The notes under the pieces are model-generated. The model was given only the letters and a program-made list of their open reading frames with translations, was not told where the DNA came from and made no database searches. A DNA stretch of 64,000 bases from Sedimentisphaerales bacterium (GTDB lineage: Bacteria > Planctomycetota > Phycisphaerae > Sedimentisphaerales > Anaerobacaceae): positions 4,000,001 through 4,064,000 of the forward strand of contig OY970194.1 of NCBI GenBank assembly GCA_963708075.1, in the 5' to 3' direction. This document shows, one piece after another, positions 1 through 64,000 of this stretch (position 1 is its first letter; every line of letters starts with the position of its first letter). Position numbers and translations under genes: made by a program.

Positions 1-20
1 AGCCAGAAGGAGGAGGAGTC

Positions 21-2273
21 ATGTCAGAAGATAGTAAAGTAGTCAGGATGCCAACAAGGGGGAAATGGAATCCCGGCCGCTTCCATTTCATCCATCAATG
101 GGTCCGCGCGACGTTTCTCCTGGCCGCGGTGGCGGCGCCGCAGCTCGGACAGGCCGAACCGGTGCCGCTGCGTTTCAGCACCTTTGCCCCCGACACGAAC
201 GTCACGAACATGAATAATGTGTTGGGTCCGGGATATACCGGCGGCCTGACCATGGACTTCCTGGCCGTGGCGACCTGCGAGGGGACGACGATCGATGCCC
301 GCGTCACCGCCGTCGTGCAGCCGGATACGGCATTTGCGACCGGCGCCACGAACAGGACCGCGTGCGGCTATATTCCGAACTACAAAGCGACGACTGCGGG
401 CCAGCCGAACGGCGATCTCGGTTTCCTCTATGCGGCGGCGGATGGAAATACCCCGGGGATCACCCTGACCATCTCCTTCTTCGATGGCACAGGGGACCGC
501 AGCGGCAAGTTCAGCGAAGCCTATGACGTCCCGGACCTCCGACTGCTCGTCTACGATGTCGACGGCGAACCGGTGCAGATGGAGTGGTTCGACGCTTCCT
601 ATGCCGACGGGTTGTACTCCTACGCGACCGGTACCGCGGCCACCAGTGTGACGGCCACGCCGACCGACACGGGCGTGCACTTCTTCGGCCCGGGGAAAGA
701 CTGCGACGAAACCGATACGTCCGGAGCTGTGGTGCTGCGGTACCGCAACACCAGCCGCATTACACTGGCGTTCGGCGCCGAGCAGTACGAGGATGGCATG
801 AACCCGGTGTTCTCCGCCATCGACGGAGATTTGAGCTTGCCGGTGACGGGCGACTTCCAGGCCCCGACGGTGGCCCCCGCGCCCCGTGCCGTTGCGTCGT
901 CCGCCCCGCGCGCCTATTCAGCGGACAATGCAATCCGCCTGGACAGGCTGGCGCCGGCTGAGGTCCCGCTCAACGTGCCGTTTGACTACACGCTCAAAGT
1001 CACGAACACGGCCGACACTCCCCTGCAGGACGTGGTCGTATTGGAGCGTCTCCCGAAGAATTTCAGCCTGCGGAGTTCCGACCCGGAAACCGAGAAGGCC
1101 GACGGAAACCTCCGCTGGACGGTCGGTTCGCTCGACCCGAAGGCAAGTCGTGAGCTCAAAGTGTCGGGCGTCGCCACGGCGGCGGACAACATCAAACCTT
1201 GTGCCACGGTGACCTTCGTGGTCCCCCCCGTCTGTGCCGACATCACGGTCGTCGAGCCGAAGCTGACGCTCACGACAGTGGCCTCCAAAGAGGTTCTGGT
1301 CTCTGATCCGATCGAACTGCAATTCGTCGTCACGAACCAGGGAACCGGCGCCGCGGAGGGCGTCCAGATCGTGGATACGCTGGCCGCCGGCTTGCGGACC
1401 ATGGAGGGCACGACCGAGTTGGTGCTCAACGTCGGTACCTTGGCGCCGGGGCAATCTCGCCAGTTAGGCGGCTCTTGCAGGGCCGTCAGGACCGGGGAGT
1501 ACGTCACCAAGGTGGTCGCCAGCGCCAATGGCGGCTTAAAGGTCGAGGCAACCACCACGACCATTGTGCGCCAGCCGGTACTGGCGATTACCAAGACCGG
1601 GCCCGCCAGACAATACATCGGTCGGCCGACCACCTATGAGATCACGGTTACGAACACGGGCGATGCTCCTGCGGCCAATACCACTCTGGAGGACACGATC
1701 CCACAAGCAGCGCAGGGAGTCCAAACGTCTCCGGCCGGTGCGGTCTCCGGCTCCAAGGCGGTGTGGCAGTTGGGTACGCTGGCCGTCAATGCATCCAAGA
1801 AGGTCAGCATCACCTATGCCCCGACCGGGGCAGGGTCTCTGGCCCAGGCCGCCACAGCCACCGCGGTTTGCGCGGATACAGTGACCGCTACGGCCGAGAC
1901 CACTGTGTATGGGATTGCCGCTGTGCTGCTGGAGGTGATCGATACGGACGACCCGGTTCAGGTCGGCGGGCAAACCACGTACGTAATCACCGCGACCAAC
2001 CAGGGCTCCAGCCCGAGCACCAATGTGCAAATCACCGTGGCCGTTGAGGATGCCCAGGAGATCGTGGCAGCGAGTGGCCCGACCTCTGTCACAGTAGAAG
2101 GCAATACCGCCAGATCCGCGCCGCTGGCCATCCTTGCGCCAAAAGCCAAGGCAACATGGCAGGTTACCGTCAAGGCCCTCAAAGCAGGTGATGTGCGTTT
2201 CAGGGCCACGATGACCACGGCGGAACTGGGGCGCAACGTGGAAGAGACGGAGGCAACCCAACTCTACGAATAA
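21..2273 (+). CDS. Secreted DUF11-repeat protein resembling chlamydial/planctomycete OmcB, with an extra N-terminal domain
   Basis: GGAGGAG SD just upstream; signal-like segment; repeated Ig-like units (YTLKVTN, FVVTNQG, YEITVTNTGD, YVITATNQG); C-terminal 'LLEVIDTDDPVQVG...GDVRF...EETEATQLYE' typical of OmcB-like proteins. Confidence 0.75.
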   Translation: MSEDSKVVRMPTRGKWNPGRFHFIHQWVRATFLLAAVAAPQLGQAEPVPLRFSTFAPDTNVTNMNNVLGPGYTGGLTMDFLAVATCEGTTIDARVTAVVQPDTAFATGATNRTACGYIPNYKATTAGQPNGDLGFLYAAADGNTPGITLTISFFDGTGDRSGKFSEAYDVPDLRLLVYDVDGEPVQMEWFDASYADGLYSYATGTAATSVTATPTDTGVHFFGPGKDCDETDTSGAVVLRYRNTSRITLAFGAEQYEDGMNPVFSAIDGDLSLPVTGDFQAPTVAPAPRAVASSAPRAYSADNAIRLDRLAPAEVPLNVPFDYTLKVTNTADTPLQDVVVLERLPKNFSLRSSDPETEKADGNLRWTVGSLDPKASRELKVSGVATAADNIKPCATVTFVVPPVCADITVVEPKLTLTTVASKEVLVSDPIELQFVVTNQGTGAAEGVQIVDTLAAGLRTMEGTTELVLNVGTLAPGQSRQLGGSCRAVRTGEYVTKVVASANGGLKVEATTTTIVRQPVLAITKTGPARQYIGRPTTYEITVTNTGDAPAANTTLEDTIPQAAQGVQTSPAGAVSGSKAVWQLGTLAVNASKKVSITYAPTGAGSLAQAATATAVCADTVTATAETTVYGIAAVLLEVIDTDDPVQVGGQTTYVITATNQGSSPSTNVQITVAVEDAQEIVAASGPTSVTVEGNTARSAPLAILAPKAKATWQVTVKALKAGDVRFRATMTTAELGRNVEETEATQLYE

Positions 2274-2406
2274 GCTCGTGAAGGACCTGGACGCCGGGAC
2301 CGAGAACCGTAGACTCGTTCATCGCATCCATCAGGCGGCCCTCCAGTAGGACGTCAAGAGCCCGCTGAGTCGTTCTCTGATTCGTCTGTTTGCTTGTTGT
2401 GCGGCT

Positions 2407-3201
2407 TTACTTCTTCGTCGCAGCGGTCAGCATACCTTTCATGGCGGCAACCTTGACGTGCGTGGGCTGGTCATTGCCCTGGAGCTCTTTGTACAAAGCT
2501 GTTGCCTCGGATTTCTCACCGTCGGCCAGCAACTGCTCGGCACAGATCAGGCGGGCGTCGGCTACCGGCATCTTCATGTTGGCAGGTGCTTTCTTCGCGA
2601 ACTTGCTCAGTTCCCTGGCCGCAGCCGGCGTGCCGATCAGGCCCAGCGATTGGGCCGCGGCCTGGGCGACTTGGATGTCGGAGTCGCCGAGAAGCTTCGA
2701 GATGGCCTCGACGCTCTTCTTGTCGCGGCGTTTGCCCAGCGAACCGATAATGCCCGGCTTGAGCTTGCTGCCGACCTTTGGCAGCGCGCCCCGCATCGCC
2801 TCGGCCGCCTTCTCGTCCGGAATGCGCTCCAGGGCGTAGCGTGCGATATGCGAGGTCCCCTCGGCCGGCAGAAGGGCGGCCAGGGCCTCGACGGACTGGC
2901 TCGTGCCCACGACTCTCAGCTTGCGGCACACATAGTCCTGTGCGGATCGGGAGATGCCGCCGGCAAGTGCGTCCACGAGGCGCTTTTCCAGCGCCCTGCG
3001 TGCAGCGGCATCGCTGTGCGAAGCGATGATCGCCTGATCGATCGGCTTCAAGGTCTCGCGGTCTGCGCCCCAGTCATAAGTCTTAAGCGTATTGAATGCG
3101 TTGTCTACTGCGGCGGAATCCGTCTGGGCAACGGCCTTGGCAGCGGCCATGGTAGTCGCTCCAGCCGCCAGTGTCATTCTTGCAGTTTGCTCACTCGTCA
3201 T
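2407..3201 (-). CDS. HEAT/PBS-lyase repeat protein
   Basis: Helical repeats (ARYALERI, IIGSLGKRRD, AAAQSLGLIG); AAGGAG SD before ATG 3201. Confidence 0.8.
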   Translation of the reverse strand: MTSEQTARMTLAAGATTMAAAKAVAQTDSAAVDNAFNTLKTYDWGADRETLKPIDQAIIASHSDAAARRALEKRLVDALAGGISRSAQDYVCRKLRVVGTSQSVEALAALLPAEGTSHIARYALERIPDEKAAEAMRGALPKVGSKLKPGIIGSLGKRRDKKSVEAISKLLGDSDIQVAQAAAQSLGLIGTPAAARELSKFAKKAPANMKMPVADARLICAEQLLADGEKSEATALYKELQGNDQPTHVKVAAMKGMLTAATKK

Positions 3202-3236
3202 AATCAAGTCTCCTTGGCGCAACTATCGCGTTCTTA

Positions 3237-4341
3237 TTGATCTTTGAATAGTTAAAGTAAATCGCCGTGACGGATCGATATCTTCATGCATGAGAACCCC
3301 AGGAAAACCCGAAGAGCTCGAATGTCACCGGCTTCAGGCCTTCGCGTTGCTCGAAGCCGGTCACGGTCCCAGCGAAGTGGCCCGGAGACTCGGCGTCTCG
3401 CCGGCGGCTGTATCCCGGTGGAAGAAGATTTCTCAGCAGGCGGGACGGGACGGCTTGAAGGCCAAGCCGCATCCCGGCCGCCGGCCCAAGTTGACGGTCC
3501 GGCAACGCCAGAAGCTGGAACGGTTGCTGTTAAAAGGTCCTCTCGCCCACGGATATATGACCGACCTGTGGACGCTGAAGCGGATCGCCGAAGTGATCGA
3601 GAGGCGTTTCGGCGTCCGCTACGACCCTTCCGGGGTCTGGCACGTGCTGCGTGGCATCGGCTGGAGTTGCCAGAAACCCGAAGGCCGGGCGCGCGAACGC
3701 GACGAAGAGGCCATTGCCCGTTGGCGTCAACAAGACTGGCCGCGTATAAAAAAAAGCTCGGCATAGCGGTCGAAACATCGTTTTTCTCGATGAAACCGGC
3801 TTTATGCTCCAGCCGGTGGTCCGCCGGACCTGGGGTCCCCATGGGGATACGCCGCTCCTGTACCGTTGGGAGCGTCACGACCGCCTCTCCGGAATGTCGG
3901 TGGTCACGGTCTCGCCGCAGCGTCGGCATCTGGACCTGTACTTCGCGCTCCAAGAGCACAACATCCGTACTCCCGACATTGAGACCCTCGTGGCGGAACT
4001 TCTTGAACATTTTCCCCACGGGATCATCCTGGTCCTGGATCGTTGGCCCGTTCATCTGTCCGCCGTGGAGCAACTCCGGCGTCGGTTCCCTCGTCGAGTA
4101 CAAATCGAATGGCTGCCGTCCTACGCCCCGCAACTCAATCCTGATGAACAGGTCTGGACGCGGACGAAGTACATGGACTTGGCCAACTTCTGCCCGGAGA
4201 ATCTCACTGACCTCACGCAGGCGGTGCGACATTCGCTGGAGCAGACAAAAACTCACCAGTCTCTCTTGCGTTCGTTCTTCAAGCATGCTGGGCTTAGACT
4301 GTGACATCGTGTCACTTTTACTTTAACTATTCAAAGATCAA
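3237..4341 (+). mobile_element. IS630-family insertion sequence (~1.1 kb)
   Basis: Perfect 25-bp terminal inverted repeats TTGATCTTTGAATAGTTAAAGTAAA (3237-3261 / 4317-4341) flanked by duplicated TA (3235-3236, 4342-4343). Confidence 0.93.
3290..4304 (+). CDS. IS630 transposase in two frames (HTH ORF 3290-3766, then DDE domain), joined at the A8 run 3748-3755
   Basis: HTH 'SEVARRLGVSPAAVSRW' and 'WTLKRI...GWSCQKP'; DDE motifs 'VFLDETGF', 'LVLDRWPVH', 'LPSYAPQLNPDE'. Confidence 0.9.
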
Positions 4342-5585
4342 TAGATCACCCAGGGCTCTCTTCTTGCAACATCGACAAGGCGGTTGGCTTCGTCGTCGTT
4401 AATGAACTGCTGTTTCACCGTGTCCCATTTCAGCGACCGTTCCAGTTCATAGGCAATAAGGAACAGGTGGCACACGGTTGCGGTGTGGACCGCGTATTCG
4501 ATGTCACGGAAAGGCCTTTTGCGTGTCTTGACGCAGTCGATGAAGTCACCGTAGATGCCGCCGCTTCCGGCGTAACCCGGAACCGGCTTCGAGGGGCCCT
4601 GTTCATTCGTGCCCTCCACGTCAAGATTGCCTCGGCCCGGATGATTGTGGTGAAGAAGCTTGCCGTTCGGATAGCGGCAGGTCGCAAACTTCTTGCCATC
4701 TTCGTTATGGAAGATGACTTCCTCGGGTTCCAGCTCCCGGACATCGATAGCGAACGTCGCGCCGCCGAAATGATGGGCGCCCCAGTCGGTCATGCCGCCG
4801 CCGGAGTAATCCTTGAACGACCGCCAGCTTGTCCCGTCGATGTTGTAGCTGCCGCTGCACCGATGGGGATGGTACGGCGCCCATGGGGCGGGACCCAGCC
4901 ACATGTCCCAGTCGAAGCCGTCGGGGACCGGCTCCCCTTTCTTGTTGCAGTCCGTCGGCAACGGACCCACGTTCACGTTGATCGACTTGACGATGCCTTT
5001 GCTTCCATTCCAGCAGGCGTCGACGATGCCCCGGTAATCTTCCAGCACGCGCTGGCTGCCGCCGGATACTACCCGACTGTAACGCCGGGCTGCGTTGATC
5101 ATCAGCTTGCCTTCGCGGAGCGTCTTGGTCTCGGGCTTCTGGCAGTAGATGTCCTTTCCGTTGCGGCAGGCCTCGATCACGACGATCGCGTGCCAGTGAT
5201 CCGGTGTGGCGCAATGCACGGCGTCGATATCATTGCGTGCCAGAACCTCGCGGAAGTCGCTATACGCTTTGCAGTCCTTGTTGCCGTACTTCTCATTCAC
5301 ATGGTTCATTCTGCCATCGCGAACATCCCTCTTTACGTCGCACACGGCAACGTACTGGACATCGCCCCGACCCAGGAATGAGTCCAGATCGCCCCCGCCC
5401 ATGTTCCCGAGGCCAACGCCGGCCATCACGATCCGGTTGCTTGGCGCGGTGTTGCCGTCGTTGCCCATCGCGGACGCCGGGATCAAGTACGGCAGTGCCA
5501 CCGTTGCCGCGGTTGCTTTCAGAAATGCTCTTCGACCATAAGACGTGCCCTGGTCCTTCGCTGGTTTGCTCTTCTGGTTTGTCAC
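4338..5585 (-). CDS. Tat-exported Gfo/Idh/MocA oxidoreductase
   Basis: GRRAFLK Tat motif; GVGLGNMG; 'ATPDHWH', 'YCQKP', 'WDMWLGPAP'; GTG start inferred from SD. Confidence 0.88.
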   Translation of the reverse strand: MTNQKSKPAKDQGTSYGRRAFLKATAATVALPYLIPASAMGNDGNTAPSNRIVMAGVGLGNMGGGDLDSFLGRGDVQYVAVCDVKRDVRDGRMNHVNEKYGNKDCKAYSDFREVLARNDIDAVHCATPDHWHAIVVIEACRNGKDIYCQKPETKTLREGKLMINAARRYSRVVSGGSQRVLEDYRGIVDACWNGSKGIVKSINVNVGPLPTDCNKKGEPVPDGFDWDMWLGPAPWAPYHPHRCSGSYNIDGTSWRSFKDYSGGGMTDWGAHHFGGATFAIDVRELEPEEVIFHNEDGKKFATCRYPNGKLLHHNHPGRGNLDVEGTNEQGPSKPVPGYAGSGGIYGDFIDCVKTRKRPFRDIEYAVHTATVCHLFLIAYELERSLKWDTVKQQFINDDEANRLVDVARREPWVIY

Positions 5586-5715
5586 GTGTTGATCCTTTCC
5601 TGGGGTCAGTGTGGATAATTGCTTTGAGTCATACCGATTCTGAATCTCACGTGCCTGATCCGACATTCCCATCTATACAGTCACAAAACACAACGGTCTC
5701 CATACGCCGCCAACA

Positions 5716-5744
5716 ATCCTACGAGATACACCGCGGACTATCAA
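5716..5744 (-). promoter_or_regulatory. Putative sigma70-type promoter of the minus-strand oxidoreductase
   Basis: TTGATA-17-TAGGAT on the minus strand. Confidence 0.5.
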
Positions 5745-5802
5745 GAAATATGACGTTCAAAACGACTCGTTGAGAACTCGTAGAAGATAGCAGTTTTTCC
5801 CC

Positions 5803-5831
5803 TTGATCTGTATGTCACCCAGGGGTATAAG
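5803..5831 (+). promoter_or_regulatory. Putative sigma70-type promoter (possibly leaderless)
   Basis: TTGATC-17-TATAAG; ATG 5839 follows after 7 nt. Confidence 0.5.
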
Positions 5832-5838
5832 CATTCCT

Positions 5839-7164
5839 ATGGAAAACTCAAAATCTCTATCAGCTATCGGTTCGTCACGACGACAATTCCTCAAGACCTC
5901 CAGCGCCGCCGCCATTGGCAGTGCTCTCGCAAGCCCCTTGGCCTTCACTCAGAAAGCCTCCGCGGCACGCTCTCCGGGCGAGACCCTCAAAGTCGGGCTC
6001 GTCGGCTGCGGGGGACGCGGTTCCGGCGCTGCCGCGCAAGCCCTGTCAACCGGTGAAGGCGTGGTCCTGACCGCCATGGCCGACGTCTTTGCGGATCAGG
6101 TGCAGAGTAGTCGCAAGAGCCTCGCGGGCAACGAGCAATTCGGGCAACGTGTCAAGGTCCCCGACAGTGCATGCTTCGTGGGCCTGGACGGTTACCAGAA
6201 AGTGATCGATAGTGGCGTGGATGTAGTTCTCCTGGCCACACCCCCGGGCTTCCGGCCGCAGCATCTGCGAGCCGCCGTCGAGGCCGGCAAACATATCTTC
6301 TGCGAGAAACCCGTGGCCACCGACGCCCCGGGCGTGCGTTCCGTCCTCGAGTCCGCCGCCAAGGCCAAGGAGAAGAACCTGGCTCTGGTGTCCGGCTACT
6401 GTTGGCGGTATCACCCGGCGCGTCGCGCCTTTTACCAGCGGATCCACCAGGGCGCCATCGGCTCCATCCGTGCCGTCTATGCCACGTATCTGACCGGACC
6501 GGTGAAGCCCATGCCCCCGGCCGGCAGTCGCCCCGCCGGTATGAGTGACGTGGAATGGCAACTCCGCAACTGGTACAACTTCGCCTGGTTGTCCGGGGAT
6601 GGACTGGTGGAACAAGCCTGTCACAGCATCGACAAGATCGCCTGGGCGATGAATGGGGTCCTGCCTCTCAAGGCGGTGGCGACCGGCGGTCGCCAATTCC
6701 CCAATCACGAGGGCAATATCTTCGACCACATCGATGTCTTCTACGAATTCCCGGACGGCGTTCGCGCGTTCATGGCCCAACGCCAGATCAGCAATTGCTA
6801 CAGTGACAACTCGGACTACCTCATGGGCAGCGAGGGTGTGGGCACCATCAAGGGCTGGAACGATCCCGTCATCGCCAGCAAAGAGTCCTGGCGCTACAAC
6901 GGTCCCAAAGCCGACATGTACCAGGTCGAGCACGACGAATTATTCGCCTCCATCCGCAAGGGCCAACCCATCAATGACGGCGTCTGGATGGCTCACAGCA
7001 CACTCATGGCCCTCATGGGACGCATGGCCGCCTACACCGGCAAAGAGGTCTCCTGGACCGAAGCCCTGAATTCCGAGGAGAAACTCGTGCCCGACAACCT
7101 GACCTGGGACATGAAGTTGCCCATCAAGCCCATGGCCATGCCGGGACAAACAAAGTTTGTCTGA
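5839..7164 (+). CDS. Tat-exported Gfo/Idh/MocA oxidoreductase
   Basis: SRRQFLK; GLVGCGGRG; 'ATPPGFRP', 'FCEKP', 'QLRNWYNF.WLSGD.LVEQACH'. Confidence 0.9.
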   Translation: MENSKSLSAIGSSRRQFLKTSSAAAIGSALASPLAFTQKASAARSPGETLKVGLVGCGGRGSGAAAQALSTGEGVVLTAMADVFADQVQSSRKSLAGNEQFGQRVKVPDSACFVGLDGYQKVIDSGVDVVLLATPPGFRPQHLRAAVEAGKHIFCEKPVATDAPGVRSVLESAAKAKEKNLALVSGYCWRYHPARRAFYQRIHQGAIGSIRAVYATYLTGPVKPMPPAGSRPAGMSDVEWQLRNWYNFAWLSGDGLVEQACHSIDKIAWAMNGVLPLKAVATGGRQFPNHEGNIFDHIDVFYEFPDGVRAFMAQRQISNCYSDNSDYLMGSEGVGTIKGWNDPVIASKESWRYNGPKADMYQVEHDELFASIRKGQPINDGVWMAHSTLMALMGRMAAYTGKEVSWTEALNSEEKLVPDNLTWDMKLPIKPMAMPGQTKFV

Positions 7165-7220
7165 TGATTCTGCGGTCCGGTCCTTCTCAGCGTCTCCGCG
7201 TCTCTGCGTGAGAACCGTCT

Positions 7221-7315
7221 TATTGGTCATTGAGCTGATAAAGAAAATGGCTCACATCACAGGTCGGAGCATTGAGTCTGGCCGCTCACGGCCATTTGCT
7301 TTAACTATTCAAAGA
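7221..7315. mobile_element. MITE-like remnant related to the IS630 ends
   Basis: 7221-7248 matches the left IS end at 21/28; 7295-7315 matches the right IR at 20/21. Confidence 0.55.
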
Positions 7316-7342
7316 GCGACGGGACAACCGCCCTGCCACCCA

Positions 7343-8215
7343 CTACCGCCGCACCCGTGACGGGGCCTTTCGCGAAGCTCGTCTTGCCACGCGCGTTGCT
7401 TTTCGCGTCGTCTTCTTGCGTCCTTCGCGAGCCGGCGCCCTGGTTCGCACCCTGGCATTCCCACGCCTCCCCCCTGCCTTGCCCTTCTGCCTGGCCTGTT
7501 CCCGCCGCCAGTCGGCGTGGACCTCCCGTCGCCTCTCGGGCGGCCACTCCTCGGGAAAGTTCAGCCGGGCAAACTCGCCGAACATCTCAGCCGCCCCCCG
7601 ATCATACGCCCGCGCCGCCGCCTCCTCGGTGTCGAACAGGCCAAGATAAATAGACTTCCCGGCAAAGCTGATAGTCACCTGCCATCGATGATTCCTCTTG
7701 TTGTAATAGACGCCTTTGTAGATGGAGGTGGTGCCGAAGGGCTTTCCGTTGTTATGCACGTTCTGCTGTTGCGTGATGTTCCGCAAATTGGCCCGGGTAT
7801 CGTCAAGCTTGTTGCCATTGATATGGTCCACGATCTTGCCCTTCGGTGGCTTCATGATCTCGCGGTGCATGAAGATCACCTTGGATTTCCCATCGTGCTT
7901 CTCACATCGCGCGGCGTACCCGCCGCGCGCTCGCCACCGCCACTGACTAAGCCACTCGTAGTCCGCGGCGTCCACATAGGCATACAGGCCCTCACCCAGC
8001 GGGATCGTCTTGACGCCGTCGCCCTGCGGCACAGGCGGCCGGGCCCGGTAGTTCCGGCAGACCGTGCCGCACGGACACTCTTTCATCCGCCCGTACGAGT
8101 CCGGCTGGTTCCCGCACGTCGGCCCCGCCGGCCACCCCGACCCCAGGCTGCGCATCCACAGACACCGGTCCCGGTGAGCATAAACACACGTGTGACAAGT
8201 CGCTTGCCTCGCCAT
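7343..8215 (-). CDS. HNH endonuclease-AP2 domain protein with Cys-rich N-terminus
   Basis: 'MHREIM...VDHINGNKLDDTRANLR' HNH; 'YKGV...WQVTI...LGLFDTEEAAARAYD..A..MFGEFARLNFP' AP2; GGGAGA SD. Confidence 0.88.
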   Translation of the reverse strand: MARQATCHTCVYAHRDRCLWMRSLGSGWPAGPTCGNQPDSYGRMKECPCGTVCRNYRARPPVPQGDGVKTIPLGEGLYAYVDAADYEWLSQWRWRARGGYAARCEKHDGKSKVIFMHREIMKPPKGKIVDHINGNKLDDTRANLRNITQQQNVHNNGKPFGTTSIYKGVYYNKRNHRWQVTISFAGKSIYLGLFDTEEAAARAYDRGAAEMFGEFARLNFPEEWPPERRREVHADWRREQARQKGKAGGRRGNARVRTRAPAREGRKKTTRKATRVARRASRKAPSRVRR

Positions 8216-8338
8216 GATGTCTCCCATCCACTAAGTTTGATGTGTGAATTTTGATTTTTGATTTTGAATGCCCCGCCACATCTCAAATCAAACATCAACC
8301 ATCAAGAACCAAACGTGATCCTACCCGCACTATGGTCA

Positions 8339-8420
8339 TTTGTACATATAATTGTTCAAAAATCATCAAATCTTTGTGCGCATACCGTAACGCCTGTGTG
8401 GCACAGAGGTTAGGATTTCC
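8339..8420. repeat. Conserved non-coding block upstream of HNH-AP2, copy 1
   Basis: Near-identical to 11222-11303. Confidence 0.85.
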
Positions 8421-8694
8421 GAACCCGGCAATGTCTATACCTTTCCGGCCTGGAAGCAAGCGATCCCGCCCTGTTCCTCGGGCAGGCGAGCTGGCCGCCA
8501 AAGCTCAACTCAAGGGCTGGCCCTGGCCTTCCCGCCCTTCTGCCCAATAGTTAATAGTTGATTCTGCTGAACAACTCCTATTTCGGGCCTCTGTACCCTT
8601 ACTTTTGGCATAGCAAACACGGGGGTCACAGCGGAATCAATAATTGAGAACCCGCCCCCCTTCCTCCCGCCCAGGCGGAAGAGCCGGCGGAGGG

Positions 8695-8723
8695 TTGACC
8701 GAAGCGGGCGGACCGCGTACGAT
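8695..8723 (+). promoter_or_regulatory. Putative sigma70-type promoter of hflKC (possibly leaderless)
   Basis: TTGACC-17-TACGAT; ATG 8730 follows after 6 nt; no SD. Confidence 0.6.
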
Positions 8724-8729
8724 GGCGTT

Positions 8730-9800
8730 ATGAGATATTCTGACAATCCGAACAGTATCGACATTTACGCGACGCTTGCCACGCTGCGCCGCTGGTTGCC
8801 GATCATCGTGGTCGGCGTCATCGTGCTGGTGGTTGCCATCGGGGCGTTGACCGTGGTCTACACCGTGCAGCCGGAAGAACGGGCGGTGGTCAAACGCTTC
8901 GGGGCGGTGATCAAGACCACGAATCCCGGCCTCCACTTCAAGCTGCCTTTCGGGATCGACGACGTTGAACGCGTCGCCACCGAGCGGGTACTCAAGGAGG
9001 AATTCGGCTTCCGGACGGCCGAGGCGGGCGAGCGCACGCGGTACGTCAAAAGCGACTTCCCCGATGAATCGCTGATGCTGTCCGGGGACCTCAATATCAT
9101 TGACGTCGAGTGGGTGGTGCAATATCGCATCGGCGACCCGATCAAGTTCATTTACAGCATGCGCGAGCCCACGCGGACCCTCCGCGATATCTCGGAATCG
9201 ATCATGCGGCGGGTCGTCGGCAACCATCTGGGCAGCGACGTCCTGACGACGGCGCGGGTGAAGATCGCCAACACCACGCGCGAGGAGATCCAGACGGCCA
9301 TGGAGCTGTACCAGACGGGCATCCACATCATAACCGTGGAATTGCAGAATGTGGTGCCGCCCACCGCCGTCCAGCCGGCCTTCAACGCGGTGAACGAGGC
9401 GCGGCAGGAGGAGGAGCGCATGATCAACGAGGCGACCAAACAGGCCAACGAGGTGATTCCCCGGGCCCAGGGCGAAGCCAATCGCACCATCGCCGAGGCG
9501 CAAGGGTACGCCGCCGAGCGGACCAACCAGGCATTGGGCGAGGCCGCACGGTTCCGCTCGATCCTCGCCGAGTATCAGGCGGCGCCGGACGTGACGCGCC
9601 GGCGCATGTATCTGGAGACCCTGTCCGAAATCCTGCCCCAGATCGGATCGGTGCTGGTGATCCAGGAAGGGCAGAGTATGCCCGTGCCTCTGCTGCACCT
9701 GCGCGAGGCGCAGACGTCGTCGCAGGAGGCGCAAATGCCGAAGCCAGAGACACAAACGCCAAAGCGCGAGGCGCAAACGCCGAAGGAGGCGGGCCGATGA
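8730..9800 (+). CDS. hflK: FtsH protease modulator HflK
   Basis: TM helix plus SPFH domain; 'MLSGDLNIIDVEWVVQYRI', 'IPRAQGEA', 'APDVTRRRMYLET'. Confidence 0.93.
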   Translation: MRYSDNPNSIDIYATLATLRRWLPIIVVGVIVLVVAIGALTVVYTVQPEERAVVKRFGAVIKTTNPGLHFKLPFGIDDVERVATERVLKEEFGFRTAEAGERTRYVKSDFPDESLMLSGDLNIIDVEWVVQYRIGDPIKFIYSMREPTRTLRDISESIMRRVVGNHLGSDVLTTARVKIANTTREEIQTAMELYQTGIHIITVELQNVVPPTAVQPAFNAVNEARQEEERMINEATKQANEVIPRAQGEANRTIAEAQGYAAERTNQALGEAARFRSILAEYQAAPDVTRRRMYLETLSEILPQIGSVLVIQEGQSMPVPLLHLREAQTSSQEAQMPKPETQTPKREAQTPKEAGR

Positions 9801-10795
9801 AGGTCTTCATTCTTGCTATCTTCGTTGTCGGCATCTTGGCGGCAGTGGTAATTCTCGGCGGCGGCCTGTTCGTCATCGACCAGGCGGAGCAGGGAATCAT
9901 CGTGCAGTTCGGCGAGCCCGTGGGCGATGTTGTCACCAGGCCGGGGCTGCACTGGAAACACCCGTTCATTCAGGAGGTCCGCCGCTTCGATAAACGCCTG
10001 CTGGCCTGGGATGGCGATGTGAGCCAGATTCCCACCCTGGGCCGGGAGTTCATCGTGGTCGATACGACGGCCCGCTGGCGGATCGTCGATCCTCTGAAGT
10101 TCCTCCGCTCGGTTCGCGACGAGCTCGGGGCCCGCACCCGCCTGGATGATATCCTCGATTCAGTGATGCGCGACATCATTTCCGGCGCCGATCTGGAAGA
10201 GATCGTGCGTTCGCACGACTGGGACGTGGATCCCGCCAGGCTGGAGGAGCCGATCGTCCGCGAGGACGTGGCCCTGGAAAAACCCAAAGTGGGGCGGGAG
10301 GGCCTGGAGCAGAAGATGCTCGCCGCCGCCGCCCGGCTGATGCCGGAGCTGGGCATCGAAATCGTCGATGTGCGCATCAAGCGCATCAATTACATCGAGT
10401 CGGTCCGCCGGCAGGTGGAGAGCCGCATGATCGCCGAACGGCAGAGCATCGCGGCGCGGTTCCGTTCGGAAGGCGAGGGACGCAGTGAGGTGATTCTGGG
10501 CGAGATGGAGCGTCAGTTGCGGGAGATTCGCTCGGAGGCCAAGCGCAAGGCCGAGGAGATTCGCGGCACGGCCGATGCCGAGGCCACAAAGACATACGGA
10601 GCGGCCTATGGCGCAGATCCCGAGTTCTTTGCCTTCTTCCGCACGCTGGAAAGCTATAAGGCGATGGGAAAGAACACGACGCTCATGCTCGACGCCAACG
10701 CGGAATTCTTCCGCTACCTGGAATCGACGCAGCCGTCGAATGCCACGAATGCCGGGAAATCCGGGGACGCCATGCTCAGTGCAGAATTGAAATAA
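9797..10795 (+). CDS. hflC: FtsH protease modulator HflC
   Basis: ATGA overlap with hflK; 'PGLHWKHPFIQ', 'DVRIKRIN', 'RMIAER...FRSEG', 'DPEFFAFFRTLESY'. Confidence 0.93.
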   Translation: MKVFILAIFVVGILAAVVILGGGLFVIDQAEQGIIVQFGEPVGDVVTRPGLHWKHPFIQEVRRFDKRLLAWDGDVSQIPTLGREFIVVDTTARWRIVDPLKFLRSVRDELGARTRLDDILDSVMRDIISGADLEEIVRSHDWDVDPARLEEPIVREDVALEKPKVGREGLEQKMLAAAARLMPELGIEIVDVRIKRINYIESVRRQVESRMIAERQSIAARFRSEGEGRSEVILGEMERQLREIRSEAKRKAEEIRGTADAEATKTYGAAYGADPEFFAFFRTLESYKAMGKNTTLMLDANAEFFRYLESTQPSNATNAGKSGDAMLSAELK

Positions 10796-10811
10796 GCAAG
10801 CTGTCCCGAAT
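10754..10811. repeat. GGGGAC...GTCCC palindromic element overlapping the hflC 3' end
   Basis: GGGAAATCCGGGGAC ... AAGCTGTCCCGAAT; related arms at 10908, 11396, 13050 and 13964. Confidence 0.6.
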
Positions 10812-10907
10812 GGCGGTCCCTTAAGACCATGCTTCCCGTCCTGATCAGCGTTTTCGGTTCAGAAACGAAGGTTCCCGACGTGGCTCTCCGCTTAACGGAC
10901 CGCCATT

Positions 10908-11006
10908 CTAAGCTGTCCCCGGAATTCCCGACCCCAGGCTGCGCATCCACCGCCCCCGGTCCCAGTGAGCATAAACACAGGTGTGACAAGTCGCTTGCCT
11001 CGCCAT
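10908..11006 (-). pseudogene. 5' fragment of a second HNH-AP2 gene
   Basis: MARQATCHTCVYAHWDRGRWMRSLGSG matches the N-terminus of 7343-8215, then breaks at a GGGGACAGC arm. Confidence 0.85.
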
Positions 11007-11168
11007 GAGTTCTCCCGTCCGTAGAAGTAAGGAAAACGAAACACATATTTAACCGCAGAGGACGCGAAGGAACGCAAAGGTTAAAACCATTGTCGTTGTT
11101 GAAGTTGACCTCTTTCTCTGCGTACCTCTGCGCCCTCCGCGGTAAAACCTTTCCCCGGCCGCCCGCAT

Positions 11169-11195
11169 GTCATTCCCGCGAAGGCGGGAATCCAG
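11169..11195. repeat. ATTCCC-N8-GGGAAT REP-like palindrome
   Basis: GTCATTCCCGCGAAGGCGGGAATCCAG; inverted relative at 14630-14655. Confidence 0.7.
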
Positions 11196-11221
11196 ACTAC
11201 AGACTACCGTCAACATGTCCG

Positions 11222-11303
11222 TTTGTCCATACAATTGTTCAAAAATCATCAAATTTTTCCGCGCATGCCGTAACGCCTTTGTGGCACAGAGGTTAGGAAT
11301 CCC
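11222..11303. repeat. Conserved non-coding block upstream of HNH-AP2, copy 2
   Basis: Near-identical to 8339-8420. Confidence 0.85.
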
Positions 11304-11433
11304 ACACCTGACGACACATAGCTTCTCTCGCCGGAGAAAAGAGCGATCCTGTCCCCCAATAGTTAACAAGTGAGACTCGACCCCCTTCATCACCCAATTC
11401 AGAACCGAAAAAGGTAAGCTGTCCCTGGACTTC

Positions 11434-12842
11434 TTATGTCGTCAGCAGAAAGTAACGTAGCGGGAGATACAAGATATTGTCGTCGAAGCTCACCGTCTGA
11501 TCGCGCGTAATGATACACCCGAAGGAGAGTCTGAATCTGGCCATGAATGACTTCAACCCACTGATCTGGTCGATTCGCGTTCTATGCTTGACCTCAATAG
11601 GCACATGACGGTTGCCGCCATGCGTCAGCACGAAATCCACTTCGCGTGTCTTCTCACGGTAGTACGTTAGTTCGATCCGCTCCGGCCAGCCCATCAACTC
11701 CCTCGCCACGACATTCTCAGCATATAGGCCCATTGTATGGTCATCCAGGGTCGTCCGGGTTTTCAGCACGGCGTTCCGCAACGCCATATCAATCGGATAC
11801 GTTTTGATGTTCCCCTGTGCACGCGCAAGGGCTGATGCGTGAACTTCTGTATCCGCAGGATCAAGTCAGTCTTTTCAAGGAGAGGCAGGTTGTCCTCAAT
11901 GACTTGTTTTTGCACTCCGGCGTCGCTGGCGATCTTGGTCGTGTTCAATTCGAGGCCCGGGTGCGCGAGCAGGTACACGAAAAACCGTAGCACATTTTCC
12001 GGCTTGCGGTATCGTCCCACGGACATCAAATCCTCATACAGTACCTTGCGGACTTGTTGCTCCATCAGATACTCGATTTTGCGAGCGGCATCAGGAAGAG
12101 CCCAGACCTCTGGGAAGCCTCCTTCTCGTGAATAGTCGAGGACGGCTTGATCGATCTCTTGCCGAAAAGGTGCAACCGCTTCATCGAGGCTGTTGATGCA
12201 ATCCACCGCGGCTCCACTATCCGATGCGAGCATGGCCGCTTTCAGGCGACAGTGCGCCGCCAACGTTGCAGCAAACGCCGGTTGCCCGCGCAGTCGATAC
12301 TCACAGTACTCACGGAAGCTGAATGGGAGCAGATGCCGGTCCTTGATCCGCCCAAGCAGCGATTCCTGGCTGCTGCGAAAAATAGGCGATGAGGCTGAGC
12401 CGGAAATCACGAATCGTAGCGGGCGTCTCAGATCGTATGCTTTTTTCAGGAACAGTTCCCATCGGGGCAGCCGCTGAATCTCATCCAGGAAGATGTAAGT
12501 GACCTTACCCGGTTTAGTGAATCGGTCGAACAGAAGATCGAGCACAATGTGCTGGGCTTCTTGCGACGTGAATACCTCGGGATCGTCCAGCGAGAAGTAC
12601 ACGATCCTCTGGGGATCAACCTTATTCTCACGAATAAGGCGGCTGGTCACATGACGCAGCGCCGTGCTCTTGCCGACACGCCGAGGGCCGGTTATTGAGA
12701 TAATCTGCGGTAGGTCCTTGAGATCGCTCAGTACTTCACCGACAATCGGGCGGTGGTAGTCGGGCAACGTAGCATCCCAATCGCTGGTTTTCCACCACGG
12801 ATTATATGGGGCGAGCACAGCGTCCAGCCGACCACTATCCAT
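11434..12842 (-). CDS. AAA_14/DUF4143 ATP-binding protein, frameshift near 11810
   Basis: Walker A GPRRVGKST, Walker B IFLDEIQ, 'ISGSA', 'GGFPE'; C-terminal 'EVDFV...PIEVK' lies in a second frame (11434-11787). Confidence 0.85.
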
Positions 12843-12880
12843 GCATAAGTCCTTATTTTGAAGCCAGTTATGTATTTCGT

Positions 12881-12924
12881 CAAAATATGAGCAGTATGAT
12901 ACTCATATTTTGCCAGTCAGTGCA
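12881..12924 (-). promoter_or_regulatory. ATPase promoter overlapped by an 11-bp inverted repeat
   Basis: TTGCAC-18-TATCAT on the minus strand; CAAAATATGAG-N10-CTCATATTTTG. Confidence 0.55.
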
Positions 12925-13253
12925 AGCCTCCTTGTACAACATTTGCCCTCCCAGACCACAGCTCGAGCCCTTTCTTGCGCAAGGACACCGTCTACCTAGC
13001 GTTCTTCGTCGCTCTTCGTTGGGTACAACTTTGCACAAGTAATCGGATGAAAATGGGGACAGTCAACCTATTTCCGCGTTCTCTCGTCTCATTTATCCCT
13101 CGGCCTTCGCACCCTTACAGCCATCCCGCTTGTTTCGGCCTCACCACATCTGTCCGGCCCGTGCGGGCCGGCAACCAACCTGTCGCAGCTTCATCAGGGT
13201 GCATAACTGCCGGTATTATGGCAGCCGCGGGCGAGGCCTGCAAGGGGAAAAGG

Positions 13254-13331
13254 CGGTAGTCGGTAGCCGGTAGTCGGTAGTCGGTAGTCGGTGGGGGCAC
13301 GGCGGGGCCGGGCGATTGCGGATTGCGGATT
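13254..13331. repeat. Heptamer tandem repeats (CGGTAGT)n and (GATTGCG)n
   Basis: Read directly from the sequence. Confidence 0.85.
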
Positions 13332-13581
13332 GGTCGGTTCTTACCTTCTTCCCTTCCTGCGTTCCTACCCTCTCACCTTCGGTGCTTTATCCTCCGTGTG
13401 CTGCGTGACCTCCGTGGTGAACCCGCCTGGCCCGTTGGAAGACCACCCCAGCGCGGCGTGGCGGCGCAACTTCTTCACTGAAAAATCCTTCTCCTGGTTT
13501 TTCCTTTCTGACGCGGTAAGCACCTGGTGTACAATAGGTCAGACTCATGTTCTGTAGAACTCGTCCTATACCAGGAGACAG

Positions 13582-13932
13582 GTGACCGAAATGGGGATTC
13601 AGGAGCACACAGGCAATACACTGATCGTCGATCTGCCGCCCGAACCGCAGATGACGGAAGAGTTGGAGGCCGTAATCACAATGATCCGGCAGCATGCGGC
13701 TCGCGATGTGGTGATCGATTTCACCCATGTCGGCATCGTGACTTCGTTAAGTCTTTCAAGACTGCTTCAACTGCGAAAGATAATGCATGATAACGGACGC
13801 AGCCTTGTCCTGCGCCATGTAGCGCCGATCACACGCGGTATTTTCAGTACTGTCGGATTTGACGAGCTATTTGAGTTTTGCGACGGTACTGAGGCGGCGG
13901 CGGAGCAACAGAAGAAGATCTCCGCGGACTGA
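13582..13932 (+). CDS. STAS-domain anti-sigma factor antagonist
   Basis: 'VVIDFTHVGIVTSLSLSRLLQL...RGIFSTVGFDELF'; AGGAG SD. Confidence 0.85.
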   Translation: MTEMGIQEHTGNTLIVDLPPEPQMTEELEAVITMIRQHAARDVVIDFTHVGIVTSLSLSRLLQLRKIMHDNGRSLVLRHVAPITRGIFSTVGFDELFEFCDGTEAAAEQQKKISAD

Positions 13933-14039
13933 GCCGCGTGGAAATAGACCTGAACGCCGTGCTCAATTCAGAACCGGATCAGTAAGCTGTCCGCGGAGTT
14001 CCCTCGGTATTGCGGCGACTGCAGGCGGGGAGGACACGG

Positions 14040-14850
14040 GGCTTGGGATTTTTGATTTACGATTTGTGATTTATGATTAGGAGGGAGGCCGGGCGCGACG
14101 CCCGGATTGTGGATTTCGGATTGCGGAGTGCGGAATGAAAATGCAGTTGCAGGTTGAAAATCTGCGTTCATCTGCGGTGAACAATCAGTTGTCATTTCAC
14201 GGTTGTCAGTTGGCAGTTGTGAATCTGCGAAAATCTGCGAAATCTGCGGATGAAAAGCAGTTGTCAGTTCACGGTTGTCAGTTGCCGGTCGGCGGTTCCT
14301 TCTTGGCGGTCTTTGCGTCTTGGCGAGAGACAATCCGCATCCCGGCCGTAAGGTCGGGGATTGCCGCGCTGCGCTCCTAAGAAACTAACTGGCCGGGTGC
14401 CATGTCTACGCTTGCGTAGACATGTTCCACTCGATGGGCAAGGCATGCTTACGCGAGCGTAAGCATGGCACCGAAACCCTCTGGTTTCTTCCCGACACCT
14501 GCCGCGCAGCAACTGACCGACTCGCAATGACAGAGTCGGGATCAGCGGTTACCCGCGGTTGCATTATCTCTGCGTCTCCGCGTCTCTGCGTGAGATGATC
14601 TTTTTGCGTGGTTCGTGGTGAAGAGCCGTGGATTCCCGATCAGGTCGGGAATGACGTGCCCGCAAAGAGAATGAATCGGTGTACGGTGCACACCCTACGA
14701 AATCCGCGTGAATCCGTGGAATCGGGGCCTTTGGATTGATGATCGATGATTTACGATTGATGATTGGGAGGCGCTTCGCGTGGTTCGCGGTTGACGATCA
14801 GAAATCCGCGTGGGTTAAGAACCCACCCTACATAGTGCGCGGGAATGACA
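14040..14850. repeat. Non-coding mosaic of heptamer, AATCTGCG and REP-like palindromic repeats
   Basis: GATTTAC-type heptamers; double hairpin 14397-14471; palindrome 14630-14655; CCCTAC-ended REPs near 14680-14698 and 14810-14831. Confidence 0.8.
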
Positions 14851-14859
14851 TTGAAAATA

Positions 14860-14903
14860 CCAAGGGACCCCGGACCTAGGTTGGCGGGTCCGGGGTCCCC
14901 TGG
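14860..14903 (-). terminator. Probable intrinsic terminator of the LamG gene
   Basis: 13-bp GC stem 14864-14876/14887-14899 followed on the minus strand by TTGGTATTTT. Confidence 0.6.
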
Positions 14904-14915
14904 GCGCGTCGTGGA

Positions 14916-17868
14916 TTATCGATCGCCGGCGAGGTAACGGACCTCGGCGGGGGACAATGCACGGTTGTAGATGCGGAAGTCATCGATGGAGCCGAGGAAG
15001 AGCGCGTCGGGCGCATTGCGACTTGCCGATCCAGTTCTGCGTCGTCTTGCCCATGTCCTTGGGCAGGACGGCCGTGCCGCCTGAGGCGACTCGCTCGCCG
15101 TCGATGTAGATCGTGATCGTCTTGGCCGCGGCTGTCGATCGTGACGGCTACGTGGTGCCAGCCGACGGCCAGGTGGCTCGGGCTGTTCACGATCTGCTCG
15201 TCACCGTTGGCGGCTTGCGAATCACGACGACTCATGTTGCCGGCGGTGCCCTGGCGCGGGCACAGGAACATGTAGGCCGAAGTGCCCGAGCCGAAGTCGA
15301 AGATCACGCTGCCAGGCGCCGTTGCCGCCGCCGAAGTAGACGTGCGTGGCGACGGTCGTGTCGGTCAGCGTCGAGATCAGCGTGCCGATGGGCAGGTCCA
15401 CGTAGGTGTTGGTGCCGTTCATAGACCAGGGCCTGGCCGGCGTAGCCGGGCTCGTAGTTGGCGGTGCCGTTGATGGTGCCGTGGTTGTTCTTGCCGGAGC
15501 TGTCCTGGGCGTCTCCGTCCATCGCGTAGAGGGCCATCAGGTTGGCCGTGCCCGGATCGACGGGACCGACGGCCTGCGGGCGCGACGGCGTACAGGCGGA
15601 TGTCGTCGATGAAGACGGTGCCGGCGCCGGTGCCCTCGACGCCGATCGTCAGGGTCTTGACGCTCTTGAGATTGGCGCCGGTGGCGGCCAGCGAGATCGC
15701 CCACTGCTTCCACAGGGGCATCGTCGTGGCGGCATTGTTGCCGAAGGCAACTTTCGTGCCGTTGATCTTCACATACAGCGGAGCCGGTGCGTTGGCCACC
15801 TGTCCGCGGAAGTACAGGACGAGGGTTGTGATTCCATGCTCCGTCCAGTCCTGCGGCGGGTCGAAGGTGCGGTCGGCCTCGGAGAGTTTCCCTGCGGCCG
15901 GGTTGTCGTACGTCAGAGGCATCGCTTGCTTGCCGCCGTGAACGAGCTTGGTCTCCACGATGGGACCTGTCACGGGGTCATAGCCGACGACCGAGCCCGT
16001 GCTTGCCCGGATCTGGTCGACGCCGTCGATCCACGCCTGGAAGATGCGCTTGGGCGCGTCGTTTGTGTAGCCCTCGAAGTCATCGAGGCTGATGTAGTCC
16101 ACGGTCGTGAAGCTCCAGACGTCGCCGGGTCGGGTGACGGTGCTGACCTCATCGATCTTCCAGTAGTAGGTCGTGCCGAGGTTCAGACTGCCGGGGACAT
16201 AGCTGTGCTCGGTCACCGTCTTGGCCGCGACGGTTCCGCCGGCCACAGCGGCCTGATCGGCGCCAAAGAACACCTGGTGCGACTCGGCCTCGCGACCCGG
16301 CCGCCAACTCAGGCCGGTATCGACGCTGACGCCCGTCGCGCCGGTCCCCGGCTGCGGGGCAAACGCCTGCACCGGCACATAGAAGAATCGAACCTCGCTC
16401 AGACCGCACTGCGGCAAAACGCCGCCCCAGTTGGCGTTGATTGTCAGCCTGACGAACTTGGCCTCCACGCCGCCGAAATCGACGGTCGTATTCGCCTTGT
16501 AGGTCGGCAGGCCGGTCGCCTGGGCGAATTCGGGCACGCCCGCCAGGACCGTCCAGGTCTGGCCGTCGGCGGAATACTCGATGGTGACGTTCTTGGCGCC
16601 CGAAGCCCACCACGGTCTCGATCATCCTGGTTCGCGTTCCAGACCCACAGCTCATCGAGCTTATAGACCTTGTCAAATTCGTACTGAATCCAGGCGGGCT
16701 TGAGCCCGTTGCTCATCCACATCTTCGTGGAATCGACGGAGTGCTCGTCGTTGGCGTTGAGGCCGGAGCCGTTGATGGTGTTCTGCGGCCCCATGTTGTT
16801 CCCCGAGCCGGAAGCCTTGGCCGCCACGGGTGTAACCGGGTACGCAAAGGGTTCGGCGGTGAAGCTCCAGACGTCGCCCTTGAAGATCGTGTTGTCGGGG
16901 GCGGCGTTCACCTCGTCGACACGCCAGTAGTACGTCTGGCCGAAATTGAGCAGACCGACCGGATCGTACGTCGTGTCCGACTGCCCCTGGCTGGCCAGCA
17001 CGTTCATCGGATTGGCCCGGCCGGCGCTGTTGACATCCTCGAACACGGTGCCAAGATAGACATCGTGCGATGCGGCGAATCCGCCGGGCGTCCAGCTCAG
17101 CACGACATCACGACGCACATCGACGGCCCTATCTTTCGGTTGAGGATCGGCCGCGAGATCGGGCATCGCCATACCGTTCTGGAAGATGGCCGTCACCTCG
17201 TCCGCCGACAGCTCACGATTGTACATCGCGACCTCGTCGATGCTGCCGAGGAACTGCTGGCCACCATTCGAGCTCGCCTCCGCACCGATCATGAGCGGCC
17301 AGTTGTTCGGGTTAATGTCGACATTTCCCGGCGGACCGGGTCTGGCCCTCCCTCTTGCCGTCGACGTACATGCGAAGCGTCTTATTGCCGAAGGTGGCCA
17401 CGATAAAGTGCCATTCGCCATTGGCGACCGTGGTAGTGCCGTCGACGATCGAGAGGTGTTGTTGACGAAGAACTCGAGCCGCGGGAGACCGACGTTCTGC
17501 GTCAGGACCAGATCGAAGCCGGAAGTCTGGTACTGGGACTTATCGACCACGCGGGCCCAGTTCGGGACCGTCGTGGCCTTGACCCAGGCCAACACACTGA
17601 GCTCGGCCGTCACGTCGTATTGGGGAATCTCCGGCACCGTGACGTGCGAGCCATTGCTGGCGAACTCCAGGGCCATGCCCTTGGGGCCCGGAACCCAGGT
17701 GGCGGCGCCGACAACAGTGCCGGGGTTGCTGTAGGTGGAGACGTCCTTGGCCGTCGTACCGGCGCCCTCGTCGAAGGGCATGTACAGGACCAAGGATTTG
17801 TCCGCAGCCCGGGCCTGCAGGGTCATCAGGCTCAGTGCCACTACAATGATCAGTCGCGACTTGCTCAT
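14916..17868 (-). pseudogene. Secreted LamG/discoidin multidomain protein with several frameshifts (sequencing errors or decay)
   Basis: GGAGG SD, signal peptide, LamG 'GSIDEVAMYNRELS', 'TYYWRVDEVN..KGDVWSFT' repeats, C-terminal 'DDFRIYNRAL..EVRYLAGDR'; spread across ORFs 16444-17940, 15419-16537 and smaller pieces. Confidence 0.8.
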
Positions 17869-18280
17869 GGTGGAACCTCCTTCCAATTCTCCTCGTGTCA
17901 ACGTGCCACTACGAACGATATTCTTTCGCCTGGGTCCCACCCGTCGGACCCATTTGACTTCCGCTCTATCGCCCTATCACAGGGACAACTCGTCAAATAA
18001 CCGCCCGGCGGAGCCGTGACGGGGCGAGAGGCGCTTTTCCACGTTCGCCTCGACCATCAGTCGGACCGCCCGGGATTTCCCATTTGACCTCGTAGACTGT
18101 CCTCCTGTACGGCGCAGGTTCCATGATACCCAGGTAGCGCACCCAATGTCAATATCTTCTATCAGGAAAGAGGCACGACTGGATATAATCACTCTCATGG
18201 CTGAAGAATCAGACTTCCTGTCAGCATCGGTCCGTCAGTCAACGCACCAACGAACTGCGCGCTGTCTGTCTCGGCCCCTC

Positions 18281-19600
18281 ATGCGGCTTACTCCTACCCT
18301 TCACCAAACCACGCTGCATCCTTCCAACCTGATTCCGTTGGTAATTTCCAGACGCTCGTTTTTGAAATCCTGCTTCGCGATGACAGTCATCGCATCGCTG
18401 ACGGCGGGTCTGCTTAAGGCGCAATCGGCCGAGGCCAAGGGGCCGCTCATGGCCTATGTGGGCACGTTCAGCTCGCCACTGCGTGACGTGCTGCCGACGC
18501 AGGTGGATTTGCCTCCCGGAAATGGACGCGGCATTCACCTGTTTCAGGTGGATCGCACCACCGGGGCCTTGAAACCGTGCGGAGTCTATGAGCTGGGGAC
18601 GAGTCCAAGTTGCCTGGCTTTGAACGCCGCCGGGACCCGCCTGTATTCCTCCAACGAGACGGACCGGGTGGGCGAAGGCAACGAAGGCACGGTCAGCGCC
18701 TTCGCGATCAACCGCGATGACGGGCAATTGACACTGCTCAACACCGTCCGTTCCGGCGGCGCCGGGCCCACGTATGTGAGCGTGCATCCGTCCGGGAGAT
18801 TCCTGCTGGTGGCCAATTATCAAGGCGGCTCCGTGGCGGTTCTGCCGATTCTGCCCGACGGCGATCTGGGTGTCGCCACAGACGTCAAGATGGATGTCGG
18901 AACCCTGGGACCGAAGCAGGCAACGAACGCCCCGCCGGGGAGCTTTGCCTTCAGCGGACACGATCGAACCCACGCGCACATGATTCAGGCCGATCCTTCG
19001 GGGCGCTTCGTTCTGCATGTCGATCTGGGCCTGGATCAAATCTTCGTCTGGAAGTTCGATGACGCCAAGGGCGTGCTCACTGCGAATGATCCGGCCGCGA
19101 TTTCGCTGCCGCCGGGAGACGGGCCACGGCATTTCTGCTTCCATCCGAATGGACGCTGGCTCTACTCCATTCAGGAGGAAGGCTCGAACATCGTCCTGTT
19201 TGACTACGATGCCCGGCAAGGGCGGCTGGCCGCGAGGCAAACCGTTTCCACCCTGCCGGCCGGATTCGCCGGCAGCAATTTCTGCTCGGAAATCATGGTT
19301 TCTGCTGATGGCCGGTTCCTCTATGCGGGCAACCGTCTGCACGACAGCATCGCGATCTTTTCAATCAGCGCCACCGGCGCTCTGACCTACATCGAGGAGG
19401 AATGGACGCGCGGGGACTATCCGCGGAGTTTCAATTTCGATCCCACCGGCCGGTTCCTTTACTCCTGCAATCAGCGCGGCGACAACCTCGCCGTCTTCCG
19501 CGTTGATCGCCAGACGGGTAGCCTGGCCTTCACCGGCCATTACACCCCCGTCGGCAATCCTTCAATCATCATCTTCCTCGATCTTGCGAAGATGGATTAG
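18281..19600 (+). CDS. pgl: Lactonase family protein (6-phosphogluconolactonase-like) with Tat signal
   Basis: SRRSFLK; 'LVANYQGG', 'HAHMI', 'GPRHF', 'PRSFNFDPTG'; start uncertain. Confidence 0.85.
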   Translation: MRLTPTLHQTTLHPSNLIPLVISRRSFLKSCFAMTVIASLTAGLLKAQSAEAKGPLMAYVGTFSSPLRDVLPTQVDLPPGNGRGIHLFQVDRTTGALKPCGVYELGTSPSCLALNAAGTRLYSSNETDRVGEGNEGTVSAFAINRDDGQLTLLNTVRSGGAGPTYVSVHPSGRFLLVANYQGGSVAVLPILPDGDLGVATDVKMDVGTLGPKQATNAPPGSFAFSGHDRTHAHMIQADPSGRFVLHVDLGLDQIFVWKFDDAKGVLTANDPAAISLPPGDGPRHFCFHPNGRWLYSIQEEGSNIVLFDYDARQGRLAARQTVSTLPAGFAGSNFCSEIMVSADGRFLYAGNRLHDSIAIFSISATGALTYIEEEWTRGDYPRSFNFDPTGRFLYSCNQRGDNLAVFRVDRQTGSLAFTGHYTPVGNPSIIIFLDLAKMD

Positions 19601-22003
19601 ATTCACGTGATCCGAACCATCCGCACACAAGAAGCCAAAGATGGCGGCGGCCGGGCCGATGTTCTGGTGAATGGTGAACTCGCTTCCCATCGGCGAGCAG
19701 CGGTTGCTGAACCATCGCTCATTGCCCGGCCAGGCGTCGATGTCCGGATGGAGCGTCTGGTACGGCCAGGCATGATCCCACGGCCCGATGCCTCGGTCCT
19801 TGTCCTTACGCCAGGGGCTATAGGGAATCAGGCCCGGATGAAAACGCCCGCGGCCGTTGTACCAGGCGTCCATGTGGAAGATCTGGGTGGGATAGCGAGG
19901 TCCGAGACCAGTCACCCAGGTCTGATTGAGACCGTTGCAGCCAAGGAAATAGTCACACGTGGTGTACAGGGCGGCCAGATAGCGCCCGGCACGGTCGGGC
20001 TCGGAGGACCGGGTCAGGGTATAGGCCACGGCGCCTGGAAGCACCAGGGGCGTCGTCTGCTGGCCGACGAGCATGGGCATATAGAAGTCGCCCCCCCACC
20101 GCAGCGCACGCTTGGCCGACGAGGAGAGCAGAGTCTGGTCCGCCGTAAAGAGCGTGGCCGACCGAAGGCGCTGCAGGAGGTCGGCTCGCCGCTCGGCCTT
20201 TCCGCCGCCCAGGGCATAGAGGAATGGTCCGCAGGCAGCCTCGTCGGTGAGCATGCTGTCCGCTTTGATCCACTGGGTATCCGCGGCCAATTGTGACTCA
20301 TAGCTCCCCTCACCCGTGAGCCGGAAAAGGCAAGCAGCGGCATAGGCCCGAGGATAACGGAGACTGCTGCCCATGGCAGTCTCGTCGGTCGCACGTGTAT
20401 TCGCCTGTGCCCATGCGTAGGCTTCTCTCGCTTCCTTTTCCCAATCCACGCCGTTCGGATCGCGCTTCACCCCGGCCAGTTGGTACGTGTAGGCCAGGTG
20501 GGCCGCCGTGCCGGCGTACCGATAGGTAGACCAGGGGTCCTCGCCGGAGACCATCCAGATCCGGTCGGTGTCCTCCCACGAACCACGGCCGACCTTTTTG
20601 CCGTCGGCGGTCGTGCCCTCGTCGCCGCCAAAGGCATCGCCCGCCACGCGCAAGCCCACGCCGCCGGTGCCCCAGCCCTTCGCCATCAGCTCGGCGCGAA
20701 GACGCTGGCAGAACCGCGGCAGCCAGGCGGCCTCATCGAGGATATCCGGGACGCCGTTGCCGCTCTCCGGGAGGTTGAGCTCTCCATCGCCGAACTTGCC
20801 AGGTCCCATTTCATAAACGAGCAGCAGTTCCTGGGCGACGCGCAGGTGCGTGTAGTAGCTGTCCCAATCCCCGGCATCCTGATACCAGCCCCAGGTATCC
20901 TCGAGGGGGCCGGGAGAATCGGCCATGAGCTTCTCGGCGTCGCCCCCCTCACTGCCCCACTCCGGCCAGCGTACCCGCGTGTAGCGGAGCTTGCCGGCAA
21001 AGCCGGGCGTCAGCTTCGGATGATGCGGAGCGGGACGCTCGAATTCCGTATAGGGTTGCCGCAGCGCGATGCCCGAGCGATTGTGATAGAGGGCACGTGC
21101 CACCGTCACAAATGCCGGACGGTAGACATCCGGATCGATGCGAAAGGCCGGGAACAACCTATGCCCTCGATCGGCGGCCACATAGGAGCCGGGTCGATGG
21201 AAGCTGGAGAAGTCACACTCCCAAACGTCGGCGCCAAGGAAATTGCCGTAGGGCGGGGAGTCGGACTTGTGGGCTGTTTCGGGGTTCTCCTTGCCCATGC
21301 GGAAACGTACCCGGCCGCTGAACACATCCGATCCGCTGCTCGTCTCGATCAGATGAAAGAGATGGCCTTCATATGCCTTGAGGTCCAGCGGGCCCCCGTC
21401 GCCCATCCAATGATAAACGTAGGCGTACTTTTGGGGCGCATCGGGGACGTAGCCGAGCGTGTTGACGTGGACCGCCTCGGAGCGGGCCGTGGTTATCTCG
21501 AACTTGAGCGTCCACTCTCTGCCGTTCCTGGCCAGAGTGCCCGTGTTGACCGTGTAGTTCCGTCCCGGCTGCATGGCGGCGGGCAATTCGAGGTAGAGCC
21601 AGTGTTCCTTGGTATGGTCGGGACGCGTGTTGACGGCCCGCCCGTCTTCCCATTTATCGACGAACCATGCGAAGTCGGTGCCTTTGCTCTTGCGGCTCAC
21701 CGTTTGGGGGCCTTTCGCTTCGCGGTAGGCCGGATCGTCCGAGCTCGTGACCGTATAACTCTCCGCCCGCGAGGCAGCGTCGACGTCGAGCGGATCGACA
21801 AAGACCTTCTCTTCACTGCGAGGCTGGCCTCGTTGATGGTGCTGCACGTAGCCATCGTTGAAATGCAGCATCAGAATACGATCGGTCAGCGGTTGGATCT
21901 CGACCAAATCGGAGGCTGTCACGAGCGATGCCATCAGGGCGATGACACCGGCCATGAACGCTGCTGTGGTCCCACCCGATAGATTCATATGCGGTCGCTT
22001 CAT
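19562..22003 (-). CDS. Glycoside hydrolase family 9 protein with Ig-like module
   Basis: 'VHVNTLGY', 'GWYQDAGDWD', 'NGVPDILDEAAW', 'DYFLGCNGLNQTWVTGLG', 'EFTIHQN'. Confidence 0.82.
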   Translation of the reverse strand: MKRPHMNLSGGTTAAFMAGVIALMASLVTASDLVEIQPLTDRILMLHFNDGYVQHHQRGQPRSEEKVFVDPLDVDAASRAESYTVTSSDDPAYREAKGPQTVSRKSKGTDFAWFVDKWEDGRAVNTRPDHTKEHWLYLELPAAMQPGRNYTVNTGTLARNGREWTLKFEITTARSEAVHVNTLGYVPDAPQKYAYVYHWMGDGGPLDLKAYEGHLFHLIETSSGSDVFSGRVRFRMGKENPETAHKSDSPPYGNFLGADVWECDFSSFHRPGSYVAADRGHRLFPAFRIDPDVYRPAFVTVARALYHNRSGIALRQPYTEFERPAPHHPKLTPGFAGKLRYTRVRWPEWGSEGGDAEKLMADSPGPLEDTWGWYQDAGDWDSYYTHLRVAQELLLVYEMGPGKFGDGELNLPESGNGVPDILDEAAWLPRFCQRLRAELMAKGWGTGGVGLRVAGDAFGGDEGTTADGKKVGRGSWEDTDRIWMVSGEDPWSTYRYAGTAAHLAYTYQLAGVKRDPNGVDWEKEAREAYAWAQANTRATDETAMGSSLRYPRAYAAACLFRLTGEGSYESQLAADTQWIKADSMLTDEAACGPFLYALGGGKAERRADLLQRLRSATLFTADQTLLSSSAKRALRWGGDFYMPMLVGQQTTPLVLPGAVAYTLTRSSEPDRAGRYLAALYTTCDYFLGCNGLNQTWVTGLGPRYPTQIFHMDAWYNGRGRFHPGLIPYSPWRKDKDRGIGPWDHAWPYQTLHPDIDAWPGNERWFSNRCSPMGSEFTIHQNIGPAAAIFGFLCADGSDHVNLIHLRKIEEDDD

Positions 22004-22045
22004 TTCTCCTCGCTCATTCCCGACCGACGCGCGTATTCGGAACAA

Positions 22046-23386
22046 CTATTTGCGTGTCTCGGTCTTCTCAGTGCCGATGCAGTAAATGTTCTTCATCCCG
22101 ACGAGGAAGAGTCTGCCATCCGCCGCGGCGGGTGAGGGGTGATTGCCGTCGCCAAGATCATTGATGGCAAGGACACGATACTCAGGCCCCGCCTGAACGA
22201 CATAGCTCTTGCCGGCGTTGGCGAAGAACAGGCGCCCCTTCGGGTCCGCAATCGGGCTGGCCCAGGTGGTGGATATGTCTTGGAGACGCTCGGAATACAG
22301 CTCTTTGCCGGTCGCCATTTCCCAACACTGGAGGAAGCCGGGAGTGCGCAGGCGATACAGATACTTGCCGACGACAATGGGTGAACTTAGGGCTTCGCCT
22401 CTCTGTGTGATGGTCCAGCGAACGTGTGTGTCGGAGACGTCGCCCGAACCGGTCGGATCCACAGCTACGCCCGTGCCGCCCCGGCCATCATCAAAGTAGA
22501 CAAGGCCCTGCCCGTAGGCCGGTGAGGATGCGTCTCCTTCGCCCCGGCACCACCAAAGGAGTTTCCCATCGGCCGGATCAAGACTCTGCAGGGCATCGCC
22601 CGCCTTCTCCATACCCGAGGCCACAAGAAGCATCTGGGGTTTGTCGTTGACCTGAATAATCACGGGTGTGCTGTGCCCGAACTGCATTCGAGGGAGTTTT
22701 CTCTCCCATCTTATATCGCCGCTGGTCTTATCGAAGGCGACGACGCGCGAGTCTTCTTTCTTGGCCATCGCACAGAGAAGGATGACGGTGTCGCCATAGA
22801 GGACCGGGCTGCTGCCCAGAGTGACGTCGAAGGAGTACGGAATAATCGGCTTTCGCCATGCGATGTTGCCCTGGAAATCGATCGCGGCCAGGACCGATGA
22901 GGCGAATGCACAGTAAATGAGCCTGCCATCGGTGACAGGTGTGGCGGCGGCATAGCCTCCGCCCGGCCCGCTGCGGAAATCGTCCCGTAACCAGGGCCCG
23001 GGCGGTACGCGCGTATCCCAGAGCAACCTTCCATCGGACGTGCGATAGCAGGTGACATGATGCTCCGGGATGACCTTCTTCCGGTCTTCCACATCGGCCG
23101 GCCAGTTGACGGTGCAGACGATGACCGCCTGACCCCAGACGATGGGACTGGCGTGCCCCTGGCCCGTAAGCGGCGAAACCCACCGAACGTTCTCGTTTGC
23201 CGGGCCACCCCAGGCGATGGGCAGATTCTCCTCCGTCGTGTAGCCAAGGCCGGTCGGGCCGCGGAAACCCGGCCAGTTCGCCCGGACAAGGGCAGTGGGC
23301 GTTAGAAGAATGCCTGCCAGAACAATGCCCAATATGGCCGACTGGCTCGCGAAAGACTCGAATCCTATCCTGGCATATTTCGTCAT
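22046..23386 (-). CDS. PQQ-like/BamB-type beta-propeller protein
   Basis: 'NWPGFRGP', 'GHASPIVWG', repeated 'G..LW' and 'SSP' blades. Confidence 0.85.
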   Translation of the reverse strand: MTKYARIGFESFASQSAILGIVLAGILLTPTALVRANWPGFRGPTGLGYTTEENLPIAWGGPANENVRWVSPLTGQGHASPIVWGQAVIVCTVNWPADVEDRKKVIPEHHVTCYRTSDGRLLWDTRVPPGPWLRDDFRSGPGGGYAAATPVTDGRLIYCAFASSVLAAIDFQGNIAWRKPIIPYSFDVTLGSSPVLYGDTVILLCAMAKKEDSRVVAFDKTSGDIRWERKLPRMQFGHSTPVIIQVNDKPQMLLVASGMEKAGDALQSLDPADGKLLWWCRGEGDASSPAYGQGLVYFDDGRGGTGVAVDPTGSGDVSDTHVRWTITQRGEALSSPIVVGKYLYRLRTPGFLQCWEMATGKELYSERLQDISTTWASPIADPKGRLFFANAGKSYVVQAGPEYRVLAINDLGDGNHPSPAAADGRLFLVGMKNIYCIGTEKTETRK

Positions 23387-23768
23387 GTTGTATCCCGGTC
23401 CATCTGGTCTGCCAATGGTTTGGCTTTTCACGGACAAACAGGCCTGACTATACACTGGAGTAATGGCGATTCCAACCCAAAACAGGAAGTCACCCAGCGC
23501 GGGTGTACGACAAGATCGTGGCCATCTATGCGGCAGACTGCCGGTAGCGTTCCCATTGGTTGTTGGCCCACAGGCTTACCAGCGTCGCCATGGACGTGAC
23601 GTTGGTCCGATTCCACCGCATCCCGGAACGAGCCCTTTACATAGTACACCGCTATGAGTGCGGCTCTTTGCCCCGGATGGCGGACGTCCGGCTGCGGATG
23701 ATGGCACTCAAAGATCCGCTGATACCACGAGAGTAGAGACGGAGCAGGAATATCCTTTTGTCCGTGGC

Positions 23769-25457
23769 TCAGTGGAGCCGGCATTGGTCGGGGTCGAATC
23801 CGTGCTTGCCCCTGCATGTGCCTGCTTCGGCCGCGCTCGCGACGAAGGCCAGACATCTCACTACGTCTGCCCGCTCCTGCTCGGGATATCTGGAGAGCAG
23901 CGTATCGATAAAGTGATCCAGACGTCTGCAACATTCGTCCGTGTCGCCGGCCGTCCAGTTGCGATCCTGATAGTCCTTGTTCAGTCCAAGCAGGGACATG
24001 CCAAATTGGGCATCACACTCATATCCGATGCGATGGGCTATGTTCATGTTCTCACGACCATACGCCTCAATTTCGCTGAGCACTCTGTCAAGAAGGTGCC
24101 TCTCCCGAGGCTCCTTGTGGTCAAAAAGAGGGATTTCGCGAAACTGAACGTATCTATCGATTCTTTTGATGCGATGACCTTTTCCTGCCTTATCTCTCGA
24201 GAACGGCTCAACAATGGCTATATGCGCCCTGTAGTCCGTGGTGGAGCCCACGTTCACGTTGTGAAATGAGGCTGCCGTCATGAGCCCAACGATTCCACCG
24301 ACACGTGCGTCGCCCTGGCCCGGGCGCATCATGGTTTCTCGATGCGTGTGAGCCGACAGCCAATAATTCGCTTTTCCGTCGATGCACCAGCGGTGGAGCT
24401 CCTGGTTCGCATAAGGGTGTCCGAACAACACGCTCTCGACCGTCTCCCAGGCGCCGTGCAGCATGCTCAAAAACTCAAAGCGCCAGCTCGTCGGAATGTC
24501 ACCACGCTTTCTGTCAAGGTTGTCGGGTGGATAGTGCGAGGCAACGAACCGGAACTCCGGAGGTGGGCCGGCTGAACTGTCTTGGAGATGCGCAATCTGG
24601 CATGGCATCTCGTTGCCCGGCGTGCTCTCGTGATCCCGGGTCGATATGGATCCTTGCATGCCGTAGAAGTCCCATCGGGGGATAAAGGGATCCCATATTG
24701 CCACTTCCGGCCTGAACGAGGTGTCCGCATAGTCCGAGGTGTCTGCGAGGAAGATTTCCACCGTTTTGCCCCCATCCTTCGGAAGGACGAGACGGCCGGC
24801 CAGGTATAGACCGCTGCCATGATCCAGATTGGGGTCCAGCGCATCACGGTTATCGGTATAGCGGAACAGCGTATTCGCAGGCAGGTCACTACTCGCCTGA
24901 TTGAACTCGCTGATCCTTCTGAGCACCTCGTACTTTGTCAGGGAACGGTTGTATGTCGCAGGCAGAGGCGGCGCCTGCTCCGGCCGGAGTCGGTTCAGCA
25001 AGAGGAAACGTGCCAGCGGATCCGACGTATTGCCGACGCCCAGGTAGTCGTGATTTCCTATGACCATGAATATGGGGATGTGGCTTTCTCTTCTATGGTC
25101 GTCGAGCACCGTGAACAACTTCTCTATTTCATTCTCGCCGCCGCTGTTTGCGCCATCGCCAAGGTAGAGAATGACGTCAATGCCTGATGGGAATTGGCGA
25201 AGAGCGATCTGCAACATCTCCGGCGCGAGATGTTCGAGTGCGGGTGGACGAATAGCACATCCAATTCGCTTATCCAGAGATCTGCTGCGATACGGACAAT
25301 CCGGCGTGCTATCCGGCGAGGTGATCTGGGAGTCAGCCAGCAGGCCGATTCGTATCGGCAGAGGGTGCGCAGGTTGGGTTCCGGCACAACCCGGCATGAA
25401 CGAAAGACTCAGAATCGACAGGGTCAACAATCCACAAGTCTGTCCACGATCGCTCAT
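23769..25457 (-). CDS. Metallophosphoesterase (calcineurin-like), probable lipoprotein
   Basis: 'LADSQ', 'YLGDGAN', 'IGNHD', 'ASHYP', 'SAHTH'; lipobox-like MPGC. Confidence 0.75.
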   Translation of the reverse strand: MSDRGQTCGLLTLSILSLSFMPGCAGTQPAHPLPIRIGLLADSQITSPDSTPDCPYRSRSLDKRIGCAIRPPALEHLAPEMLQIALRQFPSGIDVILYLGDGANSGGENEIEKLFTVLDDHRRESHIPIFMVIGNHDYLGVGNTSDPLARFLLLNRLRPEQAPPLPATYNRSLTKYEVLRRISEFNQASSDLPANTLFRYTDNRDALDPNLDHGSGLYLAGRLVLPKDGGKTVEIFLADTSDYADTSFRPEVAIWDPFIPRWDFYGMQGSISTRDHESTPGNEMPCQIAHLQDSSAGPPPEFRFVASHYPPDNLDRKRGDIPTSWRFEFLSMLHGAWETVESVLFGHPYANQELHRWCIDGKANYWLSAHTHRETMMRPGQGDARVGGIVGLMTAASFHNVNVGSTTDYRAHIAIVEPFSRDKAGKGHRIKRIDRYVQFREIPLFDHKEPRERHLLDRVLSEIEAYGRENMNIAHRIGYECDAQFGMSLLGLNKDYQDRNWTAGDTDECCRRLDHFIDTLLSRYPEQERADVVRCLAFVASAAEAGTCRGKHGFDPDQCRLH

Positions 25458-25797
25458 ATACCCCCAACCGGCTCGTGCGAGCCACCGCAACCGGTGAGAC
25501 CGGAAGAAGTAACGATGAACACCCATCCGACAAACAGCAGTCTGGCGACTCCCATTCCCGGGCTCCATTCGAGCATCTACGCGAGGATACAGTGACTTGA
25601 GCATACACAACACCGTAGAGCGTGTCAACGCCGGAGCCACCGGAATATCGTTCTTCTTCGGTCGTTGTGAGTCCGGACTTGCCGCTCGCAGTCACGTGGT
25701 ATACACTAGCCGACGTGTTGGGCCGGCGCTGCTGCACGTCGGATCGCCGATGCGATTCACGGTGTTGGGCGTGGTAGCCTCGAAAAGGAGCACGACA

Positions 25798-27900
25798 ATG
25801 CGCATGCTCATTCTGTCGGTGGCTGTTCTCACTTTGGTCGGTTGCGCGCGCACCCTGGAAATCACCGTCACACACCCCGAGGTCGCAGAACCATCAGTAA
25901 CGGGCACACCCACCGCCGGCGCCGTTTCCATCGATATCACGCCGCCCCCGGGTATGCCGATGGGGGGATATTCCATTCTGGCCAATCGAGGTGTCGGCTT
26001 CCGTACGCGCCTCAAGGCCCGGATCGTATACCTGAATGACGGCAAGGGAAGCTCCATCGCTCTCGTACAGACCGATCTGACGGCCGCGTCGCTTCTGTTG
26101 CACCACAAGGTGGCGGCTGCAGTGGCCGAGCGCACCCATCTCAAGCCGGGCGATATCGCCATAACGGCATCGCACAGCCACTCGACGCCGGTCAACTTCT
26201 TCGACAACGATTTTTACAACGAGCACACGTCCAGCGGTTCGGGGCTGGAGCCTCACTTCCTCGAGTTTGCCGTACAACGTGTGGCACAGGGTATTCTGGA
26301 GGCCTACGAGGCCCGTCGTCCGGCCCGAGTCGCAACGGGGCGAAAGGATATCTACGGCTATAACCGAAACCGGTCCCTGAGTTCCTACGTCCTGAACGAA
26401 AACGTCGGAGAGATGTACCTGGATGATCCACAAGCCGTCTTCAAAGCGGTGAATCCAGCGTTGTATATGGTGCGGATTGACGTGCGGGACGATCAGGGAC
26501 GTTACAAGCCCCTGGCGGCGTTCTCCAGTTTCTCCGTACACGCAACTGCCCTGACGCCGCCTGTGCAGGTGTACAACGCGGACTTATTCGCTTACGCGCA
26601 GAGGGACCTGGAATGGGCGATTCAACGCAAGTATGACACGCCCTGGCCGGTCGTTCATGCGATGACCGCGGGTACGCAGGGTGACATGGCTCCGGCGCTG
26701 CCGGACCGGGGGGACAACACGTTCGGCCAATTCCCCGTGAACTGGAAGGAGGCGCGGGAGCTGGGGCAGGCCATAGGCCATGAGGCTGTCAGTCTGTTCG
26801 AGAGGTTGGACGAAGCGCTCACGGACGAGGTGACCGTGAGCTCTGCGGTGCGAGAACTCAATATTCGCGAACACAATACCGCGGAGGGCGTCACGCTGTG
26901 CGAAGACGCTGCCGTGGGCAATCCTGTGACGGCCGGCGCGTACGAACGCCGTGCGCCGTGGTTGGCCGCGGTGCCCTTCCTGAGAGGCGGCAACGTGATG
27001 TCACGCCGCTGGTGGTTCTTCAAGAATGGCTGCCAGGGCAATAAACGGCATTTCGGCTTCTCGTTCCTGCAACCCCTGATCGTTCCCAAAGACAGCTTTC
27101 CCCATACGGTGCTGTTCCAACTCATTCGCGTGAACGATACGGTGATTCTGCCGCTGCCGTTTGAGGTGACCGCCGAATCAGGCCGTCGTATGGCCGCGAG
27201 GGTGAAACTCGAGTTTGAGCAAGCCGGTGACAGCGGTGTCGAGCACGTGTGGGTAGCCGGCAACGCCAACGGCTATTTTGGCTACACCACCACCCCGGAA
27301 GAATATTCCCGGCAGAATTATGAGGGGGGGCACACGCTCTACGGTCAATACTCCACACCTTACCTCACGGCACAACTCGGTCTGTTGGCGCGTGATCTCA
27401 TCGTCCGGGGCAGCGTACAGGAATTAGCGCCCAGTTGGAAATATCGGCTGAGGACAAACACCTTCTATCCTGAAGACCGAGTCGGTGCGCGCCCTCGCCA
27501 AGTATTGCGACAGCCAACGCCAGTGCGGGCAGGTACCGCATGTGAAGAAGACTATGTTGCTTTCCGCTGGCAGGATGTGGGCCCCAGTGAGATCCGCTTC
27601 CACCAGCCGCTAAGCCGCGTCGAAGCCAGGATCAACGATCAGTGGGTGCTCATGTCGGTGCACGGAGAGCCGATCCATGACGATGGGTATGATCTGGAAG
27701 TCCGTTATCTGGGCGACATGGACAAAGGCATGGGCAAATACGAGCTCCGCTGGTACAACCCGGAACCCGGCGGCGAATACCGTTTTCTGATTGAGCCGCG
27801 AGGCGAGCACCCCGCCCTGGTTAGTCAAGCGTTCCTCTACCGTGGGTTTGCAGGCGGCCAGGACGCGAAAGCGGCGCTGATATTGGCCGCGACCGAGTAA
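25798..27900 (+). CDS. Neutral/alkaline ceramidase family lipoprotein
   Basis: AAGGAG SD; LVGC lipobox; 'ASHSHS', 'SVHAT', 'GTQGDMAP', 'NGYFGYTTTPEEY..QNYEGGHTLYG'. Confidence 0.85.
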   Translation: MRMLILSVAVLTLVGCARTLEITVTHPEVAEPSVTGTPTAGAVSIDITPPPGMPMGGYSILANRGVGFRTRLKARIVYLNDGKGSSIALVQTDLTAASLLLHHKVAAAVAERTHLKPGDIAITASHSHSTPVNFFDNDFYNEHTSSGSGLEPHFLEFAVQRVAQGILEAYEARRPARVATGRKDIYGYNRNRSLSSYVLNENVGEMYLDDPQAVFKAVNPALYMVRIDVRDDQGRYKPLAAFSSFSVHATALTPPVQVYNADLFAYAQRDLEWAIQRKYDTPWPVVHAMTAGTQGDMAPALPDRGDNTFGQFPVNWKEARELGQAIGHEAVSLFERLDEALTDEVTVSSAVRELNIREHNTAEGVTLCEDAAVGNPVTAGAYERRAPWLAAVPFLRGGNVMSRRWWFFKNGCQGNKRHFGFSFLQPLIVPKDSFPHTVLFQLIRVNDTVILPLPFEVTAESGRRMAARVKLEFEQAGDSGVEHVWVAGNANGYFGYTTTPEEYSRQNYEGGHTLYGQYSTPYLTAQLGLLARDLIVRGSVQELAPSWKYRLRTNTFYPEDRVGARPRQVLRQPTPVRAGTACEEDYVAFRWQDVGPSEIRFHQPLSRVEARINDQWVLMSVHGEPIHDDGYDLEVRYLGDMDKGMGKYELRWYNPEPGGEYRFLIEPRGEHPALVSQAFLYRGFAGGQDAKAALILAATE

Positions 27901-28012
27901 CCGATGTTGATCTGAGTTCATAGCGGGTCTTGCGTGCCGGTGGGGGTGCGTAGATTCTTCACCAGAACGCGATTGCGCATGTCGGCTGAATGCTGCTCCC
28001 CTCGGCGGACTA

Positions 28013-28598
28013 CTATGGCAGACAATCCTGGGGTGCGAGGGTTCTCGTACCGACCCTTGCCTGCCTGGAACATCGAGCATGCCTCCCGGACTTGCGTCTC
28101 ACGATCTTTGACGTAGGCATCAACCTTCTGCGGGTCCGGCGTGACGGGCGTGAGTTTCGCCAACCACTTCTGCACGTTCTTGAGCTGACCGCTTTTGTAG
28201 TTGGCGTCCGTCACCGGATCAAGAGCCACCCTGGCCTTCATGACGCCCATGACCGGGTTGGCCTTGATGACGTAATGTTTGTTCGCAGCAAGATCCGCCT
28301 TTACACACGACCAGTTCTCGGCCCGCGCGAGGAAGTAATGCTCCCCGGGGGCAACCTGGCACTGAATACAGGTTCCGGAGTTCAACACCCCTATCAGGTT
28401 CTCGCCGTCCCACATGCCAAACGAAATCGCGGCGCCAAAACCGCTGGGACGTATGAAAGTCACCAAAGCCTTATCCTGCTGCGACGTCGAAATCCTCTCC
28501 GTTTTGGTCATGAAACCGCCCGCCGAACTACACCCCGAGGCCAGCAATGCCACAAGGACGGGCAAAGCAACTGTAAGACCCATCAACGCTCTCTTCAT
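28013..28598 (-). CDS. DUF2846-like lipoprotein; probable frameshift near 28043 (ORF as read extends to 27918)
   Basis: LASGC lipobox; 'VTFIRPS', 'VAPGEHYF..AEN'. Confidence 0.65.
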
Positions 28599-29036
28599 TT
28601 TCTGTCTCCCTGAGAAGTGAATGCAGACAACTCAATCCGCCCGGAATGGCCGCTCACCTTGCCTGGCTATTCCTAACGCAAGACGGATCTCTCCACAAGT
28701 GCCTCAGAATTGATGCCGCCGTACAGATGGGCCGCACCTTCAAACTACCAGACCTGGCGCCCAGCATCATAGCCATTCTCCTGTCCCCTTGAATAACCTC
28801 CACGCAGGTCGCCTCACCTCTTCCTGTGCCGGACGCGGGGCAGGCGAACAGACTTTATCGACTATATCTTGTGCCGGTCAAGCAAAAAAAAGGCGGCTGT
28901 TTTGAAGAAATTCTATTCCCAATTTTCTCCTTAGGCCAGCACGTTCCGTTGCCACGATCATGAAGGAGGATCGGCGGCTTTCTTCTCTGCCCATGGGATG
29001 ACGCTGTGCTCTTGAAGACCGCGGCGACGAGGCGAG

Positions 29037-29963
29037 CTATACCTGCCACATGTCATGGAAGTTGAGAAATTGCCAGGGGTGGGACATGACGAAGGCTTCC
29101 AAGGCGTCGACGAACTGTTGCAGATACGGCTTGTATGCGGTGTTGAGCCGTCCGAGGCCGGCGGGCACGTGGATGATGCACGCCAACTCAATCCGGTAGC
29201 TCGAGAAGCCGGTCTTATGGCTGAAGACAACCGCGATCGGGGTGCCCTGCATGGATGAAAGACGATAGGGACTGACAGGAAAATGTACAGGGGCTCCGAG
29301 GAAAGAGGCTTGCAGTGTGTTCGGGTCATTGCCAAAGACACGATCTGCCATCAATCCGAGGACGTGATTGTCCTTGAGTGCGGCGATCATCTGCAGGACT
29401 CCGCCCATCGGCTGTGCCGGATCGATGATCGAGAACGGCACTTCTCTCCCGGCACAATCGAACCATCTCGGATCGATGTCAGCGGCCTCTTGGTGCATGA
29501 CAATGCTCACCGGGGTTTGAAGGTAGCTGAACGCGGACATTGCCACTTGCCAGCATCCGACGTGGCTGTTGAGGATGATCAGACCCCGGCCCTCATCAAT
29601 CAGCTCCCGCAGGCGCGAACCTTCGTGGAAATCCACCCGCAGGGCGTTGGGCCCGAGCAGACCGAAGACAGCCCGATCGATCAGCGATTCGCCCAAAACT
29701 TCAATCCGGCGGTAATCATGCCACAGCCGCACGAGAGGATTTCGTACCTTGGGGAAACGTCTGTCCAGGTAGTACCTGCACCGGCGACGCACGAACGGGC
29801 GGAGCAGTACATACCATGCGACCACCACATACATGCACACGTAAGCCAGGCGGCGCCCCCCTGCGCGGATCAGGAAAGCGAAGAATGCAAACTGCCAGCG
29901 TTTGCCCATGCTTCGTGAATCCCACTGGGCGTTGGAGATGGGGCCCTGAGGTTCAGAACGCAT
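29037..29963 (-). CDS. Lipid A lauroyltransferase-like (LPLAT) acyltransferase
   Basis: 'SHVGCWQ', 'LMADR', 'HPWQFLNFHDMW'. Confidence 0.85.
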   Translation of the reverse strand: MRSEPQGPISNAQWDSRSMGKRWQFAFFAFLIRAGGRRLAYVCMYVVVAWYVLLRPFVRRRCRYYLDRRFPKVRNPLVRLWHDYRRIEVLGESLIDRAVFGLLGPNALRVDFHEGSRLRELIDEGRGLIILNSHVGCWQVAMSAFSYLQTPVSIVMHQEAADIDPRWFDCAGREVPFSIIDPAQPMGGVLQMIAALKDNHVLGLMADRVFGNDPNTLQASFLGAPVHFPVSPYRLSSMQGTPIAVVFSHKTGFSSYRIELACIIHVPAGLGRLNTAYKPYLQQFVDALEAFVMSHPWQFLNFHDMWQV

Positions 29964-31128
29964 GCCGAACCCTCTGCAATGCTCGCGCCATGACATAAGT
30001 CATCAAGCCAAACGCCACTGATAAGACAACCCCGACCGGGACCGATCCGATGCACCAATCCCACAGGCACTCAAGACCCATGTAGCCCAGTTCAAGAAAG
30101 GAGGCGCCGCGGAGACCCTCGATATCCTGAGGGATCAGGAAGCGGCCGAAGCGTATAAAGTGGCCTATCTCAATGCAGATTGCCGGGACCACAGGCGGCA
30201 TACAAAGTTGGCTGGCGGCCACGGCGGCTATGCGGTTCAAGCGCAACAACGCGGCGGCCACAAGGATGGCCAACGTGTGGCAGGCGATCAGCGGCACGGC
30301 GCCCAGAAATACGCCAAGTGCGACGGCAAACGCCAGCTCCTGCGGTGTCGCCCGTTCCATCAGCAGAGTCCGGATGGAACGAAGCGGATGCCAGACGGTG
30401 ATCGACGTTCGTGTGCGCGAGTCTGTGACCTGGCGGTGGGGCCAGGGAACCAGGGACCGCACGGTCAGGCGGGTGTTCAGAACCACGAGCCGCAGGTTGT
30501 CCCACAATTTGTGAAAATGGGAACTGCGATGTTCCGGCTTCGGATAGTGCACCTGTACGCCCACCTCGTGCACTTTCGCACCACCCCACAGGGCACGCAC
30601 GACTACTTCCACCTCAAAGGCGTAACGCCGGGATCGGCACGACAGGTGTTCGATCACTGCCAGGGGATAGGCGCGGTATCCGCTCTGGATGTCGTGTACT
30701 CTCGTGCCCGTCTGCAATCGCACCCAGAAATTGCCAAACGCCCGGCCGAACCGGGAACTCGCGGGCACGGTTCCAGAATCGAAATCCCGTACGCCGAGGA
30801 TCAGTGCCTCCGGATGCTCGCGAATCGCCTCGATGATCCTGGGCAAGTCCTCCGGATAGTGCTGGCCGTCAGCATCCAGAGTGATCATGTGTGTGGCCCC
30901 CTGCCGGCGCAGATGATGCGCGGCCGTCTGGATGGCTGCCGCTTTGCCTCGATTGACCTCGTGACGAAGCACCTCCACGGGCAGGTTCGCCAGAAGAGGG
31001 GCGACCGCCGGATGGCTGCCGTCATCCACGATCAGGACTCGCGGATGTGCTTCAAGGCACCGATGGACGACCTCTCTGAGCCGCTCAGGCTGATTGTAGA
31101 CAGGGATGACAACAGCGATCTGCTCCAC
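29953..31128 (-). CDS. GT2 glycosyltransferase fused to a DUF2062 membrane domain
   Basis: 'VIPVYN', 'VDDGS', 'NRGK', 'DADGQH', 'DIQSGYRAYP'; C-terminal 'ELAFAVALGVFLG'. Confidence 0.88.
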   Translation of the reverse strand: MEQIAVVIPVYNQPERLREVVHRCLEAHPRVLIVDDGSHPAVAPLLANLPVEVLRHEVNRGKAAAIQTAAHHLRRQGATHMITLDADGQHYPEDLPRIIEAIREHPEALILGVRDFDSGTVPASSRFGRAFGNFWVRLQTGTRVHDIQSGYRAYPLAVIEHLSCRSRRYAFEVEVVVRALWGGAKVHEVGVQVHYPKPEHRSSHFHKLWDNLRLVVLNTRLTVRSLVPWPHRQVTDSRTRTSITVWHPLRSIRTLLMERATPQELAFAVALGVFLGAVPLIACHTLAILVAAALLRLNRIAAVAASQLCMPPVVPAICIEIGHFIRFGRFLIPQDIEGLRGASFLELGYMGLECLWDWCIGSVPVGVVLSVAFGLMTYVMARALQRVRHAF

Positions 31129-31141
31129 GGAGCCTGCGGCC

Positions 31142-32581
31142 TCACTTTCGTTCTATGATTCGACGGTTAGCACGGGCGAAGGTCAGGAAACTGCCGGCAT
31201 TCGCCAGGAATCGTCGCCAACTGTCGGGGGATTTCCAGAGCATGCTCACGAAGTTCCACAGGGTCTTCGGACGCATATAATAGCGTTTGTAGAACTCGAG
31301 GAATAAACTCTCCAACTGCTCGGCGGTCATCCCGTGGGGCACGAACACCGTATTCATGCAGTCCATCTTCTCCCAGTTCTCCTCGAAGCGGCCTAATGAA
31401 TGGATCTTCTCGTAGAGGGGCGAACCCGGAAAGGGCGTGAACTTGGCGACGTTCAGATCGTCGATGGGCAGCGAGAACACGTACTGCATCGTCCGACGGA
31501 AACTCTGCTCCGTCTCTCCCGGCAGGCCGATCATGAAAAGCCCCTTGACACGGATGCCGGCCTTGTGAATGTCATGGATCGTCCGACTCATCAACTCCAG
31601 ATCCGCGTTCTGGCGGTGTTGCGCCAACAATTCAGGATCGCCCGTTTCAATTCCCAGGCTGATCATCCAGCAGCCCGCTTTCTTCATCAGGACGAGCAGC
31701 TCGCGATCCACGTGCTCGGCCCGCACGGCACAGTTGAAGGTCATCCTCAGGGGCATCTCGATCATCCGCCGACAGAAAGCGACCACGCGATCCCGATTGA
31801 ACGTGAACTGGTCATCGTACAGGTTGATGTGTCGTATCCCAAACTGCTCGTTCAGGGATTGCACGTGCCGGTACAGGTAATCGGCGGAATTGAACCGAAA
31901 GGTCCGCCGAAATACAGAACGATCACAGTAACTGCATTGGTAGGGACAGCCTCGGCTGGAGATGCAACTCGTGTTCGGCGTCCTGGGGTAATTGAAGATC
32001 GGCAACTGGTATCGCTGGGGAAAGCCCTCGATCTTATGATAGGCGGGCAGTGGCAGCGTATCCAGATCCAGCAGGTCTTTCTGAAATCCGGAGAACACGA
32101 CCCGCCCATTGTCCCGATAGACCAGTCCGGCAATGCCCTGGGGACTGCCATCCGCCTCCATAAGGCTTCGCAGTGGAGTCTCCCCTTCTCCAACGACCAC
32201 GGTATCCACCTCGTGGAAGTCCTGGACGATTCTCTCCCGCAAAGCTGAAACGTGCGGTCCCCCAGCGATACAGCAGGTCCCAGGGCTAAGTTCTTTGACC
32301 CGGCGAAAGATGCGGGCCGCATCCAGAAAACCCGCCGTCGTGCACGTTGCCCCCACAAACTGTGGATGGTAGCGGCGCATGTAGTCATCGATCGTCTTAT
32401 CTGAATCCGGGTGGGCAAAGCAGTCGATGATATCCGCACGGAAGCCGTACTGCTCCACGTACGCTGCGATGCCGGCCAGGCCCAATGGCGGCATCAGGTT
32501 GGCCATGCGGGAGATGTCCCGGTCCGCCGCACGTACATCATAGCCCAGCGGGTGAATCAGCAAAATGCGTCGTGTATCCAT
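31142..32581 (-). CDS. B12-binding radical SAM protein #1
   Basis: 'PPLGLA', 'GGPHVS', 'GEGE', SRGCPYQCSYC, 'GIETG', 'FTPFPGS'. Confidence 0.92.
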   Translation of the reverse strand: MDTRRILLIHPLGYDVRAADRDISRMANLMPPLGLAGIAAYVEQYGFRADIIDCFAHPDSDKTIDDYMRRYHPQFVGATCTTAGFLDAARIFRRVKELSPGTCCIAGGPHVSALRERIVQDFHEVDTVVVGEGETPLRSLMEADGSPQGIAGLVYRDNGRVVFSGFQKDLLDLDTLPLPAYHKIEGFPQRYQLPIFNYPRTPNTSCISSRGCPYQCSYCDRSVFRRTFRFNSADYLYRHVQSLNEQFGIRHINLYDDQFTFNRDRVVAFCRRMIEMPLRMTFNCAVRAEHVDRELLVLMKKAGCWMISLGIETGDPELLAQHRQNADLELMSRTIHDIHKAGIRVKGLFMIGLPGETEQSFRRTMQYVFSLPIDDLNVAKFTPFPGSPLYEKIHSLGRFEENWEKMDCMNTVFVPHGMTAEQLESLFLEFYKRYYMRPKTLWNFVSMLWKSPDSWRRFLANAGSFLTFARANRRIIERK

Positions 32582-32611
32582 ACTCAGTCGTCTCCGCCTC
32601 GCTGCAATCCA

Positions 32612-33974
32612 TCAGACTGCATGCGACGGAAAATGAAGCATGCGCTCCCAGAGCAGCCCCTTCCATCCGAAGCCTCGAAGAATCGCCGCCGCGCACTGTC
32701 CCTCATGGGGCGGGAAGATCCGATCGCGCCGGCCCGCCCAGGACTCCGTCACCTGCTGCTCCATCCATGCCTTGTCCACTGCCGGAGAAACATAGTAAAC
32801 GGGCTCCAACAGCGTGTCTGTCTCCCGCAAAAGATGTTCCGCAATAGCGTGCTTGTGAAGAGGCGTCCCCGGATAGATCCGGATTCCCGAGAAGCCAAAG
32901 ACAACGCAACATTCGAGACGAGCGATATTATTGAGCCCGTCCCGAACCGTCGTTGGTGTCTCCTGCGGCCCCCCGAAAATGACAAAATGGGCGGACGCGA
33001 TTTCCATCTGCACGCACATCTGATTCGTCCGCTCGACATCGGCCCATCGGAACGGCTTGCCCATCGCCTCCAACGTGGCGTCCGTCGTGGCATCGGTGCC
33101 AAATTCCACGGCATAGAGAACCGGCTCGCTTGCAGAGCGCCAGGATCTCACGGGTCAGCAGATGAGGCGACATATAGCAAGCCCATTTCACACCAAGCTC
33201 GCGAGCCGCCATTGTCTCGACCAAATCCAGGTACTGTCCCTGAGAGTCGTTGAATATTGAATCGACGAAGAACACGGTATCTACATGAAACTCTCGCTTG
33301 AGCCGTTCCAGATCGGCGATCACCGCCTCAATGTGCCGAGCACGAAACGTCGTGCCCTCCAGTTTCGGATAGGTACAATAGCAGCAATGATAGGGACAGC
33401 CGCGCTTGCTCTGGAGGCCGATGATTCCACTTTTGTCCCAGTAGAACGCTACCAGTGCCGGGTCGAAGCAGGGCGCACGCTGATAGGTTTCGCGTGGTTG
33501 CTGTTGCGTGACGGGCCAGACGGCCGGAAGGGAGCGTCCCTGTGTCACGGCCGCCACGGCATCTACAATCGAGCGTTCCCCCTCTCCCGGCACGGCCATA
33601 TCCGCGCCTACATACTGCCTCACCTCAGGAGGCATCGTCGATACGGCCGCTCCCCCGATAATGACGGGGGCTCGCGTGAAACGCCGTACCGAGGCGACCA
33701 GGTCCTTCGCTTCTTTCAATTCCCAAGCATCCTCGGATCTCACCAAGGAATCGATGCGATCAACATTGCGGATCGACACCGCCACCACCTCCGGGTCGAA
33801 TTCACGGATGGTTTGCCCCAGAAGCTCGGTCTGGCGATCGGCAACCAGCCAGTCGAATTGACGGATCTGATGGCCCGCATCCATCAGGACGCCGGCCACT
33901 GTCGCCATTCCTAAAGGGTAGACCGCGTACGGAGTATCACAGGTATTTGCTGATATGAGAAGGACTCGACTCAT
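32612..33974 (-). CDS. Lipid-biosynthesis-type B12-binding radical SAM protein #2, frameshift near 33119
   Basis: 'YAVYPLGM', 'SIRNVD', KRGCPYHCCYC, 'DSIFN'; continues in 32612-33151 ('VEFGTD', 'FGGPQET', 'GIRIYPGT'). Confidence 0.88.
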
Positions 33975-35242
33975 TTGTCTCCGGATTCCTTGCTTTGAAA
34001 CCGTCTTCTCGTTCGTGGATTGTACCGACGGTAGGTCCCGTCCTCCATTTCGCGCTCGATCACCCGCTGAAACAGCCGTCCCATCCGGAGTTGGTACCCG
34101 GAGTCGGCATAGAAAGTTTTCCAGGCATAGTCATACATCGCCTGCAACTCGTCTACGGACATGCGCTTCGGCCGGAAGACCACCTTGTCGGCGGTGTAAT
34201 CGGCCCAGTTGTTGCTCAAGATCCGCCCTTCTCGCTCCAGTTGCTCGCGAACCGGCGTGTGGGGAAACGGAGTCAGGACCGTGAACTCCGCAACGTCCAA
34301 CCGAATCTCGCACAGAAAATCGACGAGACGCTTGATGGAATCTACGTCATGATCGTCCGTGCCCAGCAGGACCGTGGCTTCCACACCGATCCCGTTGTCC
34401 TGCAGCATGCGAATGCGGTCGCGGATCACATCCGAGGTATCGAATACGGCCTGATACACATACCAGCAACCGGCCTCGGCCGCCAGGCGGACGATCTGCT
34501 CATCGTACAGGATCGGATGCGACACCCATTTCTTCTTCAGCGGCTTGATGGCTTGGAACAGGGACACCAGCCAATCCCGATCTTGCGCGAGAGAATTGTC
34601 AACGATAAAGAGTCGATTATTCTTGATCTGTTCGAACTCCTCGACGACTTTGTCTATCGGACGGGGTCGAAACTGCTTGCCGCCCAGGAAGGCGCTGCAA
34701 CAGGGAAAGCAGTTGAATCGGCAGCCGCGCGAGGCATGCACGAGGTCGACCATTTGGACACCGCGATAGTTGTATAATGCCCGGTCGAGAATATCCCGCC
34801 GGGCCGGCCCGATCCACTCCGTGGGCGGAGGATCGCCCATGAAATCGTACACACGCTTCAGCCGTCCGGCCTTGAGATCGTCGATGACCCGATCAAAACG
34901 CCCTTCGGCTTCTCCCAGGAAGATGGCGTCGGCGTGTTCTGCAACCTCCTCGCTGTGCAGCATCGTGGCAATTCCGCCGAAAATGACGGGCAGGCCTTTC
35001 GATCGAAACGTATCGGCGATCTCGAAGGCCCTTGGAAGCTGGCTCGTCAGCATGACCGAGATCGCCACCAGGTCCACCTCCTCCTCAAAATCGACAGACT
35101 GCACGTTATCGTCTTCGAAGATGATCTCCACGTCGTGCGGCACTGTCGCCGCGAAGACTACCGGCCCGTGGGGCGGCAGATGGAATGGGGTCTGATGCTC
35201 CAGCTTGGGCCACGTCGGATAGATCAGCTTCATCTTTATCAT
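33971..35242 (-). CDS. B12-binding radical SAM protein #3
   Basis: 'LIYP', 'FGGIATML', 'GEAEG', SRGCRFNCFPCC, 'LTPFPHT'. Confidence 0.88.
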   Translation of the reverse strand: MIKMKLIYPTWPKLEHQTPFHLPPHGPVVFAATVPHDVEIIFEDDNVQSVDFEEEVDLVAISVMLTSQLPRAFEIADTFRSKGLPVIFGGIATMLHSEEVAEHADAIFLGEAEGRFDRVIDDLKAGRLKRVYDFMGDPPPTEWIGPARRDILDRALYNYRGVQMVDLVHASRGCRFNCFPCCSAFLGGKQFRPRPIDKVVEEFEQIKNNRLFIVDNSLAQDRDWLVSLFQAIKPLKKKWVSHPILYDEQIVRLAAEAGCWYVYQAVFDTSDVIRDRIRMLQDNGIGVEATVLLGTDDHDVDSIKRLVDFLCEIRLDVAEFTVLTPFPHTPVREQLEREGRILSNNWADYTADKVVFRPKRMSVDELQAMYDYAWKTFYADSGYQLRMGRLFQRVIEREMEDGTYRRYNPRTRRRFQSKESGDK

Positions 35243-35946
35243 TCAGAACCATTCCCATTGCCATGTGTATCGGTCAGGACCTTGCAGGCCAGCCAGACGA
35301 GGTCGGTGGCCTGCTGCGTTCCCCGCGTCAATTCCCGGCCATGCCATTGCCATGAGGCCGCCTCTGAACCTCTGTTCAGCACGAAGAATACTGCCCCGCA
35401 AGGCCCTTCCGGATCGGTGTTCAGCATCTTCGAGTCTACATCGCACCAGCCGGCTACCACTGTCTCACAGAAGCCCCATCGTATCAGATCCAGGGCAGCG
35501 TAAACCCCACCCAGATGTCCGTCTGAATCATCCACGACAAGGCTGGGGCCTGTCAAGCCGAATTGGATGGAGGCTTCGCCAAGCATCGTGCCCGGCAGGG
35601 TGTAGGCAAACAGGTTGGGGCTGGCGAGGGAACCACCTTGGGACGCCACCGTCTCGAAATATGCCAAGTCCGCTTCCTGACAGCCACGCCGTGTGCCTGC
35701 AACCATGCCAATCGTTCGCTTGTGCGTCCACTGATTCAGACCTGCGCTCCTGAGGGCCAGTGCGATCGCCCCAAATCCCGCCTTGGCATAGGAATCGAAC
35801 CGGCCAAATCGGGGGTGCACGACATCCAGGAACAATCTGCTTTTGAGGTTCGGCAGTCGTCCGGACCCGAGCGTGAACATCTCGCCAGGCTGCCCGCTGC
35901 CGACGCCGGAGGGTGTCACCCATCCGATTCCACTGATGTTCACCAT
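35239..35946 (-). CDS. Short non-catalytic ketosynthase (chain-length-factor-like)
   Basis: 'RFGRFD', 'ASPNLFAYTLP', 'FGLTGP'; no active-site Cys; N-terminal domain only. Confidence 0.8.
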   Translation of the reverse strand: MVNISGIGWVTPSGVGSGQPGEMFTLGSGRLPNLKSRLFLDVVHPRFGRFDSYAKAGFGAIALALRSAGLNQWTHKRTIGMVAGTRRGCQEADLAYFETVASQGGSLASPNLFAYTLPGTMLGEASIQFGLTGPSLVVDDSDGHLGGVYAALDLIRWGFCETVVAGWCDVDSKMLNTDPEGPCGAVFFVLNRGSEAASWQWHGRELTRGTQQATDLVWLACKVLTDTHGNGNGSE

Positions 35947-37076
35947 CACGATTCGGCACTCCTTTGCAGGATCAGGGCCGCATTGACACCGCCGAAACCG
36001 GAGTTCGTAGTCAGCAGATAGTCCCCTGAGAACGGTTGCGCCTGCGCCGATACACGTCCTTGCCCACCCGGCTCCGGGGCCCGCAGGCCTACGGTTGGTG
36101 GGATGCACTGATTCTCCAGGCTGCACAACCCCACTATCGTTTCGATTGCCCCGCAAGCGCCCAGAGTGTGCCCTATGGCCCCTTTGATGGAGTGAAACGG
36201 AGGCAATGAGCCAAAAATCGTGGAAAAGGCGGTCACCTCCATGGCATCGTTGTAGACCGATCCGGTGCCGTGGGCATTGATCGCCGCCACGTCAGACGGC
36301 TTCAACCCGGCCCGCTCCAGTGCCTGGCGGACTGCGAGGATCAGTCCTTCGCCCGTTCTCGACGGCGCGGTGATGTGATGGGCATCGGATGCAATGCCCC
36401 AGCCGACGATCCGGCCGAGGCTTCGGCGTTTGGCCTGTCGGCAAGCCCGTTCACTCATCAACAGCAGGCACGCCGCCCCTTCCCCCAACACCAAACCGTC
36501 GCGGTCTACATCGAAGGGACGACACGCCTGTGCAGACAGAGCCTGCAACGCGGAGAATCCGGAGAAGACAAATTCCGAGACGAGATCCAGCCCACAGACC
36601 AGAACCGACTCGACCTCCCCCTGCTGAATCTGCGAAGCTCCCAGCGCCAGGGCGATCGTCGCGGACGCACAAGCCGCATTGATGTTGCAGCGTCGTCCCT
36701 TCACGCCCAACCGATCCGCCACGAGATCCGCCACTTGACAGCCCAGGACGTGGTCCAGCGCCGTCCTTTGTGTACGAACCGCCCACTCCAACTGGTCGAT
36801 GCCTGCTTTCGTTGTTGCAGTGAACAATGTCGCATCGGCCGGAACCGAAGGGGATTCATCGAACAGCATCTCTATCAGCCCGCCCAACCGCGAGCTGTCC
36901 CTCTCGGCATCCAATGCAGCGATGAAACCGGCCACGCTGGATGTATAGCCCTCCGTGGCGAACCGCCGCACAGGGCCAATGCCCGTGTGGCCTGCCAACA
37001 GGCTGCGCCAAAGAGCCTCTCGTCCCATTCCCAGGGACGTCACGACTCGTGTATCCATTACATGGATCGCACTCAC
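35946..37076 (-). CDS. Beta-ketoacyl-ACP synthase
   Basis: NAACASA, NAHGTGS, KGAIGHT (Cys-His-His). Confidence 0.92.
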   Translation of the reverse strand: MSAIHVMDTRVVTSLGMGREALWRSLLAGHTGIGPVRRFATEGYTSSVAGFIAALDAERDSSRLGGLIEMLFDESPSVPADATLFTATTKAGIDQLEWAVRTQRTALDHVLGCQVADLVADRLGVKGRRCNINAACASATIALALGASQIQQGEVESVLVCGLDLVSEFVFSGFSALQALSAQACRPFDVDRDGLVLGEGAACLLLMSERACRQAKRRSLGRIVGWGIASDAHHITAPSRTGEGLILAVRQALERAGLKPSDVAAINAHGTGSVYNDAMEVTAFSTIFGSLPPFHSIKGAIGHTLGACGAIETIVGLCSLENQCIPPTVGLRAPEPGGQGRVSAQAQPFSGDYLLTTNSGFGGVNAALILQRSAES

Positions 37077-37534
37077 GCCAGTTCCCCTCGCTTCCACTTC
37101 TGCAGGAACTCGGCAAAGAACGGCGGCGGCGTAAGAAGAACGTTCAGGTTGCAGTCCAGCATCATCTGTACCGTGCAGCCTGTACATACAAGTTGGCCGT
37201 GAGCGTTGCGAATCTCGTATTCGAAATTGATGCGTGCGGCGTCCGACCAGTGCAGGACCGCCGTGATGTCCATATCGTCCTCGAACCGCAAGGGACCCAG
37301 GTAGTCGATCTGCATCTGTCGCACCGGAACCGGGATTCGCTCCCGGATGAAATCGCTGTAGCCGATCCCATAGCGATGGCCCAGGGCCACCCGGGCATCT
37401 TCGAAGTAGCTAGGGTAACAGCCATGCCAGACAATCCCCATCGAGTCCACTTCCTCGAATCGGACGCGTCGCTGAACGGTCAGACGAAGCGCCGCCGGCG
37501 CACCGTTGATGGGCGGGAAGTACGGTTTACGCAT
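37073..37534 (-). CDS. 4HBT-type thioesterase
   Basis: 'VRFEEVDSMGIVWHGCYPSYFEDAR'. Confidence 0.9.
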   Translation of the reverse strand: MRKPYFPPINGAPAALRLTVQRRVRFEEVDSMGIVWHGCYPSYFEDARVALGHRYGIGYSDFIRERIPVPVRQMQIDYLGPLRFEDDMDITAVLHWSDAARINFEYEIRNAHGQLVCTGCTVQMMLDCNLNVLLTPPPFFAEFLQKWKRGELA

Positions 37535-37919
37535 GGCCACCTTCCTCAACATCAAACTCCAGTGTGAACACAGCGGCCTTCTCACTGCCTGCCAGCAGCG
37601 TGAAACTGCATCGCAGGCGATCATTCCGCGGCTCTTCCTGCCAGCAGACCGTCACGGGCTGGTCCGGCAGGATGGTTCTGAGAAACTTGCTCCGCTCCAC
37701 CCGTCGAAGGCGCCAGTTGCAGGCGCTGCGAACACACAGAGCACACTGTCCCGTCAACAATTGTACGAATGCCGGCAGGACCGGGTGCCCCGGAAAGTGC
37801 CCCTGGAAGCCGGTGAAGTTTTTGTCAAAGTGAAACACCAACTCATGGCTCCGCCCCCCATCCAGGGTTCGGACCTGCCTGTCTGCACATGCGAGGATCT
37901 CTTCTCGTAACGTTCGCAT
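37527..37919 (-). CDS. FabZ/ApeI-like dehydratase
   Basis: 'FQGHFPGHPVLPAFVQ', 'KFLRTILP'. Confidence 0.85.
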   Translation of the reverse strand: MRTLREEILACADRQVRTLDGGRSHELVFHFDKNFTGFQGHFPGHPVLPAFVQLLTGQCALCVRSACNWRLRRVERSKFLRTILPDQPVTVCWQEEPRNDRLRCSFTLLAGSEKAAVFTLEFDVEEGGHA

Positions 37920-37926
37920 CGCCACC

Positions 37927-40326
37927 TCAGTTTGCCGGATCATGATTCTGCAGGGCGGGAATCACGAACACGGCACAGACCATAGAAGGAAGAAGGCCCA
38001 GGACAACGGTAATACCCAGTGAGAACATCGCTGGATGATGCGCCAGCGCCAGGGCCCCAAAACTGCTGATCGTGGTCAGGGCCGACGTGACTACCGACCG
38101 CTCGGCCACGCCATCACACTCTTTACAGCGATACAGCATGAATGTCCCATAGTCGATGCTGAGCCCCAGGACGAGCACTCCGGCTGCTATATTGAACAGA
38201 TTCACCCGGATGCCCAGCAATCCCATCAGGGCCAGCATCACGACAACGCCGGTGATCGACGGGAGCAGGCACAAAACCACATGCGTTAGACGCCGCAACG
38301 TCACCGCCAATACAAGCACGACCAGGCTCAGGGCCCCCAGCAAGAAACGGGTGAAATCGCGATGCAGCAACTGTCGAAGCGAGACAGCAAACTGCCTCTG
38401 TGAGACGGCCTGAGCGCCCGGCGGCAGTTCCAAGCCAGACAGGCCCGCAGCCTGATCCGCCTGGTCGCTATCGGAAACCAGGTTGATCAGGCCCAAGCCC
38501 GCCGGCTCCAACAACCACAGCGGCTCCAACAGCGGCCCAGCCGCCTTGCGGAGATCGGCAGGCCCGAAGGGCTCTCTTTCCTGTTCAATCCACTGAAGAA
38601 AGGGTATGAACGCTCCCTGCGAGAAACCCAGCGTTCGCCCGTGAGTATCGAGAGCTTCCTTCAACCGGTCCAAACGCCCTTGCTCGCGCCAGAAACGCTC
38701 CCATCGGACCAGATTGGCCGACTGTGTCGCCCGGCTGGGCAATAGCGGAGCCACGCTCACGAACTCACCCGGCCGCCGATTCGCGGACAACTGCGCATAG
38801 ACCTGCTCATTCGTCCGCAGCGCTGCCTCTTCATCTTCGTCGCGAACGACCACCAAGGCCCGACCCCGGGGATCACCCCATACATCCCGGACGCAGAACT
38901 CGTCCGCCAGAATGTCCTTGGGCATCAACCCAAAGGATCGAAGATCCCCCTCGAATGCCACGCGAAAACACCATGGCACACAGATCAGGATCGCCGCCAG
39001 CCAGGCGCCGATCACCCAACGAGAACGACCGGCCAACACCTGGGGCAACAACAACCAGTGGTCCCGCCGGCTCTGTCCAACCCAATGCGGCAGACATCCC
39101 ACGGCCAGCGCCAGGGCCACTGTCAGCCCTGCAATCGCCAAAACCGCCAATTGACGCTGGATCGGAACGGCGGACCATAAAAGGACGGCAAAGACAACGA
39201 CTGTCGAAGCGAAGGATATAACCATCGGCACCGCCAACCCCGCCATCTCCTCCTGGGGCTTGGCTCCCGGCCTGCGGAGAGCATAGAACACATGGAGCCC
39301 ATAGTCATCGGAGATCCCCAGAAGAACGGCGCCAAACCCCACCACAATAGCCGACAGCGGCGTGAACAGTCCCGCGACCACAAGCACACCTGCCAGGACC
39401 CCCAACGACGGGACGGCAAACACGAATACCGCCCGCCAGTGACGCAGCATGACCAGGAAGATCACGGCCAGACTAAGCGACGAGACCGCAAAAACCACGA
39501 TCAGGTCCCGCTTGATTGCTTTGGCATTGGCAACCGTATAGCGATGGGCACAGACTACATGGGCGAGGATCGTCTCGGGAACCGTCCGCGAGAGCACCTC
39601 GTCGAGATACTGAAGCACCTGCTCGCCACCCTTGGAATCGCCCATGGAGATCGGCGTCTCCGCGACGAGCAGGAGGTGCTTGCCGGTCGGATCGATGAGA
39701 AATCCTTGTTCGACCTGCATGTCGGGGAGCAGGGCCACGGCCCCCAACTTGCGCAGCACCTGGTTGCGAAATCCAAGGGGATCTTTGGCGAGCCATTTTC
39801 TCAACCACAGTCCCTCAGGACCGGCGAGAGCCTGAAGATCGGTCTGGAGCGTCTGAGCCACCTGCGGGGACGCGACTTGGGGCGCCAGGGCTGCCGCGTC
39901 CTCCTCTGTGAACAACTGCGGCATGTGCGCATAAAGCCAATCGATCAGATTGGCCCCCGCCTCCATGGGCAAACCACCGATCACGTTGGAAATCAGCGGT
40001 GGACCCAGCCGCTCTTCCAGAAGCGCCGCCGTCTCCATCAACAGAGAGACCTGCTCAGGCTCCCGGGCTTCCAGATCGATCAGAATGCTCCGCGTGAATG
40101 GCGCCGCTTCCAGCAGCCGATAGCTGGCCACGAACGTTGGATCGCTGTCCGGAAGCATCAGCGTGATGTCCTCCCGCATGGGCGCCCGCGCCACAATCAG
40201 GCCCCCGATCAGGGCCGACACCGCCACCACGGCGGCGTACGCCCATCGATGGCGGGATCCCACTCGATAGATCCCCCGGGCTGTCCGCGCCAACACGTTT
40301 GCTTCCACCTGTCCCAAGCGATCCAC
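37927..40326 (-). CDS. MMPL/RND-family exporter
   Basis: Two TM clusters; 'LGISDDYGLH', 'GLSIDYGTF', 'SALTTISSFGAL'. Confidence 0.9.
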   Translation of the reverse strand: MDRLGQVEANVLARTARGIYRVGSRHRWAYAAVVAVSALIGGLIVARAPMREDITLMLPDSDPTFVASYRLLEAAPFTRSILIDLEAREPEQVSLLMETAALLEERLGPPLISNVIGGLPMEAGANLIDWLYAHMPQLFTEEDAAALAPQVASPQVAQTLQTDLQALAGPEGLWLRKWLAKDPLGFRNQVLRKLGAVALLPDMQVEQGFLIDPTGKHLLLVAETPISMGDSKGGEQVLQYLDEVLSRTVPETILAHVVCAHRYTVANAKAIKRDLIVVFAVSSLSLAVIFLVMLRHWRAVFVFAVPSLGVLAGVLVVAGLFTPLSAIVVGFGAVLLGISDDYGLHVFYALRRPGAKPQEEMAGLAVPMVISFASTVVVFAVLLWSAVPIQRQLAVLAIAGLTVALALAVGCLPHWVGQSRRDHWLLLPQVLAGRSRWVIGAWLAAILICVPWCFRVAFEGDLRSFGLMPKDILADEFCVRDVWGDPRGRALVVVRDEDEEAALRTNEQVYAQLSANRRPGEFVSVAPLLPSRATQSANLVRWERFWREQGRLDRLKEALDTHGRTLGFSQGAFIPFLQWIEQEREPFGPADLRKAAGPLLEPLWLLEPAGLGLINLVSDSDQADQAAGLSGLELPPGAQAVSQRQFAVSLRQLLHRDFTRFLLGALSLVVLVLAVTLRRLTHVVLCLLPSITGVVVMLALMGLLGIRVNLFNIAAGVLVLGLSIDYGTFMLYRCKECDGVAERSVVTSALTTISSFGALALAHHPAMFSLGITVVLGLLPSMVCAVFVIPALQNHDPAN

Positions 40327-40382
40327 CCGTTATCTCAAAGTAATGCACGTCATGGCTACGGTCCTGCGGTCGCGAGGCCTTT

Positions 40383-40823
40383 TCACTTGGCATCCTGTGG
40401 CGCATCGGGCTGCACCCAGATCTTGAGCGTGCCGCCGGCCACGACGGCCTCTCCACACAGCACCTGTCCGTCCACAAAGTAGAAATCCCCGAAAGAGCAG
40501 GACGACTGAATCTTGATCAGGAGCTGCTGTCCTGCCGCCGGAAGGTCCTCGATATGGAAGTTCTGAGCTCCAACAAGATACCCTTTATTCGTGAGCTTAC
40601 CGGCGAGCCGGTCCCGATATCCTTGTGAGGCCGCATAGGTTTGCGCTACCAACTCCAGCAGGGCCGCCGCCTCGATCTTCCCATCCGGACCTATGCCGAC
40701 ATCTCCAACATTCAGAGTCGTCTGTGCCTCGGCGTGGTCATCTTCGACACACAGGAGCCTGTGCACCAGCCGCATAGGCGAACGGTGAAGCATGTACGTC
40801 TCCGTGTCCGCGGGCAAGCTCAT
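40383..40823 (-). CDS. ApeP-like hotdog dehydratase
   Basis: 'MLHRSPMRLVHRL', 'LELVAQTYAA', 'GYLVG'. Confidence 0.78.
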   Translation of the reverse strand: MSLPADTETYMLHRSPMRLVHRLLCVEDDHAEAQTTLNVGDVGIGPDGKIEAAALLELVAQTYAASQGYRDRLAGKLTNKGYLVGAQNFHIEDLPAAGQQLLIKIQSSCSFGDFYFVDGQVLCGEAVVAGGTLKIWVQPDAPQDAK

Positions 40824-42418
40824 ACCATCGATCCTCCATCGAAGTACACGCTGAGATCATCGAATAATTGACTGGAGAAGAGCAGCTTGCGGAATCTCAT
40901 GAGCTCGTCATGGAAAATCGCTTGATTGTCGTACACCTTGAAGTCCTTTGCGAGCAACTCGTAAACGCGCCGGCACCCGCTCCCAAGGCCGGGGGCATTG
41001 CGGAACGAAAGCGCCTGCATATCTGCGAGCACTTCGACGGTCAGAATATGCTTGGCGTTGCTCACCGCCTTGAACGCCTTTCTTGCCGCTACGGTTCCCA
41101 TGCTCACGACATCCTGGTTCGATGCGTTGCAGGAAATCGACAGCGTTCCCACGGGATTCGCAAGATGCCGATTTTCCGCCGTGGTTGAGGTGGCGACGTA
41201 CTGAGCCCCCATGAATCCCATGGTCAGCCCCGCCTGGCCTGCGATCAACAGCTCAGGCAATCCTTCATTGAGGTGCTTGTCCAGAAGCTTGTTGATCCGC
41301 CGTTCCGAGAGAGTGCTCATCACAGCCACCGCCATGCACAGAGAGTCCATCGCAAACGCTATGCTCTGTCCGTGGAAGTTGCCTCCGTGAATGATCTTCT
41401 CTTTTTCGGGGATGACCACGGGGTTGTCATTGACGGAATTGGCTTCCACGCAAACCGTCCTCGTCATCTGTTCGATCGTCTCCTGGACCGGAGCGAGGAT
41501 CTGGGGCGTGCAGCGAATCGAGTACACATCCTGGACATTGATGTCCGTCTCGAAGGAGACTCCTTCCGCTTTGCCCTGGCGAATACGATCGTGTAATTCG
41601 CTTCGCCGCGTTATGTTTCGTGATCCCTGGTAAAGGTGGCGTATCGTCTCTGCGATGCGCTGCTGCCCCGGATGTGGCTTGACCCGATGCAGATCCTCAT
41701 CGAAGGCATCATCGATACCGCCAAAGATCTCGAGCGCAAAGGCGGCCGTGACGGAACTCAGCGACAGCAGTTTTCTGGCTCCAAACAGTGCAAAGGCCGC
41801 CAGGGCAGTCATGGCGCTGGTGCCATTGATCAGAGCAAGACCTTCCTTGAAACTCAGCCGGAATGGCGTCAGACCCTCTGCTTTCAGGGCCTCTCCAGCA
41901 GTCGTCAACTGCCCTTTGTGAAAGACCGCTCCCTCGCCGATAATCGCCAGGGCCAGGTGGGCAAGATGCACAAGGTCCCCGGAGGCGCCGACGCTTCCAC
42001 ACTCCGGAATATATGGGGCAATACCCGCATTAATCATGTCCCGCATCAGTTCCAGCAGCGTCACTCGCACGCCGCTGTAGCCTTTGACCAGCGTGTTGAG
42101 CCGCACGGCCATAACAGCCTGCGCGATGTAGTACTTCAGAGGATCCCCCAGACCCGCCGCATGGCTGCGGATCAGATTCACCTGCAAATCGCCCAGATCA
42201 TCATCGGCGATGATCTTGTTGCACATGGGACCAAAAGAAGTGTTCACTCCGTAGATGATCCGTCGAGCAGCGACCTCCTGCTCGAGAAATGCCCGGCTTC
42301 GCCGGCATCGGTCCAGGGCCGCGGCATCCAAGGCTACCGCCTTGTCGCCAACGCCGATCGCCACAACATCGTCGATCGTCAGATCATTGCCATTGAGGAC
42401 TACTTCAGGCCGTTTCAT
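40820..42418 (-). CDS. MIO-dependent aromatic amino acid ammonia-lyase (HAL/PAL/TAL family)
   Basis: 'IYGVNTSFG', GASGD (MIO), 'KEGLALINGT', 'QDVYSIRC', 'GGNFHG'. Confidence 0.93.
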   Translation of the reverse strand: MKRPEVVLNGNDLTIDDVVAIGVGDKAVALDAAALDRCRRSRAFLEQEVAARRIIYGVNTSFGPMCNKIIADDDLGDLQVNLIRSHAAGLGDPLKYYIAQAVMAVRLNTLVKGYSGVRVTLLELMRDMINAGIAPYIPECGSVGASGDLVHLAHLALAIIGEGAVFHKGQLTTAGEALKAEGLTPFRLSFKEGLALINGTSAMTALAAFALFGARKLLSLSSVTAAFALEIFGGIDDAFDEDLHRVKPHPGQQRIAETIRHLYQGSRNITRRSELHDRIRQGKAEGVSFETDINVQDVYSIRCTPQILAPVQETIEQMTRTVCVEANSVNDNPVVIPEKEKIIHGGNFHGQSIAFAMDSLCMAVAVMSTLSERRINKLLDKHLNEGLPELLIAGQAGLTMGFMGAQYVATSTTAENRHLANPVGTLSISCNASNQDVVSMGTVAARKAFKAVSNAKHILTVEVLADMQALSFRNAPGLGSGCRRVYELLAKDFKVYDNQAIFHDELMRFRKLLFSSQLFDDLSVYFDGGSMV

Positions 42419-43763
42419 GACAAACCCGTCCTCTCTCTGGTTCGGTGGTCAAATACGAGCACAGGCTTGCGGCGTCCCTCGATCCTGGTGCGTTTCTGTA
42501 TCTCATCGGCTGGGACAATGGCCACGTCTAATGTCACACGAACCCGTCCCCGAATCCGCTCGGAAATCTCCCGCTCGGTCAGACGGGCCCCATCCTCAAG
42601 TCCAACGGCCACCCGGACGCGATCCGACAACTCATGATCCTCGTACACATCCAGGCAATAATTGCGAATCCCTTCCAGACTCTGCAGGGCGGCAAAGATC
42701 GCCGGAGGGTACAGTGTCGTGCCACGCACTTTGAGCATCTGCGCCTTGCGACCCAGGACCGGCCCGAGTCGATAGGTCTTGCGGCCGCAAGGGCACGCAT
42801 CCGTCAACAGGGCCGCAATATCTCCCGTACTCAATCGCAGCAGGGGCATCCCTGTCACCTGCAGGGGCGTTGCCACGACTTCGCCGGCCTGGCCCGGCGG
42901 GACCGGCTCGCCGGCCTCGTTCAGGATTTCAACGGCAATCAGATCCGGCAAAACATGGCCACCTCCGCGCCCCTGGGCACATTCCGTGAACGATGTGGCC
43001 ATCTCGGTGCTGGCATACGTCCCCAGCACCTGTGCCGACCACAGGTCATGCAAGCGTCGGCCCAGGGCAGACAGTGACAGGTCTTCATCCCGGACCGGCT
43101 CGCCAATACAGATCAGCCTGCCAATCGCCAATCCCGCGGGATTGCCCCCTCGTTCGCGCAGCAGACGCCCCGCCTCCAGGAGCATTGAGGGAACCCCGAT
43201 GATGGCCGTAGGCTTGTGCAACAGGATCGCTTCGGCTACCAGGGAAACACTGCCGGCGCCGCGCGGATCGCCGTGGCTCCGATGCGTCGCAGCCCCTCGA
43301 AATAGGCCAGTCCCGCCATGAAGCAGCGATCCAGGGCGCATGCGATCAGGACCCGGTCCCGGGCCGTGAGACCGGCGGCCAGGAAACACATTTGCTCGTT
43401 GTATGCAAGACGCCGCAGGTCCTTTTCGGTCTGCAGCAGAGCAACGGGTGCTCCTGTCGTGCCGGAGGTCTGGCAAACGTCCACCACCTGACTCTCGGGC
43501 ACACAGAGCAGCTCATCTCCATGTTCCGCCAAGTCCGCCTTGGTGGTCAAGGGTAGACGACGCAAATCCGCTACACACTGAACATCCTGCGGTTTCACGC
43601 CGGCGCGATCGAATCGCTGCCGGTAGAAACGGGAGTGTTCATAGCAGTAATGAACGTGATCGGCCAGAAGCCTATTCGTACACGCGGAGAGCCACTCGAC
43701 GGACTCGAACGACACGTGTCCAGCATCTTTGGGCTCCGGCCGGTCCGTCGATCCCCAATCCAT
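42415..43763 (-). CDS. PaaK-like acyl-CoA ligase, frameshift near 43260
   Basis: 'LPLTTKADL', 'TSGTTG' in 43236-43790; 'YASTE', 'PLLRLSTGD', 'GR..MLKVRG' in 42415-43476. Confidence 0.88.
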
Positions 43764-43770
43764 GAACTGA

Positions 43771-44583
43771 TCACGACCGATTCCCAGCAAGGCAGGCTCC
43801 CATCAACTGTTTCACGCGTTTTCGCAACTCGATATGTCCTGTCTCGCCTTGAAAGGCCTTCGGCTCGATCGGCTCGAGGCACTCCAGCCGGACGTCGGCA
43901 GGCGACATCCAGCGACGTCCTCGGGGCAGCATCTGGTCGGTCCCTGAGATGCAGATCGGCGCGATGGGAACATTGAACTGCAGCGCCAGCTTGAATGCCC
44001 CGGAATAGAACCGGCCGAGCTGCCCGTCACGACTGCGATGCCCCTGAGGAAACAGCAGGATGGAACGCCCCTCGTCAAAGAGGTACTGCATCCTCTGCAC
44101 GATTTGCTCCCAAGGCAGCTGCTCCACATCCACATATTCCGCCCATCGCATGAATGGCGCGTACCAGGCTAACTTGAAGGGCCAGGATCGCAGGCAAATC
44201 ACCACGTCAAATACCGGCATGGCAGACAAAAAGAAAATGTCGAAAAAGGACAGATGGTTCGCCACGTAGATGTAGGGTCCATTGTGCCGCGAGCAATCGG
44301 TCCCCGTCACCTTGAGACGAATGAAGGGCGATACGATCCATAGCCAGACACGCCCATACATCCAGATGAAATGACGCATGATCTTCGACACCGGCCAACG
44401 CGTCGCCGGTAACCACAGGACCAACAATAACGGAGAAATCGCCAGCGCGATCAGCGTCTCCAGAACCATCAGGACCAGCACCCAGAGGTTCATCAGAACG
44501 ATCGCCAAGAATACGACCTTGGATCGCTGTTGTCCCACTGGAATTGCGTTTTCTGCGCACTTCCCCATGTTCGTACACCCCAC
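43771..44583 (-). CDS. PlsC-type lysophospholipid acyltransferase
   Basis: NHLSFFD, FPQGHRS, 'FYSGAF'. Confidence 0.88.
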   Translation of the reverse strand: MGCTNMGKCAENAIPVGQQRSKVVFLAIVLMNLWVLVLMVLETLIALAISPLLLVLWLPATRWPVSKIMRHFIWMYGRVWLWIVSPFIRLKVTGTDCSRHNGPYIYVANHLSFFDIFFLSAMPVFDVVICLRSWPFKLAWYAPFMRWAEYVDVEQLPWEQIVQRMQYLFDEGRSILLFPQGHRSRDGQLGRFYSGAFKLALQFNVPIAPICISGTDQMLPRGRRWMSPADVRLECLEPIEPKAFQGETGHIELRKRVKQLMGACLAGNRS

Positions 44584-44616
44584 AGGGTTCTTCTATCCCG
44601 CGCTCGTGGCAGGATC

Positions 44617-44886
44617 CTACCCTTTTGCGGAGCCCTCCATCTCCCGCTTCTTCTCGATCACGAGGCGATGCAGATCGCCCAAGGTTCGCACCTCACGGAC
44701 ACGAGGCTCTTCTCGAAGAGTTACCCCGAAGGCCTGCTGCAATACGACGACGACATCAACAAAATCCAAGCTGTCGAAGCCCAGACCTTCCACCAGATGA
44801 GCGTCCGGCGTCATCACGCCGGGGTCCAGCTCGAATTCATTGATAAGACTCCGATTGACTAACTCGATTACCTCGCTATCTGTCAC
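44617..44886 (-). CDS. Acyl carrier protein 1
   Basis: 'LGFDSLDFVD' phosphopantetheine site; GTG start. Confidence 0.9.
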   Translation of the reverse strand: MTDSEVIELVNRSLINEFELDPGVMTPDAHLVEGLGFDSLDFVDVVVVLQQAFGVTLREEPRVREVRTLGDLHRLVIEKKREMEGSAKG

Positions 44887-46141
44887 TAATCGATCTCCTG
44901 ATGACCATGGCCGAGTTGACTCCACCCAGCGCAAAATTGTTGGATATCGCCGCCTCAACCTGCCGATGCTCGATGTTCGTCAGGAGGTTCAGGCGGCCGC
45001 ACGTATCATCCGGCCGGTGCAAATTCCGCGTGGGCAGCAGCAGGCCGTGGCGCAGCATCAGGAAGGTGGCGATGATTTCCAGCCCGCCACAGGCGGCCAT
45101 CGTGTGTCCCATATGCCCCTTCAGGCTGCTGACGGGTATGTCACGACCCAACACTCTCTCCACTGCCTCGCACTCAGCCACATCACCCCGGATCGTTCCG
45201 GTGGCGTGTGCATTCAGGTAGCCGATTTGCTCCCGGCAAAGTCCCGATTCCTCCACGGCCGTCTGCATGCACTCCACCATCGATTCGAGCCCAGGATTCG
45301 CCATGTCTTCCGGCGATCCGTTTACAGCGAACCCGCAGATTTCCCCCAGGATGTCCGCCCTCCTGGCACGAGCATGCTCCAGGCTTTCCAGGATCACAAT
45401 GCCTGCCCCTTCGCCGCAGACGATCCCATCGCGGTCCCGATCAAAGGGCCGAGGCGTCATGTCGGGTTGCTCATTGTACGCACGAGACGACGCTTCCAGC
45501 GTGTCAAACACTCCGACAGTCAAGGCGTGAAGCTCGTCCGCCCCTCCGCAGATCATGATATCCTGCTTGCCCAAAGCGATGCTCTCAGCCGCCAATCCGA
45601 CGGCGATCGTCCCGGTTGCACATGCCGCCGATGGGGCCAGGAGCCGGCCGCGAATCCCAAGGACCTGGGCAAGGTTCGATGCACAGGAGTTGTTCATGAT
45701 CTTGAAGAAATGTGTCGATTTGACACCCTCGATACTTCCGTCCTTAAGCACTTCCCCAAACACGTGCTCAATCTCCTGCGTGCTGCCTGTGGTCGAGCCC
45801 ACACACACACCGGCTCGAAGATCCGGCAAAGCCTCAGGTGTCAGTCCGGCCATGCGTATTGCCTCGTGCGCAGCAATGGTGGCGTAGATGGACATCCTGG
45901 ACATATACCTGCGTTTCTTGCGATCAATCCACTGGGCATCCACCTCCGGAACAGTGGCCGCCACGGTCGTGCGCAGCCCCTTTATTTCAGCAAGCATGGG
46001 ACAATGGCGCACGGCCGTTTGTCCCTCCACCAAAGCTTGCCACATGACTGGCACGCCACAGCCAAACGGTGTTACCGCCCCAAGACCCGTGACCACCACC
46101 CGTTGCTGCGCTACATGATTGTCCGTACGTCGTAAGCTCAT
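44876..46141 (-). CDS. Beta-ketoacyl-ACP synthase (FabF-like)
   Basis: SAACATG, NAHATGT, KGHMGHT. Confidence 0.92.
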   Translation of the reverse strand: MSLRRTDNHVAQQRVVVTGLGAVTPFGCGVPVMWQALVEGQTAVRHCPMLAEIKGLRTTVAATVPEVDAQWIDRKKRRYMSRMSIYATIAAHEAIRMAGLTPEALPDLRAGVCVGSTTGSTQEIEHVFGEVLKDGSIEGVKSTHFFKIMNNSCASNLAQVLGIRGRLLAPSAACATGTIAVGLAAESIALGKQDIMICGGADELHALTVGVFDTLEASSRAYNEQPDMTPRPFDRDRDGIVCGEGAGIVILESLEHARARRADILGEICGFAVNGSPEDMANPGLESMVECMQTAVEESGLCREQIGYLNAHATGTIRGDVAECEAVERVLGRDIPVSSLKGHMGHTMAACGGLEIIATFLMLRHGLLLPTRNLHRPDDTCGRLNLLTNIEHRQVEAAISNNFALGGVNSAMVIRRSISDR

Positions 46142-47571
46142 CAGACTATGCAACTCTCCGTGAGAAAACTGGCGCACAAGGCCCCCAACACACCGGGTGC
46201 AGCCACCGCCTGACCGGACAGATACAACCCCTTTGCCGACGTTCGGGGCAACAGGGGCATGTCCACCATCCGGTGCTTGATCCCGTATAACCCGCCTTCA
46301 GGACTGCTGAGCCTGTCCCGGAACGTAAAGGGTGTAGCCATATCCAACGGCTCAAAACTGCCCAGCACATCATGGGCACAACTGGACAGACGGTTCGTAA
46401 GACGGTCAGTCAATCTCATTTTCCAGTCCTGGTAACCTTCAGGTCGCCCACACCTGCCGCTATCGCCATTGCCAGGCACGTCTGCAAGACTCGCCGGGCA
46501 GATCACCGACACAGCGTTCGTCCCCGCGGAAGAACTGACAAACAAGGGACGTTCTTCCACGGGCAGGCACATCCAATTGCCGATCTGCGGCTCGGTGGCA
46601 AGAATCAGATTGCCCGCAAAAGCTGTGGATTGACATTGCCCGTACAGAACTACGGCCGACGGCGTCTCCTCAAGACTGCGGACCCGCTTCCGATAGGCCG
46701 GAGAAAACGCGTTCGGCGGCACCATCTCCAGCATGAGTCTCGGATGCGCCGTATGGATGCACCTGCCACCAGACAGCCTCTCACCCGTTGCCAACTCCAC
46801 GGCAGTGAACTCACCTTCCTCATTCAGACAGATGCGAGAAACCTCCCGGCTGCACAACAACTCCACCTGTGCATCACTCAACGCCTTCTCAAAGGCGTCC
46901 ACCCAAACCCGGCCCCCACCCCTGATCAGATGGGTGGATTCATAGTAGGAGCCTGCAACCTGGCTGTGGAACAGCAGGGAGGTCTCCTTCGCGACAGTCC
47001 CATAGAGGATCCCGTGAGAACTTAGAAGGCCTTGGAGCACTGGATTGCCGGTGCAGCGGTCGAGCGCCTGCTGAAGATCGCATCCCCCGCTCATGAAGAG
47101 CGCACCGAGATTCCTGCCGCGGTCCCGCATGAACGTCGTCCGACTTTGTTCCGACAGCAGCCGTACTTCCGCCAGGAAGGATCTTAACCCCTGGCAATCC
47201 ACTGGAAAAACACGGCACAGATCCCGTTCCAGCATCTCCCAACCCTGAGGAAAGGAGAAATCAAACGCCGGTTTCGAAAACCGGACATGATCGACCGTGT
47301 CCGGAGTGTGCGTGGCGCCGGCCATCTGGTCAGCAAGTCCCAACTCACAGAGCAGCCAGTGCAGGAGGCCATCATGCCCCATCGAGCTGGCATAATGGAA
47401 GCCGGAATCCATGTAGGTGCCCCGTCGGGAGAAACCACGCAGCGTCGGCGACAGGTGCGGGGATCGCTCGGCAACAGCTACTCGCTCACCTCTGCGAGCG
47501 CGCAACAGAGCGCAAGCCAGTCCGGCCACTCCCCCACCAATGATGATCGTATCGTACATGGGAGTTGCCAT
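46141..47571 (-). CDS. Phytoene-dehydrogenase-like FAD oxidoreductase
   Basis: GGGVAGL, 'DSGFHY', 'ATPFTFRD...GGLYG', 'GLYLSGQ...PGVLGA'. Confidence 0.87.
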   Translation of the reverse strand: MATPMYDTIIIGGGVAGLACALLRARRGERVAVAERSPHLSPTLRGFSRRGTYMDSGFHYASSMGHDGLLHWLLCELGLADQMAGATHTPDTVDHVRFSKPAFDFSFPQGWEMLERDLCRVFPVDCQGLRSFLAEVRLLSEQSRTTFMRDRGRNLGALFMSGGCDLQQALDRCTGNPVLQGLLSSHGILYGTVAKETSLLFHSQVAGSYYESTHLIRGGGRVWVDAFEKALSDAQVELLCSREVSRICLNEEGEFTAVELATGERLSGGRCIHTAHPRLMLEMVPPNAFSPAYRKRVRSLEETPSAVVLYGQCQSTAFAGNLILATEPQIGNWMCLPVEERPLFVSSSAGTNAVSVICPASLADVPGNGDSGRCGRPEGYQDWKMRLTDRLTNRLSSCAHDVLGSFEPLDMATPFTFRDRLSSPEGGLYGIKHRMVDMPLLPRTSAKGLYLSGQAVAAPGVLGALCASFLTESCIV

Positions 47572-47699
47572 GGATACCAACCTTGCGACACGAGCATATC
47601 GCCACCATACACGTCTCTGGGGAAAGGGCAATCAAACTCGCACTTCCCATAGAGCCACCAGCCTTTTGTCTGTATTCCGTTTCCGGCCTACCGCCATAG

Positions 47700-47727
47700 C
47701 TTATAGCCTGCTGCCTGATCCCTGCAA
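47700..47727 (-). promoter_or_regulatory. Putative internal promoter of the long minus-strand operon
   Basis: TTGCAG-16-TATAAG. Confidence 0.45.
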
Positions 47728-47774
47728 GGAATATTTTCGGTCTAGCGTGAGGTGCCCATCATTCTTTCTATTCC

Positions 47775-48806
47775 TCAAGACCCGTGCTCCGTTGTGCGTA
47801 AAGCGAGAACCTCCTTCGGGGAGGACGCCTGCGTATGGTCGCAGAAGAAGTCCCAGATGACCTGGGATACCTCGAATGTCCGAAGCGGATGATCCTGCGG
47901 CAGTCGCGCGATGTTGCGCATGCCCGGCCATGCATGTTCCCAATCATCCAGGATGTGAAGAACGGCCCATGTGCCGCCTGCATCATCCCGCCAAGCCATG
48001 ATGCGTTGCCCCCCTTGCGGGTCATCGCGGACTTCCGGTACAGACGCGCACCCACAGTATCGAGCCCAGAGTCTGACCGACTCGACCACTGAGACATACC
48101 GCCGTCCGCCACTGCGAAGCCCGGGTCCACCCTTAAATGGAACGCTCCTGTCTTCCCGGCCATGAACTGCAATCAGAGGCACCGGGAGTTCCGGCGGTCC
48201 TATCCGGCGTGTAGCTCCCTTCCGGCCTTTTGAACTGCCTATTGAGCCGGCGACGATGCCGACCCCTGCGATGGATTCACAATTCTCCGAGGCAAAACGA
48301 TAGGCGAGCATCGCACCGTTGGAATGGCCAACGACGTAGATGCGCTGCTGATCGATGTGGAGTTCGTTCGAAACGTCGCGAATCACACAGCGCAGGAACT
48401 CTGAATCATCTACGTGATCCATTTCTGCCAGCCCGCAGCAGTGTCCTGCATTCCAGTGCTGCAGAAATCCAAAGAGACCGATTCCGTTGGGATAAGCGAC
48501 CACGAAGCCTTCGCGATCAGCGAGAGCACTATACCCCGATCCTGCCTCCATAGCCTTCGCTGTGCTAAAAGCACCGTGAAGCACGAGGACCAGAGGCCAA
48601 GCCTTTCGCTTGTCGTAGTTCTGAGGAACATGCAGCAAGTAGTCTCGGGCGGACAAGCCGTAATGAAGCCGGGTTGCTCGATAGTACGTACTTGGCGGCG
48701 AAGTCCTGCAGCCGGGCAATATAGCAAGGGCCCCCGCGCAGATCAACATGACATGACAGGGTGAAACTCGTCCGATGTCGTCCATAGCGTCCCCCCGCTG
48801 AGGCAA
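47775..48806 (-). CDS. PHB-depolymerase/LpqC-type esterase, probable lipoprotein
   Basis: 'LVLVLHG', 'WNAGHCCG', GHSNG nucleophile, 'HG.ED..VP', 'HAWPG'. Confidence 0.85.
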   Translation of the reverse strand: MPQRGDAMDDIGRVSPCHVMLICAGALAILPGCRTSPPSTYYRATRLHYGLSARDYLLHVPQNYDKRKAWPLVLVLHGAFSTAKAMEAGSGYSALADREGFVVAYPNGIGLFGFLQHWNAGHCCGLAEMDHVDDSEFLRCVIRDVSNELHIDQQRIYVVGHSNGAMLAYRFASENCESIAGVGIVAGSIGSSKGRKGATRRIGPPELPVPLIAVHGREDRSVPFKGGPGLRSGGRRYVSVVESVRLWARYCGCASVPEVRDDPQGGQRIMAWRDDAGGTWAVLHILDDWEHAWPGMRNIARLPQDHPLRTFEVSQVIWDFFCDHTQASSPKEVLALRTTEHGS

Positions 48807-48905
48807 TATTCATCCCCAATCGATCGATCACGAGCGACAGTACGGCCGAGGGAAGAGCGCGTGCGGAAATGCAGCAATTGGTGGATTCCGCGATCAGGAG
48901 TGTGC

Positions 48906-50129
48906 TTACGGGCGAAGCCGCAGAGCCAGACAGGAATTGGTGCCGCCAAATCCAGCCGAGTTGCACAGGACGATGCGGGGCGGGCTATCGAGCCGGTCGG
49001 TCAGGATCCGCAGTTTCTCACTGTATTGGTCAGGCCGCTCGAAGTTGACGTTAGCTGCTGTGAACCCGTTTTCCGCCATCAAAACGCAATACACGGCCTG
49101 AGCGGCGCCGGCCATCCACAGTTCATGCCCAACCATGCCCTTGAGCGAGGCCACCGGCGGACGGCAGGTATCCCCGAAGAGACGGTGGATTCCAATGGCT
49201 TCCACGCCATCTCCGACCGGGGTCCCCGTCGCGTGGGCGCAGACATAACTTACGTCCTCGATTGGGATTCCGGCCTCTCGCACGGCCAGCGTCATCGCCC
49301 GAAACAATCCATCTTCGCAGGGAACCGAGATGTTGGAGCCATCTGAGGAAAAACCATAGCCCAAGACTTCGCCCAGAATAGGAGCTTGACGCTCCTGGGC
49401 CAGGTCGTATCGCTCCAGGACCAGAGCTGCGGCCCCACCGCTGGGAACTAAGCCATCCCGACCTGCATCGAAGGGCCGGCACGCTTGGTGCGGCTCAGAA
49501 GTGTGCGTGGAGAATGCGTCGAGCGCGTCAAAGCTGCACATGGACTGCCAGTTCAGTTCTTGCGCTCCACCACATATGACCCGGTCCTGCCGTCCCAGAC
49601 GTATCAAATCCGCCGCCTGGCCAATAGCATGACCGCCGCTGCTGCATGCGGCACTGAGGGTCCAACAGGCGCCCCGGGTCTTGAACAGGGCAGTCAGATT
49701 CATGGTGATGTTGGAGACCATGGAGCAGAAGACATGGCCGCTGCCTATGACGCTGGTGGTGCGGTGCTGCCTGACAAGATCCACCTGGTCAATCGCGGCC
49801 AGGCAACTGGAGTCGCATCCGAACACCATGCCTGTGCGGTCGTTTTGGAGTTCCTCCGGGTCCAGTCGCGCGTCGCGGACCGCGTCTGCAGCCGCCGCAT
49901 ACGCCTGAACGGCGAAATCCGTCATCGTTCTTCTCGCCTTGCGGTTCAGATAGCGCGTGGCGTCAAAACCCGCAATACGTGTCGTTAGCGGACTGCGAAA
50001 ACCCAAGGCCACTCGCTCGGGGTCGATCTCTACCGCGGATTCACCACGATAGAGTTTTCGGGCGACCGTTTCTCTGTCTGTTCCCAGACAGGAGATAATC
50101 CCGACCCCAGTGATGGCGACTCGGTTCAT
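48906..50129 (-). CDS. Beta-ketoacyl-ACP synthase (FabB-like)
   Basis: SAACSSG, CAHATGT, KGMVGHE. Confidence 0.92.
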   Translation of the reverse strand: MNRVAITGVGIISCLGTDRETVARKLYRGESAVEIDPERVALGFRSPLTTRIAGFDATRYLNRKARRTMTDFAVQAYAAAADAVRDARLDPEELQNDRTGMVFGCDSSCLAAIDQVDLVRQHRTTSVIGSGHVFCSMVSNITMNLTALFKTRGACWTLSAACSSGGHAIGQAADLIRLGRQDRVICGGAQELNWQSMCSFDALDAFSTHTSEPHQACRPFDAGRDGLVPSGGAAALVLERYDLAQERQAPILGEVLGYGFSSDGSNISVPCEDGLFRAMTLAVREAGIPIEDVSYVCAHATGTPVGDGVEAIGIHRLFGDTCRPPVASLKGMVGHELWMAGAAQAVYCVLMAENGFTAANVNFERPDQYSEKLRILTDRLDSPPRIVLCNSAGFGGTNSCLALRLRP

Positions 50130-50170
50130 CTTCACCTCATGACTGTGTTCGCGATTGTGATGGATCGTCG

Positions 50171-50902
50171 CTACATGTAGATCCCGCCGTTGACGCTCAG
50201 GACCTGCCCTGTGATGTACGACGCATCCTCGGAGCACAGGAAGGCCACAACAGCCGCAACTTCTTCACATGTACCGAAGCGGTGCATGGGAATCACCTTG
50301 AGCAAATCGGCCTTTGGCAGATCCTTGGTCATATCCGTCTCAATGAAACCGGGAGAAACCGCGTTGACCAGGACACCACTGCGGGCGACCTCCTTGGCCA
50401 GGGCACGAGTCGCGCCGATCAGACCTGCCTTGGCGGCGGAGTAGTTCACCTGCCCCGGCATGCCGGTCTGGCCGGAGGTCGATACGATGTTGATGATGCG
50501 GCCCCGCTTCTTCTGCATCATCAGGCCTACCACGCGGCTGGTCACATGATAGAAACCATCCAAGCTGACACTGAGCACGTCCTTCCAGTTCTCCTTCGAC
50601 ATCCAGAACAGCAGGCCGTCGCGGTTGATGCCGGAGTTGTTCACCAGCACATATGGACACTGCTCCCCGAGCATTTTCTCCAACGCCTCCTTGGTAGCCC
50701 GCTCGTCGGACACGTCAAACGGCAGAAGTGTGCAATCGCGTCCGGCTTCCCGAACCCGGGCGGCCACGGCCTCGGCGGCCTCGTGATTGCTCTTGTAGTT
50801 CAGCCATATCTCATAGCCATCCCTGGCCAGACGAACAGCAATGGCCGCACCAATGCCTCTGGATGCGCCCGTAATCAAAGCGATACCCTGACCGCTTGCC
50901 AT
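50171..50902 (-). CDS. fabG: 3-oxoacyl-ACP reductase
   Basis: TGASRGIG, NNSG, YSAAK, 'PGFIETDM'; GGAGG SD. Confidence 0.93.
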   Translation of the reverse strand: MASGQGIALITGASRGIGAAIAVRLARDGYEIWLNYKSNHEAAEAVAARVREAGRDCTLLPFDVSDERATKEALEKMLGEQCPYVLVNNSGINRDGLLFWMSKENWKDVLSVSLDGFYHVTSRVVGLMMQKKRGRIINIVSTSGQTGMPGQVNYSAAKAGLIGATRALAKEVARSGVLVNAVSPGFIETDMTKDLPKADLLKVIPMHRFGTCEEVAAVVAFLCSEDASYITGQVLSVNGGIYM

Positions 50903-50986
50903 GAAGCCTCCCGAATGGGCCATTTCATCTTCTATTCCACAGGGTCGATCGTATATGCCACAGGCAGACCCGCCATCAGACTCTCT

Positions 50987-51014
50987 AAGATAGCCAAGAC
51001 GATTTCACTGTCAA
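50987..51014 (-). promoter_or_regulatory. Putative promoter of the fabG arm
   Basis: TTGACA-16-TATCTT. Confidence 0.5.
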
Positions 51015-51263
51015 CACCTTTTGAAGGACATCGCAAAGGTACATGAGGGCAAATGGGGTCTCGACGAAGACGTCCTCGGAAGGCCATGATCATGCTAATT
51101 CAGTGCATATCTGACAAAGTCAGACTATACAGCACCCCGTCGTCTCTGGTAAGCTGCGTTCATGTGATTAGGTCGGCCCTGCTGGATAATCTCAGCACCG
51201 CTCGTGCGTGAGGAATGCACCGGTTGGACTCCGGCCAGTTGATCGTCAGGAGAATTGTTTCTC

Positions 51264-51518
51264 ATGGATATCAAACAGAGACTCAAGCAAGTCATTGTGG
51301 AAGACTTGAATCTTGAGGAAACAACACCCGAGCAAATTCGTGACGATGCGGCCCTGTTTGGAGAAGGGATCGGGCTGGACTCGCTCGATGCGGTAGAACT
51401 GGTGGTTGTTGTAAAGAGGCATTTCGGAGTCGAAATCAAAGACATGACGGAAGGCCGCACGGCATTTGCCTCGATCAGTTCGCTGGCAAAATTCATTGAG
51501 GAACGTATGACGCGATGA
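51264..51518 (+). CDS. Acyl carrier protein 2 (aryl-polyene type)
   Basis: 'LFGEGIGLDSLDAVEL'. Confidence 0.92.
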   Translation: MDIKQRLKQVIVEDLNLEETTPEQIRDDAALFGEGIGLDSLDAVELVVVVKRHFGVEIKDMTEGRTAFASISSLAKFIEERMTR

Positions 51519-52702
51519 TGCAGAGCGACGAGGCGGTTCCCATCACCGGTCTGGGTTGTCTTTGCGCTGCCGGAAGATCGGTCGCGAGACTCACGGAGGC
51601 GCTGTTCGCCGGACGTCGTTGCGTTGCCTGGCGGCAGGTTCGCGGAAACAGTTACCCCGTGTTCCAGTTAGATAGCCATTCTGTTCCTGCCGGGTACTAC
51701 GAGGAGGCCGAGTGCGAGCGGTGCGGCCGACTGGCCATAGCGGCTGCCGACGAGGCACTCACCCATGCCGGTCTGACCGGCGAGCATCTCCAACGCCGTC
51801 GGGTGGGGGTCTGCCTGGGCACCACGGTTGGCAGTGCGATGAATAATGAGACGTTCTACCGCGATTTCCGTGCAGGCCGCATGCCGGGAATTGAGCCGAT
51901 ACGTCGCTATCTGCGGGCCAACCCGGCAATGATGCTCGCACAAGCGTTTGGCCTGACCGGACCATGCCAGACAATCACCAATGCCTGCTCCTCCGGCGGC
52001 GTAGCCATCGGACATGCCGCCCAGTGGGTGCGAGCCGGTCTGTGTGATGTGGCGATTGCCGGCGGAGCCGATATGCTCTGTAACGTCATTCATGCCGGCT
52101 TTCTCTCATTGTTGGTTACAGACACGGAGCCCTGCCGACCGTTTGACCGAAACCGTCGCGGTTTGAATCTCGGCGAAGGGGCCGGCGTCGTCGTACTGGA
52201 GTCAAAACAATCCGTCTGCGAGCGAGACGCTCCGGTCCAGGCGTGGTTGTGCGGGTATGGAAACGCCTCTGATGCGTATCACATTTCTGCGCCGGAGCCC
52301 GGTGGCAGAGGGTTGAGGCGGGCTCTGGAGCAGGCACTGACACAGGCTCATATAGACCCCAAAGATGTCGATTTTATCAACGCCCACGGGACTGCCACGC
52401 CGGAGAACGACCGCGTCGAGGGCCGGCTATTTCCTGATATGTTTCCAGGGGTCCCCTTTGGTTCCACGAAGGGCTTCACCGGTCATACGCTCGGAGCCGC
52501 CGGGGGGATCGAGGCCGTGATCACGATCCTTTGTCTGCGGGAGAAGCGAATCCCGGCGAGCATCGGATTTCACGAGCCGGACCCGGATTTTCTCGGTCAG
52601 CCGGTTGTGGAGAATACGCCGATCGCCGGCCGATATGGACTATCCGACTCCGTTGCGTTTGGCGGGAACAATGTAGCTCTGATTTTTCAGGGGCAATCGT
52701 GA
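51515..52702 (+). CDS. Beta-ketoacyl-ACP synthase (ApeO-like)
   Basis: TNACSSG, NAHGTAT, KGFTGHT. Confidence 0.92.
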   Translation: MMQSDEAVPITGLGCLCAAGRSVARLTEALFAGRRCVAWRQVRGNSYPVFQLDSHSVPAGYYEEAECERCGRLAIAAADEALTHAGLTGEHLQRRRVGVCLGTTVGSAMNNETFYRDFRAGRMPGIEPIRRYLRANPAMMLAQAFGLTGPCQTITNACSSGGVAIGHAAQWVRAGLCDVAIAGGADMLCNVIHAGFLSLLVTDTEPCRPFDRNRRGLNLGEGAGVVVLESKQSVCERDAPVQAWLCGYGNASDAYHISAPEPGGRGLRRALEQALTQAHIDPKDVDFINAHGTATPENDRVEGRLFPDMFPGVPFGSTKGFTGHTLGAAGGIEAVITILCLREKRIPASIGFHEPDPDFLGQPVVENTPIAGRYGLSDSVAFGGNNVALIFQGQS

Positions 52703-53751
52703 CGGAGCCTCATCCTGCAATTATTGGCATCGGTTTAGTGGGCGGTTTTGGCTTGGGCAAGCAGGCCGCGATCGAAGCGCTTCGCGTGGGAGGCAAGCCC
52801 AACGGAACAGTGCCTGTGATGAGCCCATCGGGACAGCGTCAACTGCCCGCCTACCAGGTGGATACGTCGCCTGTTAGCCGCATCGTTGCTCCTGCGGCTT
52901 TGAGACGCATGAACCGATTTGCCAAAATCGCGGTGCTCGGCGCGTCGCTGGCACTGAAGGATGCCGGCTGGAACATCCCTCTCAAACGCGACGACGTCGG
53001 CTTGGTCATCGCCAGCGGGTACGGGGCATCGAAGAGCACCTTCGACTTCCTGGACAGCATGATCGACGGCGAGGGTCAATTCCCCTCGCCTACCCTCTTC
53101 TCCAACTCCGTTCATTCATCGGCCGCCTCACACCTGAGCATTGTATTGGAGCTGGGTGGACCGTGTCTGACAGTCAGCCAGTTCGAGATGTCGACCATCT
53201 CGGCACTGCTGACGGCGCACCAGTGGCTCCAGGATGGCTGCGTGGAAGCGGTCCTGTTCGGCGCGGTCGATGAGGTCTGCCCTGTCCTGGGGTACTGCTA
53301 CGACTGTTTCTTTGAAGCCAACGCCTGCGGGCCCATGGAGCCTTTTGCCTGGGACAGGCAGACGGCCGTCATGGGAGAAGGGGCGGCGTTCTTGCTGCTG
53401 ACGCGACGAACGGATACCGGCAACGCCTATGGTCACGTCGATGGGCTGGCATGGACCCGGAGTCAGGATGTCACAGTCCCTGAAGACAGCCTCCTGGTAC
53501 TCGGGGCTGACGGCCACACCTGCTGTGCCGCCGACTACCGTCGGTTGTCCGAGGCTGCGGCAACTCAAGCCGCCTACGCCCCGGTGTACGGAAGTCTGCC
53601 TGGGGGACAGGCTTTCGATGTAGCCATAGCGGCGGCCGTGGCCGAGCAGGACTCCAGCGGCAGTCGCATCTGTTCCGCCAAATGCGACGCAAATGGAAAT
53701 TGTGGGGTTATCGAATGCACTTTCGATCCAGGGCATCGTGGGCATGCCTGA
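52699..53751 (+). CDS. Non-catalytic KS / chain length factor
   Basis: 'LRRMNRF', 'SPTLFSNSVH', 'SQFEMS' replacing the Cys motif; GTGA overlap. Confidence 0.85.
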   Translation: MTEPHPAIIGIGLVGGFGLGKQAAIEALRVGGKPNGTVPVMSPSGQRQLPAYQVDTSPVSRIVAPAALRRMNRFAKIAVLGASLALKDAGWNIPLKRDDVGLVIASGYGASKSTFDFLDSMIDGEGQFPSPTLFSNSVHSSAASHLSIVLELGGPCLTVSQFEMSTISALLTAHQWLQDGCVEAVLFGAVDEVCPVLGYCYDCFFEANACGPMEPFAWDRQTAVMGEGAAFLLLTRRTDTGNAYGHVDGLAWTRSQDVTVPEDSLLVLGADGHTCCAADYRRLSEAAATQAAYAPVYGSLPGGQAFDVAIAAAVAEQDSSGSRICSAKCDANGNCGVIECTFDPGHRGHA

Positions 53752-54320
53752 CAGGCTTGGTCGAGGTGGTTTTGCTGTCGGGACCCGTCCACGCCAGGAC
53801 AGAGGATTCGCTGGGAGAGAACCTGCTGAACGCTCTTCGCGGCCGGGTGCCGCACGAGACGGCGTTAGGGCTGTATGCCGGCACGGCTTACGATTGGTCG
53901 GACATGAGTTTCTGTCTGGCGAGTTGGCAGGCGCTTTTCGACTATGACGAGATCTGGCCACATCCGGCGCCGGAGGGACTGGGCATCCGTGTGGAAGCCG
54001 ATGCAGGGGTCGCCGTCGGAAGCGAGTTCTCAGGCGAACGTCTGATGGCCTCGGGCAACTTCCTGGCCGTCTATGAGTTTGGCTCCCCAAGAACCTCACG
54101 GATTGTCCCCTACGTGGAAGCGGGAATCGGATTGATCTACACCGACTTTCAGCGAGAGGACCAGGGATGGCGTCTCAATTTCAACCCAGTGGCCGGATTC
54201 GGCGTTCGAATGGGATCGAAATTCATCGTGCTTCGCGCCCATCATCTATCCAACGGCGGCCTGGACGATGACAACCGGGGCATCAATTCAGTCGTTCTCG
54301 GATTCGGCATCTATCTGTAA
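53744..54320 (+). CDS. PagL-like acyloxyacyl hydrolase beta-barrel (start uncertain, possible early frameshift)
   Basis: 'PYVEAGIG', 'HHLSNGGL..DNRGIN' motif, C-terminal aromatic strand. Confidence 0.8.
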
Positions 54321-54398
54321 GCCGTCGGTGCCGGTTCTTCCGCTCATCGCAGTTTCGCGGGCGAGAATTCTGTACGTAACAATTATTCCAGGCGGAGA

Positions 54399-54427
54399 TT
54401 GACAAGGCTGTCCAGAGGACCTATGAT
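54399..54427 (+). promoter_or_regulatory. Near-consensus sigma70 promoter
   Basis: TTGACA-17-TATGAT. Confidence 0.7.
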
Positions 54428-54497
54428 CCGCTCGTATTCGTAGTCCGCATTCCTGCGAGCGTAGAGGCACAATGAGTAAAGAGAAAGGAGAAAAACT

Positions 54498-55100
54498 ATG
54501 AAGAAACAAGGATTGTTGGCTCTGTTGCTTGGTTCGATCGTTGTCGCGTGCTGCTCCTGTAAGAGCAACGAGGCATCCAGCGCGCCGAGTGATAGTTCAC
54601 AGACTGTGGCTGCCAGGGCAGACACCGACGTCTACAACAAATACAACGTTCATTACATCTCCGAGAAGGGCAAGAACAAAGCCAGTTATGCGAACTGGAC
54701 CGACTGGCCTGGACATGGCATACTGTCCTACAATTCGAAAATCCGCGTCGATTCTCTCGGGAAGACGATTGATCTGGTGGATGTGAGCACAGGCAAAGTC
54801 ATTGAGATGGAGTTCCATTCCGGGCGGATGGGCATGTCCGCCAAAGAGTACGTCGACCTGATCACGTCACCAACACCCGTCAACTATGAAGGCTTGAGCG
54901 ATGTGGATCGCCAGGGGATTCAGGCCGGAAAAGCCATGGTCGGAATGAGTAAACAAGGCGTGTTAGTTGCCCTGGGCTATCCGGCCAAGCATCAAACACC
55001 ATCCATCGATCAGAACCGCTGGGTCTATTGGAAAGGCCGATTTGAAACCTATGCAGTGGAATTCGACAACGGTGGCAAGGTCGCGTCAATCAGGAAGTAA
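54498..55100 (+). CDS. Lipoprotein with BamE/SmpA-like C-terminal motif
   Basis: AAGGAG SD; Cys lipobox; 'GMSKQGVLVALGYP...WVYW'. Confidence 0.72.
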   Translation: MKKQGLLALLLGSIVVACCSCKSNEASSAPSDSSQTVAARADTDVYNKYNVHYISEKGKNKASYANWTDWPGHGILSYNSKIRVDSLGKTIDLVDVSTGKVIEMEFHSGRMGMSAKEYVDLITSPTPVNYEGLSDVDRQGIQAGKAMVGMSKQGVLVALGYPAKHQTPSIDQNRWVYWKGRFETYAVEFDNGGKVASIRK

Positions 55101-55113
55101 CTCCGGCATCCGC

Positions 55114-55848
55114 ATGCAATGGGTCTACGCGTCGCTTGTGTCTGCCGTTCTGATCGTCACGTCTCATGCAGGTGCATCGAAGGGCCCGGTCGATTCCCCA
55201 CAGTCGCCGCAACTTCTGCGGCTGCTGCGGGAATCCCGGGCCCCTTATCATACCTTTGCCACTCGATTCCATCAGCGCAAGCATCTGGACATCCTCAATG
55301 TGGACTTGGAATCCGAAGGGATGATTTTCTTTCGCCGGCCGGGCTCGGTGCGCTACGAAATTGTCTCTCCGGTGCGGTCTCTCATGATCTACGATGGGAA
55401 GAAGGTCCGCTGCTATGCATTCAGTGAGGGCAAGTGGAAGTTGCTGAACAACCCCGGCGCCACCGCCATCGGGCAGGTCCTGCGACAGATCGGCCGTTGG
55501 ATTCAGGGGGATTTCGACGCCGACCGCAAGATGTTCGAAATCGGTGTCGTGTCCTCTGAGGATGGTGGCGGCTGCATTCACCTGGTGCCTCGCAGCGAAG
55601 CCCTCATGCAGTTCATTCGACGCATCGAAATATATGTCAGGAAGACCTCGGACGACTACTGGGTGAACAGGATCATTATCCGGGAATCGGAGGCGGACAT
55701 GACAGACATGCGGTTCCGCCAGGAATTGCGCGACCAACCGATTCCTGAAGGCACTTTCTCATCCCCTGAGGCGTCCGATGCATGCCAAGCCATGTTTGTG
55801 CAAGAAAAGAGTCCCGATCCCAATGAAACCGAGAAACCGAAATCGTGA
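55114..55848 (+). CDS. LolA-like carrier protein
   Basis: 'FHQRKHL..L...SEG..FF.RPG.VRYE..SP'. Confidence 0.8.
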   Translation: MQWVYASLVSAVLIVTSHAGASKGPVDSPQSPQLLRLLRESRAPYHTFATRFHQRKHLDILNVDLESEGMIFFRRPGSVRYEIVSPVRSLMIYDGKKVRCYAFSEGKWKLLNNPGATAIGQVLRQIGRWIQGDFDADRKMFEIGVVSSEDGGGCIHLVPRSEALMQFIRRIEIYVRKTSDDYWVNRIIIRESEADMTDMRFRQELRDQPIPEGTFSSPEASDACQAMFVQEKSPDPNETEKPKS

Positions 55849-56481
55849 GGAGTGACGCCTGGCTCATTCTGATGGCTCTCTTTCTCGGCGGCTCAGGCTG
55901 TGCATACCAGCAGTCATTCGGAGAGCCGATTGACGATGTGGCCCGTCGAGCGGCTCTGCTCCAGGCATATCCGCGTCCCAATGTCTCCCAGGCAGTCTTC
56001 CGCACCTTGATTCGCTGGGGCAAGCGAGAAGTCTCTCTGACCGAGGTTGTCAAGGCATCTCCCGACGGCGGCCTGTCGGTGGCGGGCATAACGGACATCG
56101 GCAGCACCCTGTACGCGGCTCAGATCGATCCAAATGGGCGAGGGCACATCATTAACAAGTCCATACCCTTCTCGAACCGGTGGCTGCTCGACGGCCTCAT
56201 CGCCGAGTTGCTCATCCCTTGGAATGGGCCGAATGAGAACCTGCCGATTGCACAGACAAGCAGACAACACTTGGGCATTCGTCTGCCAAGAGCAACGCAT
56301 CACCCGCGTGTTCATCTTCGATGGGGCTGGGAGCTGGCAGCAATTCCGCCGGGTCAAAGGCTCTCGCTTACTTAGCCGAGCCTTCCTGGAGTGGGATGGG
56401 CAACCCATTCCAAAGATCATGCGCGTGGACAACACCGCTGAACACTACCAGGTTGTCCGAGAACGAGTCTCAGTCCAGTAG
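55845..56481 (+). CDS. DUF3261-like (LolB-fold) lipoprotein, frameshift near 56238
   Basis: GSGC lipobox; continues in 56134-56481; position after the LolA-like gene as in aryl-polyene clusters. Confidence 0.6.
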
Positions 56482-56525
56482 GCTGGATTGGCCGCTCATC
56501 CACCTCGGCGTTGCGGACACTCTGT

Positions 56526-57389
56526 CTAAGGGACCGGCTCCTCTTCTGGAAGACGCGCTGCGGCTGTTCGCCCGACGATGTGCCCGATGCCGACACCGCC
56601 AAGATAGACGGGCCAGTACGCACTTGAGAGCACGTATTCTCCCAAATTGCCGCCCACGTACGTGCCATAGGCCGGGTAGAGCAGATGGCAGGCCTGTTTC
56701 TGCTCATCCAGCGGCTTGAAGGTCTCGATGTAACTCAATGCCGTCGAGCTGGCCACCGCCTCATGGTACAAGTTGACGAAAGGAACCATGTACAGGAAGG
56801 CATAGGTTCCCTTGTACCGCTGGCGGGCAAAATCCTGTGCGTGTCCCGCCTCGTGCACAACGATGGGCTTGAGGTCGGAATAGAGGTTAATCGTGTTGGA
56901 ATAGGGATTGTAGTTGTCGCCACCGAAGAAGCGGCCCGGCAATATCGTGTACTGCAACCAGGCCAGGAAGCCAAAGGGGTATCGCCAGACGGGGTGGATG
57001 TTCCTGTTCGAAAACGTTCGACGCCACTCATCTCCCACCGCATAGGCATTGATCCGGATCTTCGTGTCACCCAGCTCGTGCTCCCTGCAAAACTGAACGA
57101 GAGCTTCAACCGTCTCATCGGATATCTGGTGACTGTCCACCTTCCCATTCCAAAGCAGAAGCTTGCTCAAGAGACTCCCCGGCCAGAACCAGTCACTCGC
57201 ATCCAGAAAGCCATTGGGTCTGCCCGCAGCCACGTCGGGCTTGTCCTTGGCACGGGGATAGACGCCCGGATAGCCCGCGGCTGACGTAGGACTGTAAGGA
57301 ACGGTTGCACAGCCGCACGTCAGCGCAAATAGCACGACAGCACAGGACCTGAACAAGAACACTCGCATAATCCACATTCCCACCGACAA
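56526..57389 (-). CDS. Lipoprotein with HExxH motif (putative zinc metalloprotein)
   Basis: TCGC lipobox; 'VVHEAGHAQD...HEAVAS'; TTGCAG-17-TATGTT promoter upstream. Confidence 0.65.
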   Translation of the reverse strand: MSVGMWIMRVFLFRSCAVVLFALTCGCATVPYSPTSAAGYPGVYPRAKDKPDVAAGRPNGFLDASDWFWPGSLLSKLLLWNGKVDSHQISDETVEALVQFCREHELGDTKIRINAYAVGDEWRRTFSNRNIHPVWRYPFGFLAWLQYTILPGRFFGGDNYNPYSNTINLYSDLKPIVVHEAGHAQDFARQRYKGTYAFLYMVPFVNLYHEAVASSTALSYIETFKPLDEQKQACHLLYPAYGTYVGGNLGEYVLSSAYWPVYLGGVGIGHIVGRTAAARLPEEEPVP

Positions 57390-57527
57390 CCTCGAATTCG
57401 CCTGTTGAGAACACGGCTGTCTAAGAACATATCGTCATCTTGAATCCCCTGCAAGGAACACCCACAGCGATTACATGGCGGGTGGCAGCTATAGGGCAAT
57501 CCCCTGGGGCTACAAGGGCCTCCCTAC

Positions 57528-58700
57528 GACAACCATCTGCCGACGGTCCACGGCTTCGATGAATTCTTTGGCAACCTTTACCACTTGAATGCCGAGGAAG
57601 AACCGGAGACCTACTACTACCCGAAGGATCCGGAGTTCAAAAAGAAGTATGGCCCGCGCGGGGTACTCCACTGCTGGTCTGACGGCAAGGGCGGACAGAA
57701 GATCGAGGACACCGGCCCGCTGACCAGCAAGCGCATGGAAGCCATCGACGAGGAAATCCACGCGGCGGCGATGGATTTCATGGATCGCATCGCCAAGGCA
57801 AAGAAGCCCTTCTTTATCTGGTATAACAGCACTCGCATGCATGTCTGGACGCGCCTCAAGAAGGAGTCGCAAGGCAAAACCGGCATCGGCCTTTATCCCG
57901 ATGGCATGGTGGAGCACGACGGCTTCGTCGGCGAAGTGCTCAAGAAACTCGACGACCTCGGTCTGGCCGACAACACCATCGTGGTTTACGGCACCGACAA
58001 CGGCGCCGAGACCGCGACGTGGCCGGATGGCGGCATCACCCCGTTCCATGGCGAGAAGGGGACCACCTGGGAAGGCGGCTTCCGCGTGCCCATGCTCGTT
58101 CGCTGGCCACGCGTGATCAAGCCCGGCACCATCATCAACGATATCTTCTCCCAGGAAGACTGGCTGCCGACCCTGCTGGCTGCGGCCGGGGAGCCGAACG
58201 TGGTCGAGAAGCTCAAGCAAGGCTACACGGCCAACGGCAGGACCTTCAAGGTTCACGCCGACGGCTACAACTTCCTGCCCTACTTCAAGGGCGAGGTGAA
58301 GAAAGGTCCCCGCGAGCAAATCCTCTACTTCGGCCAGGGCGGCGAGCTGAATGCTGTGCGCTGGAACGACTGGAAAGTGAACTTCGCCGGGATTGATGGA
58401 AACATCGCGACCGGCAGCCGCAAGGTCACCGGCTGGCCGCTGATCGTGAACCTCCGGGCCGATCCCTACGAAAAGATGCCGTTCGAGTCCAGTATGTATC
58501 TCCGCTGGTATGCGGACAACATCTGGCTGTTCGTGCCCGTGCAGGCCCAGGTGAAGAACTTCCTCCTCTCGATTCCAGAGTATCCGTTCCAGGAAGGCTC
58601 CAGCCTGAACGCAGCGGGGATCAACCACCAGACGCTGAAAGCGGCGGCAGCGCTCAAGCGTTTGCAGGAAATCGAATCACTCGGTTCGCCGACCAACTAA
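57528..58700 (+). pseudogene. 5'-truncated arylsulfatase
   Basis: Starts at 'HLPTVHGFDEFFGNLYHLNAEE'; 'TDNG', 'GEKGTTWEGGFRVP', 'NLRADPYE'; in-frame TAG at 57492 and no CxxxR region. Confidence 0.85.
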
Positions 58701-58744
58701 CCGTCAGGCGTGAGAAAGACGCAGGCCGCACCCGTCCCAGCCGG

Positions 58745-58783
58745 GTGGGGCCCCTATCTCAGCGAGAGGCAATGGGGAACCGT
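58745..58783 (+). repeat. Duplicated fragment of the glucosidase 5' motif
   Basis: 38/39 identical to 59088-59126 ([12 protein letters not shown]). Confidence 0.85.
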
Positions 58784-59025
58784 TGGCATGAAGGACAATC
58801 GTTACTACTTCGCCTATACCTTCGACCAGTATCTCTATCAATCGAAAGAGAACCCCAAGGAATGAGTTGGAAAGAAAGGAGATACCCCATCGATGCGGGC
58901 TTTTACGGCTTTCTCCGTACGCAACTGAGTGAATCCCTCGTGTGTCCTTACGCCATCCGGGCCGCATAATGGGTGATTGTGGCACGGCCTGTGGCCGGCA
59001 AGGGACGAGATATGCAGGAGGACTT

Positions 59026-61810
59026 ATGCAAAACGCCGAGCAAGAACGACTGACAGAATCGCGTACAGAAGGAGCACCGTGGACAAAGTGGGGCCCCTAT
59101 CTCAGCGAAAGGCAATGGGGAACCGTGCGCGAGGATTACAGTCTCGACGGTGACGCCTGGAACTATCTCCCCCATGACCAGGCGCGGTCGCGCGCGTACC
59201 ACTGGGGCGAGGACGGGCTGGGGGGAATCTCGGACAATCACCAAGTGCTGTGCTTTGCCCTGGCGCTCTGGAACGGGAAGGACCCGATCCTCAAGGAGCG
59301 AATGTTCGGTCTGACCAACAGCGAGGGAAACCACGGGGAGGACGTGAAAGAATACTACTTCTATCTCGACAGCACGCCCACCCACTCGTACATGAAGTAT
59401 CTCTACAAGTATCCACAGGAGGCCTTTCCCTACGCGGACCTGGTGGCGACCAACCGCCACCGGTCCCGACAGGAGCCGGAGTATGAGCTTCTCGACACGG
59501 GGATCTTCAACGACGACCGGTACTTCGATGTTTTCGTCGAGTACGCCAAGGCGGCTCCCGAGGACATCCTGATTCGGATCACGGTCTGCAATCGCGGTCC
59601 CGAGGCGGCGGCCCTCCAGGTTTTGCCGACACTCTGGTTCCGCAATACCTGGTCCTGGCCCGGCGGCGGCCCACAACCCGTTCTCCGGTCTCTCAAAACG
59701 GCGGGCCACCGAGTCATCCATGCCCATCCCAGCGACCCTCTGTTTCAGGGGTCTATGCCGGACTACACTTTGACTTGTGAGGGCCGGCCGGTGCTGCTTT
59801 TTACTGAGAACGAGACGAATACCGAGCGCATCTTCGGCACCCCCAACCGAAGCCCTTACGTGAAGGACGGTTTCGACAGCTATGTGGTGCACGGCCAGCA
59901 CGCCGCCGTGAATCCGGAACAGACCGGGACCAAGGCGGCGGCCCTGTATCCTCTGAATATCGATGCCGGGGCGACCGCGGTGCTCAAGCTGCGTCTTTCC
60001 CCCGCACCAGCGGAGAGCAGGGAAAAACCCTTCGGGAAGTCCTTCGATGAGATCTTTGAAGCCCGGCAGCATGAAGCGGACCTGTTCTACCAATCGGTGA
60101 CCCCGCCGTCTGCCACGGAAGATGAGGCCCGGGTGATGCGTCAGGCCCTGGCCGGCATGCTCTGGAGCAAGCAATACTACTATTTCGATGCGGACCGGTG
60201 GCTCGATGAACACCAGGCCCATCCGCTCCACGGTCAGACCCGCCAGATGCGAAACCGGGATTGGTTCCACATGGTCAATGACCATATCATCTCCATGCCG
60301 GACAAATGGGAATATCCCTGGTACGCCGCCTGGGACCTGGCTTTCCACGCCATCGCTCTTTCTACGGTGGATCCCGATTTTGCCAAGGCACAACTCAATC
60401 TCATGCTGCGTGAGATCTACCTGCACCCGAGCGGCCAGATCCCGGCCTACGAGTGGAACTTCAGCGACGTCAACCCGCCCGTCCACGCCTGGGCAACCCT
60501 GTTTCTCTACCGGACCGAACAGGCTCTTCGAGGGGAAGGAGACCTCGACTTCCTCAAACGCTCCTTTGCGAAGCTCATGCTGAATTTCACCTGGTGGGTG
60601 AACCGCAAGGACCGGTTCGGCAAGAATGTCTTTGAAGGGGGCTTTCTGGGGCTGGATAACATCGGCGTCTTCGACCGTAGCGCGCCCCTGCCCACGGGTG
60701 GATACCTGGAGCAGGCCGACGGCACCGCCTGGATGGCCCTTTTCTGCCAGAATATGATGGAGTTGAGTGTCGAATTGGCCGGATACGACATCACCTACGA
60801 AGACCTCTGCTACAAGTTTCTGGAGCACTTTCTGTGGATCGCCTCGGCCATGAACCGCACGGGGCAGGGCGGCATGTGGGACGACGAAGACGGCTTCTAC
60901 TACGACATCCTGAGGCTGCCTGACGGGTCGTCGCAGCGGCTCAAAGTCCGCTCCATGGTGGGACTGCTTCCCCTGTGCGCTACGACGGTCATCGAAGAGT
61001 GGCAGAAAGAACAGGTGCCGCACGTGCTGGAGAAAGCTGCGCACGCGCGTCCAGCACATGCCGGAGCTTCTCAAAAGCATCCATGCTGTGGGGCCCGAGC
61101 ATCTCGGGGTCGCGAACCGCACGGTTCTGGCTCTGGTGAACCAGGAGAGGCTCCGCCGGATCCTCACGCGGATGTTGGATGAAAATGAATTCCTCAGCCC
61201 CTATGGCATCCGGGCCCTCTCCCGCTATCACCTGGAGCATCCGTATGTCTTCAACGTCCACGGCGAGGAATTCCGGGTGCAATATCTCCCGGCCGAATCG
61301 GATTCCGGGTTGTTCGGGGGCAACTCCAACTGGCGCGGGCCCGTCTGGATGCCCGTCAATACTCTGATCATCCGGGCCCTTCTTCAATTCTACCTCTATT
61401 ACGGGGACAGTTTCCGGATCGAGTGCCCCACCGGCTCGGGGAGGATGATGAATCTCTTCGAGGTCAGCCGAGACATCGCCCAGCGCCTGACCCGCATCTT
61501 CCTGCGGGATCCCACGGGCCGGCGGCCCGTCTATGGCGGGACCGAGAAATTCCAGACCGATCTTCACTGGATGGACCTGATCCTGTTCTACGAGTTCTTC
61601 CATGGGGACAACGGGGCCGGACTCGGCGCCAGTCACCAGACGGGTTGGACAGGCCTCGTGGCGAAGCTGATCGACCTCTTTGGCCGCATGGACCCGGTGA
61701 AAACCCTGGCGGCCGGCAAACGAGCTGCCTTTGTGAGGCCTCAAGAAGCCGCCACCGGTGAAATGAAACCGGGCTATGAACCCGCGGGCGCAACATCAGC
61801 GGCTCGATAA
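59026..61810 (+). CDS. MGH1/GH63-like glucosidase, frameshift near 61040
   Basis: GGAGG SD; '[18 protein letters not shown]', '[14 protein letters not shown]'; second frame '[11 protein letters not shown]', 'GASHQTGWT'. Confidence 0.88.
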
Positions 61811-61857
61811 GACACCTCGGCGGCCGCGCCATCCGCATCCGGGAAGGGAGGAGCTCG

Positions 61858-62970
61858 ATGGCTCAGATGCAGAACTCTCTTCGGAAGAAGAGAGAATACG
61901 CTTCTTACAAGAGCATCTGGCTTGTCATCGTGGGGCTTCTGTTGGTCGCGGGCTGCACGAGCGTCGGGCCGGGGACCATTGACCGGGACCGCTTTGATTA
62001 CACGACGGCCATGGCAGAGTCCTGGAAAAGCCAGATGCTCCTCAACATCGTGAAGCTGCGCTACAGCGACACCCCGGTCTTTCTCGATGTGCCCTCGGTC
62101 ATCAGCCAGTATGCTATTCAGGGCAGGATCAACCTGGGCGCGGGCTGGAATACCGGCGTCACCGGGGGCGACAGCCAGACGCTGGGAGTCGAGGGCTATT
62201 ACGCCGAACGCCCCACGATCACCTATACGCCTTTGAGCGGGGACAAATTCACCCGGAGCCTCCTGACCCCGATTCCTCCCGCCTCCCTGCTCTTCCTCCT
62301 CCAATCCGGCTGGCCCGTCAAACTGCTTTTCGAGTTGTGCGTCAAATCCATCAACGACATCGACAATAATTCCACGGCCCCGGGATTTGCCCGTCCTCCC
62401 GATCCTCGGTTTCAGGAACTGGTCGAACGGATGGCCCGAATCCAGGGGTCCGGGGCGGTTGGCACACGGCTCGTAAGAAAGGACAAATGGGAGGCGGCCG
62501 TGATGACCTTCCGGCGCAAAGTCAATCCGGACATCGCCCGGGACCTCGCAGCAGCCAGGGAACTGATGGGCATCGATCCGAATGCGACGGAAACCGTGGT
62601 CATCTACGGGTCCGCTCCGACGGCGACCAACGAGATCGCCATCCTGACTCGCTCGATCATGGAAATCATCATCGAGATGGCTTCCCAGATCGACGTGCCG
62701 GAGGAACACGTCGCGGAGGGCCGGACCTATGCGACCTTGCCCCAAGTCGGGTCGGGCGAGGGCCAAGTCCCGCCCTTCAGTCGCGTTCACACCGGCAAGG
62801 AGAAACCAGCGCACGCCTTTGCGGCGATCCGGAATCGTGGCCACTGGTACTGGATTGACGACTGGGACCGTCTTTCGAAAACCCACTTTACATTCCTGAT
62901 GGTGCTCTTCAGTCTGACGGAGACGGGTACGCCGCCGCAGGCGCCCCTGATCACCGTGCCGGTCAATTAG
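61858..62970 (+). CDS. Conserved hypothetical lipoprotein
   Basis: GGAGGAG SD; VAGC lipobox; 'LLNIVKLRY.D.PVFL', 'PTITYTPL.G'. Confidence 0.75.
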   Translation: MAQMQNSLRKKREYASYKSIWLVIVGLLLVAGCTSVGPGTIDRDRFDYTTAMAESWKSQMLLNIVKLRYSDTPVFLDVPSVISQYAIQGRINLGAGWNTGVTGGDSQTLGVEGYYAERPTITYTPLSGDKFTRSLLTPIPPASLLFLLQSGWPVKLLFELCVKSINDIDNNSTAPGFARPPDPRFQELVERMARIQGSGAVGTRLVRKDKWEAAVMTFRRKVNPDIARDLAAARELMGIDPNATETVVIYGSAPTATNEIAILTRSIMEIIIEMASQIDVPEEHVAEGRTYATLPQVGSGEGQVPPFSRVHTGKEKPAHAFAAIRNRGHWYWIDDWDRLSKTHFTFLMVLFSLTETGTPPQAPLITVPVN

Positions 62971-63077
62971 AGGATCGCGGCAAGACTTTGGAAAGCACGA
63001 TGACCTGCAGGACCACGGCCTAGGTCCAGGGAAATCGAAGCCCGGAGAATCAGAGAAGGAAGAAAGGAGAGTGATCC

Positions 63078-63887
63078 ATGCCCAGGGGTTCTCTGCTCGA
63101 CTTGCTTCCGCTCTGGCTGATTTTTGTGGGCACAGCGGCGATGATTCTGCTTTCCATTTATGGTGGGATCTTTCTGGCCCGTTTCTGGAGAAGGCGTTCC
63201 ACTGAGGATCAGACAACGTCGGTCAACGCTGTTGTGGGCGCGACCACCGCTTTGCTCGCGTTCCTTCTGGCATTCACCTTCGGACTGGCGGCATCCCGGT
63301 TCGATGCCAAGCGGGCATTGTTGCTCGATGAAATCAATGCCATTGAAACCGCCTTTCTGCGGACCGGTCTGATTCCGGAACCCCATCGCTCAGAGGTCCG
63401 TGCGCTTTTGAGAGAATATGTCGATGTCCGCGTGGACCTGGCCAGGCATCCGGAGAACCTCGCGCAGGCGATCCAGCAGTCGGAACGACTGCAGGGGCTC
63501 ATGTGGCCGCACGCGGAGGCCCTGGCGGCAGCGGACCTCAAGAACTCGCCCATTGTTTCGCTGTTCGTGGACTCCCTCAACCAGATGTTTGACATGCAGA
63601 CCAAACGCATCACGGTAGGTGTTTTCTACCGGATGCCATCGGTCATGTGGATAGCGCTGTTTGCCCTTATGATCGTCTCCATGCTGGAAGTGGGGTATCT
63701 CCTCGGTATGTCCGACCGCGTGAGCTGGCTGCTGGTTCTTCTGCTTTCCCTGGCTCTCTCAACCGTGATCCTGCTGATTGCCGATCTCGACCGCAGCGGA
63801 GCCAGGGGAGCCAAGCTCATTAAAGTCGAGCTGCAGCCCATGACCGATTTGCAGCAAAGAATCGCGGGGCAGATGAGTGAAGGTTAA
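63078..63887 (+). CDS. DUF4239/bestrophin-like membrane protein
   Basis: AAGGAG SD; 'LLAFTF..A.SRFD.KR...E.NAI.TAFLR'; 4 TM segments; 'IADLDR'. Confidence 0.75.
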   Translation: MPRGSLLDLLPLWLIFVGTAAMILLSIYGGIFLARFWRRRSTEDQTTSVNAVVGATTALLAFLLAFTFGLAASRFDAKRALLLDEINAIETAFLRTGLIPEPHRSEVRALLREYVDVRVDLARHPENLAQAIQQSERLQGLMWPHAEALAAADLKNSPIVSLFVDSLNQMFDMQTKRITVGVFYRMPSVMWIALFALMIVSMLEVGYLLGMSDRVSWLLVLLLSLALSTVILLIADLDRSGARGAKLIKVELQPMTDLQQRIAGQMSEG

Positions 63888-64000
63888 GCGGATGGGTCCG
63901 CCGGTGCCCGGTTCTCAGGGACCATCATTGAGGGTGAGCGATGCGATGGCCTGCGTTGTCATGCTCCTCGTGTTTGGCGATGAAGAGCACTACGGAATGC

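Follow-up and report, generated by a model that had tools for sequence, protein, structure and literature searches.

A cluster of 27 lipid-related genes, syntenic among congeners and maintained under purifying selection, occupies nearly half of a 64,000-nucleotide stretch of a Sedimentisphaerales genome (contig OY970194.1; hereafter the window). We conclude that it probably operates as one functional unit for an exported polyene lipid, through a variant of the aryl-polyene-lipid (APEL) pathway, and that it is a member of a widespread gene-cluster family known from genomes since 2009.

Gene content and enzyme assignments

The genes lie at positions 29037-56481 in two divergent arms, 20 on the minus and seven on the plus strand (Table 1), close to the count of about 26 given by an earlier sequence-only reading. 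Gene types listed in that reading, among them ketosynthases (KS), acyl carrier proteins (ACPs), dehydratases, the lyase and radical SAM (rSAM) enzymes, were all recovered by Pfam and NCBIfam scans, the dehydratases via ortholog profiles, and KS active sites were assigned by alignment. Its two descriptive terms also stand: the cluster is aryl-polyene-like in containing the published core of ape clusters (KS, chain-length factor [CLF], two ACPs, ApeI/ApeP, ketoreductase [KR] and RND transporter), and ladderane-cluster-like in containing a TIGR04072 B12-rSAM gene with CrtI-like and PaaK-like genes. A 5'-truncated sulfatase gene lies at the right flank.

Table 1. Lipid-related genes of the cluster, with window coordinates, strand and principal basis of assignment
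Gene product	Position	Strand	Basis
Lipid-A-type LPLAT	29037..29996	-	PF03279, 35 bits
GT2 glycosyltransferase fused to DUF2062 (ApeJ-like)	29953..31128	-	PF00535 + PF09835
B12-binding radical SAM enzyme 1 (rSAM1; HpnJ/BchE-like, below cut-offs)	31142..32581	-	PF02310 + PF04055
B12-binding radical SAM enzyme 2 (rSAM2), TIGR04072, split by extra base at 33119	32612..33974	-	two profile pieces
B12-binding radical SAM enzyme 3 (rSAM3), with DUF4070	33971..35242	-	Pfam/NCBIfam
Cys-less ketosynthase homolog (chain-length-factor-like), pair A	35239..36156	-	PF00109, 31 bits; no active-site Cys
Cys-His-His ketosynthase, pair A (AmcF-like)	35946..37187	-	PF00109 + PF02801; triad present
4HBT/YbgC-type thioesterase (ApeK-like)	37073..37624	-	PF13279 + PF03061
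ApeI-like hotdog dehydratase subunit (GHFPG motif)	37527..37943	-	PF22818, E 9e-4
MMPL/HAE3 RND-type exporter (ApeM-like)	37927..40326	-	PF03176, weak
ApeP-like hotdog dehydratase subunit (LPHRPPMRLVD motif)	40383..40823	-	PF22817, E 0.084
MIO aromatic amino acid ammonia-lyase	40820..42418	-	PF00221, 568 bits
PaaK/FlxY-like aryl-CoA ligase, split by frameshift between 43254 and 43260	42415..43790	-	FlxY profile pieces
PlsC-type acyltransferase (ApeD-like)	43771..44583	-	PF01553, 74 bits
Acyl carrier protein 1	44617..44958	-	PF00550
Cys-His-His ketosynthase (PRK09116-like)	44876..46177	-	Pfam/NCBIfam + triad alignment
CrtI/CrtD-like flavin oxidoreductase	46141..47631	-	PF01593
PHA-depolymerase-like esterase, variable passenger gene	47775..48806	-	NF050058, 157 bits (cut-off 150)
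Cys-His-His ketosynthase (FabB-like; ApeR-like role)	48906..50237	-	Pfam/NCBIfam + triad alignment
FabG/FlxB-like ketoreductase	50171..50923	-	NF053542, 331 bits (cut-off 340); PF13561
Acyl carrier protein 2	51255..51518	+	PF00550; NF006617, 75 bits (cut-off 70)
Cys-His-His ketosynthase, pair B (ApeO-like)	51515..52702	+	Pfam/NCBIfam + triad alignment
Cys-less chain-length-factor-like ketosynthase homolog, pair B (ApeC-like)	52531..53751	+	PF00109 + PF13723; no Cys
PagL-like outer-membrane protein	53682..54320	+	PF09411, 69 bits
Small protein, weak BamE-like C-terminus	54498..55100	+	PF04355, E 0.004
LolA-like carrier (ApeL-like)	54967..55848	+	PF03548, 44.5 bits
Lipoprotein with Cys lipobox, split by frameshift ~56240-56250	55845..56481	+	211-aa ORF in congeners

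Alignment of the six ketosynthases places the Cys-His-His triad in four and shows the Cys to be missing from two; the catalytic member of pair A scores 241 bits with NF058662 (AmcF-like), below its 325-bit cut-off. The dehydratase subunits match Pfam weakly, but their ApeI/ApeP identity is confirmed by ortholog profiles that match both chains of the solved heterodimer PDB 6qsr (profile A4, ApeI-like, to 6qsr_A, E 1.2e-11; profile A3, ApeP-like, to 6qsr_B, E 8.9e-20), and His49 is invariant in the ApeI-like subunit. The MMPL exporter (TIGR00921, 89 bits; HpnN, 88 bits), the LolA-like carrier (LolA2_flexi, 75 bits; cut-off 125) and the CrtI/CrtD-like flavoprotein (TIGR02733, 61 bits, far under) fall below the respective cut-offs. 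The BamE-like C-terminus recurs in the ortholog from congener G007 (PF04355, E 0.002); the Pfam scan assigned no family to the terminal lipoprotein. As the earlier reading had noted, no enoyl reductase family occurs among the cluster genes in Pfam and NCBIfam scans. Pfam scans likewise detected no FabZ-family gene in the cluster and no methyltransferase domain in the 27 products, hence no ApeB-type enzyme. A KAS III (FabH-like) gene, the type to which the dialkylresorcinol enzyme DarB belongs, was not found in the cluster.

The MIO lyase retains an intact Ala-Ser-Gly triad, and the His of its RSH motif aligns to SgTAM. It scores 479 bits with FlxA (cut-off 700) and 496 bits with HutH (cut-off 539); genomic context favours tyrosine as substrate, with histidine as the alternative. 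No gene of the cluster is more conserved (86-90% identity within the genus, 66-74% across phyla). Together with the PaaK-like ligase, whose pieces cover FlxY positions 2-154 and 153-424 (273+159 bits), and the FlxB-like reductase, it forms a flexirubin-like trio. These three models and LolA2 give best or near-best matches, suggesting that an aromatic starter is supplied in the same way as in Bacteroidota flexirubin clusters, although all four scores are under cut-off and the NCBIfam matches reveal no flexirubin counterpart to the rSAM genes.

Each of the three B12-binding rSAM enzymes carries CX3CX2C, and none reaches the cut-off of any characterised family. In rSAM1 (CPYQCSYC at residue 212) HpnJ scores 190 bits against a 578-bit cut-off, and AprD4 is its best match among solved structures (100 bits); rSAM3 (CRFNCFPC at residue 174) is 58-71% identical across phyla. 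The two pieces of rSAM2 match TIGR04072 positions 1-281 (338 bits) and 282-442 (216 bits), and its orthologs score 501-593 bits against the 360-bit cut-off. Among solved structures, the TsrM-type B12-dependent tryptophan C2-methyltransferase 6wte comes closest to the TIGR04072 family (163 bits, E 6e-47), with only profile stretch 147-372 aligning best. This enzyme methylates an aromatic sp2 carbon. The likeliest activity of the three enzymes would be C-methylation of an sp2 or unactivated carbon, in keeping with the earlier proposal of radical methylation or cyclisation; since their nearest solved relatives include the diol dehydratase AprD4, methylation serves as the commonest precedent, and we regard C-methylation or other radical tailoring as the probable role.

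A predicted variant of the aryl-polyene-lipid pathway

In the pathway predicted from these assignments, the lyase would deaminate an aromatic amino acid (tyrosine is the likeliest, giving 4-coumarate), the ligase would activate the resulting acid, and the acyl group would be loaded onto an ACP. The KS/CLF pairs, FabG and the ApeI/ApeP dehydratase would extend the chain iteratively and, as no enoyl reduction would occur, yield a conjugated polyene. PlsC, LPLAT and GT2-DUF2062 would mount this polyene, probably along with another acyl chain, on a glycerol/sugar head group, and the MMPL pump, LolA-like protein and lipoprotein would move the lipid to the outer membrane. Tailoring foreign to classical ape clusters may come from the rSAM enzymes, acting with a KS/CLF pair of their own and with the CrtI-like flavoprotein. 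Roles of ApeD, ApeJ, ApeM, ApeL and ApeN are used as described in the APEL paper, in which ape clusters produce two polyene chains on two ACPs.

With apeA-R of Xenorhabdus doucetiae and E. coli CFT073 the cluster shares KS, KS/CLF, two ACPs, KR, the ApeI/ApeP pair, thioesterase, PlsC-type and LPLAT acyltransferases, a GT-type ApeJ, the RND/MMPL exporter, a LolA-like protein and a lipoprotein. Their logic is likely alike: a polyene acid on a glycerol-phosphate-sugar lipid destined for the outer membrane. In contrast to apeA-R, the planctomycete cluster has the MIO lyase and PaaK-like ligase instead of the ApeB methyltransferase and an ApeH-type loader, and it additionally contains three B12-rSAM genes, a second KS/CLF pair, a further KS, the CrtI-like flavoprotein and the PagL-like protein. 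A literature search found no paper naming a product of this cluster family, consistent with the earlier statement that no characterised product was known.

Conservation, dispersal and origin

Gene-for-gene synteny in three congeners (G001, G007 and G020; 51-90% amino-acid identity) excludes a chance assembly of genes, and NG86 dN/dS ratios of 0.04-0.33 in 55 of 57 estimates (two undefined) document purifying selection on the cluster. The esterase gene is missing in G020, relocated in G001 and present in one of 80 loci. The rarity that the sequence-only reading implied does not hold: the TIGR04072 gene occurs in at least 595 genomic stretches, an eight-gene core is held by 25 of 40 long loci, and Rattray et al. 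2009 (PMC2649909) already describe FASII-radical SAM clusters of Desulfotalea, Geobacter and Pelobacter syntenic with Kuenenia loci. Among the 40 long loci, LPLAT and ACP2 are each found in 39, the pair B KS (KS_d) in 38, the thioesterase and ApeP-like genes in 37 each, and GT2-DUF2062 in 35. Most of these loci, from Desulfuromonadales, Geobacteraceae, Desulfovibrio, Syntrophus, Nitrospirota, Omnitrophota, Lentisphaerae and Hydrogenedentes, have the same genes as neighbours.

The planctomycete cluster is of the same family as those described in 2009, with radical SAM, phytoene-dehydrogenase-like, phenylacetyl-CoA-ligase-like, glycosyltransferase and membrane-protein genes in synteny according to that study; its shared genes are 30-74% identical to Geobacter, Desulfuromonas and Desulfocapsaceae loci, and clusters of this type are labelled "ladderane" by mining tools. 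It differs from them in its additional esterase gene and in its planctomycete host, which has a haem-copper oxidase. Cobalamin synthase CobS was not found in the host genome, so the corrinoid for the B12 enzymes would have to be scavenged. In a quick, midpoint-rooted tree of rSAM3, the planctomycete clade (SH-aLRT 99) has a Hydrogenedentes locus as its sister (96) and lies within a group of 39 rows (97), of which roughly three in four carry a Thermodesulfobacteriota label; the sole other planctomycete locus in the tree (G412) pairs elsewhere with Cloacimonadales. Within the genus, the TIGR04072 marker exceeds its cut-off in only nine of 23 congeners. Taken jointly with the polyene-lipid reading, we hold with moderate confidence that this planctomycete genus acquired the cluster horizontally and that the family is one characteristic of anaerobe lineages.

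Rattray et al. proposed, for the Kuenenia and Desulfotalea loci, a pathway that makes polyunsaturated fatty acids or hydrocarbons without oxygen, and detected polyunsaturated hydrocarbons in D. psychrophila (PMC2649909). On that view an ordinary acyl chain would here receive its double bonds from the CrtI-like flavoprotein and the rSAM enzymes, with a peripheral part for the aromatic starter genes. The CrtI-like gene does adjoin ACP, KS and PlsC genes, and the lyase was recorded in only 11 of the 40 long loci, a minimum count because it often lies outside the 10-kb flank covered. We nonetheless consider this route unlikely: ApeI/ApeP, KS/CLF and KR suffice for conjugated polyenes without a desaturase, the lyase is unsurpassed in conservation, and the CrtI-like gene occurs in only six of the 40 loci.

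Locus composition also bears on whether the region simply juxtaposes two independent systems, one an ape cluster of the ordinary kind and the other an rSAM/KS-CLF lipid module with an unrelated product. The family is modular: all six loci of at least 19 kb labelled Desulfovibrio, Desulfomicrobium or Maridesulfovibrio (L048, L063, L099, L103, L105, L109) are without rSAM1, rSAM3 and KS/CLF pair A while keeping rSAM2 and the PlsC-ACP-KS block (and, in five of six, the CrtI-like gene); three shorter loci (L061, L066, L106) likewise lack rSAM1, rSAM3 and pair A, and rSAM1 is missing from many Nitrospirota and Omnitrophota loci. Against this, the rSAM genes stand between GT2-DUF2062/LPLAT and thioesterase/ApeI/MMPL in an order kept across phyla, and 25 of the 40 long loci contain members of both sets, leaving two separate systems a small chance.

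Frameshifts and the comparison with anammox loci

Single frameshifts split three cluster genes in the window: the TIGR04072 rSAM, the PaaK-like ligase and the terminal lipoprotein. That in rSAM2 is an assembly error, since base 33119 is missing from read-derived contigs of two runs (X1 and X2) and its removal opens a 453-aa frame without a stop. In G007 and G020 the ligase is a single in-frame gene and the lipoprotein one 211-aa ORF, against two frames in the window. Elsewhere in the single-contig assembly one COX1 copy is split into three frames and one HZS_alpha protein into two, which indicates indel errors. Most likely all three frameshifts are assembly errors, although the reads bear on the rSAM2 site and the ligase and lipoprotein may be truly broken. 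Were all three real, the cluster would be a decaying remnant, inactive in this strain but working in congeners. Three breaks within 27 kb, coverage by independent reads of one site of the three, a TIGR04072 marker above cut-off in only nine of 23 congeners (pointing to common loss in the genus) and the truncated flanking sulfatase are compatible with decay; the absence of the testable frameshift from both runs, dN/dS of 0.12-0.29 downstream of each break, as in intact genes, and the split genes elsewhere make it doubtful.

Anammox Cluster I (KustE3603-3608) comprises amxACP, amxFabZ, amxFabF2, amxFabFmut, a PDH-like gene and a B12 rSAM gene. Compared by enzyme type, the two clusters have in common a KS with Cys-less partner, ACP, PDH-like flavoprotein and B12-rSAM; the planctomycete cluster is not a compact six-gene unit, and its analogous genes, without a FabZ-type dehydratase, are scattered among ape genes. 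It is distinct from Cluster I, which is now favoured for ladderanes and is described in PMC10139942 as exclusive to the ladderane producers, the anammox bacteria. That B12-rSAM enzymes nevertheless cyclise a polyene from KS/CLF and CrtI-like enzymes to non-anammox ladderanes or ladderane-like cyclobutane lipids is highly improbable: the shared enzyme types, the NCBI short name of TIGR04072 (rSAM_ladder_B12) and the two-chain KS entry 9s5h (top solved match for three KS-type proteins, by small margins and with no stated source) are outweighed by the gene arrangement, by the lack of ladderanes from Desulfotalea psychrophila despite its syntenic cluster (PMC2649909) and by the occurrence of the family in many phyla where ladderanes are not reported. 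The host itself, as the earlier reading supposed, is not anammox-like: its genome is a single contig of 7.5 Mb, the window has 55-64% G+C, the haem-copper oxidase is present, and among named syntenic loci the nearest carries a Pirellulales label.

Gene content, layout and integrity of the cluster

Using an ORF listing combined with Pfam and NCBIfam scans, we assign 27 genes to the interval 29037-56481, organized in two arms that diverge from the interval 50924-51254 (see table). These scans, an alignment of the ketosynthase (KS) proteins and profiles built from orthologs recovered the gene content that the sequence-only reading had listed for this interval. Among the six KS-type proteins, four retain the cysteine and both histidines in alignment and two lack the cysteine; each of the three B12-binding radical SAM (rSAM) enzymes carries a CX3CX2C motif; and the lyase contains the MIO-forming Ala-Ser-Gly triad, together with a histidine that aligns to the substrate-selecting histidine of the tyrosine aminomutase SgTAM. 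The two small hotdog proteins gave no more than weak matches in Pfam. Profiles derived from 22 and 24 of their orthologs matched 6qsr, the ApeI:ApeP complex, with the ApeI-like protein retrieving chain A (E 1.2e-11) and the ApeP-like protein chain B (8.9e-20), and the motifs GHFPG and LPHRPPMRLVD are conserved in the ortholog alignments. Neither an enoyl reductase nor a methyltransferase domain was found among the cluster products by the Pfam and NCBIfam scans.

Genes of the cluster in transcription order within each arm, and other features located in the window or elsewhere in the source genome (G000, contig C1)
Feature	Position	Strand
Minus arm 1, FabG/FlxB-like reductase		
Minus arm 2, FabB-like KS		
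Minus arm 3, PHA-depolymerase-like esterase	47775-48806	-
Minus arm 4, CrtI/CrtD-like flavoprotein		
Minus arm 5, KS		
Minus arm 6, ACP		
Minus arm 7, PlsC		
Minus arm 8, PaaK/FlxY-like ligase		
Minus arm 9, MIO ammonia-lyase		
Minus arm 10, 146-aa protein (ApeP-like hotdog subunit)		
Minus arm 11, MMPL/HAE3 exporter		
Minus arm 12, ApeI-like protein		
Minus arm 13, 4HBT thioesterase		
Minus arm 14, KS (pair A)		
Minus arm 15, Cys-less KS homolog (pair A)		
Minus arm 16-18, three B12-binding radical SAM enzymes		
Minus arm 19, GT2-DUF2062		
Minus arm 20, lipid-A-type acyltransferase		
Plus arm 1, ACP		
Plus arm 2, KS (pair B)		
Plus arm 3, Cys-less KS homolog (pair B)		
Plus arm 4, PagL-like protein		
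Plus arm 5, small BamE-like protein		
Plus arm 6, LolA-like protein		
Plus arm 7, lipoprotein		
Neutral/alkaline ceramidase homolog	25597-27900	+
Sulfatase	57495-58700	+
HNH endonuclease with AP2 domain	7343-8227	-
AAA_14 ATPase	11763-12842	-
TIGR04072 paralog	G000:C1:1864275-1865564	
Two adjacent KS-type genes	G000:C1:965808-968443	
Second COX1 copy	G000:C1:7205179-7206431	
HZS_alpha-domain protein	C1:5600690-5601000	

Three genes are divided between reading frames in the window. The TIGR04072 marker enzyme (rSAM2) appears as two ORFs, one matching profile positions 1-281 and the other 282-442; they score 338 and 216 bits on the adjoining halves of a profile whose cut-off, 360 bits, applies to a full-length match; intact orthologs in nine congeners score 501-593 bits. 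The ligase occupies two frames (FlxY positions 2-154 and 153-424), as does the terminal lipoprotein, a single 211-aa ORF in two congeners. We inspected contigs of public sequencing runs over window 32500-44000 (four runs, none over the ligase break). Contigs from two of these runs, X1 and X2, are both short of exactly one letter, at 33119, one such contig comprising 416 bases otherwise identical to the window, and once this base is deleted the gene reads through as a single 453-aa frame, exactly as long as its ortholog in the congener G007. The two window pieces, the intact congener orthologs and the absence of the extra base from read contigs together place rSAM2 within TIGR04072. Values of dN/dS (NG86) against the congeners G007 and G020 fall between 0.04 and 0.33 in 55 of 57 comparisons, the other two being undefined, and those downstream of the breaks in rSAM2, ligase and lipoprotein (0.14, 0.12-0.13 and 0.17-0.29, respectively) lie in the same range as other genes. 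Elsewhere in the genome a second copy of COX1 (haem-copper oxidase subunit I) is spread over three frames within 1.25 kb and an HZS_alpha-domain protein over two, which suggests indel errors across the single-contig assembly. The assembly does carry such errors, and at least one of the three cluster break sites (33119) is an artefact of this kind; the cluster is probably intact and functional.

The esterase within the lipid cluster scores 157 bits against a 150-bit cut-off. It is missing in G020, relocated in G001 (a further congener) and seen in one of the best 80 of at least 595 related loci, and is therefore a probable passenger gene. No second copy of the cluster was found in the source genome, where only housekeeping FabF/FabG and scattered paralogs were detected; two adjacent KS-type genes remote from the cluster share 28-31% identity with its KS proteins. 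Scans of the window for Rfam families and tRNAs returned zero matches, and promoter prediction between the two arms gave a weak signal of three sigma-70-like sites, all on the minus strand, with 0.6 expected. Searches of solved structures did not discriminate among relatives of the KS proteins (174 against 172 bits for the KS of pair A, 208 against 207 for that of pair B), the top entry being 9s5h, whose source the search did not give; a protein atlas search returned nothing beyond the query protein's own family.

Relation to described clusters and a candidate product

The core of aryl polyene (ape) clusters comprises KS apeO/R, CLF apeC, ACPs apeE/F, dehydratases apeI/P, ketoreductase apeQ and transporter apeM (Grammbitter et al.). 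Because the window cluster matches this published definition, with four Cys-His-His KS, two Cys-less KS, two ACPs, a FabG-type ketoreductase, MMPL and dehydratases matching 6qsr chains A and B, we classify the locus as ape-type. The predicted product would be a conjugated polyene acid with an aryl head, its aromatic starter supplied by the MIO lyase acting with the PaaK-like ligase. Judging from the flexirubin FlxA/FlxY pair, 4-coumarate is the probable starter; histidine ammonia-lyase models, however, match the lyase just as well, and all its scores lie below the cut-offs. In the proposed pathway, lyase and ligase would supply the starter, KS/CLF, ketoreductase and ApeI/ApeP dehydratase would build conjugated chains on two ACPs, PlsC, LPLAT and GT2-DUF2062 would assemble the lipid, and MMPL, the LolA-like protein and the lipoprotein would export it. 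The sequence-only reading had likewise envisaged a tailored, exported, aromatic-primed polyene: the ape-type core is present, and the functional scheme stays a proposal.

Identity as a flexirubin cluster was rejected. The NCBIfam equivalog cut-offs are not reached by FlxA (479 bits vs 700), FlxY (273+159 vs 520), FlxB (331 vs 340) or LolA2 (75 vs 125). The dialkylresorcinol genes DarA/DarB were likewise not found: DarB is KAS III-like, and no KAS III type gene occurs among the 27 products, the sole match being a 27-bit ACP_syn_III stretch inside the KS of pair A.

The Xenorhabdus aryl polyene lipid is an aryl hexaene esterified to GalNAc-phosphate-glycerol, to which a C26:5 conjugated acyl chain and a saturated one are likewise linked, and roles have been assigned to ApeD, ApeJ, ApeM, ApeL and ApeN (APEL preprint). 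Unlike the Xenorhabdus cluster, the window cluster has no ApeB-type methyltransferase. Among solved structures, the TIGR04072 family is most closely related to 6wte, a B12-dependent tryptophan C2-methyltransferase (E 6e-47), and rSAM1 to the diol dehydratase AprD4 as well as the methylases TokK and CysS. Given the missing methyltransferase and these methylase relatives, C-methylation by the rSAM enzymes would be the most economical guess. None of the three attains the cut-off of a characterized family, which leaves room for cyclization or other rSAM chemistry.

Gene clusters associated with ladderanes invite closer comparison. Rattray et al. 2009 (PMC2649909) describe Kuenenia FASII clusters with SAM radical enzymes and phytoene-dehydrogenase-like genes, in 'striking' synteny with Desulfotalea psychrophila and with similar arrangements in Geobacter and Pelobacter carbinolicus; the shared genes include phenylacetyl-CoA ligase, glycosyltransferase and a membrane protein, and ladderanes are stated there not to have been found in D. 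psychrophila. Like these clusters, the window cluster joins rSAM, phytoene-dehydrogenase-like, phenylacetyl-CoA-ligase-like, glycosyltransferase and membrane-protein genes with FASII-type genes, and its gene order is shared by Geobacteraceae, Desulfuromonadaceae and Desulfocapsaceae loci (tblastn, best 80 of at least 595 loci). A metagenome study records antiSMASH 'ladderane' clusters of unknown function in Desulfobacterota, Planctomycetota, Omnitrophota, Verrucomicrobiota and others.

Current work on anammox ladderanes focuses on the six-gene Cluster I (KustE3603-3608), for which direct evidence is still lacking and which is described as exclusive to ladderane producers (PMC10139942); a 2026 review leaves three unproven ladderane mechanisms standing. 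Cluster I is a compact amxACP-amxFabZ-amxFabF2-amxFabFmut-PDH-B12 rSAM array, whereas the window cluster has another gene order and no FabZ-family gene; with a host that is not anammox-like, identity with Cluster I was rejected. Two family-f64 loci from the phylum scan, containing many long overlapping ORFs that we read as high G+C, were also rejected as Cluster I, having no KS gene nearby. We recognized no anammox locus among those retrieved. Our literature searches found no paper naming a product of the rSAM-bearing cluster family, and 'TIGR04072' and 'lipid biosynthesis B12-binding' in no paper searched.

We consider it improbable that the conserved three-rSAM cassette, together with the KS/CLF pair belonging to it, closes rings or forms C-C bonds iteratively on the growing polyene. 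If it did, the product would represent a new class of outer-membrane lipid, and the family would provide a more tractable model for radical lipid chemistry stalled in anammox bacteria, since three carriers are cultured isolates (Geothermobacter hydrogeniphilus HR-1, Desulfovibrio sp. 7SRBS1 and Maridesulfovibrio sp. FT414).

Distribution, host and acquisition

The cluster is real and conserved. TIGR04072 exceeds its cut-off in nine of 23 other species-level genomes of the genus, three of which have the whole cluster in synteny at 51-90% amino-acid identity, and in 22 of 401 genomes of a phylum sample. In a species-level genome collection at least 601 stretches match the search patterns, and 595 of those listed encode a TIGR04072 relative. 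We compared the window proteins (tblastn) with the best 80 of these at least 595 loci and counted occurrences in the 40 that span at least 19 kb: LPLAT and ACP2 in 39 each, the KS of pair B in 38, thioesterase and ApeP-like gene in 37 each, GT2-DUF2062 in 35, rSAM3 and MMPL in 34 each, the KS of pair A in 31, rSAM1 in 26 and a complete eight-gene core in 25. Counts for lyase, ligase, CrtI-like and FabG genes are lower bounds, these genes lying more than 10 kb from the marker, past the locus ends. With this many marker-bearing stretches and core-bearing loci, the uniqueness implied by the sequence-only reading did not hold.

Carriers are labelled Desulfuromonadaceae, Geobacteraceae, Geopsychrobacteraceae, Desulfocapsaceae, Desulfovibrio, Maridesulfovibrio, Syntrophus, Nitrospirota, Omnitrophota, Lentisphaerae, Kiritimatiellota, Holophaga, Cloacimonadales and Hydrogenedentes. 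Among the matches listed, the most similar named locus (L033) is labelled uncultured Pirellulales bacterium and is gene-for-gene syntenic. The family is modular: rSAM1, rSAM3 and KS/CLF pair A are missing from all six Desulfovibrio-, Desulfomicrobium- or Maridesulfovibrio-labelled loci of at least 19 kb, as well as from three shorter loci. The source genome itself yields 23 matches to the TIGR04072 profile at E<=0.001; one paralog, which at 226 bits stays under the cut-off, finds matches at E<=1e-60 (213-232 bits) in 16 of 23 congeners, cluster-less ones included.

The earlier proposal of a non-anammox host is supported by a 7.5-Mb single-contig genome (the window being positions 4,000,001-4,064,000), a G+C content of 55-64% across the window, an encoded haem-copper oxidase (COX1) and the Pirellulales label of the nearest named syntenic locus; by these features the host is not anammox-like. 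The HAO-type multihaem family PF13447 had no match in the genome or in any control genome, and PF18582 (HZS_alpha), present at six places, also occurs in a Bacteroides control and so is not diagnostic for anammox. Cobalamin synthase CobS (PF02654) had no match in the genome and was matched in nine of 14 control genomes; the organism may depend on scavenged corrinoids. The best run matches for the stretch are freshwater-sediment metagenomes, and no RNA run is listed among the matches.

In a quick maximum-likelihood tree built from 61 rSAM3 rows (midpoint root), the window and three congeners form one clade (SH-aLRT 99), with a Hydrogenedentes locus as sister (SH-aLRT 96); both fall inside a 39-row group (SH-aLRT 97), about three quarters of which is labelled Thermodesulfobacteriota. 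The tree holds just one further planctomycete locus, G412, which is paired with Cloacimonadales elsewhere. This placement and the patchy presence within the genus fit horizontal transfer of the cluster into this planctomycete genus.

The cluster is a planctomycete, probably horizontally acquired member of a known but uncharacterized cluster family, which ranks among the larger unsolved lipid pathways of bacteria as seen in their genomes. The window extends this family to a non-anammox planctomycete genus having an aerobic-type oxidase and no CobS found in the genome, adds its likely arrival by horizontal transfer, and reveals apparent gene breaks as assembly errors, at least in part. It leaves knowledge of the product unchanged; what is of practical use is the set of cultured carriers in which that product could be found.

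Flanking the cluster are a neutral ceramidase, glycoside hydrolases, a truncated sulfatase, DUF11 and GFO/IDH/MocA proteins. The ceramidase homolog (PF04734, 177 bits) adjoins the cluster; G007 retains this flank, as does G022, the only one of five cluster-less congeners in which it was found. The G022 DNA past the ceramidase flank has nothing in common with the window, and an insertion boundary could not be defined. The sulfatase, on the right-hand border of the cluster, is missing the first ~112 Pfam profile positions, the site of the catalytic formylglycine motif; no upstream frame supplies the missing part, and the gene is therefore a remnant truncated at its 5' end. Farther away, the HNH endonuclease and AAA_14 ATPase lie in DNA of lower G+C (0.55-0.57), a stretch that may represent a small mobile or defence-related patch.

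Follow-up and report, generated by a model that had tools for sequence, protein, structure and literature searches.

We analyzed a 64,000-nucleotide stretch of bacterial DNA (the window) in which three consecutive minus-strand genes encode radical SAM proteins with the cluster motifs CPYQCSYC (RS_A), CPYHCCYC (RS_B) and CRFNCFPCC (RS_C). The alignments point to a new feature of RS_C: the proline in its Cys loop is one of several linked losses of SAM-contacting elements. From its sequence, RS_C is likely a SAM-independent cobalamin/iron-sulfur lipid enzyme. Our preferred reading of the whole, tentative and nearly an even call, is an aryl-polyene-type lipid cluster whose trio would be three separate tailoring enzymes: a TsrM-like C-methylase (RS_B), an optional radical enzyme (RS_A) and a SAM-independent cobalamin/iron-sulfur reductase (RS_C). 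The trio would then be resolved into three jobs, each testable separately, in a cluster type common in anaerobes.

The radical SAM trio and its lipid cluster

The initial annotation had described three tandem genes with these motifs, directly behind a KS/CLF pair and too divergent for a recent triplication. This description was borne out, although one extra base interrupts RS_B. The Pfam B12-binding and Radical_SAM families match all three proteins, whose mutual pairwise identity is 20 to 23% (with RS_B represented by its intact L047 orthologue). KS1 and CLF1 lie directly upstream of the trio (Table 1), and stop and start codons overlap along KS, CLF, RS_C and RS_B. Of 69 related loci with sufficient flanking sequence, 67 have a CLF or KS gene directly before RS_C; RS_B adjoins RS_C at 68 of 73 loci, and 30 of 67 carry all three genes. 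These counts argue against chance linkage and, like those for RS_C conservation, are inflated because the loci were the best 80 of 282 found with RS_C as the query. The recurring order TE-KS1-CLF1-RS_C-RS_B-(RS_A)-GT2-LpxL-KS4-CLF4 occurs in Planctomycetota, Desulfobacterota, Nitrospirota and others, with GT2 as a neighbor in 43 of 58 loci. RS_C was found in 44 of 301 Desulfobacterota genomes and 9 of 23 same-genus genomes. Geothermobacter hydrogeniphilus HR-1 (locus L035) also carries the trio, and such non-anammox relatives offer alternatives to anammox proteins that are hard to express.

Every lipid-cluster context examined has acyltransferase, ACP, KS or ligase genes, which makes the suggested role of the trio on an acyl-lipid product likely. 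The trio is not obligatory in the cluster. A fixed three-step sequence, as had been proposed, is unsupported: RS_A is absent from 31 of 67 loci, RS_B does not adjoin RS_C at 5 of 73, and among 401 same-phylum genomes 22 have an RS_B family match above the cut-off, versus 5 with RS_C.

Table 1. Positions in the window of the genes and protein segments discussed
Feature	Position	Strand	Remarks
GT2-DUF2062 glycosyltransferase and LpxL-type acyltransferase	29037..31128	-	together ApeJ-like
RS_A, 479 aa, canonical B12-type radical SAM	31142..32581	-	CPYQCSYC, YDD, GIETG, PGS; accessory
RS_B, TIGR04072 family, ~453 aa when intact	32612..33974	-	TsrM-like S67-x-R69-N70; split by one extra base
RS_C, 423 aa	33971..35242	-	cobalamin-type Rossmann domain, radical-SAM barrel, DUF4070; SAM-binding motifs degenerate
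RS_C strand beta4 (G258-S270)	34433..34471	-	GxE[ST] ribose motif replaced; then ~14-residue deletion
RS_C Cys loop C174-R-F-N-C178-F-P180-C181-C182	34697..34723	-	C174, C178, P180, C181 invariant; C182 replaceable
CLF1, short ketosynthase-like chain-length factor without catalytic Cys	35239..35949	-	
KS1, Cys-His-His ketosynthase	35946..37058	-	
4HBT-type thioesterase	37073..37624	-	ApeK-like by domain and position
ApeI-like dehydratase (weak Pfam match), MMPL/RND exporter, 146-aa protein	37527..40823	-	
MIO aromatic amino-acid lyase, likely tyrosine ammonia-lyase	40820..42418	-	FlxA model 479/700 bits
FlxY-like aryl-acid CoA/AMP ligase	42415..43802	-	split by frameshift near 43260-43290
PlsC-type acyltransferase, ACP, KS2, phytoene-dehydrogenase-like flavoprotein, esterase, KS3, FabG	43771..50923	-	FabG: FlxB model 331/340 bits
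Second cluster arm: KS4, CLF4, PagL-family protein, lipoprotein, LolA, 176-aa protein	51515..56375	+	

Judged by its genes, this type II PKS lipid cluster, found in anaerobes, is aryl-polyene/flexirubin-like and of the "ladderane-like" type known since 2009, and it very probably makes an aryl polyene (APE)-like acyl-glycolipid. The ApeI-like dehydratase fell under its cut-off (E 9e-4), and the exporter scored 20.1 against an MMPL Pfam cut-off of 20.5, with RND models matching at 1e-25. The 146-aa protein gave no Pfam match; by its motif, we take it to be a second hotdog dehydratase. The best solved relative of the MIO lyase is a tyrosine aminomutase. The 176-aa protein sits at the ApeN/DUF3261 position and has no Pfam match of its own. 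No ApeB-type SAM methyltransferase was found among the 35 ORFs scanned.

Loss of SAM-contacting elements in RS_C

RS_C scores below the Pfam cut-offs for B12-binding (30.8 versus 32.1) and Radical_SAM (24.3 versus 29.5) and above that for DUF4070 (27.8 bits versus 22). It keeps the CX3CX2C cluster motif, with C174, C178 and C181 invariant. The aromatic residue before the third radical-SAM cysteine is an adenine contact. At this position, RS_C has Pro in 80 of 80 loci, versus Phe or Tyr in 128 of 140 other rows. The initial annotation had called the motif atypical on account of this proline and an extra cysteine. The proline proved family-wide, whereas the cysteine, C182, is replaced in 16 of 92 locus copies (Ser in 12, Ala in 4) and is dispensable.

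A larger change had been overlooked. The GxE[ST] ribose motif, kept in 121 of 140 relatives, is found in none of 125 CxxxCxPCC proteins. The span from G258 to G286 is 29 residues in all 125, versus at least 38 in 139 of the 140 other rows; about 14 residues, including the alpha4a helix and its lysine, are deleted in 125 of 125. Among the 121 rows that have GxE[ST], 118 carry a Lys 8 to 13 residues after it. The predicted RS_C structure lacks a helix between beta4 and alpha4, whereas the RS_B model has one. In class B enzymes, SAM is contacted by the ribose motif that closes beta4 and by a basic residue of alpha4a (PMC9204698). Missing consensus motifs do not prove RS_C to be SAM-free, because a Gln serves as the ribose motif in TokK and, in TsrM, SAM sits at a distance from the cluster (PMC9204698). 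Invariant Q264, E288, T290 or E319 could be substitute SAM contacts, and D215-N216 and the beta5 Gly are retained. We lean slightly toward RS_C making no 5'-dA radical.

Residues S62, G89-G90, G110-E111, C174, C178 and C181 of RS_C are invariant in 58 of 58 sequences, and their positions match the cobalamin and cluster motifs of PMC9204698; the downstream Ser motif, GG and GE of the class B Rossmann domain are all present. Both domains of the RS_C model superimpose on OxsB, TsrM and MgmA (Z 22 to 25). Structurally, the model comes closest to AprD4 (Z 30.3, rmsd 2.7, 374 aligned), the top match by sequence and profile as well. No methylase model came near its cut-off, the best reaching 54 of 251 bits. 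RS_C is about 60 to 70% identical across phyla, and median identity across loci is 68% for RS_C, 45% for KS1, 39% for RS_B and 35% for CLF1. Of 48 RS_C matches from Desulfobacterota genomes sampled evenly, 47 were 59 to 71% identical, which argues for an active enzyme rather than decay.

With the motif columns masked, 11 other motif-degenerate proteins grouped with RS_C, apart from 121 canonical ones (support 0.905); 7 of the 18 rows without GxE[ST] fell outside the RS_C clade. As a more speculative proposal, which we hold loosely, RS_C may be the most widespread member of an unrecognized radical-SAM-fold clade that abandoned SAM, would use cobalamin and a [4Fe-4S] cluster for redox chemistry on acyl chains or lipids of anaerobes, and would share DUF4070 ancestry with the anammox ladderane-candidate enzymes. 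If so, finding the reaction of RS_C would show what this lipid cluster, unsolved since 2009, produces. If RS_C binds cobalamin and ignores SAM, a protein annotated everywhere as radical SAM would be a different kind of B12 enzyme.

Proposed roles and alternatives

The base that splits RS_B in the assembly, near 33119, is missing from the contigs of sequencing runs X1, X2 and X4, and the homologue is a single ORF in 68 of 69 relatives; the frameshift is likely an assembly error. The RS_B pieces scored 338 bits (profile 1-281) and 216 bits (282-442) on TIGR04072 (rSAM_ladder_B12), and the intact L047 orthologue (75 to 82% identical) scored 577 bits against a curated cut-off of 360. By these scores RS_B belongs to TIGR04072; TIGRFAM placement, which the initial annotation had suggested as a check, left RS_A under the cut-offs of its nearest models and RS_C under those of the methylase models. 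The next NCBIfam models for RS_B are BzaD and TsrM, both Csp2 methylases (PMC12931638, PMC8992657). The RS_B model superimposes on TsrM with Z 36.9 and rmsd 2.6 over 443 residues, versus Z 28.7 for the next entry. S67, R69 and N70 are invariant in 58 of 58 sequences and align with TsrM T67-x-R69, so that the Arg at the lower cobalamin face (TsrM Arg69) is kept. These features suggest that RS_B is a TsrM-like methylase, a reading we consider probable, with an sp2 carbon as the probable target; methylation of the aryl ring is possible but somewhat doubtful. Since Glu273, the fourth-iron ligand of TsrM, is not kept (DSVFN in 57, DSIFN in 4, DAIFN in 1, no pattern match in 6; n = 68), RS_B may be a radical enzyme.

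RS_A exceeds both Pfam cut-offs and has the B12 domain, CX3CX-aromatic-C, GxE[ST] and beta6 PG motif of class B. G107-G108, G131-E132, C212/C216/Y218/C219, G310-x-E312 and P383-F-P-G386 are invariant in 35 of 35 sequences. RS_A stays far under the curated cut-offs of its nearest models (HpnJ 190/578, BchE 175/481, Sden_1168 172/575 bits) and is likely an optional conventional radical enzyme.

From the motifs, motif losses, folds and synteny we infer cofactor binding, substrates and every reaction in the following scheme. Gene content suggests, by analogy with flexirubin and APEL, that tyrosine deamination would yield 4-coumarate, which the FlxY-like ligase would activate and KS/CLF, FabG and the dehydratases would lengthen on ACP. 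PlsC, GT2 and the LpxL-like enzyme would join the chains to a sugar-glycerophosphate anchor, and the lipid would be exported via MMPL and LolA. RS_B would use methylcobalamin to methylate an electron-rich sp2 carbon, most simply on the phenol ring, in place of the ApeB methyltransferase, which was not found among the ORFs scanned. A simple replacement of ApeB is disfavored, because RS_B homologues are also encoded in small ACP-KS-flavoprotein operons where the region viewed has no aryl-starter genes (L122) and beside SAM methyltransferases (L112). In RS_C, cob(I)alamin would act on the chain from the adjacent KS1/CLF1, reducing one of its C=C or C-O bonds, and be re-reduced by the three-Cys [4Fe-4S] cluster. 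A non-methylating step by RS_C is plausible; that it is specifically a reductase is rather unlikely. The cluster flavoprotein could already reduce double bonds, which counts against a reductase role for RS_C.

Most characterized class B enzymes are methylases (PMC13459092, PMC12931638), and RS_C has the three-domain architecture (B12, radical SAM, DUF4070) published for HpnP and HpnP-like proteins (PMC10697835). All three proteins might be cobalamin-dependent methyltransferases, with RS_C binding SAM in a rebuilt site and methylating the acyl chain or lipid in the way that HpnP, a distant relative with DUF4070, methylates hopanoids; the retention of D215-N216, the beta5 Gly and the three cysteines of the cluster motif would fit. 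We consider this unlikely, given the joint loss of three SAM-contacting elements from all RS_C family members examined and the low methylase-model score. The initial annotation inferred sequential work on an ACP-bound chain, possibly with ring formation. Such a sequence on one chain, including radical C-C ring formation of the ladderane or Grs kind, would accord with the translational coupling to KS/CLF, with anammox-type KS/CLF-adjacent radical SAM proteins (L124, L125) that share the broad DUF4070 group of RS_C at 25 to 28% identity, with the non-methylases HpnJ and BchE as nearest RS_A models, and with known B12-type ring synthases, GrsA/B (PMC13459092). We nevertheless regard it as highly improbable: only 30 of 67 loci have the full trio, the RS_A scores on HpnJ and BchE are one third of the cut-offs, and TsrM is the nearest methylase to RS_B. 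RS_C appears unfit for 5'-dA radical cyclization because the SAM-binding elements needed for such chemistry are lost. The anammox-type proteins have canonical SAM motifs and lie outside the RS_C clade, two anammox-type genomes searched with the RS_C query lack an orthologue (best 33%, canonical motif), and Desulfotalea psychrophila, with a cluster reported as syntenic, yielded no ladderanes (PMC2649909).

The motif loss, the stop/start overlaps of RS_C with CLF1 and RS_B, and the usual adjacency of RS_B (68/73) would also suit a noncatalytic RS_C that, as CLF does for KS, partners RS_B, RS_A or KS1/CLF1 by carrying cobalamin or electrons. Such a role is improbable: RS_C is conserved far more than RS_B (68% versus 39%), RS_B is absent within the ~15 kb fetched at 7 of 12 further hand-picked loci, and its family is common without RS_C. 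The leading match to AprD4 by sequence, profile and fold, together with frequent GT2 neighbors (43/58), raises a cobalamin-free RS_C whose Rossmann domain is a scaffold, as in AprD4 and ArsL, and which performs another radical or noncanonical SAM reaction, e.g., dehydration of a sugar or hydroxy-acyl group. We consider this very improbable indeed, as identity to AprD4 is about 20%, AprD4 retains GVESG and the alpha4a insert, and the cobalamin-tail motifs of RS_C are invariant.

Relation to known systems

The Kuenenia stuttgartiensis kuste3335-3352 and D. psychrophila "ladderane-like" FAS II clusters (PMC2649909, PMC4790861) resemble ours in their multiple FabF/CLF pairs, aryl-acid CoA ligase, phytoene-dehydrogenase-like gene, MMPL and glycosyltransferase. 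In a genome that follows the published kuste gene order, a TIGR04072 gene occupies the kuste3342 position (440 bits, 34% to RS_B). Unlike here, that gene neighbors a SPASM-type radical SAM gene, two SAM methyltransferases are present, and the stretch fetched contains no ammonia-lyase. RS_C and RS_A orthologues were not found there with these queries (best 33%). A 2026 review names ladderanes and the Jaw5 product as the sole acyl lipids proposed to be radical SAM modified (PMC13459092).

With aryl polyene (ape)/APEL clusters (10.1101/2020.12.19.423268; 10.1101/2020.04.22.055939), ours shares KS, CLF, ACP, KR, candidate DH, thioesterase, PlsC-type acyltransferase, GT plus acyltransferase, RND exporter and LolA. 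The APE core set is KS, ACP, CLF, DH, KR and an ApeM-type transporter (10.1101/2020.12.19.423268); KS, ACP, CLF, KR and the ApeM-type transporter are all present. Unlike ape clusters, ours has four KS, two CLF, an ammonia-lyase starter route, a flavoprotein and three B12-type proteins. The lyase, ligase and reductase match the FlxA, FlxY and FlxB models of the Chitinophaga pinensis flexirubin cluster (PMC3992019), all under cut-off (479/700, 159+273/520 in two pieces, and 331/340 bits), and no dialkylresorcinol darAB genes were recognized among the window ORFs scanned.

TsrM, a tryptophan C2-methyltransferase (PDB 6WTE/6WTF), is the best fold and sequence match of RS_B and shares its Arg69 motif; the two differ in overall sequence (24% identity), Glu273 (Val/Ile in RS_B), Glu236 (Tyr) and the TIGR04428 score (121/500). 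AprD4, a radical SAM diol dehydratase (PDB 6FD2) that binds no cobalamin (PMC12931638), has CX3CX3C and intact SAM motifs. We rejected RS_C as an orthologue of the anammox Cluster I or kuste2803-position proteins, whose positions (L124, Cluster I order; L125, kuste2803-2805 order) were assigned from published gene order: identity is 25 to 28%, their motifs are canonical, and a quick tree placed them in separate supported clades. RS_C and the anammox Cluster I radical SAM protein belong to one broad DUF4070 group, and unlike most of that group RS_C has lost the Cys-loop aromatic residue, GxE[ST] and the alpha4a helix.

Layout of the cluster and its two split genes

The window sits within a single 7.5-Mb contig (92.8% complete), and its lipid genes form two arms. 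RS_A, RS_B and RS_C, the three B12-type radical SAM genes, stand near the end of the main arm and are preceded by the ketosynthase/chain-length-factor pair KS1/CLF1. The residues Cys-His-His are present in KS1, and the Cys is absent from CLF1. Overlapping stop and start codons join each gene to the next from KS1 to RS_B. Among the best 80 of 282 related loci, the closest named RS_C relatives were planctomycete MAGs (82-88% identity).

Coordinates of the features discussed (window unless a locus or genome is named)
Feature	Position	Strand	Content or remark
Main arm	50923 -> 29037	minus	One run; in transcription order FabG, ketosynthase KS3, esterase, phytoene-dehydrogenase-like flavoprotein, ketosynthase KS2, ACP, PlsC-type acyltransferase, AMP ligase, MIO lyase, putative dehydratase, MMPL exporter, ApeI-like dehydratase, thioesterase, KS1, CLF1, RS_C, RS_B, RS_A, GT2-DUF2062 protein, LpxL-type acyltransferase
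RS_A	31142-32581	minus	
RS_B	32612-33974	minus	Frame change at 33118-33120
RS_C	33971-35242	minus	
RS_C His25	35168-35170	minus	
AMP ligase	42415-43802	minus	FlxY-like; frameshift near 43260-43290
Esterase	47775-48806	minus	PHB-depolymerase type
ORF ahead of KS4	~51125-51500	minus	
Second arm	51515-56375	plus	KS4, CLF4, PagL, lipoprotein, LolA
Overlapping ORFs	58942-61182 and 61058-61810	plus	Different frames
Second TIGR04072-like gene	G000:C1:1864275-1865564	minus	Source genome
500-aa protein	L056:10541-12064		
FAD oxidoreductase	L073:19297-20484		
DUF4070-group and ATP-grasp genes	L112:187-2695		

The initial annotation had read the motifs CPYQCSYC, CPYHCCYC and CRFNCFPCC in the trio, and we found all three in the window ORFs. 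It had also held that the genes are not a recent triplication. This was borne out, as a mutual identity of 20-23% and three separate clades in the tree rule such an origin out.

RS_B is split in two, with halves that span TIGR04072 positions 1-281 and 282-442. The base at 33119 is absent from contigs of sequencing runs X1, X2 and X4; in X1 it is missing from 37 of the 41 contigs that are at least 99% alike. Run depths were low (2.5-5.6), X1 and X2 belong to the same study, and X3 has no coverage at this position. Given that 68 of 69 scored relatives have RS_B as a single ORF and that three runs lack the base, a true pseudogene or a programmed frameshift is unlikely. The other split gene is the AMP ligase. 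All seven relatives inspected have it as a single ORF, and read support comes from X4 only, which carries an extra base there. Intact ORFs in relatives, together with the run contigs, indicate that both frameshifts are likely assembly errors. RS_B was therefore analyzed with the intact orthologue from locus L047 (75-82% identical).

Three further observations concern the layout. An insertion, the esterase, separates KS3 from the flavoprotein; among the best 80 of 282 loci just one (L009), with arms arranged differently, has such an esterase in the same position. The minus-strand ORF ahead of KS4 resembles the antisense of a small plus-strand ACP; relatives L016, L071 and L077 have an ACP at this place. 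The overlapping ORFs downstream look like two parts of a single enzyme gene, possibly broken by a third assembly frameshift.

SAM-binding and cobalamin-side elements of RS_C

The proline in the Cys loop of RS_C, pointed out in the initial annotation, is a family-wide feature, occurring in 80 of 80 loci (the best of 282) and in 119 of 120 database homologues. The extra cysteine noted with it is present in RS_C but is not invariant in the family (of 92 copies, 12 have Ser and 4 have Ala instead). Because 16 of the 92 locus copies have Ser or Ala, Cys182 is predicted to be dispensable and not an essential ligand. The same replacements, beside an invariant C181, weaken the proposals that Cys182 is a fourth iron ligand or that the loop is an AprD4-like CX3CX3C motif.

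In an alignment with canonical relatives, RS_C has YQAVFD where the SAM ribose motif GxE[ST] ends beta4, the alpha4a segment after beta4 is deleted, and PGT in beta6 is changed to PH[ST]. We counted these features in 265 rows, comprising RS_C, 258 of 270 fetched proteins (the 12 outside 380-600 aa were left out) and 6 locus proteins. All 125 proteins with the CRFNCFPCC-type (PCC) loop had a G258-G286 span of 29 residues, and none had GxE[ST]. Among the other 140 rows, the span was at least 38 in 139, GxE[ST] occurred in 121 and the aromatic residue in 128; the one shorter span belongs to a family member whose loop reads PCA. A Lys lies 8-13 residues past GxE[ST] in 118 of the 121 rows. The ribose motif and the alpha4a Lys/Arg are SAM contacts in OxsB, TsrM and TokK (PMC9204698, partial text). 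In the AlphaFold model of RS_C (pLDDT 86.7), beta4 leads straight into alpha4; the RS_B model retains a short helix.

The S62, GG and GE motifs on the cobalamin side and the three cysteines are invariant in RS_C. Across 66 distant loci, RS_C had a median identity of 68%. The corresponding values were 60% (RS_A), 45% (KS1), 35% (CLF1), 39% (RS_B, N-terminal part) and 72% (lyase, n=9), and all these figures are biased because the loci were recovered by RS_C as the best 80 of 282. A quick IQ-TREE grouped RS_C and 12 hand-picked proteins without GxE[ST] at support 99. After masking of the motif columns, and with all 121 canonical rows in the alignment, the RS_C family still took in 11 of the 18 GxE[ST]-less proteins but no canonical row (FastTree 0.905).

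From the linked motif losses, the kept cobalamin and Cys motifs, the high identity and the masked tree, we read RS_C as an enzyme that lost SAM chemistry long ago and would still be under strong selection. What counts against a cobalamin enzyme that lost SAM is the best fold match of RS_C, AprD4 (Z 30.3), since AprD4 binds no cobalamin (PMC12931638, partial text). Moreover, SAM could bind at a rebuilt site made of the invariant Q264, E288, T290 and E319. An ESM Atlas search returned only generic B12/radical SAM clusters.

At His25 of RS_C, PPHG replaces the usual PPLG of the cobalamin-domain loop. PPHG is invariant in 58 of 58 core members, and PPLG occurs in the basal copies L091 and P0122. 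His25 is a candidate cobalt- or substrate-contacting residue.

The sister family represented by P0147, which has no SAM motifs, lies in acyl-lipid operons. P0147 directly follows an LpxL-like gene in 15 of the 18 loci listed, the other 3 ending upstream. In these loci (L138-L155) it stands after the LpxL-like acyltransferase and usually ahead of a gene for a SPASM radical SAM protein. Also encoded in L147 and L150 are RS_A-like and TIGR04072-like proteins, FabD, FabG, FabZ and a canonical protein of the DUF4070 type.

Gene linkage, partner enzymes and product

RS_C relatives were found in 282 genome loci, and linkage was counted in the best 80, a set biased toward RS_C-like clusters. A CLF or KS lies directly upstream of RS_C in 67 of 69. 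A thioesterase is no more than 3 kb away in 55 of 57, and a GT2 no more than 5 kb away in 43 of 58. RS_B adjoins RS_C in 68 of 73. The trio is complete in 30 of 67; RS_A is elsewhere in the locus in 6 and was not seen in 31. In evenly drawn samples, RS_C occurred in 44 of 301 Desulfobacterota genomes and in 5 of 401 same-phylum genomes (E < 1e-100), 22 of the same 401 having TIGR04072 above cut-off. Nine of 23 same-genus genomes have RS_C. Around 12 hand-picked, more distant RS_C loci, the neighbours were ligase, PlsY-like and LpxL-like acyltransferase, DegV/Fak, GT2, KS and lyase genes, and 7 of the 12 had no RS_B within the fetched stretch. No lipid genes could be recognised around two basal copies (L091 and L092, 46%). 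By these linkage counts and samples, RS_C, KS1/CLF1 and the thioesterase make up the core; RS_B usually accompanies it but is independent of it, and RS_A is an optional member.

Other arrangements were also seen. Four Desulfobacterota loci (L198, L199, L200 and L209) form a second type, with RS_C and RS_A beside prismane (hybrid-cluster) genes, a PlsY-like acyltransferase in three and a GT2 in two; L198 and L199 have two further radical SAM genes beside an ACP and a KS pair. L200, L202, L204 and L206 each have a DAK2-DegV fusion gene, which is fatty-acid-kinase-like, near RS_C. In Nitrospirota-type clusters without RS_A, two genes recur downstream: that of the 500-aa protein (L056 and 10 other loci), which had no match in Pfam or NCBIfam, and that of the FAD oxidoreductase.

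The RS_B orthologue from L047 matched TIGR04072 (577 bits), then BzaD (163) and TsrM (121). Among solved structures, TsrM matches it best in both sequence and fold. RS_B has an invariant Arg69; in TsrM this residue shields the lower face of the cobalt and favours a polar transfer of the methyl group (PMC8992657 and PMC9204698, partial texts). Glu273, with which TsrM blocks its cluster, is replaced by Val or Ile. On the TIGR04072/TsrM matches and the invariant Arg69, our best guess is that RS_B would be a methylase of an sp2 carbon. The aryl polyene (APE) ring is methylated by the SAM methyltransferase ApeB (10.1101/2020.04.22.055939, partial text; 10.1101/2020.12.19.423268), and no ApeB-type gene was among the 35 window ORFs scanned. 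RS_B homologues also occur in operons without visible aryl genes (L122), which makes the chain a possible target. The source genome has a second, more distant TIGR04072-like gene (226 bits, below cut-off).

The SAM and cobalamin motifs of RS_A are all intact in 35 aligned copies, and its nearest models, HpnJ, BchE and Sden_1168, reached about one-third of their cut-offs. RS_A is usually ahead of GT2 and is kept with GT2 and a PlsY-like gene in loci without RS_B, neighbours that suggest a likely late step on the anchor or chain.

The best match of the MIO lyase is tyrosine aminomutase (337 bits), and the two share the segments SH, AQY and NQDVVSM, which we take to tell tyrosine from histidine enzymes. 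The presumed aryl starter has a precedent in flexirubin, for which FlxA and FlxY supply 4-coumaroyl-CoA (PMC3992019, partial text). The structure of the APE glycolipid (APEL) accounts for PlsC, GT/acyltransferase, MMPL and LolA genes (10.1101/2020.12.19.423268). By analogy, the fit of such genes points to a likely APEL-like glycolipid with a modified chain.

Relation to ladderane clusters and earlier work

Such clusters were described in Kuenenia, D. psychrophila, Geobacter and Pelobacter, with no ladderanes in D. psychrophila (Rattray 2009; PMC2649909, partial text), and the likeness to the D. psychrophila and Geobacter clusters rests on that published description. Javidpour 2016 listed genes, and expression in E. 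coli gave no new fatty acids (PMC4790861, partial text). In the partial texts at hand, none of the ladderane radical SAM enzymes is characterised (PMC10139942, PMC13459092, 10.64898/2026.05.19.726425), and the three-domain architecture is tied to HpnP-like proteins (PMC10697835, 10.1101/2025.07.29.667474). Outside subscription journals, we found no paper joining an aryl polyene, radical SAM and an ammonia lyase, and on cobalamin radical SAM enzymes with ACP-bound fatty acids a review. The literature found for TIGR04072, DUF4070 (a domain of RS_C) and PF13282 does not mention TIGR04072; some of the matching papers concern HpnP.

In the anammox-type genome G132, three published gene orders recur: kuste3352-3335 (in L112-113), Cluster I (in L124) and kuste2803-2805 (in L125). 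Loci L112 and L127 show the kuste3352-type cluster immediately preceded by an ATP-grasp gene and a canonical radical SAM gene of the DUF4070 group (33% to RS_C), which themselves come after LpxL-like, LolA and SPASM genes; this cluster may extend beyond its published bounds.

At the kuste3342 position, G132 has a TIGR04072 gene that is the RS_B counterpart (34%). The radical SAM proteins at both KS/CLF pairs of G132, in contrast, are 25-28% identical to RS_C, have canonical motifs and fall in separate clades, for which we rejected RS_C as an orthologue of the ladderane candidates; by sequence it is their cousin. The cluster type is already known. The present analysis adds the family-wide linked loss of SAM-binding elements and the dispensability of the extra Cys in RS_C, and the TsrM-like Arg69 and the frameshift in RS_B.
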